A DNA stretch of 64,000 bases, taken from positions 56,358,001-56,422,000 of the forward strand of contig NC_086382.1 in the NCBI RefSeq assembly GCF_036588685.1. Direction: 5' to 3'. The DNA is from Mytilus trossulus (lineage: Eukaryota). Positions 1 through 64,000 of this stretch are shown piece by piece (positions within the stretch are counted from its first letter, which is position 1; each line of letters opens with the position of its first letter). A program made the translations under genes and the position numbers. Below the pieces are notes generated by a model. It ran no database searches, was not told where the DNA came from, and worked only from the letters and a program-made list of their open reading frames with translations.

Positions 1-51
1 TAAATTAAAAAAAAAATGCATTGCTTTTTATTTGAAGATGATTGATTTCTC

Positions 52-535
52 AGTAAAATGTAAAAAATTACCGCGGTGTCTTAAAAATGTAAAAATTACT
101 GTCGTGTCTTTAAAATAGAAAAAATAATGACGTGTCTTTAAAATGTGAAACTTACGGCGGTGTCTTTAAAATGTAAAACTTATTTGCGTGTCTTTAAAAT
201 GTAAAACTTACTTGCGTGTCTTTAAACTGTAAAACTTACTTGCGTGTCGTTAAAATGTAAAACTTAAGGCGGTGACTTTAAAATGTGAAACTTACTGCGG
301 TGTCTTTAAAATGTAAAACTTACTTGCGTGTCTTTAAAATGTAAAACTTACTTGCGTGTCTTTAAGCTGTAATACTTACTTGCGTGTCGTTAAAATGTAA
401 AACTTACTGCGTTTTTTTAAACTGTAAAACTTACTTGCGTGTCTTTATTAAAAATGTAAAACTTACTGCGGTGTCTTTAAAATGTAAAAATTACTAACGT
501 ATGTTTAAAATTTAAAACGTGTTTGCGTGTCTTTG
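52..535. repeat. 28-bp minisatellite (~17 degenerate copies, consensus taaaatgtaaaacttacttgcgtgtctt), inside intron 2 of gene B0
   Basis: GTGTC recurs at 188, 216, 244 (gtgac at 272), giving a period of 28. Two interleaved variants (acttgcgtgtc / actgcggtgtc). No spacers. Confidence 0.9.
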
Positions 536-713
536 AAATATTATTATACCATAGAAATACACGATATAGAATACATAATATAGCAAAAGAACAAATATAT
601 AAAAAAATAAAAAAATATGTAAGTTGAAAACTTATTTTTTTGTAAGTCTATTCTATGGTGCATATCTTCGTGTGTATGAAAAGAAAAAAGAAAAACTCAG
701 AGGAACTACTTAC

Positions 714-1201
714 ATATCTAGTGGTGAATAACCAGCTGGTTTATCACAGATCCAGCTCCTGTGTGGCAGACACTGGTCATACAAATACTTGTAGTTAGTA
801 CATACATCCATGGGTACGCCCGACACATAGGCAATGATGGCACAAGTCAGTAGTAGTTTTAACTAAAAAAAATATAATGATTATTTTTTATGCTGACTTT
901 TTCAGAAAGACATTTTAGATTTGTATGCCAATTGATCCTATTGCGGTTTAAACAGTAAAATTTGTGAAATACATGTACGGTATAAGGTTTGAATTAAGAA
1001 ATGATAATAATAAAAAACAAAAGCACTTTTGAAGAATTAGCACAAAAAGCGTTTTTGAAATAATAAATGTAACAGTTCTACCTAAACAGAGGGATTTATT
1101 ATTTATCAATTATTCAAAACTTTGTAAGATTTGATATTTTAATGGAAAACAATCTTTGAAATAAATGAATTCAAATATAACGAATTTCATTGACTTACCA
1201 T
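714..1201 (-). CDS. B0: 5' part of a divergent B-type secreted Cys-rich protein; remaining exons lie left of the window
   Basis: The coding part of exon 1 is only ATG (1201-1199), followed by gtaagt. Exon 2 is 862-714 (ttttag…gtaagt). Translation M|LKLLLTCAIIAYVSGVPMDVCTNYKYLYDQCLPHRSWICDKPAGYSPLD is a signal peptide plus the CxxYxxLYxQCLPxxxWICDK motif shared with B1-B4. Intron phases 0 and 2 match B1-B4. Confidence 0.85.
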
Positions 1202-1492
1202 TTTTAGCAGTGGTCACTTTAAGCAAATTTAAGACGTTTTGATATAAATGGTCAAGTGTAGTCTTTATATAGCATAAAGGTTGACAAATGGTGTCTTTCA
1301 TTTGACAATGATGATGAATTAGCTTACGTACATCACGGACAATGGCCATACTGACGTAGGTCCTTAGGTCAAACTATAACATACTGGTCAGCGATTGGTC
1401 AGTATGTATATATCCTTGTCGCCTAGATTTGTGTATATATAGAAACAAGATACTGGTGGTAAGCAGAACCTAGAAGAGACACAAGAAATAAG
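1202..1492. promoter_or_regulatory. Bidirectional promoter and 5'UTRs of the B0/A0 pair
   Basis: TATATAAAG on the minus strand (1271-1263), TTACGTA (1324), TGACGTA (1352), GCGATTGG CCAAT box (1391-1398), TATATATA on the plus strand (1434-1441), and a non-coding A0 exon ending at the donor AAG|gtaaac (1492/1493). Confidence 0.7.
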
Positions 1493-1741
1493 GTAAACTA
1501 TTCTATTCTACTTCATTTTCGACAAAGGCCAAACATTATAAAGAGTTTCAAAAAAGAGATTTATACGTTTTACTTTATCGCTTCAACTAGGGATTTAATG
1601 CAAAATTGCTTTATCAAATCAGGTTAAATATTGCACAATATAGTTAAGCAAAATAAGCCCTTTAAATTTCTAACCCACGGCTTCAGATTGCCGTCAAATC
1701 AACGTTTCATATATAAATAATGTGTTCATTATTGTTTTTAG

Positions 1742-3468
1742 ATGAAACATAGTCTATTTTTCCTTGCTGTATTACCATGTGTGTTTGGAATATTTGGAAA
1801 GAAATGTGTTGTTGATCCGATAGAAAACAGATGGCCGGACATGGGAAAGATATGTCATGATCCGTTAGAATATAATCAGTAAGTATACATTTTTAAAAAG
1901 TTGTTTATATTGTAAAATGCACGAATTCAAAATTCTACGCAAAAATCTCTAAATCGTTGCAGTTGGATATTGTCTATTCAAATTGCACTATTATTATCAA
2001 ACGGTCGTAATTTTAAGAAAAGTAAGAGATGTATTATGCTTATATGCCGAATACACTTCAAACACATAAGCACAATAATTGAACGAAACAAAACTATTTT
2101 TTTCTTATATAAGCTCGGAATATTATCTTGTCTTTTTGTTATATAGCACAGTGAATAAATGCCCTTTTTCTCTTTATTCAGTATTGCTATAGAACAGGCT
2201 ATAATAGATGATCCAGAAATCCAGATATATTTACAAGATGCCAGTAGAATATACCAACCAGCTGTTCCTTATGATGACCCTCAGTAAGTATATACCTATT
2301 CAATTTTGCATACTGTCAGATTTTTTTAAAACATAATAATTTTCATAGAGTGGTAAACCAAATGACAAATTAATATTCTGCATCCAGATTTTCAGCATAC
2401 CCTTTAGTGTTAAATCTTGAAAAAAGCAATAGATAGCGTCGAAAAACTATATATAAATGTTCACAAAAAATAGTTTGAGTCAGTAAAAAAACAACAATGA
2501 ATTAATAGATAACTGTAGTACCCTTTTTAGCAATGCTACATTTATACATCTCATACATGAATGATAAATTGATAACTTTTTGTCTTTTTAGTATCTGCCC
2601 CCTTGATATTGGAAATCCCAGTGGACCACAGATTGTAGAATGTGGCAGTATATGTCCCAGCTCTTACACTAACCTTACAACAGTTTGGTATGAGTACGAA
2701 CCAGGAAGGACAACCATGTGTAACGTTATGAGACCATGGCAGCAAATTGTTTATTATATGCAATGCGGGTAAGTGTACTATGAATGACACATTTTTGTTT
2801 AGGGGCAAGCAGATGCAGTCTCCGGGTGCTGGTTTGTTTTGTTGCATTGAAGACCCATTGGTGGCCTTTGGCTTTTTTTGCTCTTTGATTGTGTTGTTGT
2901 CTCTTTCATATATTCCCCATTTCCATTCTCAATTTAATTTACAAAATAAGTAAGGAAATACCAATGATTAAAGCAAATAAGTTTTAATACAACGACATTA
3001 CTATACATGACAGGCAAAGGTATAAATATGATGCAATAAAAATTGATATGCTAAAATATTCAGAAATTTTAAATTTAATGTGTTAGCTAAAACCTTTCTT
3101 GCAAATCTAAAAAAAAAAAATTTTTTTTAGTATAAATAATCTCTATGTCTAGAAATCTGATGTATAACAGAGTTCTTCGCAACAATGCATTTATATACAA
3201 TATTCACTTCCAGACAATAATTATATTTCTATTTCATTTTAGAACCAAATATCCACTGGTTGATGGTATGGATAACTCGTTCCAATGTGTACCAGAAGAT
3301 ATCATCAGACGTAAAATAGCTGTGTATTGTCCGAATATTGTACCACAATGTAGAAAAATGGATATTGATTTACCACAACACTGTGCTGCCAGCAAATTTC
3401 AATGTAGACAGAAAAAGGTTTCACAGCAATCAAAATTGGACAATCTTTTTGCTTCTTTTGGTTGGTAA
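1742..3468 (+). CDS. A0: 213-aa secreted Cys-rich protein with a degenerate Spaetzle-like cystine knot (divergent A-type paralogue)
   Basis: Exons 1742-1878, 2182-2283, 2592-2768 and 3243-3468 are all GT-AG, phase 2, and sum to 642 nt in frame. MKHSLFFLAVLPCVFGIFG signal peptide; …ICPSSYTNLT…CNVMRPWQQIVYYMQC…FQCVPEDIIRRKIAVYCP…LPQHCAASKFQC. AATAAA at ~3592. Confidence 0.9.
2810..2940 (-). repeat. Short interspersed repeat fragment; related copy on the plus strand at ~13198-13337
   Basis: Its reverse complement matches aaattgagaatggaaatggggaat…aaagagacaacaac…ggtcttcaatg at ~13200-13300. Confidence 0.65.
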
Positions 3469-6012
3469 CATCGATGAAGAGTGATTCGTTTTACTAGACA
3501 CATCAATCTGACTTTCATTTTAAGTTATCTGTGATTATATAATACATGTTAAAGGTTTTTGTTTAACTATTTGTTGGTACCAATATTTAATAATAAAATG
3601 TTTTAAAAAATAATGTCGTAGTCTTATATAATCCATATTATTTTTGTAATCAAACTTGTGACTTTTTGATGAGATATACAAATGCTGTAAAATACATTCA
3701 AGATAAAAAAAAAATATGGAAAATGTAAATAATAAATAAAAAAAGAAGCTCTGATATGATAACCATTTTTTTTCTCTCACATTAACGCTGACGAATGTAT
3801 ATTGTAAGACTTGTTTTTTGAATTGTAACGTATATTCAAGTTTGTAAATATACAGAACTAAATAACCCCAAGAATGTCGACCTATTAGGTGATGCGTTAT
3901 AATAAATTAGCTTTGCACCATAAGTGCATGCTAACATGGTACATATTCAATACACGAATTTGAACAGAAAGGTATTCATTCTAGAATGAAAACTTTTCGA
4001 GAGTTTTGCAAATCTAAGCCATTTTTTAAATGTCTCATTTAACATCTTGGACTATTCATAATCTTTTCTCTTCACTCTTTGCTGAACCAACATTTTTCCT
4101 GTATTATTTTGACGTACATTTCAAATTTGTTATTGTATAAATGAATAATTCATCACCGTAAACAAGTTGAGTACCTTTCGCTTTACGTTCTAACATTAAT
4201 CTTTTTTTATAATGTAACAAATTGTCACAACACATTTGTACCTTTGTTCCAAAAATAAAAAAAACAAGGTTAACATTGTGACATATTTATATGTATTAAA
4301 TTATATGTCAAGTAAAACTTGGTCTGTTGGATTACAACTCTTCTATCAAACACATTTACGTCACATCTAAAACAATCATTACAATTTCGTAGATACCGTA
4401 ACAAAATAGATATGCACTTGTTGTTCAGTGATGTCGTCCGACCTACCGTTGAGAATTGATAGGAAGTCAAATATGTCTACTATATATAAATGCAATTTTT
4501 AATGATCTTTAATGGAAGCGCTAACAACTAAAAATATAGGTAGAAAGTTATGCAGAAAGAAAAGATGTGTAAACCATCTATAAAGAAATCGAAATTGAGA
4601 GTAATATTTTGGAATCCTAGGAATCTACAAATATAGATAGCGATAATTGTAAATATGAAGAAGTCCTATCACACATCTATATTTTAGTTGAAAGAGCATA
4701 GTACAGTAGGGAAGACTGAATGTATAAAAAAATATAATTAGAGGCATAATAGAAGGAAAGTGAAACCCTGTTTTTACAAAAAAAATACCTTCGAAATAAT
4801 ATCTAGTCAAAATCCATCAACCTCCTGACGTAAATACGAGACGCTACAGTTTTGAAATGCTCCAGATTTAAGTACCAATTTTACATCAATTTTAAGCAAC
4901 TCTGACACAATGTGATTATGCGCCCACTGTATACAAATTAGAGAGGAGTACATAGTTACTGATATGACAATTACGGAAAAGTGAAGGGACCTATATTAAC
5001 AAAGAATCAGCAACATAAAATGATCAATAGATAAATAATGTGAAAAATCCAGAATTGGAGTGATCTTAAACGAAAAAGTAACAAAATACAACTGTATATA
5101 CAGATGATGATAGGATAAGAAGAATATAAAAAATGAAGTTTCAAATATGATTGCTAGTACAGCAGAAAAAAAACCCTAAAAAATCCAAAACACCCAGACG
5201 AGACCACTAGCGAAAGAGAATGGCATCAGAAAGGAAACAGAAACCACAGATACAGAAGAAATACATGAAAGTGAAATAACGGAAAACTATTAAATCATAA
5301 TTATTTGGTACAAACTGAAATGAATGAGATAAAGCAGGCAATAATTTATCATGATGCGAACAGTAGCAAAGCAATGTGAAAATATATATACATACCGAAA
5401 CGATAAAATGTAAAATGTATATAAAAAATACTGACCACAAAGGCAAATAAAAAAGGGGATGTTTATATCATTAATATATTTATTAAGAATAAAGCAACAT
5501 AATTTGGCACTCACTACCAAAACGAAAAAAAAAAGATGGACGATTTTTTACAATTCTGTATGATCTTGAATGCAGATACATGTACGTACATGTAACAAGA
5601 AAAACCTGAATTGAAAAAAAACCCCAAAAAACCCAACCTAATCACAGATAAATCAAAAAGAAGCAATATGATCAGAAAATAAAGTATAAGCTGTTTAATC
5701 GCTAAGAAAATAAGATGAGGAATCCCGATAATCTGCTTTAAAACATCTTAGAGTATAGAAAAATGGACAGAAAACGCTATTTGAGATGAAGAATACCTGT
5801 TAAATTCCATTTACACAGTCTAAATGAAAGCTTTTTAGAAAATACCGTCTAGTTGTTTAAGATACCATTATACTCATGAGGTAGCACAATACAATTTGTT
5901 TTAAATCCCAATCAGACAACTTTAAACTGATGTAATTCATTTTATCCTTCTTTGAATGTTATTAATGAGGTACCCTAAATAGTTATCAAAAGTACCAGGA
6001 TTATAATTTTAT

Positions 6013-6056
6013 ACGCCAGACGCGCGTTTCGTCTACATAAGACTCATCAGTGACGC
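6013..6056 (-). ncRNA. Minimal type I hammerhead ribozyme
   Basis: Minus strand reads GCGUCA-CUGAUGA-GUCU(uaugu)AGAC-GAAAC(gcgc)GUC^-UGGCGU: intact core, 6-bp stem I, 4-bp stem II, and a short stem III with a palindromic loop. Confidence 0.85.
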
Positions 6057-6262
6057 TCAGATCAAAATAGTTAAAAAGCCAAATAAATACAAAGTTGAAG
6101 AGCATTGAGGATCCAAAATTCCAAAAAGTTGTGCCAAATACGGCTAAGGTAATCTACTCCTGGGGTAAGAAAATTCTTAGTTTTTCGAAAAATTCAATGT
6201 TTTGTAAACAGAAAATTTATAAAAAATTACCATATGATTGATATTCATGTCAACACCGAAGT

Positions 6263-6316
6263 GCTGACTACTGGGCTGGTGATACCCTCGGGGACGAAAC
6301 GTCCACCAGCAGTGGC
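6263..6316 (+). ncRNA. Degenerate opposite-polarity hammerhead-like motif
   Basis: …cuacuggg-CUGGUGA-uacccucggggac-GAAACGUC^-caccagcagu. The core has an A-to-G change, stem II is weak, and stem III is a palindromic ACGU. Confidence 0.45.
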
Positions 6317-7062
6317 ATCGACCCCTAAGAAAGAAGAGAGACTAATCTTTCAAATTGTGATATTTCGTTATGATATAATTATTACATAATAAATTGTTAT
6401 GTACGTTATTAGTTACTATATTGTGATGTCCACACCTGAATGAACTCAGTTTCTGTGTTATTCATAGCATCCAAAAATAATTTATAGATTCTTGTACAAC
6501 ACATCTTGACCTCCAATACCGTGTCCCAAAACATCAATAAAACATATTTTATACCCAATTAAATTCAGTGATGTCTTATTAATTGAGGTTTCAAACTTCA
6601 TTGGAGGTTTATGAGAGAATGAAATAGAATAGGAAAAATCTGACACATTATTATGGAGGTCAAACTGTGTTGAACAAGAATCTTTAAAAAATAGTTTGGT
6701 TCGATACTACAATTTACTGTACTATTACTTACACAATTCTATATTAATATTAATATTCTTGTAATTGTAAATAACATAATTAAAAACCTAATCTCGATTT
6801 ACATCCAATTTTTATTAGAAGTTAACAAATTTTGTGGCGATGATACATTCGTGTGACGCACAGTTTGTAATTCTATTTTGCTGTTTTGTGTTCTCCGGAA
6901 TTATTTTAAGTATTTCTTGTTATTTTGTAGTTACCATGTCGAAATGTACTATTATATTATTCATTTATGTATTTCTGTGTCCTGAGTATTCCTGATTTAT
7001 TTCTACTGTAGTGCTGTCATGCATGCAATGTTGTTATTTTAGCGGTATATTTTACATTGTCA

Positions 7063-7345
7063 TAAAGCGCGAGGTTTGGCTAGCCACAAAACCAGGTTCA
7101 ACCCACCATGTGTATTTTTAAACTGAACTGTACCAAGCTAAGAACATGGCAGTTGTTATCTTACAGTTCGTTTCAATGTATGTTGCATTGTCGTTTTTTT
7201 TTTGTTGCACTTCAGTGTTTCTGTTGTTTCGTTGTTTTCCTCTTATAGTTGATGTGTTTCCTTAGTTTTAGTTTATAATCGGGATTTGTTTTCTCTAGAT
7301 AGATTTATTACTTTCAAACAGTGGTATACTACTGTGTCCTTTATT
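7063..7345. repeat. Uninterrupted copy of the interspersed repeat that hosts the MITE and LINE insertions downstream of the A genes
   Basis: gcgaggtttggc…aaccagg…gatttattactttcaaacagtggtatactactgt matches, in pieces, 16735-16870, ~17850-17952 and ~19914-19945. Confidence 0.65.
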
Positions 7346-7552
7346 TACTACAGGAAAACATCAATACTCAGTTTTAGTCTCCACTTTATTTATTTTGTTA
7401 CTTTAATTACCTACCAGGAATTTTTAAATAAGATGCTTACACATTTGGTAATGACACTAAAATATTGAAAGAGATCATGAGACATTACGACCTTTTGGAT
7501 TATAGCTCTTCATATTTTATATAAGCTTTGGATTTCAAATATTTGGCCACAA

Positions 7553-7596
7553 ACATCACAGAAGAGACATGTATTGTCGAAATGCGCATCTGGTGC
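7553..7596 (+). ncRNA. Hammerhead motif of a second repeat family (core U-to-A variant)
   Basis: ACAUCA-CAGAAGA-GACA(uguau)UGUC-GAAAU(gcgc)AUC^-UGGUGC has the same architecture as 6013-6056 with compensatory stem changes. Confidence 0.65.
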
Positions 7597-8498
7597 AAGA
7601 AAATTGGTACCGTTAATTTTATTACACATATTCTTCTTCATAAGACGTAAGTATAAGCATAAAAGAGAAGGACATAGGCGTGGTAATATATTGAGATCAA
7701 AACTGTATGAAAAAGTTAATAAGGTAAATAAATTTGCTGCGCTAAGGAGATCTTTTAAAATTATACACGTAAGAAACATTCCTTCCACTTTTTACACTAT
7801 TTTGTGCCATTGAGAAAATTTAGCATTGCAATTACACAAATCACATGTTGTTATTTCCTCAACAAGAATCGCTTAGAAATGTAACACGGTTAGGTGCATG
7901 TTTCTTTAATTATTTTACCTACGGTATATTTTACTAAATTAAGTACTCCAATTAAACTTACATAATTATAAACCTTATTGCCTTGTTAGTTGAAATATCA
8001 ATTAATCTGCACATAATTCTAAACCAAACCCTTTCTTTTCACCATAGCGAAATGCATATCAAACTATATCATCTAAGCCCGTTGTATACCCTCTATTCCT
8101 TTAGGACCTTCGGAATGATTTGTCATATAACTGTTCTTAACATTTCTAGCAGAGCCTCCTTATATAATAGAACGTCCTGATTCAGATCAAGGACTGCAAT
8201 TGTCATGGCAAAGCATAAAAAATACCACGAAAAGACAAACAAAGAGAATCAGCATCACAAGTCCTAATAAAACTGAGGATAGCATAAAGGGTATGCAGAT
8301 CGTGCTCCATAAGTGCGTAAAAGGTAAAATATAAGCACAAGTAACAAAAATCTTAAATATATATTTTATTCAGTATTTCTGTTGTTGTTTGTAAATAGAC
8401 ATAAACGATAAAACAATACACATACATGACGAGGATGAAATAAATTGCACATGCCCTTGTAAATGACTCGATACTGTTCTTTCATTTTAGAGAATATG

Positions 8499-11400
8499 TT
8501 AGAGAGGGAATGTATCGTCACATCCAACCTTTACACAACTACATGCTGTTGGGAGCTTCTCGGCATGAAGAGTTATTCTTCCATTATCACTGGGGCATAA
8601 CACTGCCATGGTTCTGGTGACGTAATTGGTTGGTCGGCAGTAATAATCTTTTTGTGGTGCATAATGAAATCTGCATTTTGTTGTTCTCTTATGGCTGTAA
8701 AATTAAAAGTAAGAATACATTAAAGTCAACAAATGAACGTCTTAATGAACATGATTTATATTTTTCTAGGAATATATTAAATGAGATGCATGTTACACCC
8801 AACAGATACAAATACCAAATTATACAAATACCAAATGATACAAATACCAAATGATCAAAATACCAAATGGTACTAAATGGTACTTGTTTACTTATTCTCT
8901 ATTCCTTATTTAGTGGCTTATAATTTTGAAAGACAGCAGCCAAACTCCAAACAAAGCAAACTTTTCTTCTATTTTGTTAGTTAATCATAGATTTCATTTT
9001 TTATAATTGAATGATTTGTATGAGACTAAATATGAACTCACCCTATACACTCCACTTTATTTATAGTTTGGAATCCTTGTTCGGTTAAAACGACCTCACA
9101 AATTTCATTGCCTATTTTTTTACCAGTCATTATTTGGTTAATGGATCTATAAATATGGGTCACAGGTGTGCGCACTTCTCTGCACATAGGAAACTTATGG
9201 ATCTTTGCCACTCTGAAATAAAAACATAGAAATATTTATCTTAATCATTTTGTGACAATGTGACCTTATTTTGATATAGATTCCATCACGGAATAGAAGA
9301 ATATTTTAAGACATATTAACAGATGGTTAAGTTTGAATTACTGTGAAATAATACTAGTAGTACTACAAACAGTTGAACGAAGTGATTGTTTTTTTTTTTA
9401 AAAGTACTGTGGATTCATTAATATTCGTTGGATACCAATTTTCGTGGGAACAGGAAAACCACGAATTCAAATGTCCAACGAAAAACAATTTTTTCTAAAG
9501 GAATGAGTGTAGACTTTGCCAAAACCACAAAATGAAATATCTACGAATATGTCAATTTTCCTCAAACCACGAAAATTAGTACCCACGAAAATAAATGAAT
9601 CCACAGTAAATTGATTTAATAATAACAATAATTACAGATTATAGAAAAGAAGATATAAAGTGGAATTATTAGAAGAAACACATTATTTGATCAGAGAAAA
9701 GTGTCTTACGATATATGTCTATCATTTGCTTTGATCTAAATCAAAATTAAAATGCTCATTATCAATATATAGCAAGGTAGAAAAACAAACATAAATTATA
9801 AGGTAAATAGTCTTTTATAGCTGACTATGCGATATGGGCTGTTCATTGTTGAAGGCCGTACGGTGACATATAGTTATTAATGTATGTGTCATTTTGGTCT
9901 CTTGTGGACAGTTGTCTCATTGGTGATCATACCACATCTTCTTTTTTATATATCAATAATAAAGTATAAACTTCTCAATGAGCTTATAATGCCGTACTAT
10001 TCGTTCTTTCTAAAAAAAAAAAAATTTAGTAAGTATTGATTGTATAATAATTCATTTAAAACCAAGCATTAAATGTGTTCAATATTAAAACTATCATCAT
10101 TATTTCTGCAATTTTCTTAAAAAAATAAAATATAAAATAATATGAACTCTATTTTCTGATTGTGAGTATTTATTTCATTCTAAAAACCAACCAGATAGAA
10201 AACATTGAAATGTGTTAATGCAAAAGATTTGTTTCAGCTTCAAATTGAAAAAGAGTTCATCTTTCAAAAACAACTCATTTAATGCTATACATTAAGAATG
10301 AAACAAAGCAAAACAAGCACTCTGACCGTTCCGTCTTAAGACATTTCTGAAGATAACATTATAGAGTCGTCAGTGCTTTCTTGAAATTTTCTATTTATAA
10401 AATTTATTTACCCAGTTCCTCTGAAATCATCTACTGCATTTTGTTTAGAGAATATATGGTTTGAGACACCGTTGCATTCTTTGCTGTGTTTTAAGTAACT
10501 CACAAATTTTATATCTGAGTCTTTCATTGCTTGGCGGCTGTAAGAGAGAGAGAGTTATATTTATATCTCATCAAATAGTCAATCACATCTTTAATTTCAA
10601 GATTGTGCAATAAGCTTTAGCTGTATGTAGAGATACGATGATTTACTTGGTATGAAGCGGTATGATGATTCATTTAGTATACAATGGAAGCATAATTTGA
10701 CTAATCTACTTATTTTCATATTCGTACACAATGAATGTTATGATATATATACAAAATTATGAAATATCAGAGCTAGCGAATGTTATTTTTTAAATTTGTA
10801 TTTGCATTAAGTGAAGCATGTGTGTTAACTCTAATCTTTGATCCTAACTTTTTGCACGTTTTGTTGTAACATATCACCAACCTTATCTCAGAAGTGCTGC
10901 CATTGTATTTTTAATTATTGCACAATCATGGCATTTATTTTGAGTTTACTTATTAATAACATTTTGTATGATAAGAGTACTTACATGTTATATCTAACGT
11001 AGGTTTCTGGGATCTGACTCTTATCACAAATCCATTCCTGTGGTGGGAGACATTGTTTATACAACAAGTCGTATTTCTGACAGAGTTGCCATTTATTACC
11101 CTTATGTGGATCAGGGAGAGCAGTGGCAAGCGTCACAGCTATGACAGCAATATACAGTTGAAGTGGAACCTGAGAGAATATAAATACATGTTTTAAATAA
11201 ATGTCGTACAGCTATCTTTAGTTTTATCTATTTAATGATAAGTGGAATTATATGCGTAAAGATTATCAAGCATTACTACTAATAGTTTTATATATTTAAA
11301 CAAGATAGGCTTTAATATTTTCAAATGAATGAAAAGTCATCATGCTCAAATAAACGAACCACTATAAGTTGAATATATAAAGTTGAAGTGGAACCTGATA

Positions 11401-13675
11401 CAACATACATACATATTTTTTCAAATAAATGTCTTCAGGCTATCTTTTATTTATTCATTTAATGAAAAGCTGTAGTTACAGTGATACACTTATATAAAGA
11501 TTAAAATGCATTACTATTTATATTGTTTATATATTTTAATACTCTTCAATAGAACGAGAAGACATCGTGTCCAAATAAACGAACCACAAAAAGCTAAATA
11601 GTAAAAACAGAGACATATATATATATATAATTATATATAACAAGTCTAAAAGAATACAACATCACCAAAAACACAATAAAACGAACAATATGTTAGATAT
11701 TTCGGATAACAGATATCCTTCTTCGGTAATTGCACGATGAAAAATGAATCATGTCAATTCAAATTAAGACTCTATCAAAATCTTGATTTATACAATTTAA
11801 GCGAACGCTGGAACAATTTTAAAATTTTCAAACACACCGCAAAGACTACAAAAATATGCCAAAAATAAAAAAAGTTATTTACGATGTGAACTGGCACAAC
11901 TCTAAATTCCCAAAGGTGTTGACAGTTGAGATGTTAAACAACTGCGTGGAAATACAGTCCCAATAAACAGTCCTGACCGATCTAAACTGGTATGATATTT
12001 AAAATATGACAACGGTAGGGCAGTTGTATCAGAGACTGCGTATTTAAACATCTAAAAAATATAGTAATTTGATGATAAGAAAATTGAGTAATAAATGTTT
12101 ACTAAGGTTAGGTAATAGAACGTGGCTGCGTACTTATACACATCCTTGCCAACTGTAATCAAAACTTATATAATTCAAAAATTCCTGAAAGTGTAAGGGT
12201 CCAGTACGGAAGCCGTAGTAACTGGCCACAAGTGATGACAGGAAATTAGTGATGGTAGGAAAAATGAGTGACTCTTCTATGTTTTTTCATTAATGCCCTC
12301 TGGGGAACCTGTCCTCAGCTTTCTTATCCAAAAACTTTCCCGAGCAAGTCTGTCGGCCTTTGACCAATCCTCGTTGTGATCTATGATAGTGATGGTGAGT
12401 TTTTTAAGATCAGCTTGGGCATGCCCATGTGATCTTAAATGACGACTTACGGGAAGGTCGGGCTTGCATGTGTAGTCGCTACGATGACCATTCATGCGTT
12501 TGTTGAATGGCTGTTCTGTCTCGCCAACATACTGCATGCCACATCGACACTGAAGAATGTATACAACATTCTGGGTTTTGCAAGTTACATTACAAAATAT
12601 TGTGTACACAGACCCAGTGGAGTGGCAAGTAAATGTTTGAGTATTCACTATTTGTTGGCAAGTCAGACATCGTTTGTTACCACACGACTTGCACCATCCT
12701 GTAGTTGAACAGCTTTTATTAGAGGAGACGGCAGCTTTTACAAATAAGTCTTTTAGACTTGCTGGTCGCCGAAAAGCTAAGACAGGAGGATTTATATATA
12801 TAATTATATATAGAAGTCTATAAAAAGGATTAACCAGCAAATTTACTATGTACCGGATCGTCTAGAATAGACGATAGTATGCAGACAAGGAACAAATAAT
12901 ATCAGTCTAAAAATTTGCACAACGGTACTGATATAAGATGTTATTATACGAAAATATTGTTATTAAATCGTGTAGACAAATATACATTGATATAAGCAGA
13001 TGAGTTATGAGTGCCAATGACACTCACCATCCTAGTCAAATTTTATAAAAGTAAACAATTAAAGGTTAAATTCATGCATATATGTCTCTCGTAATAAAAG
13101 TTGATGATGATAATTGAAAACATTTGTTCGATTCAAAGATTTCTTTAAAATGAAGAAATATTTCCGAAACATTTACCTTGCAAAAGTTTTTTTTTCATAT
13201 AAAATTGAGAATGGAAATGGGGAATGTGTCAAAGAGACAACAACCCGACCAAAATAAAAAAAACACAACAGCAGAAGGTCACCAACAGGTCTTCAATGTA
13301 GCGAGAAATTCCCGCACCCGGAGGCGTCCTTCAGCTAATTTTTTTTTTAACTTCAATGCAATCTTTTTCAAAAAGAAGAAAAACTTTCCGTATTTTAAAA
13401 GGTGTCCACAAATGTTACCTACATATAAGTAGTTCCTGTTATATTTGCCATTCGTAGACTTTGATATATAGGAAAATTTAGAATAGAGTAATGTATTCTG
13501 AATATTTCCCTAACAAAGAATTGTTTATCTAATTAGATAATTTTTGTTTCTTTTCATATTTTCGTTCACAGCAAACATTAACTTAAACTTAAAATATCTT
13601 TTGGAGTGTCCAAACATTTTATATTTTCAGACATAAGTATATCTTTTTGAATTAATTTAGATTACATCTTACCAT
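8499..13675 (-). CDS. B1: 226-aa secreted Spaetzle/neurotrophin-like cystine-knot protein with a complete knot
   Basis: Exons 13675-13673 (ATG), 11169-10985, 10537-10412, 9212-9042 and 8694-8499 are GT-AG, phases 0,2,2,2, and sum to 681 nt in frame. Signal peptide MVPLQLYIAVIAVTLATA. Knot region MCREVRTPV…EIC…QTINKVEC…TTKC…YYCRPTNY…AVLCP…LPTACSCVKVGC. AATAAA at 8370-8365. Confidence 0.9.
9405..9608. mobile_element. ~200-bp MITE (TA-flanked, Tc1/mariner-like) in B1 intron 3; older relatives at ~21193-21365, ~33787-33960 and ~47000-47170
   Basis: Terminal inverted repeats tactgtggattcatt…aatgaatccacagta. Absent from the corresponding B2-B4 intron. Confidence 0.8.
9812..9950 (-). repeat. SINE-like interspersed repeat; relatives at ~12985-13070, ~20350-20557, ~25485-25565, ~60520-60645 and ~61560-61710
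   Basis: Shared core gaagatgtggtatga.t.ccaatgagacaact…tacggccttcaaca. Confidence 0.65.
11686..11733 (-). ncRNA. Penelope pLTR-type minimal hammerhead-like motif
   Basis: Minus strand reads gcaauua-CCGAAGA-a-GGAUA(ucugu)UAUCC-GAAAUAUC^-uaacauauug: 5-bp stem II, palindromic AUAU stem III, core U-to-C variant. Confidence 0.55.
12277..12790 (-). pseudogene. C-terminal Cys-rich linker and GIY-YIG endonuclease of a Penelope-like element (RT missing)
   Basis: PPVLAFRRPASLKDLFV…CKSCGNKRCLTC…NVVYILQCRCGMQYVGET…RMNGHRS…RESFWIRKLRT..PEGINEK. The ORF's N-terminal codons come from flanking DNA. Confidence 0.88.
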
Positions 13676-14096
13676 TGTTATTTCTTGTATCGAATCAAAA
13701 TTAAATCTGATTGATAAACTAGAAAATGTGGATATTTATATGCATAAACGAGGAAATTAACTTCTACGGTTTAGTAACATCGTTTTTTGATTCGTCCTTT
13801 TATTTGTACGTTATACACTGATGTATTACTTAAAAGTCTTAAGGCTATGTTAACAAAATAAAAGTTACGTCACAATACATAATGTTTATCATATACATGC
13901 TTTGATATCTTTACAATTGCAAAATACTCCTTTGTTTTTCTTTTAAAATACATAATTATGGTTTTGACTATTTGACGTAATAGTGTCCTAACGAGCTGCG
14001 ATTGGCTTTAAAATCCTTTTCCTCATGGCACTAGAATACATAAAAGAAACGAAATTTTGAGTATTTAGAAAGTACAGTTGTTCGACAGATATTAAG
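13676..14096. promoter_or_regulatory. Bidirectional promoter B1/A1 (421 bp between ATGs)
   Basis: TATAAATA on the minus strand (~13740-13733), an inverted CRE/ATF-like pair TTACGTCA (13865) and TGACGTAA (13973), GCGATTGG (13998), and CATAAAA on the plus strand (14039). Confidence 0.75.
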
Positions 14097-16358
14097 ATGG
14101 TAAGAGAAGTATTCTTTAATTAATGATATTTTAGTTTAGTAAAGCTGCATACACTATTATATTGTAAGTTAACACATTTGATATAAAAATCATTTTTAGA
14201 TGATTGGTAATATAAAAGTAAAGTATAGCACTGTAATATTTAACATTGGTTCTTTTATATCAAGACATTTTATTTACAAATGTGAATGAAATCGTGTTAT
14301 AACAATTGAAAACTTATCTTTTATCTAGATGACTATGTTTATTGTTTGGTTTGCGGTACTAGGAGTCACTGGAGCTTACAAGTGTATGGATCCTCCAGAA
14401 ATGCATTGGCCTGATAAGGTCAGAATATGTGATGGAGAATTTGGAAGTAGTCCTGGATGTAATGATGACTATACAGTCCCGTATAACCAGTAAGTACATC
14501 CTTGAGCCAGAAATATTCTAGACACATTACAAGTATTATTAAACTTCCTAACTTAAAAATTTGAAAATTGCACTTAAATGATTTTCAACAGATTTTATGA
14601 ATTAAAACTGTGTATGTATTTAGCAGCAGTCGATTTCGAATTTATATGACTATCCGAATATTAGATTTTTACATCAATTTCGTAGAGGTTTGTTGTCTAA
14701 TTGCTTGTAATAAAGAATTTGCTCAACTCTATATTTTAGTAATCGCTTCGTATGAATTTTATTTTCATTTGTATCTATTTTTCAGTTATCATATAGAAAA
14801 CGCCCTTCAAGCTGACAGAGATCTTCTATCCTTCGTTGAGGATTCTTGTAAAATATACTCTCCAGAACTTCCCCTTGAATATGAGTAAGTTTTGATTAAT
14901 ATCTATCAGTAATTATAATGACATTCGCCAAAATCGAAGGGCTATATGTTGTAACGAGGTTGTGTGTTACTTGTTGCTATCTGAATGTTCCAAATTCCTC
15001 AAAAAGGATAACCAACTTTCTTAATAGATATAACAAATCATCAATGAAATAATATTTATCAATTTCATCCTTCCGAATCGATCACCTTGCTTTATTTTCA
15101 TCAAGAGCGCCTAAACACAAAATATTGAAAAACCAAAAATGTTTAGATAAATGAAAAAGTTATGAGCTATGTCATTATAATGGACATTAAACGAATGTTT
15201 TATACATTGATAAATATAATTAAGATGTATTATCATTAGATATTTTATTAAAACACAGTCATATCATTTATGACCACTTTTGTATTACTACAAAGTAATA
15301 GCATTCATCAACAATATGATATTACAACACAGTCAGAACATTTATCAACACTTTTTTTTTTATTACAAGTCCTTCACAATGTGTTATAACAACACAGAGA
15401 CGTCATGACACTCGTCCACACCGGGTAGTCACAATACAAGTGTTATGACATCAAAGTTCTAAATTTTAACAGCATTTTATTATTACTAGAAAGTTACAAC
15501 ATTTAATCGCAACGTGTGATATTTCAACAGAGTCATATAATATATGGTTGTGAAATGACCTGGACGGCTAGAAATCATAAGAAACATATAGTCTATTATT
15601 TTTCCATTCCGTACAAATTTATATGATTCCCCCCCTTTTTAGACAATGTCCAATTGATGGTGGTGATCTTGGAAAAACGCTAGGCAGATGTGAGAAAGTT
15701 TGTGATGGCAATTATGTTAATGTAACAGCTGTGAATGTGCAAATGGTAGACGAAAAAACAAAAAGCTTTAGATGGAGCAAATGTTATGTTATACGTCCAT
15801 GGGAACAGAAAGTTTACTATATGAAGTGCAAGTAAGTAGTTATATCACTCAAAGCTGTTTTTTCTAATGAACTTTTTTCAATTTTCAATTATTATTATCA
15901 TTGAAGTAGAGGTGGTATCAAAAAGTCAAATATGTTCACATGTATTGATTGTGATACTTCGTTTAATATCTTATCAACCTTTCTTCTCTATTTATTTTTC
16001 AAGTTTACTAATTGGTAAATGATGAGATTCAGGCTCATCTTCTTAAATACTTTATTATGTTTGATGGAAATTGAAGATTACAGGCTTCTTTATCTAAATC
16101 AAACAAATAGTTATTTGATATTTTTTAAATTTCAGAAGTGATCGACCTACTTTTGAGAGCAGTTCATTTAAGTGTGTTCCAGACAACTTTATCAGACGTA
16201 GGGTTGCTGTTTTCTGTCCAGAATTCAAAGAGCACCAATGTCAAAAAGTGGACCTCGAATTACCAACTAATTGTGCTGCAAGCCGATTTGAATGTGTCCA
16301 ACCGAAGAAAACAAAGCAACAAAGCGTAGACAGCTTTTTCGATTCATTGTTTTTGTAG
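14097..16358 (+). CDS. A1: 224-aa secreted Cys-rich protein with a degenerate Spaetzle-like knot
   Basis: Exons 14097-14099 (ATG), 14329-14489, 14786-14884, 15643-15831 and 16136-16358; phases 0,2,2,2. MMTMFIVWFAVLGVTGA signal peptide; …KVCDGNYVNVT…KCYVIRPWEQKVYYMKC…FKCVPDNFIRRRVAVFCP…LPTNCAASRFEC. AATAAA at 16590. Confidence 0.92.
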
Positions 16359-16888
16359 TTCAGTCTTTTAAAGAACTATCCGCACAGTGTGCTGCAGGTC
16401 GATTCTAATGGTGTCATAAAAACCATTCCGAACAGACGAAAAAGATGAAATGCCTTCAATTGTGACCTCACATATTAGAAAGTTTTGTATTTAAATCCAT
16501 GCAGACTGTGATATTTTGTTGTTTTTTTTGTAATATTGTGCACATCATCATCCATTATGCCATGTTCTTGTAATAGTGACTAATGTATAAATAAAATATA
16601 ATATTTTATATATCTGTGTCTGGTAGTTTATTTTCCCCCTGTGTAGGATAGTTAGTAATTGACATTAGTTAAAGAGATTTTATTACGAATTAAAATTTCA
16701 TTGGTTTATCTTATTTTCCATTATAAAAGATAGCATGTCTTGCGAGAGGTTTGGCATGCCATTTAACCAGGTTTAACCCTATTTATTTAAGCCAGGAATA
16801 TATATATTATCAAATAGTTCGTTGTATGTGTGTTGGCGTTTTTTTTGGTGGTTAATTGTGAAGTGTTTCAATAACTACATGTAGTTAT

Positions 16889-17751
16889 CTAATCCGAAAT
16901 TACTCTGATGTCCAACGACTGTTTTGGCAGACAAGCTTGGGCCGTGTGACGTCAGAGCTCGTCCCATATCAAAAAGTTGATATTTGCCCGTCCAAAATGG
17001 ATGCGCTGCTTCGTTGCTTCTAGGGCCGACTGACAGCCTTGGAATTATATAAATCGGGCATCAATCTGTTAATTTTTCATTTATCTCTTCATTCATGTCA
17101 CCCTTTATATCCCCCTATTTTAACAGTTTTCACAGTGACGCATCGATTCTGGAATTTTAACTTTCATTTTGAAAGATTGTCATTTGTCATGTGATCAACG
17201 AGAAAAAGTAAGGCACAATGTTTTATGGGAGCTGATGGCCCTAGGTCAATGTGAATACATAATCTAACATCTCGTTCATTTACGATGCAAGTAAGGTCCG
17301 AGTGCTTCCGATTGTTATCATTATTGGCTACTAAATGTTTAATATCGATCTCCTGTAAAGGAGGTTAAGAAATATACACAATCCCGAAATTAGCATAAAT
17401 ATTTGAATAATTTCAGTCTCGAGGCCGCCAACTCGTAACTTGTCGTCCATTTGAAAATGAAAGTCAAAATGCCGGAATCGATGAGTCACTGTGAAAACTA
17501 TTAAAATAGGGAAAATAATGGGTGGCAGGTAGGTGAAACTTACATGAATGAAGAGATAAATAAAAAATGGACAGATTGATGACCGATTTATATAATTCCA
17601 AGGCTGTCAGTTGGCCCTAGAAGCAACGAAGCAGCGCATCCCTTTAAGACGTGCAAATATCCACTTTATGATATTGGACGAGTTCTGACGTCCAACGACT
17701 CCACCTTGTCTGGCAAAACAGCCGTTGGACGTCAGAGTAATCTCGGACTAG
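16889..17751. mobile_element. Long-TIR MITE / foldback element (unit 1)
   Basis: ~290-bp imperfect inverted arms (ctaatccgaaattactctgatgtccaacg…cgttggacgtcagagtaatctcggactag), flanked by tagttat/aagttat. Confidence 0.88.
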
Positions 17752-17952
17752 AAGTTATCTACACGACGTAGATTATGCCATGGATTGACTTTTTTTTTTA
17801 TTTCAAACAAATGATTTGCGAGTTATTCAATCAACCAGTAAGGTTTTATCCCATATTGTTCCGTTGCTTCTCTCGTACTTTTTGTGTGTTTCCATCGGGT
17901 TTAGTCTATAATCTATATTTGTTTTCGCCGAAGCGATTTATGACTTTTAAAC

Positions 17953-19913
17953 TTAAAATGCAAAATGAAGTTAAGGAATTTCTTTCGAGAGCAGATAGAT
18001 AAAATTATAAGAAATCTTCAGTCGCACAAAGCTAATTGTATCGATGAGATTCACAATGAATTTTTAAAGTTTGGTAGCGATGCACTTGTGGATTCACTTG
18101 TTTATCTCTTCACCATTATTACTGACCTTGAAGCTGTACCTGGTGATTGGCAAAATGGCATCATCAAACCCCTACTCAAAGCTGGGTCTGTCTATTATAT
18201 TGATAACTATAGGGGGATTACTTTAACGTCTAATGTGTACAAGGTATATTCGAAAAGTTTGGAGGAATCTGTAATGACCTACTTAGAAGAAAATAATATT
18301 TTAGGCGAGGTTCAGGGAGCATTTAGAAAAACAATGAACAACAGAGAATCATATTTTTACTCTACAAGGTATTTGTTCTATACGAAAAGCTAAAAAATAT
18401 AAAACATTTATCGGTTTTCTAGACCTATTAAAAGCTTTTGATAGAGTCTGGCAGGATGGCCTTTTCTATTTATTGCGGAAAACTGGCATTCAAGGTGAAT
18501 TGCCTATTATTTGCTGATGATGTAGTCCTTATCGGGAAGTCCGAGGCGAAACTACATCGTCTGCTTGATATAACAGCTAATTTTGCGTCAAAGTGAAATC
18601 TAAAATGTAACCAAAACAAATCCAAGGTTATGATAATAGGTAAGCGTTTAGATAAAGATCAGAAGTAACAATTAGGTAACCGGATCTGGCTTGAGGAAGC
18701 CAATGAATACAAATATCTCGGAGTTTATTTTACGCGTTCTTTGACTTTTGCCTAAAAGTTAAAAAATATAAAACATTTTTAGCTTTCTAGACCTATCAAA
18801 AGCTTTCGATAGAGTCTGGCGTGATGGCCTTTTCTATTAATTGTGGAAAACTGGCATTCAAGGTAATTGTAGGAAACTGCTCAAATCACTTTACAGTAAT
18901 GTACTTAACAAAGTTTTGTTTGGTGATTGTGAACCAGGTTTCTTTGATCAATAATTTGGCTTGAAACAAGATTGTGTCTTGTCTCCGGCTCTTTTCTCTG
19001 TTCTAATAAATGACCTCGTAAGCATGCTCGAAGCCAACAATGTTGGTGCCGACCTATCCTCACAACTAGTGAATTGCCTTTTATTTACTGATGATGTAGT
19101 CCTTATCGGGAAGTCCGAGGCGGACCTAAATCGTCTGCTTGATATAACAGCTAATTTTGGTTCAAAGTGGAATCTAAAATTCAACCAAAACAAATCCAAG
19201 GTTATGATAATAGGTAAGCGTTTAGATAAAGATAAGAAGTAGCAATTATGTAACCTGCTCCGGCTTGAAGAAGCCAATGAATACACATATCGCGGAGTTT
19301 ATTTTACGCGTTCTTGGACTTTTGCCTACCATATAAATCGTTACTTAAAAGATAACTTCGAGCGCAATCTCAATTATATGACTAAGTTACTAAATGAGCA
19401 CGGATCTTCTAATCGCATATTCTTCGGAGATGCCCTCTGTAACTCGGTAATACGGCCATCTATCGCACACGGTTATGCTGTATGGCTGCCGTCATCAGTT
19501 TCAGGCAAGCAAATTCTTGAAAATTTACAATATAAATCGGCGAAATCCATTTTAAGTACTAATATGAATATCCCTAAGTCGGCTCTGTTCGTAGATTTAG
19601 GTTGGGAACCGATAAATAATTTCCTTGATAGACAAAGGGTGTCTCATTTTGCTAGAATTCATGACTTAGATAAGTATAGATTATGTCGAATCATATTTGA
19701 CGAGCTAAAGAGCTTAGCGCTACAATGGAGAATGGGAATATCCCCATTATATGAAATATTTTTTAACTTTGATATTGTCCTATGTGTATTTTATTTCATT
19801 GTACATTATTCATACATTGTAGTATATGCTCTTGGACGCATTTGTGGTTACCCTACCTGCAAGTGCCCCCGTTGTAAAGGGCTAGTTTCTTAATAAATAT
19901 AAATATACATATA
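17953..19913 (+). mobile_element. Decayed 5'-truncated non-LTR retrotransposon RT (unit 1; internal duplication and ~0.7-kb deletion)
   Basis: NYRGITLTS, FLDLSKAFD, LKQ.C.LSP.LF and LLF(A/T)DD motifs with stops and frameshifts. AATAAA plus (TA)n tail; taaac on both sides. Confidence 0.9.
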
Positions 19914-22324
19914 TAAACAAACGCTTAATACTGTTGCCTTTATGTATCATTATGTAAAAAACAAAACATAAATCAGACCCCAAAACAAGGAGATACAAAA
20001 CGTATTAGCTAAAAGAGCATAGTACTAGTATATAATTAGATGTTTTTAAAAAAGAAGAATGTTACAATTAAACTTATCTTGCATTTAAAATGACAGGTCA
20101 TCTTACTCTTCTTTTACAATGGATAATAATTTCAACTAACCTACTCTCAAATCGTATTTTCTTGTTAATTCGACCTGTTGATACTGTTTATAATGCTTTT
20201 TTGTCATTTTTTATTTATATGGATCTTGTCTGTATACCAGCGTTTATTATTTGTAATATCTTCAATTTTTCACTTATTCTTACAACATTTGTATAAACTT
20301 CAAGATTATAAAAAACCGGTTTTTTTCTAAAGTGAACATTGATTGGTTAAAAATGTACTTAGATTCTTGATTATTGGTTTTCCCGTTTGAATGGTTTTAC
20401 ACTAGTAATTTTGGGGCCCTTTATAGCTTGTTGTTCGGTGTGAGCCAAGGCTCCGTGTTGAAGGCCGTACTTTAACCTATAATGGTTTAATTTTTAAATT
20501 GTTATTTGGATGGAGAGTTGTCTCATTGGCACTCACACCACATCTTCCTATATCTATCAAAGTATGCCACATAATAAGGTCAGAATGTCATTATGAATAC
20601 TTGGAGTCCATGCTAGTGCAAAGTAAGTCGATTCTTAGGTTTGACTTGGTTAAACTTATGGTGATTTATGTTTTTTTTGTCCTTTCATAGAGATTAATAA
20701 ATATACTTAATTGTAAATACTGTAAAGTGATATTATGTTTTCGTATATAATCACACCATCAGTATCATATGCTCGTCCTTAAATTATATAAATTGCGGGA
20801 TTTTTTGTAGAATGACCCACTTGTTATTTAACCTTCGCAGATTATGCTTTATATTCTCTCCCCACCGTAAAACAAAAATCTTTAAATTTCATTAATTCAA
20901 TACGCATTTCAAAGATATTTTACACAATAACACAATGAAAATGTATAAGTATAGAGCCACGCCAAAAGAATGTTACAAAACATGGTATACACGTTAAATC
21001 TCCATTAACTTCAAACTACTGCATATCTAAGTTTAGAAGCACATAACTAGGGTCCAGAGAGGGATGGCAGCAGTGAGAACATATACAAGGTACATATAAA
21101 ATCTCAGAAAACTTCACTCAATATATTATAAAACAAATTATTTTTCAGACAATTCTTATATTATTTTAAATTTTACCCAAACTTTGTTTTAATACTGATT
21201 CATTTATTTTCGTGGGCACAATTTTCGTGGATGAAGGAAAACTTGCAAATTCGTTGTTTTGCCGAAGTCTTTATGCAAGCCTTAAGAAAATTTGTCATTC
21301 GTTGAACATTTAATTTCGTGGTTCACACTTTACCCACGAAATCAACGAAAATCGGTAATAATGAATATAAATAGATTCGGCGAAAACACACATGTATTAA
21401 AGAATAAACCGAAAGGAGATACTCAAGTACGAGAAAAGCAATGGAACATTTTAGGATAAAATCTAATTGGTTGATAGCATAACTCACAAATAAGTTGTTT
21501 GAAATAAGAAAAGCCAACCCAAGGCAAAAACCATATCGTGTAGATAACTACATATAGTTATTAAAACACTTCACTATATATCGAGTAAGAAGACATAAAA
21601 GAGGTTACCTAAAAAAAAGAAAAGAAAAAAGAACAAGGCCAGATGTGTATGTCCAAACGATCATGCAAAGTGTTTGGTATTGACAATGATAAAACTATTC
21701 GAAATAACCACATTGACGATGATTTAATTAATTTAAGGTTACCATACCGCTGTCATTATTGGACAAAAAATTAACAAACATTCATTTGATTGGTGTTAAC
21801 TTTAATAATTGTTTGTAGGACAGAGGTGTAATATACTAAAAGTATAAGAGAGGTGATAGATAGTCATACAAAAGATATTTCAGAAGTTGAAAAACATTAG
21901 TTAGCAATAAAAAACGACAATATACAAAAACAGTGCTCAAGACACAGCATAGAAACAAAAGACTGGGAATCAAGAACATAACCTAACCCGATGTGATCTT
22001 ATGTGCTCCTGAAGGGTGGACATAATCTGATCTGCATGTGACACCCGTAAATGTTTATAAATGCCGATACACCTCTTGTAAAAAAGGAATGAAAAAACCT
22101 CCGTCAAATCTTTTTTTACTACAATATGATAAAATTCATTTGTATAGTTTAGGTTGTTGTTATTTATAATAAATAATAGAAGTACAAAATTTAAATCTAT
22201 TTTTATTAAATACTACTGTTATGGTTTGTTAGTAGACATAAACATAAAAGACAATACACATAAATGATGAGGATGAAATATATTGCACATGCCCTTGTAA
22301 GTGACTTAATACTGTTCTTTCACT

Positions 22325-25300
22325 TTAGAGAATTCTTTTTGGTGTGAATGTATCGTCACATCCAACCTTTACACAACTACATGCTGTTGGGATCTTCTCG
22401 GCATGGAGAGTTATTCTTCCATTGTCACTGGGGCATAACACTGCCATGGTTCTGGTGACGTAATTGGTTGGTCGGCAGTAATAATCCTTTTGTGGGGCAT
22501 AATGGAATCTACATTTTGTTGTTCTCTTATGGCTGTAAAATTAAAAGTAAGAACAAATTAAGTTAACATAAACATGAAAACTTTTTGCTGGGATTACGTT
22601 TAACGCTAGACATATGTGAGGGTCTGGATGGGCGGCTTTCATTTCCATAGTTTTTATTTTTTGGTTATTCCCCTCCCCCATTTTCAATTGTGTTTCCTCA
22701 TTATTCTTTATTCCTTATTTTTTCTAACTAATTTTCTCTTCTTTTTTCCCCGATTTTCTGCATTTTTTGTCCTTTATCATCTATCCTGTAAACCCCACCC
22801 ATTCCTTAATGTGTCTCATACATTTACGATAGGATAAAACAATACATGTAGATTAGAAAAAAACCACAGACTGATTACTAGCTATAAGGGACAAGATCGA
22901 AAAGTATGGGAAGAGAGAGATCGTTAATAATTCGTTAAAAAAGATATCGGGGACTGTCGAAAGTAATAGACAATACAACAGACATTACCAACCATTTCCA
23001 TCCGACACCTATTGATAAAGTACAATAGACAAACAACAAGGAATAGGGTTGATATAGACTAACATGAAACTGGCTCACTATTTTTGGGCCATCGCAGTTT
23101 AACATGCGCAAATATGTATGTTTTAGAATATGAAATTTAGAAACTCGTTAACTGGACCAACACACACATTACAATCTAGGGATTACCACAAATATGAATC
23201 ATTAGGATCAGTAACACGTACATAGTCACGTTTGGACTATATATCAATTTAGGCTTACTACAGTAGCATGTCTTTTTTCTTGGATTTGTTGCCATTTGAT
23301 TCAGAAATATTTAACGTTTTTTCTCTCTCATTTTCTGTATTCAATCGTTCATTATGAAAACATGAATAAGATGAAGTGTTACTTATACTTAAGAAAGACA
23401 TCCACCAAATTCTAAACAAAATTTTCTTCTATTTTTACATTATTTTTGGTTGATCTTAGTGTTAATTTTTTTTATAACTAAATGATATGTTTGAGACTAA
23501 AAATTGACTCACCCTATACACTCCACTTTATAAATTGTTTGGACTCCTTGTTCGCTTAAAACGACTTCACAAATTTCATCGCCCAGTTTTTTACCAGTCA
23601 TTATTTGGTTGATGGATCTATAAATATGGGTCACAGGTGTGCGCACTTCTCTGCACATAGGAAATTTATGGATCTTTGCCATTTTCGTCATTCTGAAATA
23701 AAAACATGGTTATATTTATCTAAACCATTTTGTTCTAATGCAGTTTTTATCACGAAATAGAAGAATATTGTAAGACATGTTAACAGATGGTAAAGTTTAA
23801 ATAACCGTGAAATGTTACTAGTAGTACTGCAAACAGCATTAATTCGATATAAAATGTGTTCAAAATTAAAACTAGCATCATTATTTCTGCAATATTCTAA
23901 AATAAGAAATAATTAAAAGAATCTGAGCTCTATTTTGTGATTGTGAGTATTTATTTCCTACAAAAGAACCAACCAGATAAAAACCATTGAAATGTGTTTA
24001 TGTAAAATATTAGTATCAGCTCCAAATTGAACAAGAGTTCAACTTTCAAAAAACTCATTTAGGTGCTATGGGTTTAGAATGAAACAAAAAGAAATAATAT
24101 GCACTCTGACCGTTCCGTGTAAAGACATTTCTGAAGAAACCATTATAAAATTGCAGTGGTGACTTAAATTTTCTTTTTTTTAAATGTATTTACCCAGTTC
24201 CTCTGACATCCTCTACTGCATTTTGTTTAGAGAATATATGTTTTGAGACACCATCGCATTCTTTGCTGTGTTTTAAGTAATTCACAAAACTTCCATCTGA
24301 GTCTGTCATTGCTTGACGGCTGTAAGAGAGAGTTTTATTTAAATCTCATCAAATAGTCAATCATATCTTTAATGTCAAGGCTGTTCAATAAGCTTTTACT
24401 GTATGTAGAGATAAGATGTTTTAATTGGTATGAGGCAGTAAGATGATTTATTTAGTATTAAATGGAAGCATAATTTGACTAATCTACTTATATTTATATT
24501 AAAACACAATGACTGCTATGCTATACAAAATGATGAAATATCGGAGCTAGCGATTGTTTTTTTAAAAAAAATTGTATTTGTTTTTGTCTTAAGTGAAGCG
24601 TGTGTGTGAATTCTGATCCTTGATCTTTACGTTTTGCACTTTTTGTTGTAACATATCACCAAAGTTTTAATGGACTTTAGGTAAACCTCAACGATTACCT
24701 CGAGAATCTCATTTATTTTCTCAGAAATGCTCTCATTATATTTTTAATTATTGCATAGTCATGGCATCTATGATGAGTTTATTTATTAAAAACATTTTGA
24801 ATGATAACAGTACTTACATGTTATATCTAACGTAGCTTTCTGGGACCTTACTCTTATCACATATCCATTCCTGTGGTGGTAGACATTGTCTATACAACAA
24901 GTCGTATTTCTGACAGAGCTGAAATTTCTTACTCATCGGATTAGGGAGAGCAGTTGCAAGCGTCACAGCTATGACAGCAATGTACAGTTGAAGTGGAATC
25001 TGAGAAAAAATCAACACATGTTTTAAATGTCGTACAGCTATCTTTGGTTTCATCTATTTAATGATAAGTTTTGGTCACAGGAATAATATGCGTAAAGATT
25101 ATTAAGCATTACTACTAATACTTTTATATATGTAAACAAGATATTAATATTTTCAAATAAATGAAAAGACATCATGCTCAAATAAACGAACCACTACTAG
25201 TTGAATATATAAAGTTGAAGTGGAACCTGATAGAAAATAAATACATATTTTCTAAATAAATGTCTTTAGGCTATCTTTTATTTATTAATTCAATAAACAG

Positions 25301-25979
25301 TTTTGGTTACAGTGATACAATTATTTGAAGATTAACATGCAATACTATTTATATTGTTTATATATTCAAATCCTTTATCATAAATATCTTCAATAGAACA
25401 AGAAGACATCGTGTACAAATAAACGAACCACAAGTAGCGAAATAGTAAAAACAGAGACACTTATATATATTTATATATACACAGGTATAAGCAGATGAGG
25501 TATGAGTGCCAATGACACTCACCATTCTAGTCAAAATTTATAAAAGTAAACAACTAAAGGTTATATACATGCATTTATGTCTCTTGTAATAAAAGTTGAT
25601 GATCATAATTAAAACCTTCGTTTGATACAAAGATTTCTTTAGAATGAAGAAATTTTCCGAAACATTTATCTTACAAAAGTTTTTTTTTCATATAAAAAAA
25701 AATGTTTTTAATTTCACTGCGATCTTTTTCAAAAAGTAGAAAAAACTTGTTCACAAAAGTTACCTAAATATAAGTAGTTCCTGTAATATTTACCATTTGA
25801 AGACTTTGATATATAGGTAAATTCAGAATAGAGTTATGTATACAGAATATTTCCCTAACAAAATATAGTTTTTTCCAAATAGAACATTTTAATACTTAGA
25901 GTATCTTTTGAGGTGTTCAAACATTTTCAACTTATTATAAGTATATCTTTTTACATTAATTTAGATTACATCTTACCAT
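22325..25979 (-). CDS. B2: 232-aa Spaetzle-like cystine-knot protein with a complete knot
   Basis: Exons 25979-25977, 24999-24818, 24319-24194, 23692-23513 and 22532-22325 sum to 699 nt in frame. Ends IPTACSCVKVGCDDTFTPKRIL. Confidence 0.9.
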
Positions 25980-26346
25980 TTTTATTTCTTGTATCGAATC
26001 AAAATTAAATCTGATTTATAAACTAGAAAATACGGATATTTATATGCATAAACGAGGAAATTAACTTCTACGGTTTTGTAACATCGTTATTTGATTCGTC
26101 CTTTTATTTGTACGTTATACACTGATGTATTACTTAAAAGTCTTAAGGCTATGTTAACAAAATAAAAGTTACGTCACAACACATAATTTTTATCATATAC
26201 ATGCTCTATGGTTTTGACTATTTGACGTAATAGTGTCCTAACGAGCTGCGATTGGCTTTAAAATCCCTTTCCTCATGGCACTAGAATACATAAAAGAAAC
26301 GAAATTTTGAGTATTTAGAAAGAACAGTTGTTCGACAGATATTAAG
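25980..26346. promoter_or_regulatory. Bidirectional promoter B2/A2 (367 bp)
   Basis: Same motifs as unit 1, with an ~54-bp deletion between the two CRE-like sites. Confidence 0.72.
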
Positions 26347-28624
26347 ATGGTAAGAGAAGTATTCTTTAATTAATGATATTTTAGTTTAGTAAAGCTGCAT
26401 ACACTATTATATTGTAAGTTAACACATTTTATATAAAAATCATTTTTAGATGATTGGTAATATAAAAGTAAAGTATAGCACTGTAATATTTAACATTGGT
26501 TCTTTTATATCAAGACATTTTATTTACAAATGTGAATGAAATCGTGTTATAACAATTGTAAACTTATCTTTTATCTAGATGACTATGTTTATTGTTTGGT
26601 TTGCGGTACTAGGAGTCACTGGAGCTTACAAGTGTATGGATCCTCCAGAAATGCATTGGCCTGATAAGGTCAGAATATGTGATGGAGAATTTGGAAGTAG
26701 TCCTGGATGTAATGATGAATATACAGTCCCGTATAACCAGTAGGTACATCCTTGAGCCAGAAATATTCTACACACATTACAAGTATTATTAAACTTCCTA
26801 ACTTAAAAATTTGAAAATTGCACTTGAATGATTTTCAACAGATTTTATGAATTAAAACTGTGTATGTATTTAGCAGCAGTCGATTTCTAATTTATATGAC
26901 TATCCGAATATTAGATTTTTACATCAATTTCGTAAAGGTTTGTTGTCTAATTGCTTGTAATAAGAATTTGCTCAACTCTATATTTTATTAATCGCTTCGT
27001 ATGGATTTTATTTTCATTTGTATCTATTTTTCAGCTATCATATAGAAAGCGCCCTTCAAGCTGACAGAGATCTTCTATCCTTCGTTGAGGATTCTTGTAA
27101 AATATACTCTCCAGAACTTCCCCTTGAATATGAGTAAGTTTTGATTAATATCTATCAGTAATTATAATGACATTCGCCAAAATCGAAGGGCTATATGTTG
27201 TAACTAGGTTGTGTGTTACTTGTTGTTATCTGAATGTTCCAAATTCCTCAAAAAGGATAACCAACTTTCTTAATAGATATAACAAATCATCAATGAAATA
27301 ATATTTATCAATTTCATCCTTCCGAATCGATCACCTTGCTTTATTTTCTTCAAGAGCGCCTAAACACAAAATATTGAAAAACCAAAAATGTATAGATAAA
27401 TGAAAAAGTTATGAGCTATGTCACTATAATGGACATTAAACGAATGTTTTATACATTGATAAATATAATTAAGATGTATTCTCATTAGATATTTTATTAA
27501 AACACAGTCATATCATTTATGACCACTTTTGTATTACTACAAAGTAATAGCATTCATCAACAATATGATATTACAACACAGTCAGAACATTTATCAACAC
27601 TTTTTTTTTACTACAAGTCATCCACACTGTGTTATTACAACACAGAGACGTCATGACAATCGTTCTCACCGTGTGGTTTCAATACAATCATCAAATCTTT
27701 TCATAACGTCTTATGACATCAAAGTTCTAAATTTTAACAGTATTTTATTATTACAAGAAAGTTACAACATTTAATCGCAACGTGTGATATTTCAACAAAG
27801 TCAAATATATGGTTATGAAATTACCTGGACGGCTAGAAATCATAAGAAACATATAGTCTATTATTTTTCTATTCCGTACAAATTTATATGATTCCCCCCC
27901 CTTTTTAGACAATGTCCAATTGATGGTGGTGATCTTGGAAAAACGCTAGGCAGATGTGAGAAAGTTTGTGATGGCAATTATGTTAATGTAACAGCTGTGA
28001 ATGTGCAAATGGTAGACGAAAAAACAAAAAGCTTTAGATGGAGCAAATGTTATGTTATACGTCCATGGGAACAGAAAGTTTACTATATGAAGTGCAAGTA
28101 AGTAGTTATATCACTCAAAGCTGTTTTTTCTAATGAACTTTTTTCAATTTTCAATTATTATTATCATTGAAGTAGAGGTGGTATCAAAAAGTCAAATATG
28201 TTCACATGTATTGATTGTGATACTTCGTTTAATATCTTATCAACCTTTCTTCTCTATTTATTTTTCAAGTTTACTAATTGGTAAATGATGAGGTTCAGGC
28301 TCATCTTCTTAAATACTTTATTATGTTTGATGGAAATTGAAGATTACAGGCTTCTTTATCTAAATCAAAAAAATAGTTATTTGATTTTTTTTTAATTTCA
28401 GAAGTGATCGACCTACTTTTGAGAGCAGTTCATTTAAGTGTGTTCCAGACAACTTTATCAGACGTAGGGTTGCTGTTTTCTGTCCAGAATTCAAAGAGCA
28501 CCAATGTCAAAAAGTGGACCTCGAATTACCAACTAATTGTGCTGCAAGCCGATTTGAATGTGTCCAACCGAAGAAAACAAAGCAACAAAGCGTAGACAGC
28601 TTTTTCGATTCATTGTTTTTGTAG
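26347..28624 (+). CDS. A2: 224-aa degenerate-knot protein
   Basis: Exons 26347-26349, 26579-26739, 27035-27133, 27909-28097 and 28402-28624; frame intact. Confidence 0.92.
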
Positions 28625-29158
28625 TTCAGTCTTTTAAAGAACTATCCGCACAGTGTGCTGCAGGTCGATTCTAATGGTGTCATAAAAACCATTCTGAACA
28701 GACGAAAAAGATGAAATGCCTTCAATTGTGACCTCACATATTAGAAAGTTTTGTATTTAAATCCATGCAGACTGTGATATTTTGTTGTTTTTTTTGTAAT
28801 ATTGTGCACATCATCATCCATTATGCCATGTTCTTGTAATAGTGACTAATGTATAAATAAAATATAATATTTTATATATCTGTGTCTGGTAGTTTATTTT
28901 CCCCCTGTGTAGGATAGTTAGTAATTGACATTAGTTAAAGAGATTTTTTTACGAATTAAGATTTCATTGGTTTATCTTATTTTCCATTATAAAAGAAAGC
29001 ATGTCTTGCGAGAGGTTTGGCATACCATTTAACCAGGTTTAACCCTATTTATTTAAGCCAGGAATATGGCAGTTATTATCAAATAGTTCGTTGTATGTGT
29101 GTTGGCGGTTTTTTTTTGTGGTAAATTGTGAAGTGTTTCAATAACTACATGTAGTTAT

Positions 29159-29972
29159 CTAATCCGAAATTACTCTGATGTCCAACGACTGTTTTGGCAG
29201 ACAAGCTTGGGCCGTGTGACGTCAGAGCTTGTCCCATATCAAAAAAATGATATTTGCCCGTCCAAAATGGATGCGCCGCTTCGTTGCTTCTAGGGGCGAC
29301 TGACGGCCTTGGAATTATATAAATCAGGCATCAATCTGTTAATTTTTCATTTATCTCTTCATTCATTTCACCCTTTATATCCCCCTATTTTAACAGTTTT
29401 CTCAGTGACGCATCGATTCTGGTATTTTAACTTTCATTTTGAAAGTTTGTCATGTGATCAACGAGAAAAAGTAAGGCACAATGTATTATGGGAGCTGATG
29501 ACCCTAGGTCAATGTGAATACATAATCTAACATCTCGTTCATTTACGATGCAAGTACGGTCCGAGTGCTTCCGATTGTTATCATTATTGGCTACTGAATG
29601 TTTAATACCGATCTCCTGTAAAGAAGATTAAGAAATATACACAATCCCGAAATTAGCATAAATATTTGAATAATTTCAGTCTCGAGGCCGCCAACTATGA
29701 AACTATGAACTGTGAAAACTATTAAAATAGGGAAAATAATGGGTGGCAGGTAGGTGAAACTTACATGAATGAAGAGATAAATAAAAAATGGACAGATTGA
29801 TGACCGATTTATATAATTCCAAGGCCGTTAGTTGGCCCTAGAAGCAACGAAGCAGCGCATCCCTTTAAGACGGGCAAATATCCACTTTATGATATGAGAC
29901 GAGCTCTGACGTCCAACGACTCCACCTTGTCTGACAAAACAGCCGTTGGACGTCAGAGTAATCTCGGACTAG
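29159..29972. mobile_element. Long-TIR MITE (unit 2; right arm partly deleted)
   Basis: Copy of 16889-17751, ~50 bp shorter. Confidence 0.88.
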
Positions 29973-30169
29973 AAGTTATCTACACGACGTAGATTATGCC
30001 TTGGATTGACTTTTTTCTATTTCAAACAAATGATTTGCGAGTTATTCAATCAACCAGTAAGGTTTTATCCCATATTGTTCCGTTGCTTTTCTCGTACTTT
30101 TTGTGTTTCCATCGGGTTTAGTCTATAATCTATATTTGTTTTCGCCGAAGCGATTTATGACTTTTAAAC

Positions 30170-32804
30170 TTAAAATGCAAAATGAAGTTAAGGAATTTCT
30201 TTCGAGAGCAGATAGATAAAATTATAAGAAATCTTCAGTCATACAAAGCTAGTTAATTTGAGATTCACAATGATTTTTTAAAGTTTGGTAGCGATGCACT
30301 TGTGGATTCACTTGTTTATCTCTTCACCATTATTACTGACATTGAAGCTGTTCCTGGTGATTGGCAAAATGGCATCATCAAACCCCTACTCAAAGCTGGG
30401 TCTGTCTATTATATTGATAACTATAGGGGGATTACTTTAACGTCTAATGTGTAAAAGGTATATTCGAAAAGTTTGGTGGAATCTGTTATGACCTACTTAG
30501 AAGAAAATAATATTTTAGGCAAGGTTCAGGGAGCATTTAGAAAAAATAGAAGAACAGATGATCATATTTTTACTCTACAAGGTATTTGTTCTATACGAAA
30601 AGCTAAAAAATATAAAACACTTTTCGCTTTTCTAGACCTATTAAAAGCTTTTGATAGAGTCTGGCAGGATGGCTTTTCTATTTATTGTGGAAAACTGCCA
30701 TTCAAGGTGAATTGCCTATTATTTGCTGATGATGAAGTCCTTATCGGGAAGTCCGAGGCGGAACTACATCGTCTGCTTGATATAACAGCTAATTTTGCTT
30801 CAAAGTGAAATCTAAAATGTAACCAAAACAAATCCAAAGTTATGATAATAGGTAAGCGTTTAGATAAGGATCAGAAGTAGCAATTAGGTAACCTGCTCTG
30901 GCTTGAGGAAGCCAATGAAAACAAATATCTGAGTTTATTTTACGCGTTCTTTGACTTTTGCCTAAAAGCTAAAAAATATAAAACATTTTTAGCTTTCTAG
31001 AACTATCAAAAGCTTTCGATAGAGTCTGGCGTGATAGCCTTTTCTATTTATTGTGGAAAACTAGCATTCAAGGTAAGTGTAGGAAACTGCTCAAATCACT
31101 TTACAGTAATGTACATAACAAAGTTTTGTTTGGTGATTGTGAACCAGGTTTCTTTGATCAATAATTTGGCTTGAAACAAGACTGTGTTTTGTCTCCGGCT
31201 CTTTTCTCTGTTCTAATAAATGACCTCGTAAGCATGCTCGAAGCCAACAATGTTGGTGCCGACCTATCCTCACAACTAGTGAATTGCCTTTTATTTGCTG
31301 ATGATGTAGTCCTTATCGGGAAGTCCGATGCGGACCTACATCGTCTGCTTGATATAACAGCTAATTTTGGTTCAAAGTGGAATCTAAAATTTAACCAAAA
31401 CAAATCCAAGGTTATGATAATAGGTAAGCGTTTAGATAAAGATAAGAAGTAGCAATTATGTAACCTGATCCGGCTTGAGGAAGCCAATGAATACACATAT
31501 CTCGGGGTTTATTTACGCGTTCTTTGACTTTTGCCTACCATATAAATCGTTACTTAAAAGATAACTTCGAGCGCAATCTCAATTATATGACTAAGTAACT
31601 AAATGAGCACGGATCTTTCAATCGCATATTCTTCGGAGATGCCCTCTGGAACTCGGTAATACGGCCATATATCGCACACGGTTGTGCTGTGTAGCTGCCG
31701 TCATCAGTTTCAGGCAAACAAATTCTTGAAACTTACAATATAAATCGGCGAAATCCATTTTAAGTACTAATATGAATATCCCTAAGTCGGCTCTGTTCGT
31801 AGATTAAGTTGGGAACCGATAAATAATTTCCTTGATAGACAAAGGGTGTCTCATTTTGCTAGAATTCGTGACCTAGATAAGAATAGATTATGTCGAATCA
31901 TATTTGACGAGCTAAAGGGCTTAGCGCTACATCGAGAATGGGGATATCCCCAGTATATGAAAAATATGTTTGATACTGTTGGTCTTGATCTTTTTTTACA
32001 ACTGAAATGCTAACCTGAATATTTTCAAACAGTTTTTTGGAAAGTTTGTTCGTGAAAGAGAATTTCAAGTTATAAGAAATAAAAATAGTCTAAATGCGTT
32101 TTTCAAATTTAACCTTGCGTCAGGTAGACAGTCTTATTTGTCAAACTTGATCGATTTTAAGTCTTCAAGGTTAAAATTGTTAGCACATACAAATTGTTTA
32201 CCCATGAATCAAGTTTGGTATAGAATGTGCGAGACTCAAATTTGTCAAATGTGTTCATGCAAATCTGAGGAGTCCGTGGAACATTTCGTTCTCGAAGTTT
32301 CTGAATATTCTGCTATACGAAATAAGTATTTTGCCGATATTAATGAGAACCTAAGTACTTACATCCCCGACTTTTGCCTCACAGAGTTACCGTTCTACGA
32401 AAAATTAAACATACTGCTAGGTGAATATTTTTATAAGGTTGATTCAAATGTTTGTAAACATGTTGACACTTTTAGTAAAAAGATGTTGAGTGAAATGTTC
32501 ACTTACAGATCTTCACTTTTAGAAAATTAAGCTAACTGTGATTTACGTGTGCAACTTAATTGATGTGATCTCTAAATGTTGAGATTTTATATTAATATAT
32601 AATGCTGTTATGTTTTACATGAATGTTGACTTGTTTTAAAAAAAAAAAATATTTTTTAACTTTGATATTGTCCTATGTGTATTTTTATTTCATTGTACTT
32701 TATTCATTGTATATGCTCTTGCACGCATTTGTGGTTACCCTACCTGCAAGTGCCCCCGTTGTAAAGGGCTAGTTTCTTATTAAATATAAATATATATATA
32801 TATA
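30170..32804 (+). mobile_element. Decayed LINE RT plus C-terminal Cys/His knuckle (unit 2)
   Basis: RT motifs; CQMC…ESVEHF in ORF 32138-32530; (TA)n tail. Confidence 0.9.
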
Positions 32805-35391
32805 TAAACAAACGCTTACTACTGTTGCCTTTATGTATCATTATGTAAAAAACATGACATAAATCAGACCGCAAAACAAGGAGAAACAAAACGTATTAGC
32901 TAAAAGAGCATATATATAATTAAATGTTTTTAAAAAAGAAGAATGTTACAATTAAACTTATCTTGCATTTAAAATGACAGGTCGTCTTACTATTCTTTTA
33001 CAATGGATAATAATTTCAACCAAGTATAATAAGGTCAGAATGTCACTATGAATACTTAGAATCCCTGAAAGTACAAAAGTAAGTCGATTCTTAGGTTTGA
33101 CTTGGTTAAACTTATTATATTGAATGAATAATCTTATAGTAATTTATGTTTTTTTTTGTCCTTTCATAGAGATTAATAAATATACTTAATTGTAAATACT
33201 GTAAAGTGATATTATGTTTTCGTATATAATCACACCATCAGTATCATATGCTCGTCCTTAAATTATGTAAATTGCGGGATTTTTTGTAGAATGACCCACT
33301 TGCCAAATAGTTTTGTCAAAATTTAGAACCTAAGCACAGCTGATATATTTTCACATTTAATTTGAAATGGAAACCCATTTTTTTATTCCGTTAAAATATG
33401 TTATTAGAAATTGTTATGTTATTTAACCTTCGCAGATTATGCATTATATTCTCTCCTTACCCTAAAACATTTTTTTTAAATTTCATTAATTCAACACGCA
33501 TAACAAAGATATTTTACACAATTACACAATGACAATGTATAAGTATAGAGCCACGCCAAAAGACTGTTACTAAACATGGTATACAGGTTAAATCTCCATT
33601 AACTGCAAACTACTGCATATCTAAGTTTAGAAGCACATAACTAGGGTCCAGAGAGGGATGGCAGCAGTGAGAACATTTACAAGGTACATATAAAATCTCA
33701 GAAAACTTCACTCAATATATTATAAAACAAATTATTTTACAGACAATTCTAATGTTATTTTAAATTTTACCCAAACTTTGTTTTAATACTGTTGATTCAT
33801 TTATTTTCGTGGGCACAATTTTCGTGGATGAAGGAAAACTTGCACATTCGTTGTTTTGCCGAAGTCTTTATGCAAGCCTTAAGAAATTTTTTATTCGATG
33901 AACATACGTGGTTCACACTTTACCCACGAAATCAACGAAAATTGGTATCCAATGAATAATAATGAATAATAAATAGATTCGGCGAAAACACACATGTATT
34001 AAAGAATAAACCGAAAGGAGACACTCAAGTACGAAAAAAGCAACGGAACATTTTAGGATAAAATCTAATTGGTTGATAGGATAACTCACAAATAAGTTAT
34101 TTGAAATAAGAAAAGCCAACCCAAGGCAAAAACCATATCGTGTAGATAACTACATAAAGTTATTAAAACACTTCACTATATACCGACTAAGAAGACACAA
34201 AAGAGGTTATCAAAAAATAAAAAAAAAAGAACAAGGCCAGATGTGTATGTCCAAACGATCATGCAAAGGGTTTGGTATTGACAATGATAAAACTATTCGA
34301 AATAACCACATTGACGATGATTCAATTCATTTAAGGTTACCATACCGCTGTCAATATAGAGCGAACCTTATACCATACCGTATTTATAAGGTTTCAATAT
34401 TACCAATGTGAAACGATTCAAACGAAAAACATGAACAGCCAAAAAAATTGTCAACATGCGACTTCTCTTACTAACGAAACAATATCTTAAGAAAAAAATT
34501 TGAAAACAAAAAATTATTTTGCCTCTTAAATTTTAAAGTCTACTCCAGATTTAATCAGTCCAACTGTTCAAACATAGTAATGACATATTTATTAAGTTCT
34601 GTATACCGAAAAGGACGGATAAGAAAGAAGGCAGTTCATCCTTAAACTAAAAATGTATGTAGGACAGGGTGTCAGATACTAATATAATAATATATTATAT
34701 CACTATATAGGTTATAATCGGCTGATGACAAAGTCTGGTTTTAATGAACTTTTTTAGGAAAAATATTCTCATATCGACCGCATGCATATTCTTTAATTGT
34801 GATATAAGCCCTGTCAATTTGACAAAAATAGAACAAACATTCATTTGATTGGTGTTAACTATTTTAATTGTATGTAGGACAGAGGTGCAATATACTAAAA
34901 GTATAAGAGAGGTGACAGATAGTCATACAAAAGATATTCCAGAAGTTGAAAAACATTGGTTAGCAATAAAAAACGACAACATACAAAAACAGTGCTCAAG
35001 ACACAGCATAGAAACAAAAGACTGGAAATCATGAACCTAACCTAACCCGATGTGATCTTAGGTGCTCCTGAAGGGTGGACATAGTTTGATCTCCATGTGA
35101 CACCCGTAAATATTTATAAATGCCGATACACCTCTTCTGAAAAAGGAATGAAAAAACCCTTCAAGATTCGTCAAATCTATTTTTTTTACAACATGATAAA
35201 ATTCATTTGTATAGTTTAGGTTCTTGTCATTTATAATAGATAATAGAAGTACAATATTTAAAGCTATTTTTATTAAATACTATTGTTATGGTTTGTTAGT
35301 AGACATAAACATAAAAGACAATACACATAAATGATTAGGATGAAATATATTGCACATGCCCTTGTAAGTGACTCAATAATGTTCTTTCACT

Positions 35392-38300
35392 TTATAGAAT
35401 TCTTTTTGTTGTGAATGTATCGTCACATCCAACCTTTACACAACTACATGCTGTTGGGATCTTCTCGGCATGGAGAGTTATTCTTCCATTGTCACTAGGG
35501 CATAACACTGCCATGGTTCTGGTGACGTAATTGGTTGGTCGGCAGTAATAATCCTTTTGTGGGGCATAATGGAATCTACATTTTGTTGTTCTCTTATGGC
35601 TGTAAAATTAAAAGTAAGAACAAATTAAGTTAACATAAATATGATAATTTTTTGCTGGAATTACGTTAAATGAGATGCAGGCTACACTCCAATGATACAA
35701 ATAACCCAAGGTATATAATGAAAGTGAACACAAGTCTTCAACGCTAGACATATGTGATGGGCGGCTTTCATTTCCATAGTTTTTATTTTTTGGTAATTCC
35801 CCTCCCCCATTTTCAATTGTGTTTCCTCATTATTCTCTATTCCTTATTTTTTTGGACTATTTTTCTTTTCTTTTTTCACCGATTTTCTGCATTTTTTGTC
35901 CTTTATCCTCTATCCTGTAAAACCCACCCAGACTTAATGTGTCTCATACATTTACGATGGGGTAAAACAATACATGTAGATTAGAAAAAAACACAGACTG
36001 ATTACTAGCTATAAGGGACAAGATCGAAAAGTATGGGAAGAGAGAGATCGTTAATAATTCGTTAAAAAAGATATCGGGGACTGTCGAAAGTAATAGACAA
36101 TACAACAGACATTACCAACCACTTCCATCCGACACCTATTGATAAAGTACAATAGACAAACAACAAGGAATAGGGTTGATATAGACTAACATGAAACTGG
36201 TCCACTATTGTTGGGCCATCGCAGTTCAACATGCGCAAATATGTATGTTTTAGAATATGAAATTTAGAAACTCATTAACTGGACCAACACACACATTACA
36301 ATCTAGGGATTACCACAAATATGAATCATTAGGATCAGTAACACGTACATAGTCACGTTTGGACTCTATATCAGTTTAGCCTTACTACAGTAGCATGTCT
36401 TTTTTCTTGGATTTGGTGCCATTTGATTCAGAAATATTTAACGTTTTTTCTCTCTCATTTTCTGTATTCAATCGTTCATTATGAAAACATGAATAAGATG
36501 AAGTGTTACTTATACTTAAGAAAGACATCCACCAAATTCTAAACAAAACTTTCTTCTATTTTTACATTATTTTTGGTTGATCTTAGTGTTAATTGTTTTA
36601 TAACTAAATGATATGTTTGAGACTAAAAATTAACTCACCCTATACACTCCACTTTATAAATTGTTTGGACTCCTTGTTCGCTTAAAACGACTTCACAAAT
36701 TTCATCCCCCAGTTTTTTACCAGTCATTATTTGGTTGATGGATCTATAAATATGGGTCACAGGTGTGCGCACTTCTCTGCACATAGGAAATTTATGGATC
36801 TTTGCCATTTTCGTCATTCTGAAATAAAAACATGGTTATATTTATCTAAATCATTTTGTTCTAATGCAGTTTTTATCACGAAATAGAAGAATATTGTAAG
36901 ACATGTTAACAGATGGTAAAGTTTAAATAACTGTGAAATGTTACTAGTAGTACTGCAAACAGCATTAATTCGATATAAAATGTGTTCAAAATTAAAAATA
37001 GCATCATTATCTCTGCAATATTCTAAAAAAAGAAATAATTAAAAGAATCTGAGCTCTATTTTGTGATTGTGAGTATTTATTTCCTACAAAAGAACCAACC
37101 AGATAGAAAACATTGAAATGTGTTTATGTAAAAGATTAGTATCAGCTCCAAATTGAACAAGAGTTCAACTTTCAAAAAACAACTCATTTAGGTGCTATGG
37201 GTTTAGAATGAAACAAAAAGAAATAATATGCACTCTGACCGTTCCGTGTAAAGACATTTCTGAAGAAACCATTTTAAAATTGCAGTGGTGACTTAAAATT
37301 TTCTATTTTTAAAATGTATTTACCCAGTTCCTCTGACATCCTCTACTGCATTTTGTTTAGAGAATATGTGTTTTGAGACACCATCGCATTCTTTGCTGTG
37401 TTTTAAGTAATTCACAAAACTTCCATCTGAGTCTGTCATTGCTTGACGGCTGTAAGAGAGAGTTTTATTTAAATCTCATCAAATATCAATCACATCTTTA
37501 ATGTCAAGGCTGTTCAATAAGCTTTTACTGTATGTAGAGATAAGATGTTTTAATTGGTATGAGGCAGTAAGATGATTTATTTAGTATTAAATGGAAGCAT
37601 AATTTGCCTCATCTACTTATATTTATATTAAAACACAATGACTGCTATGCTATACAAAATGATGAAATATCGGAGCTAGCGATTGTTTTTTTTTAATTTG
37701 TATTTGTTTTTGTCTTAAGTGAAGCGTGTGTGTGAATTCTGATCCTTGATCTTTACGTTTTGCACTTTTTGTTGTAACATATCACCAAAGTTTTAATGGA
37801 CTTTAGGTAAACCTCAACGATTACCTCGAGAATCTCATTTATTTTCTCAGAAGTGCTCTCATTATATTTTTAATTATTGCATAATCATGGCATCTATGAT
37901 GAGTTTATTTATTAATAACATTTTGAATGATAAGAGTACTTACATGTTATATCTAACGTAGTTTTCTGGGACCTTACTCTTATCACATATCCATTCCTGT
38001 GGTGGTAGACATTGTCTATACAACAAGTCGTATTTCTGACAGAGCTGAAATTTCTTACTCATCGGATTAGGGAGAGCAGTTGCAAGCGTCACAGCTATGA
38101 CAGCAATGTACAGTTGAAGTGGAATCTGAGAAAAAATCAACACATGTTTTAAATGAATGTCGTACAGCTATCTTTGGTTTCATCTATTTAATGATAAGTT
38201 TTGGTCACAGGAATAATATGCGTAAAGATTATCAAGCATTACTACTAATACTTTTATATATGTAAACAAGCTATTAATATTTTCAAATAAATGAAAATAC

Positions 38301-39109
38301 ATCATGCTCAAATAAACGAACCACTACTAGTTGAATATATAAAGTTGAAGTGGAACCTGATAGAAAATAAATACATATTTTCTAAATAAATGTCTTTAGG
38401 CTATCTTTTATTTAGTAATTCAATAAACAGTTTTGGTTACAGTGATACAATTATTTGAAGATTAACATGCAATACTATTTATATTGTTTATATATTCAAA
38501 TCCCATTTTCTTAAATATCTTCAATAGAACAAGAAGACATCGTGTCCAAATAAACGAACCACAAGTAGCGAAATAGTAAAAACAGAGACACTTATATATA
38601 TTTATATATACACAGGTATAAGCAGATGAGGTATGAGTGCCAATGACACTCACCATTCTAGTCAAAATTTATAAAAGTAAACAACTAAAGGTTATATACA
38701 TGCATTTATGTCTCTTGTAATAAAAGTTGATGATCATAATTAAAACATTCGTTTGATACAAAGATTTCTTTAAAATGAAGAAATTTTCCGAAACATTTAT
38801 CTTACAAAAGTTTTTTTTTATATAAAAAAAAATGTTTTTAATTTCACTGCGATCTTTTTCAAAAAGTAGAAAAAACTTGTTCACAAAAGTTACCTAAATA
38901 TAAGTAGTTCCTGTAATATTTACCATTTGAAGACTTTGATATATAGGTAAATTCAGAATAGAGTTATGTATACAGAATATTTCCCTAACAAAATATAGTT
39001 TTTTCCAAATAGAACATTTTAATACTTAGAGTATCTTTTGAGGTGTTCAAACATTTTCATCTAATTATAAGTATATCTTTTTACATTAATTTAGATTACA
39101 TCTTACCAT
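35392..39109 (-). CDS. B3: 232-aa Spaetzle-like cystine-knot protein
   Basis: Exons 39109-39107, 38125-37944, 37449-37324, 36818-36639 and 35599-35392; intact. Confidence 0.9.
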
Positions 39110-39476
39110 TGTTATTTCTTGTATCGAATCAAAATTAAATCTGATTTATAAACTAGAAAATACGGATATTTATATGCATAAACGAGGAAATTAACCTCTA
39201 CGGTTTTGTAACATCGTTATTTGATTCGTCCTTTTATTTGTACGTTATACACTGATGTATTACTTAAAAGTCTTAAGGCTATGTTAACAAAATAAAAGTT
39301 ACGTCACAACACATAATTTTTATCATATACATGCTCTATGGTTTTGACTATTTGACGTAATAGTGTCCTAACGAGCTGCGATTGGCTTTAAAATCCTTTT
39401 CCTCATGGCACTAGAATACATAAAAGAAACGAAATTTTGAGTATTTAGAAAGAACAGTTGTTCGACAGATATTAAG
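39110..39476. promoter_or_regulatory. Bidirectional promoter B3/A3 (367 bp)
   Basis: Same short form as unit 2. Confidence 0.72.
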
Positions 39477-41843
39477 ATGGTAAGAGAAGTATTCTTTAAT
39501 TAATGATATTTTAGTTTAGTAAAGCTGCATACACTATTATATTGTAAGTTAACACATTTTATATAAAAATCATTTTTAGATGATTGGTAATATAAAAGTA
39601 AAGTATAGCACTGTAATATTTAACATTGGTTCTTTTATATCAAGACATTTTATTTACAAATGTGAATGAAATCGTGTTATAACAATTGTAAACTTATCTT
39701 TTATCTAGATGACTATGTTTATTGTTTGGTTTGCGGTACTAGGAGTCACTGGAGCTTACAAGTGTATGGATCCTCCAGAAATGCATTGGCCTGATAAGGT
39801 CAGAATATGTGATGGAGAATTTGGAAGTAGTCCTGGATGTAATGATGAATATACAGTCCCGTATAACCAGTAGGTACATCCTTGAGCCAGAAATATTCTA
39901 GACACATTACAAGTATTATTAAACTTCCTAACTTAAAAAATTGAAAATTGCACTTGAATGATTTTCAACAGATTTTATGAATTAAAACTGTGTATGTATT
40001 TAGCAGCAGTCGATTTCTAATTTATATGACTATCCGAATATTAGATTTTTACATCAATTTCGTAAAGGTTTGTTGTCTAATTGCTTGTAATAAAGAATTT
40101 GCTCAACTCTATATTTTATTAATCGCTTCGTATGGATTTTATTTTCATTTGTATCTATTTTTCAGCTATCATATAGAAAGCGCCCTTCAAGCTGACAGAG
40201 ATCTTCTATCCTTCGTTGAGGATTCTTGTAAAATATACTCTCCAGAACTTCCCCTTGAATATGAGTAAGTTTTGATTAATATCTATCAGTAATTATAATG
40301 ACATTCGCCAAAATCGAAGGGCTATATGTTGTAACGAGGTTGTGTGTTACTTGTTGTTATCTGAATGTTCCAAATTCCTCAAAAAGGATAACCAACTTTC
40401 TTAATAGATATAACAAATCATCAATGAAATAATATTTATCAATTTCATCCTTCCGAATCGATCACCTTGCTTTATTTTCTTCAAGAGCGCCTAAACACAA
40501 AATATTGAAAAACCAAAAATGTATAGATAAATGAAAAAGTTATGAGCTATGTCACTATAATGGACATTAAACGAATGTTTTATACATTGATAAATATAAT
40601 TAAGATGTATTCTCATTAGATATTTTATTAAAACACAGTCATATCATTTATGACCACTTTTGTATTACTACAAAGTAATAGCATTCATCAACAATATGAT
40701 ATTACAACACAGTCAGAACATTTATCAACACTTTTTTTTACTACAAGTCATCCACACTGTGTTATTACCACACAGAGACGTCATGACAATCGTTCTCACC
40801 GTGTGGTTTCAATACAATCATCAAATCTTTTCATAACGTCTTATGACATCAAAGTTCTAAATTTTAACAGCATTTTATTATTACAAGAAAGTTACAACAT
40901 TTAATCGCAACGTGTGATATTTCAACAAAGTCAAATATATGGTTATGAAATTACCTGGACGGCTAGAAATCATAAGAAACATATAGTCTATTATTTTTCT
41001 ATTCCGTACAAATTTATATGATTCCCCCCCTTTTTAGACAATGTCCAATTGATGGTGGTGATCTTGGAAAAACGCTAGGCAGATGTGAGAAAGTTTGTGA
41101 TGGCAATTATGTTAATGTAACAGCTGTGAATGTGCAAATGGTAGACGAAAAAACAAAAAGCTTAAGATGGAGCAAATGTTATGTTATACGTCCATGGGAA
41201 CAGAAAGTTTACTATATGAAGTGCAAGTAAGTAGTTATATCACTCAAAGCTGTTTTTTCTAATGAACTTTTTTCAATTTTCAATTATTATTATCATTGAA
41301 GTAGAGGTGGTATCAAAAAGTCAAATATATCACTCAAAGCTGTTTTTTCTAATGAACTTTTTTCAATTTTCAATTATTATTATCATTGAAGTAGAGGTGG
41401 TATCAAAAAGTCAAATATGTTCACATGTATTGATTGTGATACTTCGTTTAATATCTTATCAACCTTTCTTCTCTATTTATTTTTCAAGTTTACTAATTGG
41501 TAAATGATGAGGTTCAGGCTCATCTTCTTAAATACTTTATTATGTTTGATGGAAATTGAAGATTACAGGCTTCTTTATCTAAATCAAAAAATTAGTTATT
41601 TGATTTTTTTTTAATTTCAGAAGTGATCGACCTACTTTTGAGAGCAGTTCATTTAAGTGTGTTCCAGACAACTTTATCAGACGTAGGGTTGCTGTTTTCT
41701 GTCCAGAATTCAAAGAACACCAATGTCAAAAAGTGGACCTCGAATTACCAACTAATTGTGCTGCAAGCCGATTTGAATGTGTCCAACCGAAGAAAACAAA
41801 GCAACAAAGCGTAGACAGCTTTTTCGATTCATTGTTTTTGTAG
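39477..41843 (+). CDS. A3: 224-aa degenerate-knot protein
   Basis: Exons 39477-39479, 39709-39869, 40166-40264, 41038-41226 and 41621-41843; intact, with F-to-L in KSLRW. Confidence 0.92.
41236..41415. repeat. 90-bp tandem duplication private to A3 intron 4
   Basis: 41236-41325 is repeated at 41326-41415; single copy in A1, A2 and A4. Confidence 0.9.
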
Positions 41844-42375
41844 TTCAGTCTTTTAAAGAACTATCCGCACAGTGTGCTGCAGGTCGATTCTAATGGTGTC
41901 ATAAAAACCATTCTGAACAGACGAAAAAGATGAAATGCCTTCAATTGTGACCTCACATATTAGAAAGTTTTGTATTTAAATCCATGCAGACTGTGATATT
42001 TTGTTGTTTTTTTTGTAATATTGTGCACATCATCATCCATTATGCCATGTTCTTGTAATAGTGACTAATGTATAAATAAAATATAATATTTTATATATCT
42101 GTGTCTGGTAGTTTATTTTCCCCCTGTGTAGGATAGTTAGTAATTGACATTAGTTAAAGAGATTTTATTACGAATTAAGATTTCATTGGTTTATCTTATT
42201 TTCCATTATAAAAGATAGCATGTCTTGCGAGAGGTTTGGCATGCCATTTAACCAGGTTTAACCCTATTTATTTAAGCCAGGAATATGGCAGTTATTATCA
42301 AATAGTTCGTTGTATGTGTGTTGGCGTTTTTTTTGTGGTAAATTGTGAAGTGTTTCAATAACTACATGTAGTTAT

Positions 42376-43189
42376 CTAATCCGAAATTACTCTGATGTCC
42401 AACGACTGTTTTGGCAGACAAGCTTGGGCCGTGTGACGTCAGAGCTTGTCCCATATCAAAAAAATGATATTTGCCCGTCCAAAATGGATGCGCCGCTTCG
42501 TTGCTTCTAGGGGCGACTGACGGCCTTGGAATTATATAAATCAGGCATCAATCTGTTAATTTTTCATTTATCTCTTCATTCATGTCACCCTTTATATCCC
42601 CCTATTTTAACAGTTTTCACAGTGACGCATCGATTCTGGTATTTTAACTTTCATTTTGAAAGTTTGTCATGTGATCAACGAGAAAAAGTAAGGCACAATG
42701 TATTATGGGAGCTGATGACCCTAGGTCAATGTGAATACATAATCTAACATCTCGTTCATTTACGATGCAAGTACGGTCCGAGTGCTTCCGATTGTTATCA
42801 TTATTGGCTACTGAATGTTTAATACCGATCTCCTGTAAAGAAGATTAAGAAATATACACAATCCCGAAATTAGCATAAATATTTGAATAATTTCAGTCTC
42901 GAGGCCGCCAACTATGAAACTATGAACTGTGAAAACTATTAAAATAGGGAAAATAATGGGTGGCAGGTAGGTGAAACTTACATGAATGAAGAGATAAATA
43001 AAAAATGGACAGATTGATGACCGATTTATATAATTCCAAGGCCGTTAGTTGGCCCTAGAAGCAACGAAGAAGCGCATCCCTTTAAGACGGGCAAATATCC
43101 ACTTTATGATATGAGACGAGCTCTGACGTCCAACGACTCCACCTTGTCTGGCAAAACAGCCGTTGGACGTCAGAGTAATCTCGGACTAG
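42376..43189. mobile_element. Long-TIR MITE (unit 3)
   Basis: Same shortened form as unit 2. Confidence 0.88.
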
Positions 43190-43387
43190 AAGTTATCTAC
43201 ACGACGTAGATTATGCCTTGGATTGACTTTTTTTCTATTTCAAACAAATGATTTGCGAGTTATTCAATCAACCAGTAAGGTTTTATCCCATATTGTTCCG
43301 TTGCTTTTCTCGTACTTTTTGTGTTTCCATCGGGTTTAGTCTATAATCTATATTTGTTTTCGCCGAAGCGATTTATGACTTTTAAAC

Positions 43388-46017
43388 TTAAAATGCAAAA
43401 TGAAGTTAAGGAATTTCTTTCGAGAGCAGATAGATAAAATTATAAGAAATCTTCAGTCGTACAAAGCTAGTTAATTTGAGATTCACAATGATTTTTTAAA
43501 GTTTGGTAGCGATGCACTTGTAAATTCACTTGTTTATCTCTTCACCATTATTACTGACATTGAAGCTGTACCTGGTGATTGGCAAAATGGCATCATCAAA
43601 CCCCTACTCAAAGCTGGGTCTGTCTATTATATTGATAACTATAGGGGGATTACTTTAACGTCTAATGTGTACAAGGTATATTCGAAAAGTTTGGAGGAAT
43701 CTGTTATGACCTACTTAGAAGAAAATAATATTTTAGGCAAGGTTCAGGGAGCATTTAGAAAAAATAGAAGAACAGATGATCATATTTTTACTCTACAAGG
43801 TATTTGTTCTATACTAAAAGCTAAAAAATATAAAACACTTTTCGCTTTTCTAGACCTATTAAAAGCTTTTGATAGAGTCTGGCAGGATGGCTTTTCTATT
43901 TATTGTGGAAAACTGCCATTCAAGGTGAATTGCCTATTATTTGCTGATGATGAAGTCCTTATCGGGAAGTCCGAGGCGGAACTACATCGTCTGCTTGATA
44001 TAACAGCTAATTTTGCTTCAAAGTGAAATCTAAAATGTAACCAAAACAAATCCAAAGTTATGATAATAGGTAAGCGTTTAGATAAGGATCAGAAGTAGCA
44101 ATTAGGTAACCTGCTCTGGCTTGAGGAAGCCAATGAAAACAAATATCTGAGTTTATTTTACGCGTTCTTTGACTTTTGCCTAAAAGCTAAAAAATATAAA
44201 ACATTTTTAGCTTTCTAGAACTATCAAAAGCTTTCGATAGAGTCTGGCGTGATAGCCTTTTCTATTTATTGTGGAAAACTAGCATTCAAGGTAAGTGTAG
44301 GAAACTGCTCAAATCACTTTACAGTAATGTACATAACAAAGTTTTGTTTGGTGATTGTGAACCAGGTTTCTTTGATCAATAATTTGGCTTGAAACAAGAC
44401 TGTGTGTTGTCTCCGGCTCTTTTCTCTGTTCTAATAAATGACCTCGTAAGCATGCTCGAAGCCAACAATGTTGGTGCCGACCTATCCTCACAACTAGTGA
44501 ATTGCCTTTTATTTGCTGATGATGTAGTCCTTATCGGGAAGTCCGAGGCGGACCTACATCGTCTGCTTGATATAACAGCTAATTTTGGTTCAAAGTGGAA
44601 TCTAAAATTTAACCAAAACAAATCCAAGGTTATGATAATAGGTAAGCGTTTAGATAAAGATAAGAAGTAGCAATTATGTAACCTGATCCGGCTTGAGGAA
44701 GCCAATGAATACACATATCTCGGGGTTTATTTACGCGTTCTTTGACTTTTGCCTACCATATAAATCGTTACTTAAAAGATAACTTCGAGCACAATCTCAA
44801 TTATATGACTAAGTTACTAAATGAGCACGGATCTTTCAATCGCATATTCTTCGGAGATGCCCTCTGGAACTCGGTAATACGGCCATATATCGCACACGGT
44901 TGTGCTGTGTAGCTGCCGTCATCAGTTTCAGGCAAACAAATTCTTGAAACTTACAATATAAATCGGCGAAATCCATTTTAAGTACTAATATGAATATCCC
45001 TAAGTCGGCTCTGTTCGTAGATTAAGTTGGGAACCGATAAATAATTTCCTTGATAGACAAAGGGTGTCTCATTTTGCTAGAATTCGTTACCTAGATAAGA
45101 ATAGATTATGTCGAATCATATTTGACGAGCTAAAGGGCTTAGCGCTACATCGAGAATGGGGATATCCCCAGTATATGAAAAATATGTTTGATACTGTTGG
45201 TCTTGATCTTTTTTTACAACTGAAATGCTAACCTGAATATTTTCAAACAGTTTTTTGGAAAGTTTGTTCGTGAAAGAGAATTTCAAGTTATAAGAAATAA
45301 AAATAGTCTAAATGCGTTTTTCAAATTTAACCTTGCGTCAGGTAGACAGTCTTATTTGTCAAACTTGATCGATTTTAAGTCTTCAAGGTTAAAATTGTTA
45401 GCACATACAAATTGTTTACCCATGAATCAAGTTTGCTATAGAATGTGCGAGACTCAAATTTGTCAAATGTGTTCATGCAAATCTGAGGAGTCCGTGGAAC
45501 ATTTCGTTCTCGAAGTTTCTGAATATTCTGCTATACGAAATAAGTATTTTGCCGATATTAATGAGAACCTAAGTTCTTACATCCCCGACTTTTGCCTCAC
45601 AGAGTTACCGTTCTACGAAAAATTAAACATACTGCTAGGTGAATATTTTTATAAGGTTGATTCAAATGTTTGTAAACATGTTGACACTTTTAGTAAAAAG
45701 ATGTTGAGTGAAATGTTCACTTACAGATCTTCACTTTTAGAAAATTAAGCTAACTGTGATTTACGTGTGCAACTTAATTGATGTGATCTCTAAATGTTGA
45801 GATTTTATATTAATATATAATGCTGTTATGTTTTACATGAATGTTGACTTGTTTTAAAAAAAGAAATATTTTTTAACTTTGATATTGTCCTATGTGTATT
45901 TTTATTTCATTGTACTTTATTCATTGTATATGCTCTTGCACGCATTTGTGGTTACCCTACCTGCAAGTGCCCCCGTTGTAAAGGGCTAGTTTCTTATTAA
46001 ATATAAATATATATATA
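43388..46017 (+). mobile_element. Decayed LINE RT plus knuckle (unit 3)
   Basis: Near-identical to 30170-32804. Confidence 0.9.
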
Positions 46018-48600
46018 TAAACAAACGCTTACTACTGTTGCCTTTATGTATCATTATGTAAAAAACATGACATAAATCAGACCGCAAAACAAGGAGAAAC
46101 AAAACGTATTAGCTAAAAGAGCATATATATAATTAAATGTTTTTAAAAAAGAAGAATGTTACAATTAAACTTATCTTGCATTTAAAATGACAGGTCGTCT
46201 TACTATTCTTTTACAATGGATAATAGTTTCAACCAAGTATAATAAGGTCAGAATGTCACTATGAATACTTAGAATCCCTGAAAGTACAAAAGTAAGTCGA
46301 TTCTTAGGTTTGACTTGGTTAAACTTATTATATTGAATGAATAATCTTATAGTAATTTATGTTTTTTTTTGTCCTTTCATAGATATTAATAAATATACTT
46401 AATTGTAAATACTGTAAAGTGATATTATGTTTTCGTATATAATCACACCATCAGTATCATATGCTCGTCCTTAAATTATGTAAATTGCGGGATTTTTTGT
46501 AGAATGACCCACTTGCCAAATAGTTTTGTCAAAATTTAGAACCTAAGCACAGCTGATATATTTTCACATTTAATTTGAAATGGAAACCCATTTTTTTATT
46601 CCGTTAAAATATGTTATTAGAAATTGTTATGTTATTTAACCTTCGCAGATTATGCATTATATTCTCTCCTTACCGTAAAACAATTTTTTTTAATTTCATT
46701 AATTCAACACGCATAACAAAGATATTTTACACAATTACACAATGACAATGTATAAGTATAGAGCCACGCCAAAAGACTGTTACTAAACATGGTATACAGG
46801 TTAAATCTCCATTAACTGCAAACTACTGCATATCTAAGTTTAGAAGCACATAACTAGGGTCCAGAGAGGGATGGCAGCAGTGAGAACATATACAAGGTAC
46901 ATATAAAATCTCAGAAAACTTCACTCAATATATTATAAAACAAATTATTTTACAGACAATTCTAATGTTATTTTAAATTTTACCCAAACTTTGTTTTAAT
47001 ATTGTTGATTCATTTATTTTCGTGGGCACAATTTTCGTGGATGAAGGAAAACTTGCACATTCGTTGTTTTGCCGAAGTCTTTATGCAAGCCTTAAGAAAA
47101 ATTTTATTCGATGAACATACCTGGTTCACACTTTACCCACGAAATCAACGAAAATTGGTATCCAATGAATAATAATGAATAATAAATAGATTCGGCGAAA
47201 ACACACATGTATTAAAGAATAAACCGAAAGGAGACACTCAAGTACGAAAAAAGCAACGGAACATTTTAGGATAAAATCTAATTGGTTGATAGGATAACTC
47301 ACAAATAAGTTTTTTGAAATAAGAAAAGCCAACCCAAGGCAAAAACCATATCGTGTAGATAACTACATAAAGTTATTAAAACACTTCACTATATACCGAC
47401 TAAGAAGACACAAAAGAGGTTATCAAAAAATAAAAAAAAAAGAACAAGGCCAGATGTGTATGTCCAAACGATCATGCAAAGGGTTTGGTATTGACAATGA
47501 TAAAACTATTCGAAATAACCACATTGACGATGATTCAATTCATTTAAGGTTACCATACCGCTGTCAATATAGAGCGAACCTTATACCATACCGTATTTAT
47601 AAGGTTTCAATATTACCAATGTGAAACGATTCAAACGAAAAACATGAACAGCCAAAAAAATTGTCAACATGCGACTTCCCTTACTAACGAAACAATATCT
47701 TAAGAAAAAAATTTGAAAACAAATTATTTTGCCTCTTAAATTTTAAAGTCTACTCCAGATTTAATCAGTCCAACTGTTCAAACATAGTAATGACATATTT
47801 ATTAAGTTCTGTATACCGAAAAGGACGGATAAGAAAGAAGGCAGTTCATCCTTAAACTAAAAATGTATGTAGGACAGGGTGTCAGATACTAATATAATAA
47901 TATATTATATCACTATATAGGTTATAATCGGCTGATGACAAAGTCTGGTTTTAATGAACTTTTTTAGGAAAAATATTCTCATATCGACCGCATGCATATT
48001 CTTTAATTGTGATATAAGCCCTGTCAATTTGACAAAAATAGAACAAACATTCATTTGATTGGTGTTAACTATTTTAATTGTATGTAGGACAGAGGTGCAA
48101 TATACTAAAAGTATAAGAGAGGTGACAGATAGTCATACAAAAGATATTCCAGAAGTTGAAAAACATTGGTTAGCAATAAAAAACGACAACATACAAAAAC
48201 AGTGCTCAAGACACAGCATAGAAACAAAAGACTGGAAATCAAGAACCTAACCTAACCCGATGTGATCTTAGGTGCTCCTGAAGGGTGGACATAGTTTGAT
48301 CTCCATGTGACACCCGTAAATATTTATAAATGCCGATACACCTCTTCTGAAAAAGGAATGAAAAAACCCTTCAAGATTCGTCAAATCTATTTTTTTACAA
48401 CATGATAAAATTCATTTGTATAGTTTAGGTTCTTGTCATTTATAATAGATAATAGAAGTACAATATTTAAAGCTATTTTTATTAAATACTATTGTTATGG
48501 TTTGTTAGTAGACATAAACATAAAAGACAATACACATAAATGATTAGGATGAAATATATTGCACATGCCCTTGTAAGTGACTCAATAATGTTCTTTCACT

Positions 48601-51600
48601 TTATAGAATTCTTTTTGTTGTGAATGTATCGTCACATCCAACCTTTACACAACTACATGCTGTTGGGATCTTCTCGGCATGGAGAGTTATTCTTCCATTG
48701 TCACTAGGACATAACACTGCCATGGTTCTGGTGACGTAATTGGTTGGTCGGCAGTAATAATCTTTTTGTGGGGCATAATGGAATCTACATTTTGTTGTTC
48801 TCTTATGGCTGTAAAATTAAAAGTAAGAACAAATTAAGTTAACATAAATATGATATTTTTTTGCTGGAATTACGTTAAATGAGATGCAGGCTACACTCCA
48901 ATGATACAAATAACCCAAGGTATATAATGAAAGTGAAGTCTTCAACGCTAGACATATGTGATGGGCGGCTTTCATTTCCATAGTTTTTATTTTTTGGTAA
49001 TTCCCCTCCCCCATTTTCAATTGTGTTTCCTCATTATTCTCTATTCCTTATTTTTTTTGACTATTTTTCTTTTCTTTTTTCACCGATTTTCTGCATTTTT
49101 TGTCCTTTATCCTCTATCCTGTAAAACCCACCCAGACTTAATGTGTCTCATACATTTACGATGGGGTAAAACAATACATGTAGATTAGAAAAAAACACAG
49201 ACTGATTACTAGCTGTAAGGGACAAGATCGGAAAGTATGGGAAGAGAGAGATCGTTAATAATTCGTTAAAAAAGATATCGGGGACTGTCGAAAGTAATAG
49301 ACAATACAACAGACATTACCAACCACTTCCATCCGACACCTATTGATAAAGTACAATAGACAAACAACAAGGAATAGGGTTGATATAGACTAACATGAAA
49401 CTGGTCCACTATTGTTGGGCCATCGCAGTTCAACATGCGCAAATATGTATGTTTTAGAATATGAAATTTAGAAACTCATTAACTGGACCAACACACACAT
49501 TACAATCTAGGGATTACCACAAATATGAATCATTAGGATCAGTAACACGTACATAGTCACGTTTGGACTCTATATCAGTTTAGCCTTACTACAGTAGCAT
49601 GTCTTTTTTCTTGGATTTGGTGCCATTTGATTCAGAAATATTTAACGTTTTTTCTCTCTCATTTTCTGTATTCAATCGTTCATTATGAAAACATGAATAA
49701 GATGAAGTGTTACTTATACTTAAGAAAGACATCCACCAAATTCTAAACAAAACTTTCTTCTATTTTTACATTATTTTTGGTTGATCTTAGTGTTAATTGT
49801 TTTATAACTAAATGATATGTTTGAGACTAAAAATTAACTCACCCTATACACTCCACTTTATAAATTGTTTGGACTCCTTGTTCGCTTAAAACGACTTCAC
49901 AAATTTCATCCCCCAGTTTTTTACCAGTCATTATTTGGTTGATGGATCTATAAATATGGGTCACAGGTGTGCGCACTTCTCTGCACATAGGAAATTTATG
50001 GATCTTTGCCATTTTCGTCATTCTGAAATAAAAACATGGTTATATTTATCTAAATCATTTTGTTCTAATGCAGTTTTTATCACGAAATAGAAGAATATTG
50101 TAAGACATGTTAACAGATGGTAAAGTTTAAATAACTGTGAAATGTTACTAGTAGTACTGCAAACAGCATTAATTCGATATAAAATGTGTTCAAAATTAAA
50201 AATAGCATCATTATCTCTGCAATATTCTAAAAAAAGAAATAATTAAAAGAATCTGAGCTCTATTTTGTGATTGTGAGTATTTATTTCCTACAAAAGAACC
50301 AACCAGATAGAAAACATTGAAATGTGTTTATGTAAAAGATTAGTATCAGCTCCAAATTGAACAAGAGTTCAACTTTCAAAAAACAACTCATTTAGGTGCT
50401 ATGGGTTTAGAATGAAACAAAAAGAAATAATATGCACTCTGACCGTTCCGTGTAAAGACATTTCTGAAGAAACCATTTTAAAATTGCAGTGGTGACTTAA
50501 AATTTTCTATTTTTAAAATGTATTTACCCAGTTCCTCTGACATCCTCTACTGCATTTTGTTTAGAGAATATGTGTTTTGAGACACCATCGCATTCTTTGC
50601 TGTGTTTTAAGTAATTCACAAAACTTCCATCTGAGTCTGTCATTGCTTGACGGCTGTAAGAGAGAGTTTTATTTAAATCTCATCAAATATCAATCACATC
50701 TTTAATGTCAAGGCTGTTCAATAAGCTTTTACTGTATGTAGAGATAAGATGTTTTAATTGGTATGAGGCAGTAAGATGATTTATTTAGTATTAAATGGAA
50801 GCATAATTTGCCTCATCTACTTATATTTATATTAAAACACAATGACTGCTATGCTATACAAAATGATGAAATATCGGAGCTAGCGATTGTTTTTTTTTTT
50901 TTAATTTGTATTTGTTTTTGTCTTAAGTGAAGCGTGTGTGTGAATTCTGATCCTTGATCTTTACGTTTTGCACTTTTTGTTGTAACATATCACCAAAGTT
51001 TTAATGGACTTTAGGTAAACCTCAACGATTACCTCGAGAATCTCATTTATTTTCTCAGAAGTGCTCTCATTATATTTTTAATTATTGCATAATCATGGCA
51101 TCTATGATGAGTTTATTTATTAATAACATTTTGAATGATAAGAGTACTTACATGTTATATCTAACGTAGTTTTCTGGGACCTTACTCTTATCACATATCC
51201 ATTCCTGTGGTGGTAGACATTGTCTATACAACAAGTCGTATTTCTGACAGAGCTGAAATTTCTTACTCATCGGATTAGGGAGAGCAGTTGCAAGCGTCAC
51301 AGCTATGACAGCAATGTACAGTTGAAGTGGAATCTGAGAAAAAATCAACACATGTTTTAAATGAATGTCGTACAGCTATCTTTGGTTTCATCTATTTAAT
51401 GATAAGTTTTGGTCACAGGAATAATATGCGTAAAGATTATCAAGCATTACTACTAATACTTTTATATATGTAAACAAGCTATTAATATTTTCAAATAAAT
51501 GAAAATACATCATGCTCAAATAAACGAACCACTACTAGTTGAATATATAAAGTTGAAGTGGAACCTGATAGAAAATAAATACATATTTTCTAAATAAATG

Positions 51601-52303
51601 TCTTTAGGCTATCTTTTATTTATTAATTCAATAAACAGTTTTGGTTACAGTGATACAATTATTTGAAGATTAACATGCAATACTATCTATATTGTTTATA
51701 TATTCAAATCCTTTATTCTTTAATATTTTCAATAGAACAAGAAGACATCGTGTCCAAATAAACGAACCACAAGTAGCGAAATAGTAAAAACAGAGACACT
51801 TATATATATTTATATATACATAGGTATAAGCAGATGAGGTATAAGTGCCAATGACACTCACCATTCTAGTCAAAATTTATAAAAGTAAACAACTAAAGGT
51901 TATATACATGCATTTATGTCTCTTGTAATAAAAGTTGATGATCATAATTAAAACATTCGTTTGATACAAAGATTTCTTTAAAATGAAGAAATTTTCCGAA
52001 ACATTTATCTTACAAAAGTTTTTTTTTCATATAAAAAAACGTTTTAATTTCACTGATCGTTTTCAAAAACTTGTTCACAAAAGTTACCTAAATATAAGTA
52101 GTTCCTGTAATATTTACCATTTAAAGACTTTGATATATAGGTAAATTCAGAATAGAGTTATGTATACAGAATATTTCCCGAACAAAATATAGTTTTTTCC
52201 AAATAGAACATTTTAATACTTAGAGTATCTTTTGCGGTGTTCAAACATTTTCATCTAATTATAAATATATCTTTTTACATTAATTTTGATTACATCTTAC
52301 CAT
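48601..52303 (-). CDS. B4: 232-aa Spaetzle-like cystine-knot protein
   Basis: Exons 52303-52301, 51333-51152, 50653-50528, 50022-49843 and 48808-48601; intact. Confidence 0.9.
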
Positions 52304-52718
52304 TGTTATTTCTAGTATCGAATCAAAATTAAATCTGATTTATAAACTAGAAAATACGGATATTTATATGCATAAACGAGGAAATTAACTTCTACTGTTT
52401 TGTAACATCGTTTTTTGATTCGTCCTTTTATTTGTACGTTATACACTGATGTATTACTTAAAAGTCTTAAGGCTATGTTAACAAAATAAAAGTTACGTCA
52501 CAATACATCATGTTTATCATATACATGCTTTGATATCTTTGCAAAATACTCCTTTGTTTTTCTTTTAAAATACATAATTATGGTTTTGACTATTTGACGT
52601 AATAGTGTCCTAACGAGCTGCGATTGGCTTTAACATCCTTTTCCTCATGGCACTAGAATACATAAAAGAAACGAAATTTTGAGTATTTAGAAAGAACAGT
52701 TGTTCGACAGATATTAAG
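52304..52718. promoter_or_regulatory. Bidirectional promoter B4/A4 (415 bp)
   Basis: Long form, like unit 1. Confidence 0.72.
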
Positions 52719-54994
52719 ATGGTATAAGAAGTATTCTTTAATTAATGATATTTTAGTTTAGTAAAGCTGCATACACTATTATATTGTAAGTTAACACATT
52801 TTATATAAAAATCATTTTTAGATGATTGGTAATATAAAAGTAAAGTATGCACTGTAATATTTAACATTGGTTCTTTTATATCAAGACATTTTATTTACAA
52901 ATGTGAATGAAATCGTGTTATAACAATTGTAAACTTATCTTTTATCTAGATGACTATGTTTATTGTTTGGTTTGCGGTACTAGGAGTCACTGGAGCTTAC
53001 AAGTGTATGGATCCTCCAGAAATGCATTGGCCTGATAAGGTCAGAATATGTGATGGAGAATTTGGAAATAGTCCTGGATGTAATGATGACTATACAGTCC
53101 CGTATAACCAGTAGGTACATCCTTGAGCCAGAAATATTCTAGACACATTACAAGTATTATTAAACTTTCTAACTTGAAAATTTGAAAATTGCACTTGAAT
53201 GATTTTCAACAGATTTTATGAATTAAAACTGTGTATGTATTTAGCAGCAGTCGATTTCTAATTTATATGACTATCCGAATATTAGATTTTTACATCAATT
53301 TCGTAGAGGTTTGTTGTCTAATTGCTTGTAATAAAGAATTTGCTCAACTCTATATTTTATTAATCGCTTCGTATGAATTTTATTTTCATTTGTATCTATT
53401 TTTCAGTAATCATATAGAAAACGCCCTTCAAGCTGACAGAGATCTTCTATCCTTCGTTGAGGATTCTTGTAAAATATACTCTCCAGAACTTCCCCTTGAA
53501 TATGAGTAAGTTTTGATTAATATCTATCAGTAATTATAATGACATTCGCCAAAATCGAAGGGCTATATGTTGTAACGAGGTTGTGTGTTACTTGTTGCTA
53601 TCTGAATGTTCCAAATTCCTCAAAAATGATAACCAACTTTCTAAATAGATATAACAAATCATCAATGAAATAATATTTATCAATTTCATCCTTCCGAATC
53701 GATCACCTTGCTTTATTTTCATCAAGAGCGCCTTAACACAAAATATTGAAAAACCAAAAATGTATAGATAAATGAAAAAGTTATGAGCTATGTCACTATA
53801 ATGGACATTAAACGAATGTTTTATACATTTGATAAATATAATTAAGATGTATTCTCATTAGATATTTTATTAAAACACAGTCATATCATTTATGACCACT
53901 TTTGTATTACTACAAAGTAATAACATTCATCAACAATATGATATAACAACACAGTCAGAACATTTATCAACACTTTTCTTTATTACAAGTCCTTCACAAT
54001 GTGTTATAACAACACAGAGACGTCATGACACTCGTCCACACCGGGTAGTCACAATACAATCATCAAATCGTTTCATAACGTCTTATGACATCAAAGTTCT
54101 AAATTTTAACAGCATTTTATTATTACAAGAAAGTTACAACATTTAATCGCAACGTGTGATATTTCAACAAAGTCATATATATTGTTATGAAATTACCTGG
54201 ACGGCTAGAAATCATAAGAAACATATAGTCTATTATTTTTCCATTCCGTACAAATTTATATGATTCCCCCCTTTTTAGACAATGTCCAATTGATGGTGGT
54301 GATCTTGGAAAAACGCTAGGCAGATGTGAGAAAGTTTGTGATGGCAATTATGTTAATGTAACAGCTGTGAATGTGCAAATGGTAGACGAAAAAACAAAAA
54401 GCTTTAGATGGAGCAAATGTTATGTTATACGTCCATGGGAACAGAAAGTTTACTATATGAAGTGCAAGTAAGTAGTTATATCACTCAAAGCTGTTTTTTC
54501 TAATGAACTTTTTTCAATTTTCAATTATTATTATCATTGAAGTAGAGGTGGTATCAAAAAGTCAAATATGTTCACATGTATTGATTGTGATACTTCGTTT
54601 AATATCTTATCAACCTTTCTTCTCTATTTATTTTTCAAGTTTACTAATTGGTAAATGATGAGGTTCAGGCTCATCTTCTTAAATACTTTATTATGTTTGA
54701 TGGAAATTGAAGATTACAGGCTTCTTTATCTAAAGCAAACAAATAGTTATTTGATTTTTTTTAAATTTCAGAAGTGATCGACCTACTTTTGAGAGCAGTT
54801 CATTTAAGTGTGTTCCTGACAACTTTATCAGACGTAGGGTTGCTGTTTTCTGTCCAGAATTCAAAGAGCACCAATGTCAAAAAGTGGACCTCGAATTACC
54901 AACTAATTGTGCTGCAAGCCGATTTGAATGTGTCCAACCGAAGAAAACAAAGCAACAAAGCGTAGACAGCTTTTTCGATTCATTGTTTTTGTAG
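52719..54994 (+). CDS. A4: 224-aa degenerate-knot protein
   Basis: Exons 52719-52721, 52950-53110, 53407-53505, 54279-54467 and 54772-54994. The first donor is gtataa rather than gtaaga. Confidence 0.88.
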
Positions 54995-55524
54995 TCCAGT
55001 CTTTTAAAGAACTATCCGCACAGTGTGCTGCAGGTCGATTCTAATGGTGTCATAAAAACCATTCCGAACAGACGAAAAAGATTAAATGCCTTCAATTGTG
55101 ACCTCACATATTAGAAAGTTTTGTATTTAAATCCATGCAGACTGTGATATTTTGTTGTTTTTTTTGTAATATTGTGCACATCATCATCCATTATGCCATG
55201 TTCTTGTAATAGTGACTAATGTATAAATAAAATATAATATTTTATATATCTGTGTCTGGTAGTTTATTTTCCCCCTGTGTAGGATAGTTAGTAATTGACA
55301 TTAGTTAAAGAGATTTTATTACGAATTAAGATTTCATTGGTTTATCTTATTTTCCATTATAAAAGATAGCATGTCTTGCGAGAGGTTTGGCATGCCATTT
55401 AACCAGGTTTAACCCTATTTATTTAAGCCAGGAATATATATATTATCAAATAGTTCGTTGTATGTGTGTTGGCGTTTTTTTTTGTGGTAAATTGTGAAGT
55501 GTTTCAATAACTACATGTAGTTAT

Positions 55525-56387
55525 CTAATCCGAAATTACTCTGATGTCCAACGACTGTTTTGGCAGACAAGCTTGGGCCGTGTGACGTCAGAGCTCGTCC
55601 CATATCAAAAAGTTGATATTTGCCCGTCCAAAATGGCTGCGCTGCTTCGTTGCTTCTAGGGCCGACTGACGGCCTTGGAATTATATAAATCGGGCATCAA
55701 TCTGTTAATTTTTCATTTATCTCTTCATTCATGTCACCCTTTATATCCCCCTATATTAATAGTTTTCACAGTAACGCATCGATTTTGGCATTTTAACTTT
55801 CATTTTGAAAGATTGTCATTTGTCATGTGATCAACGAGAAAAAGTAAGGCACAATGTATTATGGGAGCTGATGGCCCTAGGTCAATGTGAATACATAATC
55901 TAACATCTCGTTCATTTACGATGCAAGTAAGGTCCGAGTGCTTCCGATTGTTATCATTATTGGCTACTAAATGTTTAATACCGATCTCCTGTAAAGGAGG
56001 TTAAGAAATATACACAATCCCGAAATTAGCATAAATATTTGAATAATTTCAGTCTCGAGGCCGCCAACTCGTAACTTGTCGTCCATTTGAAAATGAAAGT
56101 CAAAATGCCGGAATCGATAAGTCACTGTGAAAACTATTAAAATAGGGAAAATAATGGGTGGCAGGTAGGTGAAACTTACATGAATGAAGAGATAAATAAA
56201 AAATGGACAGATTGATGACCGATTTATATAATTCCAAGGCCGTCAGTTGGCCCTAGAAGCAACGAAGCAGCGTATCCCTTTAAGACGTGCAAATATCCAC
56301 TTTATGATATGGGACGAGGTCTGACGTCCAACGACTCCACCTTGTCTGGCAAAACAGCCGTTGGACGTCAGAGTAATCTCGGACTAG
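55525..56387. mobile_element. Long-TIR MITE (unit 4, full length)
   Basis: 863 bp, same length as unit 1. Confidence 0.88.
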
Positions 56388-56589
56388 AAGTTATCTACAC
56401 GACGTAGATTATGCCTTGGATTGACTTTTTTTTTTTATTTCAAACAAATGATTTGCGAGTTATTCAATCAACCAGTAAGGTTTTATCCCATATTGTTCCG
56501 TTGCTTTTCTCGTACTTTTTGTTTGTTTCCATCGGGTTTAGTCTATAATCTATATTTGTTTTCGCCGAAGCGATTTATGACTTTTAAAC

Positions 56590-58746
56590 TTAAAATGCAA
56601 AATGAAGTTAAGGAATTTCTTTCGACAACAGATAGATAAAATTATAAGAAATCTTCAGTCGCACAAAGCAAGTGGTATTGATGAGATTCCCAATGATTTT
56701 TTTTAAGTTTGGTGGCGATGCTCTTGTGGATTCACTCGTTGATCTCTTCACCATTATTACTGACCTTGAAGCTGTACCTGGTGACTGGCAAAATGGCATC
56801 ATCAAACCCCTACTCAAAGCTGGGTCTGTCTATGATATTGATAACTATAGGGGGATTACTTTAACGTCTAATGTGTACAAGGTATATTCGAAAATTTTGG
56901 AGGAATCTGTAATGACCTACTTAGAAGAAAATAATATTTTGGGCGATGTTCAGGGGGCATTTAGAAACAATAGAAGAACAGAGGATCATAAATTTACTCT
57001 ACAAGGTATTTGTTCTATTCGAAAAGCTAAAAAATAGAAAAAAAATATAGCTTTTTTAGACCTATCAAAAGCTTTCGATAGAGTCTGGTGTGATGGCCTT
57101 TTCTATTAATTGTGGAAAACTGGTATTCAAGGTAAGAGTTGAAAACTGCTCAAATCACTTTACAGTAATGTATCAAACAAAGTTTTGTTTGGTGATTATG
57201 AAACAGGTTTCTTAGAATTTGGCTTGAAACAAGGTTGTATCTTGTCTCCGACTCTTTTTTCTGTTCTAATGAATGACCCCGTAAGCATGCTCGAAGCCAA
57301 CAATTTTGGTGCCGAACTATCCTCACAACTAGTAAATTGCCTTTTATGTGCTGATGATGAAGTTCTTATCGGGAAGTCCGAGGCGGAACTACATCGTCTG
57401 CTTGATATAACAGCTAATTTTGCTTCAAAGTGAAATCTAAAATATAATCAAAACAAATCCAAGGTTATGAAAATAGGTAAGCGTTTATATAAAGATAAGA
57501 AATGGCAATAAGGTGACCGGCTCCTTGAGGAAGCCAATGAATACAAATATCTTGGAGTTTATTTTACCCGTTCTTTGATTTTTGCCTTCCATATAAATTG
57601 TTACTTAAAAAAAACTTCGAGCGCAAGCTCAATTATATGACTAAGTTGCTAAATGAGCACGGATCTTTCAATCGCATATCCTTCGGAGATTCCCTCTGGA
57701 ACTCGGTAATACGGCCATCTATTGCACATGGTTGTGCTGTATGGCTGCCGTCGTCAGCCTCAAGCAAACAAATTCTTGAAACTTGACAATATGAACCGGC
57801 GAAACTCATTTTTAGTGGTAATATGAATATCCTTAAGTCGGCTCTGTTCGTAGATTTGGGTTGGGAACCGATAAATGATTTCCTTGATAGACAAAGGGTG
57901 TCTAATTTTGCTAGAATTCATGACAAAGATAAGAAAAGATAATTTCGAATCATATTTGACGAGCTAAAGGGCTTAGCGCTACATCAAGGATGGGGATTTC
58001 CTCAGTATATGAAAAATGTGTTTAATTAGTTATCAAAAGTACCAGGATTATAATTTTTTACGCCAGACGCGCGTTTCGTCTACATAAGACTCATCAGTGA
58101 CGCTCAGATCAAAATAGTTAAAAAGCCAAATAAATACAAAGTTGAAGAGCATTGAGGATCCAAAATTCCAAAAAGTTGTGCCAAATATGGCTAAGGTAAT
58201 CTACTCCTGGGGTAAGAAAATCCTTAGTTTTTTCGAAAAATGCAAAGTTTTGTAAACAGAAAATTTATAAAAATGACCATATAATTGTTAAAACTGTCGG
58301 TCTTGATTATTTTTAAAAACTCAAATGTTAACCTGAATATTTTTAAACAGTTTTTGGGGAAGTTTGTTCGTGAAAGAGAATTTCAAGTTATAAGAAATAA
58401 AAGTAGTCTAAATGCGTTCTCCAAATTCAACCTTTTTGCGTCTGGTAGACAGCCTTATTTGTCAAACTTGTCGATTTTAAGTCTACAAGGTTAAAATGGT
58501 TAGCACGACAACATTGTTTACTTATGAATCAAGTTTTGTATAGAATGAAGATGTGCGAGACTCCCATTTGTCAAATGTGTTCATGCAAATCTGGGGAGAC
58601 CGTGGAACATTTCGTTCTCGCATGTTCTGAATATTCTCCTATACGGAATAAGTATTTTGCGGATATAAATGAGTACCTAAGTACTAACTTCCCCGACTTT
58701 TGCTTCATAGAAATACCGTCCTACGAAAAAATAAACATACTGCTAA
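56590..58746 (+). mobile_element. Decayed LINE (unit 4): no internal duplication, interrupted by a retrozyme-like element, 3' end lost
   Basis: Colinear RT motifs (GLKQGCILSPTLF, CADD) and CQMC…ETVEHFVLAC. Breaks off directly into A5 intron-1 sequence. Confidence 0.88.
58060..58103 (-). ncRNA. Minimal type I hammerhead ribozyme (identical to 6013-6056)
   Basis: acgccagacgcgcgtttcgtctacataagactcatcagtgacgc on the plus strand. Confidence 0.85.
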
Positions 58747-58861
58747 ATATAGTATAAATATCTAGTTATTTTAAAATATAATGACTTTTATATCCGAAAA
58801 TTTTACCCACAAATATAGTCAAATTGTTGTTACTATAATTCGAAACATTTCTTTTATCTAG

Positions 58862-61070
58862 ATGCATATTTTTGTTGTTTGGTTTGCGGTGTTAGGAGTA
58901 TCTTGCGCTTACAAATGTATGGATCCTCCAGAAATGCATTGGCCTGATAGGGTCAGAATATGTGATGGAAATTTTAAAAATAATCTTGGATGTGATGATA
59001 AAAGATTTCAGTATAACAAGTAAGTATATTCTTAAACCATCTTTCTAAATCATAAATTTGAAAATTGTTCCTGATTGAATTTCTAATTGAGATATTAAGA
59101 AATCGGTCATTTTGTTATTCAACTTTTTTCTTGTTGATTGTCAGCTGGCATTTTATATGTGTTTCAAACGATTCAGCATAACACGTTATACACGTACTTG
59201 TCAAGATTAAGGATATTATTAAACAATTACACGACGAGAATTTCTCAACGAAGAGAAATTCTAGGAAATATTATTATAGACATATTAACATATAGATGAT
59301 AGCTTTTTACTGATCTATGGCATCTATGTTGTTATTTACACACCGAATAATTTTATTGAAATTACATTTTAACTCACCGGCCTCTGTGATTGTAAAGTAA
59401 GCACTCCAGAGAACAGATTTGTTAAAGATTGATTGACACATATTCTATTGAGCATTCGTTACCCATACAAAAATCTAGAACATTAAATTTGTAGTTATAT
59501 AATTATTTTCACCTATATATGCTAATTTCTGTGCAATTTCTCTTATGAAGAGATGTCTTTTTAGCAATCACACCACGACTTCATTTTTATGTTTCAAATT
59601 ACTAGAGTATTATACTTTGATGAATATTGTTATAAGTAAAATGTATACCTTTTTTAATTGTATTGTAATTTTTATTTTAGTGATCATATAGAAAGCGTCC
59701 TTCAAGCTGATAGAGATCTCTTATCCTTCGTTGAGGATTCATGTAAAATATACTCTCCAGAACTTCCCCTTGAATGTGAGTAAGTTTATCAATAAATTAG
59801 AAAATATTTGTTATTACCTCCGTCACTATCGAGGGGACAAAACCTTTTCTAAACAGGTTTGTTTTAGTAGACACTGGATGTATTTATTACTATCTGGTTG
59901 TCTTTTAATTTCATTTTTTTTAAAGTTTTAACTTCAATTCTATTTAATGTGTCATTGCATCAAAGTCAAAGCATTAATCATCAATGTGTTATTAGAAATC
60001 AGTCCAAGTATTCATCCACGAAGTATTGTTCCACCAAAGTCCGAATATTCAACCACTTAATGTTATTCCAAAAAGGTCCGAATATTCGACCACATTGTGT
60101 CATAACATTTACCGCAATGTGTTTAATGCAGCAAAGTAATTAATATTGCTATTAGTCTACATTTCAGTTTATTTGTTTCCTTTAAATAACATTTATATCA
60201 TTGCTCTCCTTTATTTAAAGACAATGTCCAATTGATGGCGGTGAGCTTGGAAAACATTAGGGAGATGTGAGAAGGTTTGTGATGGCGAATATGTTACTGT
60301 TACAGCTGTAAATGTGCAAATGGTAGACGAAAGAACTAAAGTGTCACGTTGGAGCAAGTGTTATGTTATACGTCCAAGGGAACAGAAAGTCTACTACATG
60401 AACTGCAGGTAAGTAGTTATGTTTCACACATCTGTTTTCTTTCTCAGGTGCCTTTTAAAAATAATCAATTATTATCAACAATGTAGTAGTGGTAGTACCA
60501 AAAGACAAACTTGTTCACATGGATATAAGAAGTTGTGGTATGAGTGCCAATGAGACAACTCTCCATCCAAGTCACAATTTATAAAAGTCAACCATTAAAG
60601 GTCAAAGTAAGGTATTGAACACATTAGCTCACAACGAACAGCTAGTGTACAGTTTATAATGATTTATTTCTTATTTTTATCAACCTTTATCCTAATTTAC
60701 TTTTCAAATAAACTTATTGGTAAATGAAGATGCTCAGGCTCATCTTCCCAAATTCTTTTGTACGTCTGATCGAAATTGAAGATTAAAAAAGCTTGCTTAT
60801 TTAAATCAAACAAAAACTATTGATTTTTTTAATTTCAGAAGTGAGCAACCTACTTTTACTACTTCTTTGAGCAGTTCATTTAAGTGTGTTCCAGACAACT
60901 TTATCAGACGAAGGGTTGCTGTATTCTGTCCAGAATTTAAAGAACACCAATGTCAAAAAGTGGACATTGAATTACCCACTAACTGTGCTGCAAGTCGATT
61001 TGAATGTGTCAAACCAAAGGAAACAAGGAGGCAACAAGTAGACAGCTTTTTCGATTCATTGTTTTTGTAG
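58862..61070 (+). pseudogene. A5: divergent orphan A-type copy, probable pseudogene
   Basis: Exons 58862-59019, 59681-59779, 60221-60408 and 60839-61070. The third is 188 nt instead of 189 (ggaaaacattag gives a frameshift and immediate TAG). Conserved RPW is changed to RPR. No exon 1, promoter or B partner. Confidence 0.8.
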
Positions 61071-61914
61071 TTTTCTCTTAACTACAGAAATGTATCCACA
61101 CGATGTGATGTGGCTCAATTTAATGTTATCAGTTAAAGCAACAAGGCAGGAAGAAATAGATAACATGCTTTAAATTTTGAACCTCATAGATTTGGAAAGT
61201 TTTGTTTTCCTATTTTAAATCCATGTAGACTGTGATATTATGTTTTTGTTTGTTGTATTGTTCATTTCATCATCCATTATGCCATGTTCTTGTAATTGTG
61301 ACTTATGTGTAAATAAAACACCAACTGTATTTATACGGGACCTGTAGTTTTTTTTTGTGTAGAATAGTTAATAATTGATATGAGTTAAGAAGATTTTACT
61401 ACCAATCAGGACCCCATTTGTCATCAGTTAATTTAATTTTTCATTGAAAAATAGATAGCATGTCTTGCGTGAGGTATAGCTATTAAACCATGTAAAACCC
61501 TATATTTCATCTTAAAATGTCGTGTACCAAGTCAGGCATAAGGCAGTTATTATCAAATATAAAAAAGAAGATATGGTTTGAATGCCAAAGAGACAACTCT
61601 CCACAAAAGACCAAAATGACACAGAAATTGACAATTATAGGTCACTGTACTGCCTTCAACAATGACTATAGGTCACTGTACGTACGGTCTTTAACAATGA
61701 GCAAAGCCCATAGTTCGTTTTATGTGTATTTGCGTTTGGTTTTTTGGTACTTCGGTGTTGCTTTGTTTTCCTCTTATAGTTGATGAGTTTTGGTTCGTAA
61801 CACGGTTTTGTTTTTTCTCAACCGATTTATTACTCTAAGCACAAATATATTACTGTGGACTTTATTTGAACAACAACTTTAAAAATACAAAGTTGCAATC
61901 CAAGGAGTTTATTT

Positions 61915-62250
61915 ACAATGGCTCGTGAACTCACTGCCTATAATTGGTGGCACTTGATCAAATTGTCGATAACCGATGACACACGAATACACGGCATACA
62001 ACTGATGGCACTTAAACACACTGCCTGCTACTGATGAGACGTGGAAAGAACTCTCTTTATCGGATGGAAAATGAACACACTATCAAAAACTAAAATCACG
62101 CAAACACACTCTTTTTATACTGAAGATACATCAACACAATGATTAATACTAATATCACGTGAATTAATGTCAAAGACTGATTCCACGTTAACAAACGTTC
62201 AATGACTAATGGCACGTGAACTAACTTTTTATAACTCGTGTCTTGTGAAT
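61915..62250. repeat. Highly degenerate ~29-30-bp tandem repeat
   Basis: Recurring actgatggcac(g)tgaacacac-like units. Confidence 0.45.
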
Positions 62251-62449
62251 ATCGAGTTATGCGCCTCTCCTTGTCGACCTCTTCTTATTTTCATATGAGT
62301 CCACCTGCTACTTATTAAAAACAAGAAAATCTAAGAAATCCGATCATTTGATTTCACATCTTGATATATGATGTTCTTTCCCTTAACAATGCAAAGTTTT
62401 CATTTGACTTTTGATTGTGTTCCTATAATATGTCCTTAAGAACTAGAAA

Positions 62450-62700
62450 TACATATTTTAGACTTATACCTCAAATTGACATAAGCGGTCATCTCACAAC
62501 GGAAGTCTATGACAAGCGAGATTATTTTACTTTTGAAATTATAAATTGTTCCCACCTGAGCAGCAATACATGAAAGTCACATACATATAAAATATACATT
62601 TCCCAACTCATATGGTATTCAACAGCTTGCAGCTGCTAGTCAAACTAAATAAAACCAGTATCTGAGGCCAAGGATATGTCAAAGAACGTCTTGTCCTTTT
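62450..62700 (+). pseudogene. Decayed Penelope-like RT C-terminal fragment
   Basis: Frameshifted translation LDLYL…SGHLTTEVYDKRDYFTFEIINCSHLSSN…YISQLIWYSTACS resembles the PLE motif LYDKRDDFNF…YISQLIRY. Confidence 0.65.
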
Positions 62701-62954
62701 TATATAGAAAAAAATCTTTTATAATACATATGACGTTGCTCGGTACTTATACATCCCGCCATTGTGTTACTGTGCGAAGGTTAATTGTGAATTATTGTCT
62801 TTCCTTTTTGCTTATGTACTTTGTTTACTAGTAAATGTGTTTTTGAGTTTGTTGAAACATTTATTTGTTTTTCTAATGATTAAGATTGTATGACAAATTG
62901 AACTGGTGTACCCAAACTTTTGACGTTTTTACCTATTATCATGATTATGTCTGT

Positions 62955-63780
62955 GGAAGCAAGTCATTTCGTACACTGACCATTTCGTACCTCTGCCATT
63001 TCGTACCCAAATCTGCCATGTCGTACCGAACATTATCATTTGGTTCCAACGATAATATCCATTTCGTACCCTATGCGCAAAATGCATCTACCATTTCGTA
63101 CCTCATGGGTTTAATACATGTTATCATATTTTGTAAAGTTAATCATGATTTTAAGTTTTTTTTAAATATAATATATTAAATAAAATTATGCATCTAGACG
63201 TAACAATTTCATAAAGACCGATGATTGTTTTGATTTAGCAGCACTTGGAAACTTCAATAGTTATAATTACACTTTGTTTTTTTTGCAGGATTTGATCTTA
63301 ATTATTTGTTAAACTCTAAAAGTATGAGATTAATTAACCAACAAAGACAGAATTATCTGCTACTGTTGTTATAGTAATTAATAGTTGTATTTGTCAGGAA
63401 ATGCAGTGAAAAGGGACACAAGCTGACTTTTACTCAAAAAGTAAGCCATGAGTCAAAGTGTTTGCATAAGTATTTGCACCTTATGTGACCAATCAAAGTA
63501 CTTGTTATGGCTTTTTAATTTGAGAAATACTGACAGCCAATAGATCACCTTGTCAGAAGATGATCGTACAAATGGTTTTACATATAAATCTTTCATGAGG
63601 TACGAAATGGTATGCATATACATGAGCTCCGAAATGGCATAGATATTAATCTTCCATGAGGTACGAAATGGCATACATATAAATCTTCCATGAGGTACGA
63701 AATGGTATTACAATCTAACCTTCCATGAGGTACGAAATGGCATACATATTAATCTTCCATGAGGTACGAACTGGTATTAC
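62955..63780. mobile_element. Foldback/MITE-like element with inverted arrays of CCATTTCGTACC subrepeats
   Basis: About six ccatttcgtacc units at 62960-63110 face about six ggtacgaaatgg units at 63595-63780 (period ~33 bp). Confidence 0.6.
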
Positions 63781-64000
63781 ATGTTAATATAAGTTTTACG
63801 TCCGAGCTCTGGGCAATCTAAAGTTTGCTTACCGTTTTGTTTTTCTTCCGATGATTGACAACGTTATCACGCCCCATTTCCCGCTATGCAAATCATTTCG
63901 CGGAAATAATAGCCGTGAAGACAAAATGAAATAATAATAACCTTATTTACGTTTCATCATAAGATATTACCATATTATACAATTCAGAAATAATCATATA

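What the first reader, a model, noticed from the sequence alone, without database searches (positions are those of the whole stretch)
714..54994. Head-to-head pairs of a complete-knot and a broken-knot Spaetzle-like secreted protein: a candidate two-component ligand system
Seen in the sequence: five times, a minus-strand B gene and a plus-strand A gene face away from each other across a short shared region (367-421 bp between ATGs; 540 bp for B0/A0, including A0's first intron). Both have signal peptides and intron phases 0,2,2,2. Their C-termini align: B CRPTNYVTRTMAVLCP…IPTACSCVKVGC versus A CVPDNFIRRRVAVFCP…LPTNCAASRFEC. The arrangement is also present in the much more divergent B0/A0 pair, so it is old. 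Established knowledge: Spaetzle/NGF-family ligands are dimeric cystine knots with a prodomain, and some cystine-knot hormones (bursicon alpha/beta, GPA2/GPB5) act as heterodimers. Inference: an ancient inverted duplication produced a co-expressed A/B module, either a heterodimer or a ligand plus modulator, possibly acting on Toll-family receptors. I do not know of a description of this system and cannot confirm novelty without a search.
Basis: partly seen in the sequence, partly recalled or inferred. Interest (0 to 1): 0.92.

Follow-up and report, generated by a model that had tools for sequence, protein, structure and literature searches.

The report
Paired Spaetzle-like cytokine genes in mussel
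A mussel chromosome carries repeated back-to-back pairs of two related secreted cystine-knot genes that share one short promoter; one partner has lost a knot disulfide, both are expressed and conserved, and neither is described in the papers searched, so they may give mussels a two-part signalling ligand.

Summary
The window (Mytilus trossulus, C10:56.358-56.422 Mb) holds five divergently transcribed B(-)/A(+) pairs. The gaps between their ATGs are 540, 421, 367, 367 and 415 bp. RNA contigs prove the splice sites of B2 and A2, with intron phases 0,2,2,2. All eight type-1 genes in the window are intact.

Genome-wide there are 8 head-to-head pairs and 3 singletons. A and B are separate clades, each with an old (type-0) and a young (type-1) branch, so the pair was copied as a unit. 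Both are under purifying selection, strongest in the knot domain.

B is a cystine-knot cytokine nearest to Spaetzle/NGF. The evidence is Pfam Spaetzle at 15-20 bits (below the 27-bit cut-off), language-model neighbours that are Spaetzle/NGF, and fold hits that are only cystine-knot growth factors. B has oyster homologues.

A is its paralogue (hhalign E 1.4e-6). It lacks two cysteines that would pair in one ring disulfide of a canonical knot.

The shared promoter keeps a CCAAT box and other motifs between the old and young pairs.

An A:B complex prediction gave only weak support. Toll binding is untested.

Verdict: real and largely undescribed, a new variant of a known kind. The heterodimer idea is plausible but unproven. 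Earlier notes of this scan on the same DNA agree.

The parts
714..1201 (-). B0 (type-0 B gene), the part inside the window: exon 1 ends in ATG at 1201-1199; exon 2 is 862-714. Exons 3-5 lie left of the window, to window coordinate -2776.
   Evidence: tblastn with B2 and with the public B0-type protein P0002, plus a splice model. ATG followed by a GT donor.
1202..1741 (.). Shared B0/A0 control region. It includes A0's non-coding exon 1 (ends at 1492) and its first intron. CCAAT-box motif at 1390-1399.
1742..3468 (+). A0 (type-0 A gene). Coding exons 1742-1878, 2182-2283, 2592-2768, 3243-3468; 213 aa. It keeps the CAAS sequence in place of CxC.
   Evidence: Splice model. 89-96% identical to A8/A9 and to public P0016/P0017.
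8499..13675 (-). B1. Exons 13675-13673, 11169-10985, 10537-10412, 9212-9042, 8694-8499.
13676..14096 (.). Shared B1/A1 promoter. CCAAT motif at 13997-14006.
14097..16358 (+). A1. Exons 14097-14099, 14329-14489, 14786-14884, 15643-15831, 16136-16358.
22325..25979 (-). B2, 232 aa. Exons 25979-25977, 24999-24818, 24319-24194, 23692-23513, 22532-22325.
   Evidence: RNA contig joints; translation
25980..26346 (.). Shared B2/A2 bidirectional promoter. TATA-like element facing B at about 26040, CRE-like TTACGTCA at about 26170, CCAAT motif at 26247-26256, and a TATA-like element facing A at about 26290.
   Evidence: A's exon 1 is covered by an RNA contig from about 26300 (record 20).
26347..28624 (+). 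A2, 224 aa. Exons 26347-26349, 26579-26739, 27035-27133, 27909-28097, 28402-28624.
   Evidence: RNA contig joints; translation
35392..39109 (-). B3
39110..39476 (.). Shared B3/A3 promoter. CCAAT motif at 39377-39386.
39477..41843 (+). A3
48601..52303 (-). B4
52304..52718 (.). Shared B4/A4 promoter. CCAAT motif at 52619-52628.
52719..54994 (+). A4. Its protein is identical to public P0014, M. trossulus LOC134686388.
58862..61070 (+). A5, an unpaired A copy with a 1-nt deletion in an A-run of exon 4. It is a probable pseudogene, or the deletion is an assembly error.

Best explanation
A and B are paralogous secreted pro-proteins of the cystine-knot cytokine superfamily, closest to Spaetzle/NGF. 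Each has a signal peptide, a faster-evolving pro-region (exons 2-3) and a conserved knot domain (exons 4-5).

An ancient inverted duplication placed them head to head around one compact control region of about 300-400 bp. That region keeps a central CCAAT box, CRE-like sites and two outward-facing TATA-like elements. The pair has since been copied only as a unit, so A and B are made together.

B keeps the full knot plus an unpaired ninth cysteine and is the ligand-like subunit. A has lost one ring disulfide (the fourth knot cysteine, C4, and the second Cys of CxC) and has an even cysteine count. Most likely A acts with B, as a non-covalent heterodimer partner or a modulator of the B ligand, in extracellular signalling, possibly immune and possibly through Toll-like receptors.

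Shown: gene structures, transcription, paralogy, age and unit-wise duplication of the pair, purifying selection, fold class, promoter conservation.
Inferred: co-regulation (about 0.75), physical A:B association (about 0.35), Toll as the receptor (about 0.25).
For: Gene models and expression:
- Spliced RNA contigs of both genes occur in the same four runs. The run richest in B is also richest in A, and the poorest is the same for both. The tool warns that this depth is a poor measure of expression.

Paralogy:
- hhalign of the B alignment against the A alignment gives 90% probability, E 1.4e-6, over 147 columns.
- Intron positions and phases are identical.

Age and unit duplication:
- A and B clades each have 100/100 support, and each has type-0 and type-1 subclades.
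- There are 8 head-to-head pairs, including two at C10:74.53-74.55 Mb.
- Consecutive accession numbers alternate between A and B in M. edulis, M. galloprovincialis and M. coruscus.

Selection:
- dN/dS is 0.06-0.12 for type 0 and 0.13-0.56 for type 1.
- The knot part scores 0.05-0.43 and the pro part 0.05-0.98. The pro part is higher in every type-1 and A0-type comparison; in B0-type pairs both are 0.05-0.08.

Family:
- Pfam Spaetzle is the best hit for type-1 B genes and for three of the five oyster-type homologues; DAN scored higher in two Logan sequences (E 1e-3 to 5e-2).
- UniRef names several B orthologues 'Spaetzle domain-containing protein'.
- The nearest ESM Atlas clusters are Spaetzle/NGF for both B (0.92, 194 shared features) and A (0.91, 189).
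- Foldseek and VIA on the B model return almost only cystine-knot growth factors.
- All nine knot-domain Cys are invariant from mussels to oysters.

Promoter:
- Motifs are conserved between type-0 and type-1 pairs although dS between the types is about 1.9 for A and too saturated to estimate for B.
- WGCGATTGGY occurs 5 times in the window, only in the 5 shared promoters, against 0.16 expected.

Association (complex prediction, B6 110-234 with A6 88-225):
- Verdict: weak support. Score 0.58, best of 3 controls 0.03.
- The runs agree in at least 81% of contacts, and the partner's pLDDT is at least 74.
- The mark was reached by 51 of 78 solved complexes and 2 of 108 mismatched pairs. At 0.60 or under it was reached by only 5 of those 78 solved complexes and by all 4 mismatches that passed.
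Against: - No Pfam family reaches its gathering score (Spaetzle best 20.0 against 27).
- Profile searches of PDB sequences found nothing significant.
- The AlphaFold2 monomer models are poor (pLDDT 44 and 39), so the fold hits are only indicative. The A model gave no significant hit.
- The complex score is in the weak band. Close relatives of a true partner can also pass, so it cannot separate A:B from B:B or A:A.
- B has 9 Cys and A has 10 in the knot part. This fits a covalent B:B dimer better than a covalent A:B dimer.
- Three loci are unpaired (Bm1, A5, A7), so pairing is not obligatory for retention. Of these, A5 looks broken.
- Expression evidence comes from only four runs, chosen because they hold the locus.
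- No A-type gene was found outside mussels.
Confidence: 0.55

Rival explanations
1. A and B are independent ligands. Each forms its own homodimer or acts as a monomer and has its own receptor. The head-to-head layout is a legacy of the inverted duplication, kept only because the two genes share promoter elements that cannot be split. There is co-regulation without physical partnership.
For: - Cystine-knot cytokines of the NGF/Spaetzle type are typically homodimers (established knowledge).
- B's odd cysteine count and A's even count fit B:B covalent dimers and A without an interchain bond.
- Unpaired but intact-looking copies exist (Bm1, A7).
- The complex score is only weak.
Against: - The pairing has been kept through every duplication for a time long enough to saturate synonymous sites.
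- The conserved loss of one disulfide in A suggests a changed role that depends on something else.
- The A:B prediction scored 0.58 against 0.03 for the best control.
Confidence: 0.3
2. A is a decoy or antagonist. It is a knot-less paralogue that binds B or B's receptor without signalling, made from the same promoter to buffer the signal.
For: - A lacks C4 and C8 but retains the other shared cysteines and the CxPxN..R..AV.CP core.
- It is co-transcribed with B.
- Its knot part is under strong purifying selection (0.05-0.3).
Against: There is no direct evidence. Precedents among cystine-knot antagonists (DAN, noggin) keep full knots (established knowledge).
Confidence: 0.1
3. The family is not Spaetzle-like. 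It is a divergent DAN/sclerostin/CTCK-type BMP or Wnt antagonist family.
For: - Pfam DAN (E 0.002-0.06) and Sclerostin (E 0.02-0.07) give marginal hits.
- Sclerostin is the best PDB sequence hit (E 0.21) and the top Foldseek and VIA hit (E 3e-4, Z 5.5).
- The order of the eight cysteines C1..C8 with an extra C2-C6 pair resembles DAN (my knowledge).
Against: - The C3-C4 spacing is 8-12 residues, not the CxGxC ring of DAN/CTCK. It resembles the wider NGF/Spaetzle ring (ring sizes from my knowledge).
- The DAN hits cover only the last 45 profile positions, whereas the Spaetzle hits cover positions 21-95 of 96.
- The nearest ESM Atlas clusters are Spaetzle/NGF, with no DAN cluster listed.
- The model used for the fold search has pLDDT 44.
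Confidence: 0.1
4. B and A are interleukin-17-like cytokines, a family that is expanded in bivalves and that naturally lacks one knot disulfide.
For: - My first impression from the C-terminal ...ACSCV motif.
- IL-17 structures appear low in the fold lists.
- IL-17 is a minority family in some Atlas clusters.
Against: - No Pfam IL17 (PF06083) hit at E up to 10 for any exon or full-length member.
- B has the full set of six knot cysteines.
Confidence: 0.03

Closest known systems
Spaetzle / Drosophila neurotrophins (Pfam PF16077), ligands of Toll receptors
   Same: Secreted pro-protein with a signal peptide, a poorly conserved pro-region and a C-terminal cystine-knot domain of about 110 aa ending in CxC. 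It is the best Pfam match for B in most members. The nearest language-model clusters are Spaetzle/NGF. B has an odd cysteine count, as expected for a disulfide-linked dimer.
   Different: Scores stay below Pfam's threshold. B has two extra conserved cysteines (C2, C6) and a C-terminal C9. No conserved protease site was identified. The genes come as A/B pairs, with one partner lacking a ring disulfide. Receptor unknown.
Paphia undulata Spaetzle homologue (Yu et al. 2015, cited in PMC6915886 and PMC7773633)
   Same: A bivalve protein reported as Spaetzle-like.
   Different: It was described as a single gene. I could not read that paper or compare sequences. PMC7773633 (2020) states that no other non-arthropod homologue had been described, and none in Mytilus.
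Heterodimeric cystine-knot hormones: GPA2/GPB5 (thyrostimulin) and bursicon alpha/beta
   Same: Two distantly related cystine-knot paralogues that act as a heterodimer. GPA2 and GPB5 genes lie in one conserved locus in human, amphioxus and limpet (PMC4079206).
   Different: They belong to a different subfamily (CxGxC ring, LGR receptors). Both subunits keep full knots. No shared bidirectional promoter is reported in what I read. Heterodimerisation of A and B is not shown here.
Interleukin-17 family
   Same: A cystine-knot-like fold that lacks one of the three knot disulfides, as A does. The family is expanded in bivalves (PMC8353272, PMC11087794).
   Different: No IL17 profile match. A's missing pair arose within a family whose other member keeps the full knot.
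DAN / sclerostin / CTCK domains
   Same: Marginal profile hits, and the top fold hits on a low-confidence model. Similar C5..C6..CxC segment (CxPxxY...LxCP...CxC).
   Different: The ring spacing is 8-12 residues instead of CxGxC. Hits cover only the C-terminal third. There is no evidence of BMP/Wnt antagonism.

Membership tests
Spaetzle (Pfam PF16077) | Sequence matches the family profile at or above the curated gathering score (27 bits) | tested here: not met
   B type 1: 14.7-20.0 bits, E 1.1e-3 to 4.8e-2. B last exon alone: 17 bits. Oyster homologues: 16-18 bits. B type 0 and all A: no hit. A six-frame scan of the genome found no locus over the cut-off.
Spaetzle (Pfam PF16077) | C-terminal cystine-knot domain with the six knot cysteines, including a terminal CxC | tested here: met
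   B: nine invariant Cys in the exon 4-5 domain, including C-S-C, conserved from mussels to oysters. For A this is not met: C4 and the second Cys of CxC are absent in all members.
Spaetzle (Pfam PF16077) | Secreted pro-protein: signal peptide plus a pro-domain removed by a serine protease just before the knot domain | tested here: inconclusive
   Hydrophobic N-termini can be read directly. The pro-region evolves faster than the knot. Type-1 B has a conserved E-[DE]-[IF]-R-G 14 residues before C1, at the exon 3/4 border, but type-0 and oyster members lack it. Cleavage is not testable here.
Spaetzle (Pfam PF16077) | Binds and activates a Toll receptor as a dimer | not testable with these tools
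   No receptor test was possible.
Spaetzle/NGF clan by language-model features | Nearest ESM Atlas clusters carry PF16077/PF00243, with 170 or more shared features | tested here: met
   B6 residues 105-234: 0.92/194, 0.90/196, 0.90/191, all Spaetzle/NGF. A6 residues 88-225: 0.91/189 (a mollusc cluster, 15% Spaetzle) and 0.90/188 (Spaetzle/NGF). The tool rates this as a lead, not proof.
Cystine-knot growth-factor fold (superfamily) | Two long beta-hairpins tied by a cystine knot; structural matches to solved members | tested here: inconclusive
   B model has pLDDT 44. Foldseek's best hit is sclerostin (E 3e-4), and its listed hits are all cystine-knot factors. In the VIA wide search the top 30 rows are cystine-knot factors, Z 5.5-3.4, covering residues 111-222. 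A model has pLDDT 39 and no significant hit.
DAN / sclerostin (PF03045, PF05463) | Profile match over the gathering score, and a CxGxC ring motif | tested here: not met
   DAN best 18.6 bits against 22; Sclerostin best 15.3 against 27. The C3-C4 spacing is 8-12 residues, with no CxGxC.
Interleukin-17 (PF06083) | Profile match | tested here: not met
   No hit at E up to 10 in any scan.
Heterodimeric cystine-knot ligands (functional class) | The two paralogous subunits bind each other | tested here: inconclusive
   Complex prediction gave weak support: score 0.58 against a best control of 0.03; contacts agree in at least 81%; partner pLDDT at least 74. The mark was reached by 51 of 78 solved complexes and 2 of 108 mismatched pairs, but at 0.60 or under by only 5 of the 78 and by all 4 mismatches that passed. 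A:A and B:B could not be run.

The most novel reading that the evidence does not exclude
The A/B pair encodes an obligate two-subunit Spaetzle-like cytokine. A full-knot subunit (B) and a knot-less subunit (A) are made in fixed ratio from one bidirectional promoter, and together they form the endogenous ligand of a mollusc Toll-like receptor. This would be the first such ligand system defined outside arthropods, and the first heterodimeric one.
Probability: 0.2. Interest if true: 0.85.

Novelty: new variant of a known kind. Interest (0 to 1): 0.62.

Why it matters
Bivalves have very large Toll-like receptor repertoires, yet it is unsettled whether any of them is activated by an endogenous Spaetzle-type ligand. 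A 2020 mussel immunology paper (PMC7773633) states that outside arthropods a Spaetzle homologue had been described only in one clam.

This locus gives concrete candidates that are expressed and under purifying selection. It also has an unusual layout: two paralogues locked head to head for a very long time, one of them with a conserved missing knot disulfide. That layout turns 'does it act as a two-component ligand?' into a directly testable question by co-expression, co-IP and receptor reporter assays.

The locus is also a clean natural example of a conserved bidirectional promoter that is duplicated together with its two genes.

Tried and rejected
1. IL-17 hypothesis. This was my first guess from the C-terminal motif. 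I rejected it because there was no PF06083 hit.
2. DAN/sclerostin membership. The hits are marginal and cover only the C-terminus, and the CxGxC ring is absent.
3. Profile searches of PDB sequences with the B, A and B-plus-oyster alignments found nothing significant.
4. AlphaFold2 monomers from shallow alignments gave poor models (pLDDT 44 and 39). The fold searches on them are only indicative, and the A model gave nothing significant.
5. A six-frame scan of the whole genome with Pfam Spaetzle found no locus over the cut-off, so no canonical Spaetzle gene was available for comparison.
6. The exhaustive HMMER search with B's last exon found only 6 clusters at E <= 0.001, all B-like. The family is narrow, and A cannot be reached from B with a single sequence.
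Gene order and orientation in other species could therefore not be read from DNA. I used shared contig lengths and consecutive accession numbers instead.
8. Inverted-repeat search of the shared promoter: only the two exon-1/intron-1 junctions mirror each other (19 nt, 84%). In AT-rich DNA that is not convincing on its own.
9. Covalent A-B dimer: cysteine parity (B 9, A 10 in the knot part) does not favour it.

Joined (spliced) window translations were not handed to any search tool. Exons were searched one by one by reference. Full-length work used public protein ids returned by the searches (P0030 = B6, P0018 = A6, P0014 = A4). Spliced models were built only inside local scripts, for the tree, dN/dS and cysteine counts.


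Full report
**What is in the window.**
The 64-kb window is G000:C10:56358001-56422000. The genome is Mytilus trossulus: RefSeq proteins of that species lie on a contig of the same length, and one of them (P0014, LOC134686388) is identical to my A4 model. A self-comparison shows a tandem array with a unit of about 13.2 kb and 93-99% identity between units. The B motif (CRPTNYVTRTMAVLCP...PTACSCVKVGC) occurs four times on the minus strand. The A motif (CVPDNFIRRRVAVFCP...PTNCAASRFEC) occurs five times on the plus strand.

**Gene models and transcription.**
I laid Logan contigs of four public runs on 22475-28474. They showed exon-sized blocks of depth and GT..AG joints, which define both genes.
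- B2 (minus strand): ATG 25979-25977 | 24999-24818 | 24319-24194 | 23692-23513 | 22532-22325.
- A2 (plus strand): ATG 26347-26349 | 26579-26739 | 27035-27133 | 27909-28097 | 28402-28624.

These give proteins of 232 and 224 aa with hydrophobic N-termini. In both genes exon 1 ends exactly with the ATG (phase 0) and the other three introns are phase 2.

Mapping these exons onto the other units shows that B1-B4 and A1-A4 are all open, with canonical splice sites.

In A0 the first intron lies in the 5' UTR, directly before the ATG. It is at the same position as in the young A genes but not within the coding sequence. Only exons 1-2 of B0 are in the window. The rest was recovered from the genome to the left.

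Exon depth exceeds intron depth by one to two orders of magnitude, so the runs behave as RNA, although their records only guess so. Both genes are present in all four runs. The run richest in B (X1) is also richest in A, and the poorest (X4) is poorest for both. The tool warns that contig depth is a poor measure of expression, and the runs were picked because they hold the locus, so this is only consistent with co-expression. One contig carries a variant last-exon start typical of the A6-like paralogue, so other copies are transcribed too (table 5c).

**Extent of the family in the genome.**
Six-frame searches of the whole assembly with the last exons of B2 and A2 found 9 B and 10 A last exons with strong E-values; the next hits were at E > 0.8. 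After fetching the flanks and mapping all exons, the layout is as follows.
- Eight head-to-head pairs: B0/A0 and B1-4/A1-4 in the window; A6(-)/B6(+) 5.6 kb to the right of the window (A6's stop codon lies at window coordinate 69569), in inverted orientation; and two further type-0 pairs (A8/B8, A9/B9) at C10:74.53-74.55 Mb.
- Three unpaired genes: Bm1, A5 and A7.

A5 carries a 1-nt deletion in an A-run of exon 4 relative to A6. It is probably a pseudogene, unless this is an assembly error.

**History.**
I built a maximum-likelihood tree of my 19 models plus 10 public proteins. It separates A from B with 100/100 support. Inside each clade a type-0 group (A0, A8, A9 and M. californianus P0016; B0, B8, B9 with M. 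galloprovincialis P0027 and a transcript from another mytilid, P0002) is set apart from the type-1 group. The A/B split therefore predates the type-0/type-1 split, and the pair has been propagated as a unit.

Between the types, synonymous sites are saturated (dS about 1.9, or not computable). A2 and B2 share 26% identity, A2 and A0 share 40%, and B2 and B0 share 43%.

In other species, A and B proteins sit on the same contigs and have consecutive accession numbers that alternate B, A, B:
- M. edulis: CAG2219279/280/281 and CAG2200443/444/445.
- M. galloprovincialis: VDH92397/398.
- M. coruscus: CAC5402870/871.

**Selection.**
Pairwise Nei-Gojobori dN/dS is 0.06-0.12 among type-0 copies of both genes and 0.13-0.56 among type-1 copies. 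Split by region, the knot part (exons 4-5) has 0.05-0.43 and the pro part (exons 2-3) 0.05-0.98, the pro part being the higher in every type-1 and A0-type comparison. This fits a pro-domain plus a mature ligand. Both A and B are maintained by selection. A is not a decaying copy.

**What the proteins are.**
- *Pfam, exon by exon.* B's last exon gives Spaetzle at E 0.009 (17 bits, profile positions 44-95 of 96) and DAN at E 0.035. A's last exon gives only Sclerostin at E 0.017.
- *Pfam, full length.* Public type-1 B proteins give Spaetzle at 14.7-20.0 bits, covering positions 21-95 of 96. This is below the 27-bit gathering score. Type-0 B and all A give nothing.
- *Database names.* UniRef nevertheless names several B orthologues 'Spaetzle domain-containing protein', while NCBI calls them uncharacterized.
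- *Oyster homologues.* An alignment-based search found homologues of 280 aa in Crassostrea virginica, C. gigas and Saccostrea echinata (E 1e-16 to 1e-18). They give the same marginal Spaetzle and DAN hits and keep all nine cysteines of B's knot part.
- *PDB sequences.* Profile searches of PDB sequences gave nothing significant.
- *Structure.* AlphaFold2 models from these shallow alignments are poor (pLDDT 44 for B6, 39 for A6). Even so, Foldseek hits for the B model are all cystine-knot growth factors: sclerostin at E 3e-4, then VWF CTCK, NT-4, FSH-beta, norrin, VEGF, NGF and IL-17F. An independent VIA search of 48,161 chains puts cystine-knot factors in the top 30 rows, Z 5.5 to 3.4, over residues 111-222. 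The A model gave no significant hit.
- *Language-model features.* The ESM Atlas feature search places the B6 knot part nearest to Spaetzle/NGF clusters (0.92 with 194 shared features, 0.90, 0.90). It places the A6 knot part nearest to a mollusc cluster in which 15% of members carry the Spaetzle family (0.91, 189), followed by Spaetzle/NGF clusters.
- *Ring size.* The C3-C4 spacing is 8-12 residues rather than CxGxC. By my knowledge of ring sizes, this is like NGF/Spaetzle and unlike DAN/CTCK.

I therefore file B as a cystine-knot cytokine that is most like Spaetzle/NGF. It is not a demonstrated member of the Pfam Spaetzle family.

**A is a paralogue with a missing ring disulfide.**
Profile-profile comparison of the B and A alignments gives 90% probability, E 1.4e-6, over 147 columns running from the pro-region to the C-terminus. 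In the exon-wise alignment, A shares B's C1, C2, C3, C5, C6, C7 and C9. It lacks C4 (B's ...TTKC) and C8 (the second Cys of CSC, which in A reads CAAS).

In the canonical knot topology, C4 pairs with C8 (established for cystine-knot factors, not tested here). On that basis A has lost both partners of one ring-forming disulfide. The hhalign alignment places A's single cysteine in this stretch (C3 in the exon-wise alignment) opposite C4 instead, so this assignment rests on the conserved Q-x-[IV]-Y-x-x-x-C motif.

CAAS is invariant in all A sequences, old and young, and in fragments from other mussels. A also has three extra cysteines (QC, GRC, HQC). The knot part holds 9 Cys in every B and 10 in every A.

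**The shared control region.**
I aligned the eight inter-ATG regions. The following are conserved between the old and the young pairs:
- B's ATG plus donor (TTACCAT on the plus strand);
- a TATA-like TTTATAT about 70 nt upstream of B's ATG;
- a CRE-like TTA[CG]GTCA;
- an invariant GCGATTGG (CCAAT box);
- a TATA-like ATA.AAGA.AC on the A side.

The pattern WGCGATTGGY occurs five times in the window, only in the five shared regions, against 0.16 expected. Four of these five are recent copies, so the independent observations are the type-0 and type-1 promoters, plus the three further pairs outside the window (B6/A6, B8/A8, B9/A9), which also carry the motif. RNA contigs reach A's exon 1 from about 26300. 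The untranscribed core between the two start sites is therefore under about 300 bp.

**Do A and B act together?**
The single complex job paired B6 residues 110-234 with A6 residues 88-225 and returned 'weak support'.
- Score 0.58, best of three controls 0.03.
- The runs agree in at least 81% of contacts, and the partner's pLDDT is at least 74.
- The mark was reached by 51 of 78 solved complexes and 2 of 108 mismatched pairs. At 0.60 or under it was reached by only 5 of the 78 solved complexes and by all 4 mismatches that passed.
- The tool adds that close relatives of a true partner also pass. Since A and B are paralogues of a family that usually dimerises, this cannot separate A:B from B:B.

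Cysteine parity (9 against 10) fits a covalent B:B dimer better than a covalent A:B dimer. A non-covalent heterodimer, as in neurotrophins or glycoprotein hormones, remains possible.

The strongest argument for a functional partnership is evolutionary. The pair has stayed together through every duplication over a long time, and both members are under purifying selection. I put physical association at about 0.35 and co-regulation at about 0.75.

**Known or new.**
Full-text searches for Spaetzle or Spatzle with Mytilus, bivalves, oysters or molluscs found no description of this family or of paired Spaetzle-like genes. PMC7773633 (2020) states that outside arthropods a Spaetzle homologue had been described only in the clam Paphia undulata (the reference is given in PMC6915886). 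PMC3788107 raises, as an open question, an endogenous ligand for oyster TLRs. A precedent for linked paralogous subunits of a cystine-knot heterodimer is the GPA2/GPB5 locus (PMC4079206).

B-type proteins are already flagged automatically in UniRef. The new elements are the A family, its conserved knot defect, and the conserved head-to-head module with its shared promoter.

Earlier first-reader notes of this scan on the same DNA say the same things: s1-820611, s1-823621 and s1-824028. I tested their claims independently here.

**Limits.**
- Only one reads call, one complex job and two structure jobs were available.
- Joined spliced translations of the window were not given to any search tool. 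Exons were searched by reference, and public protein ids were used for full-length work.

Noticed in passing
window 30473-31496 and 32138-32530 (repeated in each unit): The roughly 6.8-kb spacer between the tail of each A gene and the tail of the next B gene holds short ORFs with reverse-transcriptase-like motifs (..LLFADD..LIGKS..LHRLLDI..). These look like fragments of a non-LTR retroelement carried along with every unit. They may explain the higher GC content there.
   Followed up: no
G000:C10:74526001-74556000 (loci L032-L034): A second locus 18 Mb away holds two more type-0 head-to-head pairs (A8/B8 and A9/B9). All four genes are intact and under strong purifying selection.
   Followed up: yes
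window coordinates -7829 to -5276 (locus L027): An unpaired B gene (Bm1, plus strand; public P0035, LOC134686378) lies tail to tail with B0. It is the most diverged type-1 B (72% identity to B2), with dN/dS 0.4-0.9.
   Followed up: partly
window 58862-61070: A5 has no B partner, and exon 4 carries a 1-nt deletion in an A-run. Its M. galloprovincialis orthologue (P0020) is intact.
   Followed up: partly
window 25475-25674 (B2 intron 1) and 25207-25251: All four RNA-like runs show depth at 25475-25674, inside B's first intron, with one contig that 'goes back 51'. This could be a transcribed repeat or an unannotated exon. A 45-nt partial copy of the exon-2 acceptor region lies at 25207-25251 in every unit.
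   Followed up: no
public proteins P0001, P0015, P0034 (M. edulis): Some annotated orthologues lack a whole exon (P0001 lacks exon 4, P0015 lacks exon 3) or read through into an intron. These are either annotation errors or exon-skipping isoforms, and the exon-4-less form would lack half of the knot.
   Followed up: no
public fragments P0023 and P0077 (ENA/JGI metagenome contigs): An A0-type last exon and a B0-type exon 4 from an unnamed source both lie on a contig of 440,987 bp. This is probably host DNA of another mussel in a metagenome, and it suggests linkage of A and B outside the genus Mytilus.
   Followed up: no
window 54-539: A tandem repeat, seen as self-matches offset by about 57-85 bp at 82-83% identity, lies inside B0's second intron.
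   Followed up: no
public protein P0005 (ENA, 105 aa): This is the last exon of a relative from an unknown organism. It combines B's C4 and CSC with A's extra cysteine in the C6-C7 loop (..VQC..), so it may be an intermediate or ancestral state of the A/B family.
   Followed up: no

What the first reader, a model, noticed from the sequence alone, without database searches (positions are those of the whole stretch)
15643..16358. A-type proteins have lost exactly one knot disulfide pair (C3 and C6)
Seen: B has C1 (PMC), C2 (VEC), C3 (TKC), C4 (YYC) and C5-x-C6 (ACSC). All A copies, including divergent A0 and A5, keep C1, C2, C4 and C5, have no Cys between C2 and C4, and read C-A-A in place of C-S-C, with the next Cys at identical spacing. 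Established: growth-factor knots pair C1-C4, C2-C5 and C3-C6. Inference: the paired loss supports the fold assignment and means A cannot close the knot ring. A has extra cysteines (QCP, GRC, HQC) that may compensate.
Basis: partly seen in the sequence, partly recalled or inferred. Interest (0 to 1): 0.8.

Follow-up and report, generated by a model that had tools for sequence, protein, structure and literature searches.

The report
Mussel cystine-knot protein missing its ring disulfide
One of two paired mussel genes for secreted growth-factor-like proteins has lost the two cysteines that close the fold's disulfide ring, an old, conserved change shared with oysters and scallops, so it is a natural unknotted version of a fold usually defined by that knot.

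Summary
The window holds a ~13 kb tandem unit from a Mytilus-like genome with two four-exon paralogues, A (+) and B (-), lying head to head.

- **Coordinates:** 15643-16358 is exactly exon 3 to the stop of copy A1. Spliced contigs from 4 runs confirm all three GT..AG introns.
- **Cysteines:** all 10 A-type last exons in the genome read C-A-A-S, and all 9 B-type read A-C-S-C.
- **Pairing:** of 62 distinct family domain sequences, 38 have both C3 and C6, 24 have neither and 0 have only one.
- **Taxa:** every named knotless protein is from a pteriomorph bivalve (Mytilus, Crassostrea, Saccostrea, Pinctada, Mizuhopecten). Solemya, Mya, unionids and gastropods keep the full knot.
- **Origin:** one loss is not rejected (AU p 0.48).
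- **Function:** A paralogues are under purifying selection, dN/dS 0.05-0.28.
- **Fold:** AF2 models of A and B hit only cystine-knot cytokines in the PDB, weakly. No Pfam family reaches its threshold.

The scan noted this family before on neighbouring DNA (s1-820611). Verdict: a new variant of a known kind, of moderate interest.

The parts
14329..14489 (+). A1 coding exon 1: start codon, hydrophobic signal-like N-terminus, three cysteines (YKC, RIC, PGC)
   Evidence: ORF and donor read. Joint 14489|14786 seen in contigs of 3 runs. Matches P0031 residues 2-55.
14786..14884 (+). A1 coding exon 2: helical segment (HIENALQADRDLLSFVEDSCKIYSPELPLEYE)
   Evidence: Joints 14489|14786 and 14884|15643, GT..AG. 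100% match to P0031 residues 57-88. Modelled as helices with pLDDT 92-95.
15643..15831 (+). A1 coding exon 3: QCP, GRC, C1 (KVC), the extra Cys SKC and C2 (MKC), forming finger 1
   Evidence: Joints 14884|15643 and 15831|16136. Translation. Alignment with B.
16136..16358 (+). A1 coding exon 4 with stop: C4 (FKC), VFC, HQC, C5 (TNC), Ala at the C6 position, and the last Cys (FEC). There is no C3.
   Evidence: hhalign against the B clade gives probability 97%.
1742..3465 (+). A0: the divergent older A paralogue, about 40% identical to A1, four exons, reads QHCAASKFQC
   Evidence: Orthologues of the P0002 cluster occur in five Mytilus species.
26579..28621 (+). A2: near-identical tandem copy of A1
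39709..41840 (+). A3: near-identical tandem copy of A1
52950..54991 (+). A4: near-identical tandem copy of A1
58862..61067 (+). A5: an A paralogue 84-88% identical to A1, with a one-base gap that breaks the frame of exon 3 near 60250. It still reads TNCAASRFEC.
22328..25002 (-). B2: the full-knot paralogue. Four exons at about 25002-24817, 24318-24193, 23694-23512 and 22532-22328, carrying PMC, EIC, VEC | TKC, YYC, VLC, ACSC, VGC.
   Evidence: The last exon gives a sub-threshold Pfam Spaetzle match, E 0.009. The exon 1 start and the splice sites of B were not confirmed by reads.
8502..11169 (-). B1: B copy with a shorter C-terminal tail
35395..38125 (-). B3: B copy
48604..51333 (-). B4: B copy
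713..841 (-). First exon of B0, the older B paralogue. It lies head to head with A0, and the rest of the gene is upstream of the window.
   Evidence: tblastn with P0009 and P0004. Its last exon is locus L019.

Best explanation
A1 is a transcribed, spliced, four-exon gene. Its product of about 224 aa is probably secreted and belongs to an unnamed, mollusc-wide family of growth-factor-type cystine-knot proteins, closest in shape to Spaetzle/NGF and to sclerostin/DAN.

The ancestral domain had eight paired cysteines plus a C-terminal one: C1-C4, an extra pair SKC-VFC, C2-C5 and C3-C6. In the A lineage of pteriomorph bivalves (mussels, oysters, pearl oysters, scallops), C3 and C6 were lost together. 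These two form one of the two ring-closing disulfides.

The result is a two-finger beta-hairpin domain held by the remaining disulfides, with no closed ring and therefore no threaded knot. The protein has been kept under purifying selection since then, so it works without the knot.

Shown here: gene structure, transcription, the cysteine pattern and its taxonomic spread, homology of A to B, and selection. Inferred: which cysteines pair, secretion, the absence of a ring, and any signalling role.
For: **Gene model and transcription.** Three GT..AG joints appear in contigs of 4 runs from 3 studies. The nearest database protein is P0031, M. trossulus LOC134686388.

**Cysteine pattern.**. In the 42-row alignment, the C3 and C6 columns hold Cys in the same 26 rows and in none of the other 16. 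Over 62 distinct domains the counts are 38 with both, 24 with neither and 0 with one. Three of the 38 had C3 shifted by the aligner and were checked by eye.

**Taxa.** Knotless proteins come from five Mytilus species (both A lineages), Crassostrea virginica, two Saccostrea species, Pinctada imbricata and Mizuhopecten yessoensis. Full-knot proteins come from Solemya, Mya, Potamilus, Sinanodonta, Haliotis, Gigantopelta, Patella and the oyster B type.

**Tree.** The A and B clades split with support 85/91. Thirteen knotless rows form a clade (82/89). Holding all 14 together costs 0.91 lnL, AU p 0.478.

**Homology of A to B.** hhalign probability 97%, E 9.4e-11, over 95 columns.

**Selection.** dN/dS is 0.05-0.28 across five A paralogue pairs.

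**Fold.** AF2 gives pLDDT 79 and pTM 0.69 for A, and 69.4 and 0.59 for B0. Foldseek lists only cystine-knot cytokines. A profile search of PDB sequences finds sclerostin at E 0.0058. In the ESM Atlas, 17 of 30 neighbours carry Spaetzle, score 0.92.
Against: - No Pfam family reaches its gathering score. The best are Spaetzle at E 0.0038, DAN at 0.006 and Sclerostin at 0.03, each in only 4-5 of 42 members.
- Foldseek E-values are weak (2.5e-3 at best) with TM-scores of 0.2-0.6, and the VIA-align libraries were unavailable.
- No coordinates were returned, so no disulfide could be read from the models. The pairing is inferred from co-occurrence and from the known topology of the fold.
- The ML tree leaves the long-branched scallop protein outside the knotless clade, so two losses are as possible as one.
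- The runs are labelled RNA only by a guess, and A1-A4 cannot be told apart in the contigs.
- Nothing here shows secretion, a receptor or a phenotype.
Confidence: 0.8

Rival explanations
1. A and B are co-expressed from a shared bidirectional promoter and act together as an A/B heterodimer, or as a ligand with its modulator. The knotless A would be the specialised partner of the knotted B, as in other heterodimeric cystine-knot ligands. This extends the best explanation and does not replace it.
For: - Head-to-head A/B pairs recur. B0/A0 starts lie about 0.9 kb apart, B2/A2 1.57 kb and B1/A1 3.15 kb.
- The same A(-)/B(+) arrangement occurs twice at a second locus near 74.53-74.55 Mb.
- Old and young A/B lineages have both kept the pairing, and the pair is amplified as one unit.
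- Cysteine counts made by eye from the sequences: the young B has 13 (odd) and the A types have 10, 12 or 14 (even).
Against:
- No multimer prediction is on offer.
- Adjacency can simply reflect tandem duplication history.
Confidence: 0.2
2. Other cysteines in A (GRC four residues before C1, HQC, QCP or the last Cys) take the place of C3-C6 in space, so that A still has a closed ring or an equivalent staple.
For: - GRC is invariant in all 12 aligned knotless proteins. It lies next to C1, at the base of the domain where the last Cys also lies.
- GRC and a helix-region Cys are mutually exclusive across the family, which suggests a partner switch near the knot.
Against: - GRC also occurs with an intact knot in Solemya P0006 and Mya P0024/P0080.
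- HQC occurs in all A-clade members, full-knot ones included.
- QCP is found only in Mytilus.
- No cysteine column appears only where C3 and C6 are missing. A staple outside the C2..C3 and C5-x-C6 backbone would not recreate the ring.
Confidence: 0.15
3. The A copies are decaying duplicates of a B-like gene, or artefacts of assembly or annotation, and the missing cysteines reflect loss of function.
For: A5 has a frame-breaking one-base gap in exon 3. The tandem array could also inflate the copy number.
Against: - The other five A copies in the window have open exons.
- Spliced contigs cover all the exon junctions.
- dN/dS is 0.05-0.28.
- The same state is found in five Mytilus species and four other pteriomorph genera, and nine other cysteines are invariant.
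- The units differ by 2-4% in DNA, so they are not collapsed duplicates.
Confidence: 0.03
4. The family is a divergent IL-17, the known cystine-knot cytokine that naturally lacks one knot disulfide, and A simply shows the IL-17 state.
For: IL-17A and IL-17F chains appear among the Foldseek hits for both models. IL-17 genes are expanded in marine molluscs (PMC8353272; only the listing and abstract were seen).
Against: - No Pfam IL17 match in any of the 42 members at E up to 1.
- B and most of the family carry all six knot cysteines plus an extra pair.
- As I recall it, IL-17 keeps the C-x-C ring cysteines and lacks the threading pair. A lacks a ring pair, which is the opposite.
Confidence: 0.04

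Closest known systems
Spaetzle / neurotrophin (NGF) cystine-knot ligands
   Same: - A secreted precursor with an N-terminal region and a C-terminal two-finger knot domain.
- B's spacing C3-x11-C4 and C5-x-C6 matches NGF's as I recall it (Cys68-80, Cys108-110).
- Sub-threshold Pfam Spaetzle hits, neurotrophins at the top of the B0 fold search and Spaetzle clusters nearest in the ESM Atlas.
   Different: - Below Pfam's threshold.
- An extra invariant cysteine pair and a C-terminal Cys 7 residues after C5.
- No dibasic or Spaetzle-type cleavage site is evident before the knot domain of Mytilus A.
- A lacks C3-C6 altogether.
Sclerostin / DAN family (BMP and Wnt antagonists)
   Same: - The motif C-[VI]-P-D-x-[FY]-...-C-P, with exactly 13 residues between the two cysteines, followed by C-x-C.
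- It aligns to sclerostin at E 0.0058.
- Sclerostin is the top Foldseek hit for A.
- Eight-cysteine logic: a knot plus one extra finger disulfide.
- Gastropod members have a C-x3-C ring segment, as in eight-membered-ring knots.
   Different: - Pfam Sclerostin and DAN matches are sub-threshold.
- The C2-C3 spacing ranges from 3 to 16 residues.
- An N-terminal helical, cysteine-bearing region is present.
- The family is found only in molluscs.
IL-17 family (a natural cystine-knot fold with only two of the three knot disulfides)
   Same: It is a precedent for a functional cytokine that keeps the fold without a complete knot. IL-17 chains appear among the fold hits.
   Different: As I recall it, IL-17 lacks the threading disulfide and keeps the ring. 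A lacks a ring disulfide. There is no Pfam IL17 match.
Engineered disulfide-deficient VEGF-A mutants (PDB 1MJV, 1MKK)
   Same: They are experimental cases of a growth-factor knot with one disulfide pair replaced by alanines that still crystallised. They appear among the Foldseek hits to the A model (ranks 9 and 37; only the titles were seen).
   Different: They are laboratory mutants of an unrelated knot family. A is a natural, anciently fixed state.

Membership tests
Growth-factor cystine-knot fold (structural superfamily) | Two long beta-hairpin fingers joined at a disulfide-rich base | tested here: met
   AF2 strands 110-123, 130-150, 162-177 and 186-201, with pLDDT about 90. All listed Foldseek PDB hits are cystine-knot cytokines, but the E-values are only 2.5e-3 to 0.2.
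Growth-factor cystine-knot fold (structural superfamily) | Six knot cysteines including C5-x-C6 | tested here: not met
   B and 38 of 62 distinct family domains have them. A and 24 of 62 lack C3 and C6. A is therefore a derived, unknotted member of the lineage and not a canonical knot.
Growth-factor cystine-knot fold (structural superfamily) | A ring closed by two disulfides and threaded by a third | not testable with these tools
   Structure prediction returns no coordinates. The pairing is inferred from co-occurrence and the known topology.
Spaetzle (Pfam PF16077) | Score at or above Pfam's gathering threshold (27 bits) | tested here: not met
   B's last exon scores 17 bits, E 0.0091. 5 of 42 members match at E up to 1, best 0.0038. 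A proteins have no hit.
NGF / neurotrophin (Pfam PF00243) | A Pfam match | tested here: not met
   No NGF row. The only support is fold-level similarity.
DAN (PF03045) / Sclerostin (PF05463) | Score at or above the gathering thresholds (22 and 27 bits) | tested here: not met
   DAN scores 14.5 bits and Sclerostin 13-15 bits. 5 and 4 of 42 members match. The PDB profile hit to sclerostin has E 0.0058.
IL-17 (PF06083) | A Pfam match and the four-cysteine IL-17 pattern | tested here: not met
   No IL17 row among 42 members. The cysteine pattern differs.
Unnamed mollusc cystine-knot family (A and B clades) | Significant sequence homology to its other members over the knot domain | tested here: met
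   28 library proteins at E up to 1e-3. All named ones are molluscan and annotated as uncharacterised or hypothetical. The A profile against the B profile gives hhalign 97%, E 9.4e-11.

The most novel reading that the evidence does not exclude
Knotless A and knotted B, encoded head to head and amplified as one unit, form an obligate heterodimeric extracellular ligand in pteriomorph bivalves. Loss of A's ring disulfide would have freed finger flexibility for pairing with B or for a new receptor surface. The pair would be one of the long-sought endogenous ligands of the expanded mollusc Toll-like or neurotrophin-type receptors.
Probability: 0.12. Interest if true: 0.75.

Novelty: new variant of a known kind. 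Interest (0 to 1): 0.45.

Why it matters
The cystine knot is usually treated as the defining and stabilising core of this fold. Here a natural lineage discarded one ring disulfide, probably once in the ancestor of mussels, oysters and scallops. It kept the protein under purifying selection, while sister proteins with the intact knot survive in the same genomes.

That gives a ready-made natural comparison for asking what the knot contributes to folding, stability and receptor binding. It complements IL-17 and the engineered VEGF mutants.

It also adds detail to an uncharacterised, mollusc-only ligand-like family. Papers on mollusc Toll-like receptors still leave open whether an endogenous ligand exists (PMC3788107, passages seen).

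The practical stakes are modest. No function is known, and a precedent for incomplete knots already exists.

Tried and rejected
- **First gene model.** My first model for A had three coding exons, joining 14329-14490 straight to 15643. It was wrong. P0031 and the spliced contigs show a fourth exon at 14786-14884, and exon 1 ends at 14489. One public M. edulis model, P0034, has the same three-exon form.
- **IL-17 idea.** I first suspected an IL-17-like protein because of the C-x-C motif. I dropped this after Pfam gave no IL17 hit and B showed all six knot cysteines.
- **B's first exon.** A candidate signal exon for B at 23881 did not fit the reading phase. tblastn with P0004 and P0009 placed exon 1 at about 25002-24817.
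- **C3 counting rule.** A rule that called C3 present if any Cys lay 8-14 residues before C4 miscounted C2 as C3 in 5 young Mytilus A proteins. I replaced it with an alignment count.
- **Word-indexed homologue searches.** They added few sequences: 7, 13 and 13 hits.
- **Rows left out.** P0007 and P0010, two long multi-stretch hits, were never fetched or examined. 15 of the 89 stored proteins lacked the core motif and were left out of the counts; they are fragments, those two, and P0026, which has Ser at one Cys. Six fragments were left out of the tree.
- **Literature.** Five searches found no paper describing this family or its sequences. Only open-access PMC and bioRxiv were searched. No supplements were consulted.
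- **Papers seen.** I saw passages of PMC3788107 and PMC5484132, and the listing and abstract of PMC8353272. The NGF, sclerostin and IL-17 disulfide numbering and the VEGF mutant work are recalled, not read.
Full report
**What is in the window.**

The window is AT-rich (32% GC) with no N. It maps to contig C10 of a 1.3 Gb assembly. The closest proteins are all from Mytilus species.

tblastn of the two ORF pieces inside the finding against the window shows a tandem unit of about 13 kb. It carries one A gene on the + strand and one B gene on the - strand. There are six A copies:
- A0 is divergent.
- A1-A4 are near-identical.
- A5 is 84-88% identical.

There are four B copies, plus the first exon of an older B0 at 841-713. 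The units are 96-98% identical in DNA, so they are real duplicates and not a collapsed artefact.

**Gene model and transcription.**

A1 has four coding exons: 14329-14489, 14786-14884, 15643-15831 and 16136-16358.

Contigs from four public runs (three studies, kind given as "RNA?" by a guess) skip exactly the three introns, with GT..AG ends (14489|14786, 14884|15643, 15831|16136). Contigs lie on the exons and the 3' UTR. A1-A4 are too alike to say which copy is the source.

The finding's coordinates therefore run exactly from the exon 3 acceptor to the stop codon. P0031 (M. trossulus LOC134686388, 224 aa) matches the window's exons at 97-100%. I used it as the full-length stand-in, because exons were not to be joined.

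B has the same four-exon layout, and in both genes an intron falls two residues after C2. B's splice sites were not checked with reads.

**The observation.**

- Every A copy keeps C1, C2, C4, C5 and the last Cys, with no Cys between C2 and C4.
- Every A copy reads C-A-A-S where B reads C-S-C-V, and the next Cys has the same offset.
- B has PMC, VEC, TKC, YYC and ACSC as stated.
- In the whole genome, 10 of 10 A-type last exons read CAAS and 9 of 9 B-type read ACSC. All lie on C10, at 56.35-56.45 Mb and 74.53-74.55 Mb.

**The wider family.**

A profile of the A and B last exons found 28 proteins at E up to 1e-3 among 1.84 billion representatives. I fetched 26 of them. P0007 and P0010, two long multi-stretch hits, were not examined. 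Every named relative is molluscan and annotated only as uncharacterised or hypothetical.

In a 42-row alignment the C3 and C6 columns hold Cys in the same 26 rows. Over the 74 stored proteins that carry the core motif there are 62 distinct domains: 38 have both, 24 have neither and none has one. Three of the 38 had C3 shifted by the aligner and were verified.

| State | Taxa |
|---|---|
| Knotless (all Pteriomorphia) | Five Mytilus species in both A lineages (C-A-A), Crassostrea virginica (C-V-L), two Saccostrea species and Pinctada (C-S-L), Mizuhopecten (C-S-P) |
| Full knot | Solemya, Mya, unionids, Haliotis, Gigantopelta, Patella, and the B-type proteins of oysters and mussels |

So C-A-A is invariant within Mytilus but not beyond it. 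What is invariant is the absence of both cysteines.

**Direction and number of events.**

The tree was built on 116 columns with the two trait columns removed. It separates a B clade, all full-knot, from an A clade (support 85/91). The A clade holds both states.

Thirteen knotless rows form a clade (82/89). The long-branched scallop protein is unresolved, so the tree needs two changes, although its starred branches allow one.

Forcing all 14 together costs 0.91 lnL, AU p 0.478. One ancestral loss in pteriomorphs is compatible with the data and two losses are not excluded. The rows are kin, so the clean 38/24/0 split reflects one or two events, each of which removed both partners.

**Is A functional?**

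- dN/dS between A paralogues is 0.05-0.28. It was computed per exon on exons 3 and 4, with the counts then summed.
- Nine cysteines of the domain are invariant across 12 knotless proteins from five genera.
- Only A5 shows a frame break.

**Fold and family.**

- AF2 with the 42-row alignment gives A a pLDDT of 79 and pTM of 0.69. Two N-terminal helices and long paired strands are modelled at about 90.
- B0 (P0009) gets 69.4 and 0.59.
- Foldseek against the PDB returns only cystine-knot cytokines for both. For A these are sclerostin (2.5e-3), NGF, VEGF, IL-17 and gremlin. For B0 they are BDNF/NT-3 (9.7e-3), IL-17A and NGF.
- These E-values are weak, and the VIA-align libraries were not available.
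- At sequence level nothing passes a curated threshold. Spaetzle, DAN and Sclerostin each appear in 4-5 of 42 members at E of 0.004-0.03.
- A profile search of PDB sequences finds sclerostin at E 0.0058 through the shared C-x13-C-P ... C-x-C stretch.
- ESM Atlas neighbours are mostly Spaetzle-bearing clusters at score 0.92. This is a lead only.
- The knotless A profile against the B clade gives hhalign probability 97%, E 9.4e-11.

I therefore file the proteins in the growth-factor cystine-knot superfold as an unnamed mollusc family, not as Spaetzle, NGF, DAN or IL-17.

**Which disulfide is gone.**

With eight paired cysteines in the order a, b, c, d | e, f, g, h, both the NGF-type and the sclerostin-type registers give the pairs a-e, b-f, c-g and d-h. 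They differ only in whether a-e or b-f threads the ring. In both, d-h (C3-C6) closes the ring together with c-g. Losing it leaves no ring. This is inference from known topology.

**Compensation.**

- HQC is present in every A-clade sequence, with or without the knot, and absent from the B clade.
- GRC is in all knotless proteins, but also in full-knot Solemya P0006 and Mya P0024/P0080.
- QCP is Mytilus-only.
- No cysteine appears only where C3 and C6 are missing.
- GRC and a helix-region Cys are mutually exclusive across the family. This looks like a partner switch that came before the loss and may have made C3-C6 dispensable. That is speculation.

**Context and mechanism.**

A and B lie head to head in every unit and in the older pair. 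The same arrangement occurs twice at the second locus. This invites the idea of co-regulation and of an A/B complex. I could not test co-expression, a multimer model or synteny in other species.

My best reading, at 0.8 confidence: A is a functional, probably secreted, unknotted derivative of a mollusc cystine-knot ligand-like family. Its role as a signalling ligand or as a partner of B is untested.

**What is known, and novelty.**

Five literature searches found no description of this family. Papers on oyster and bivalve Toll-like receptors still raise the question of a Spaetzle-like endogenous ligand (PMC3788107 and PMC5484132, passages seen).

The scan had already flagged the family on neighbouring DNA (s1-820611) and on another piece (s1-829904). 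New here are the ancient paired loss, its restriction to pteriomorphs, and the evidence that the knotless form is maintained.

Natural (IL-17) and engineered (VEGF) incomplete knots are precedents. I therefore rate this a new variant of a known kind, with interest 0.45.

Noticed in passing
window 12280-12840 (-): An ORF with a GIY-YIG nuclease domain (Pfam E 1.3e-7, above threshold), probably part of a mobile element. It sits in the B1/A1 head-to-head spacer, which is 3.15 kb long against 1.57 kb for B2/A2.
   Followed up: partly
window 17965-19893 (+): Broken reverse-transcriptase ORFs (RVT_1, E 2.5e-13, at 18961-19239) in the tail-to-tail spacer between A1 and B2: a retroelement remnant.
   Followed up: partly
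window 60219-60409 (+), A5 exon 3: A one-base gap relative to A1 splits the exon into two overlapping frames. A5 may be a pseudogene or an assembly slip. It still reads TNCAASRFEC.
   Followed up: partly
family alignment; in P0031 the residues around 76-78 and 104: A helix-region Cys and the GRC Cys (four residues before C1) are mutually exclusive over 62 distinct domains. This suggests a disulfide-partner switch that predates the loss of C3 and C6.
   Followed up: partly
G000:C10:74531434-74549900 (loci L009, L010, L017, L018): A second locus 18 Mb away holds two more head-to-head pairs of A0-like and B0-like genes. Beyond the window's right edge lie inverted copies (L005, L006 and L014 at 56.43-56.45 Mb).
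   Followed up: partly
window 14489|14786-14788: The acceptor of intron 1 differs by 1-2 bases between contigs of different runs, with one or two unmatched letters at the joint. This may be allelic or copy-specific variation, or contig ends.
   Followed up: no
window 8502-8693 (-), B1 last exon: B1 ends four residues earlier (…DDTFPL) than B2-B4 (…DDTFT[PT]KRIL). The tail after the last Cys varies among the B copies.
   Followed up: no
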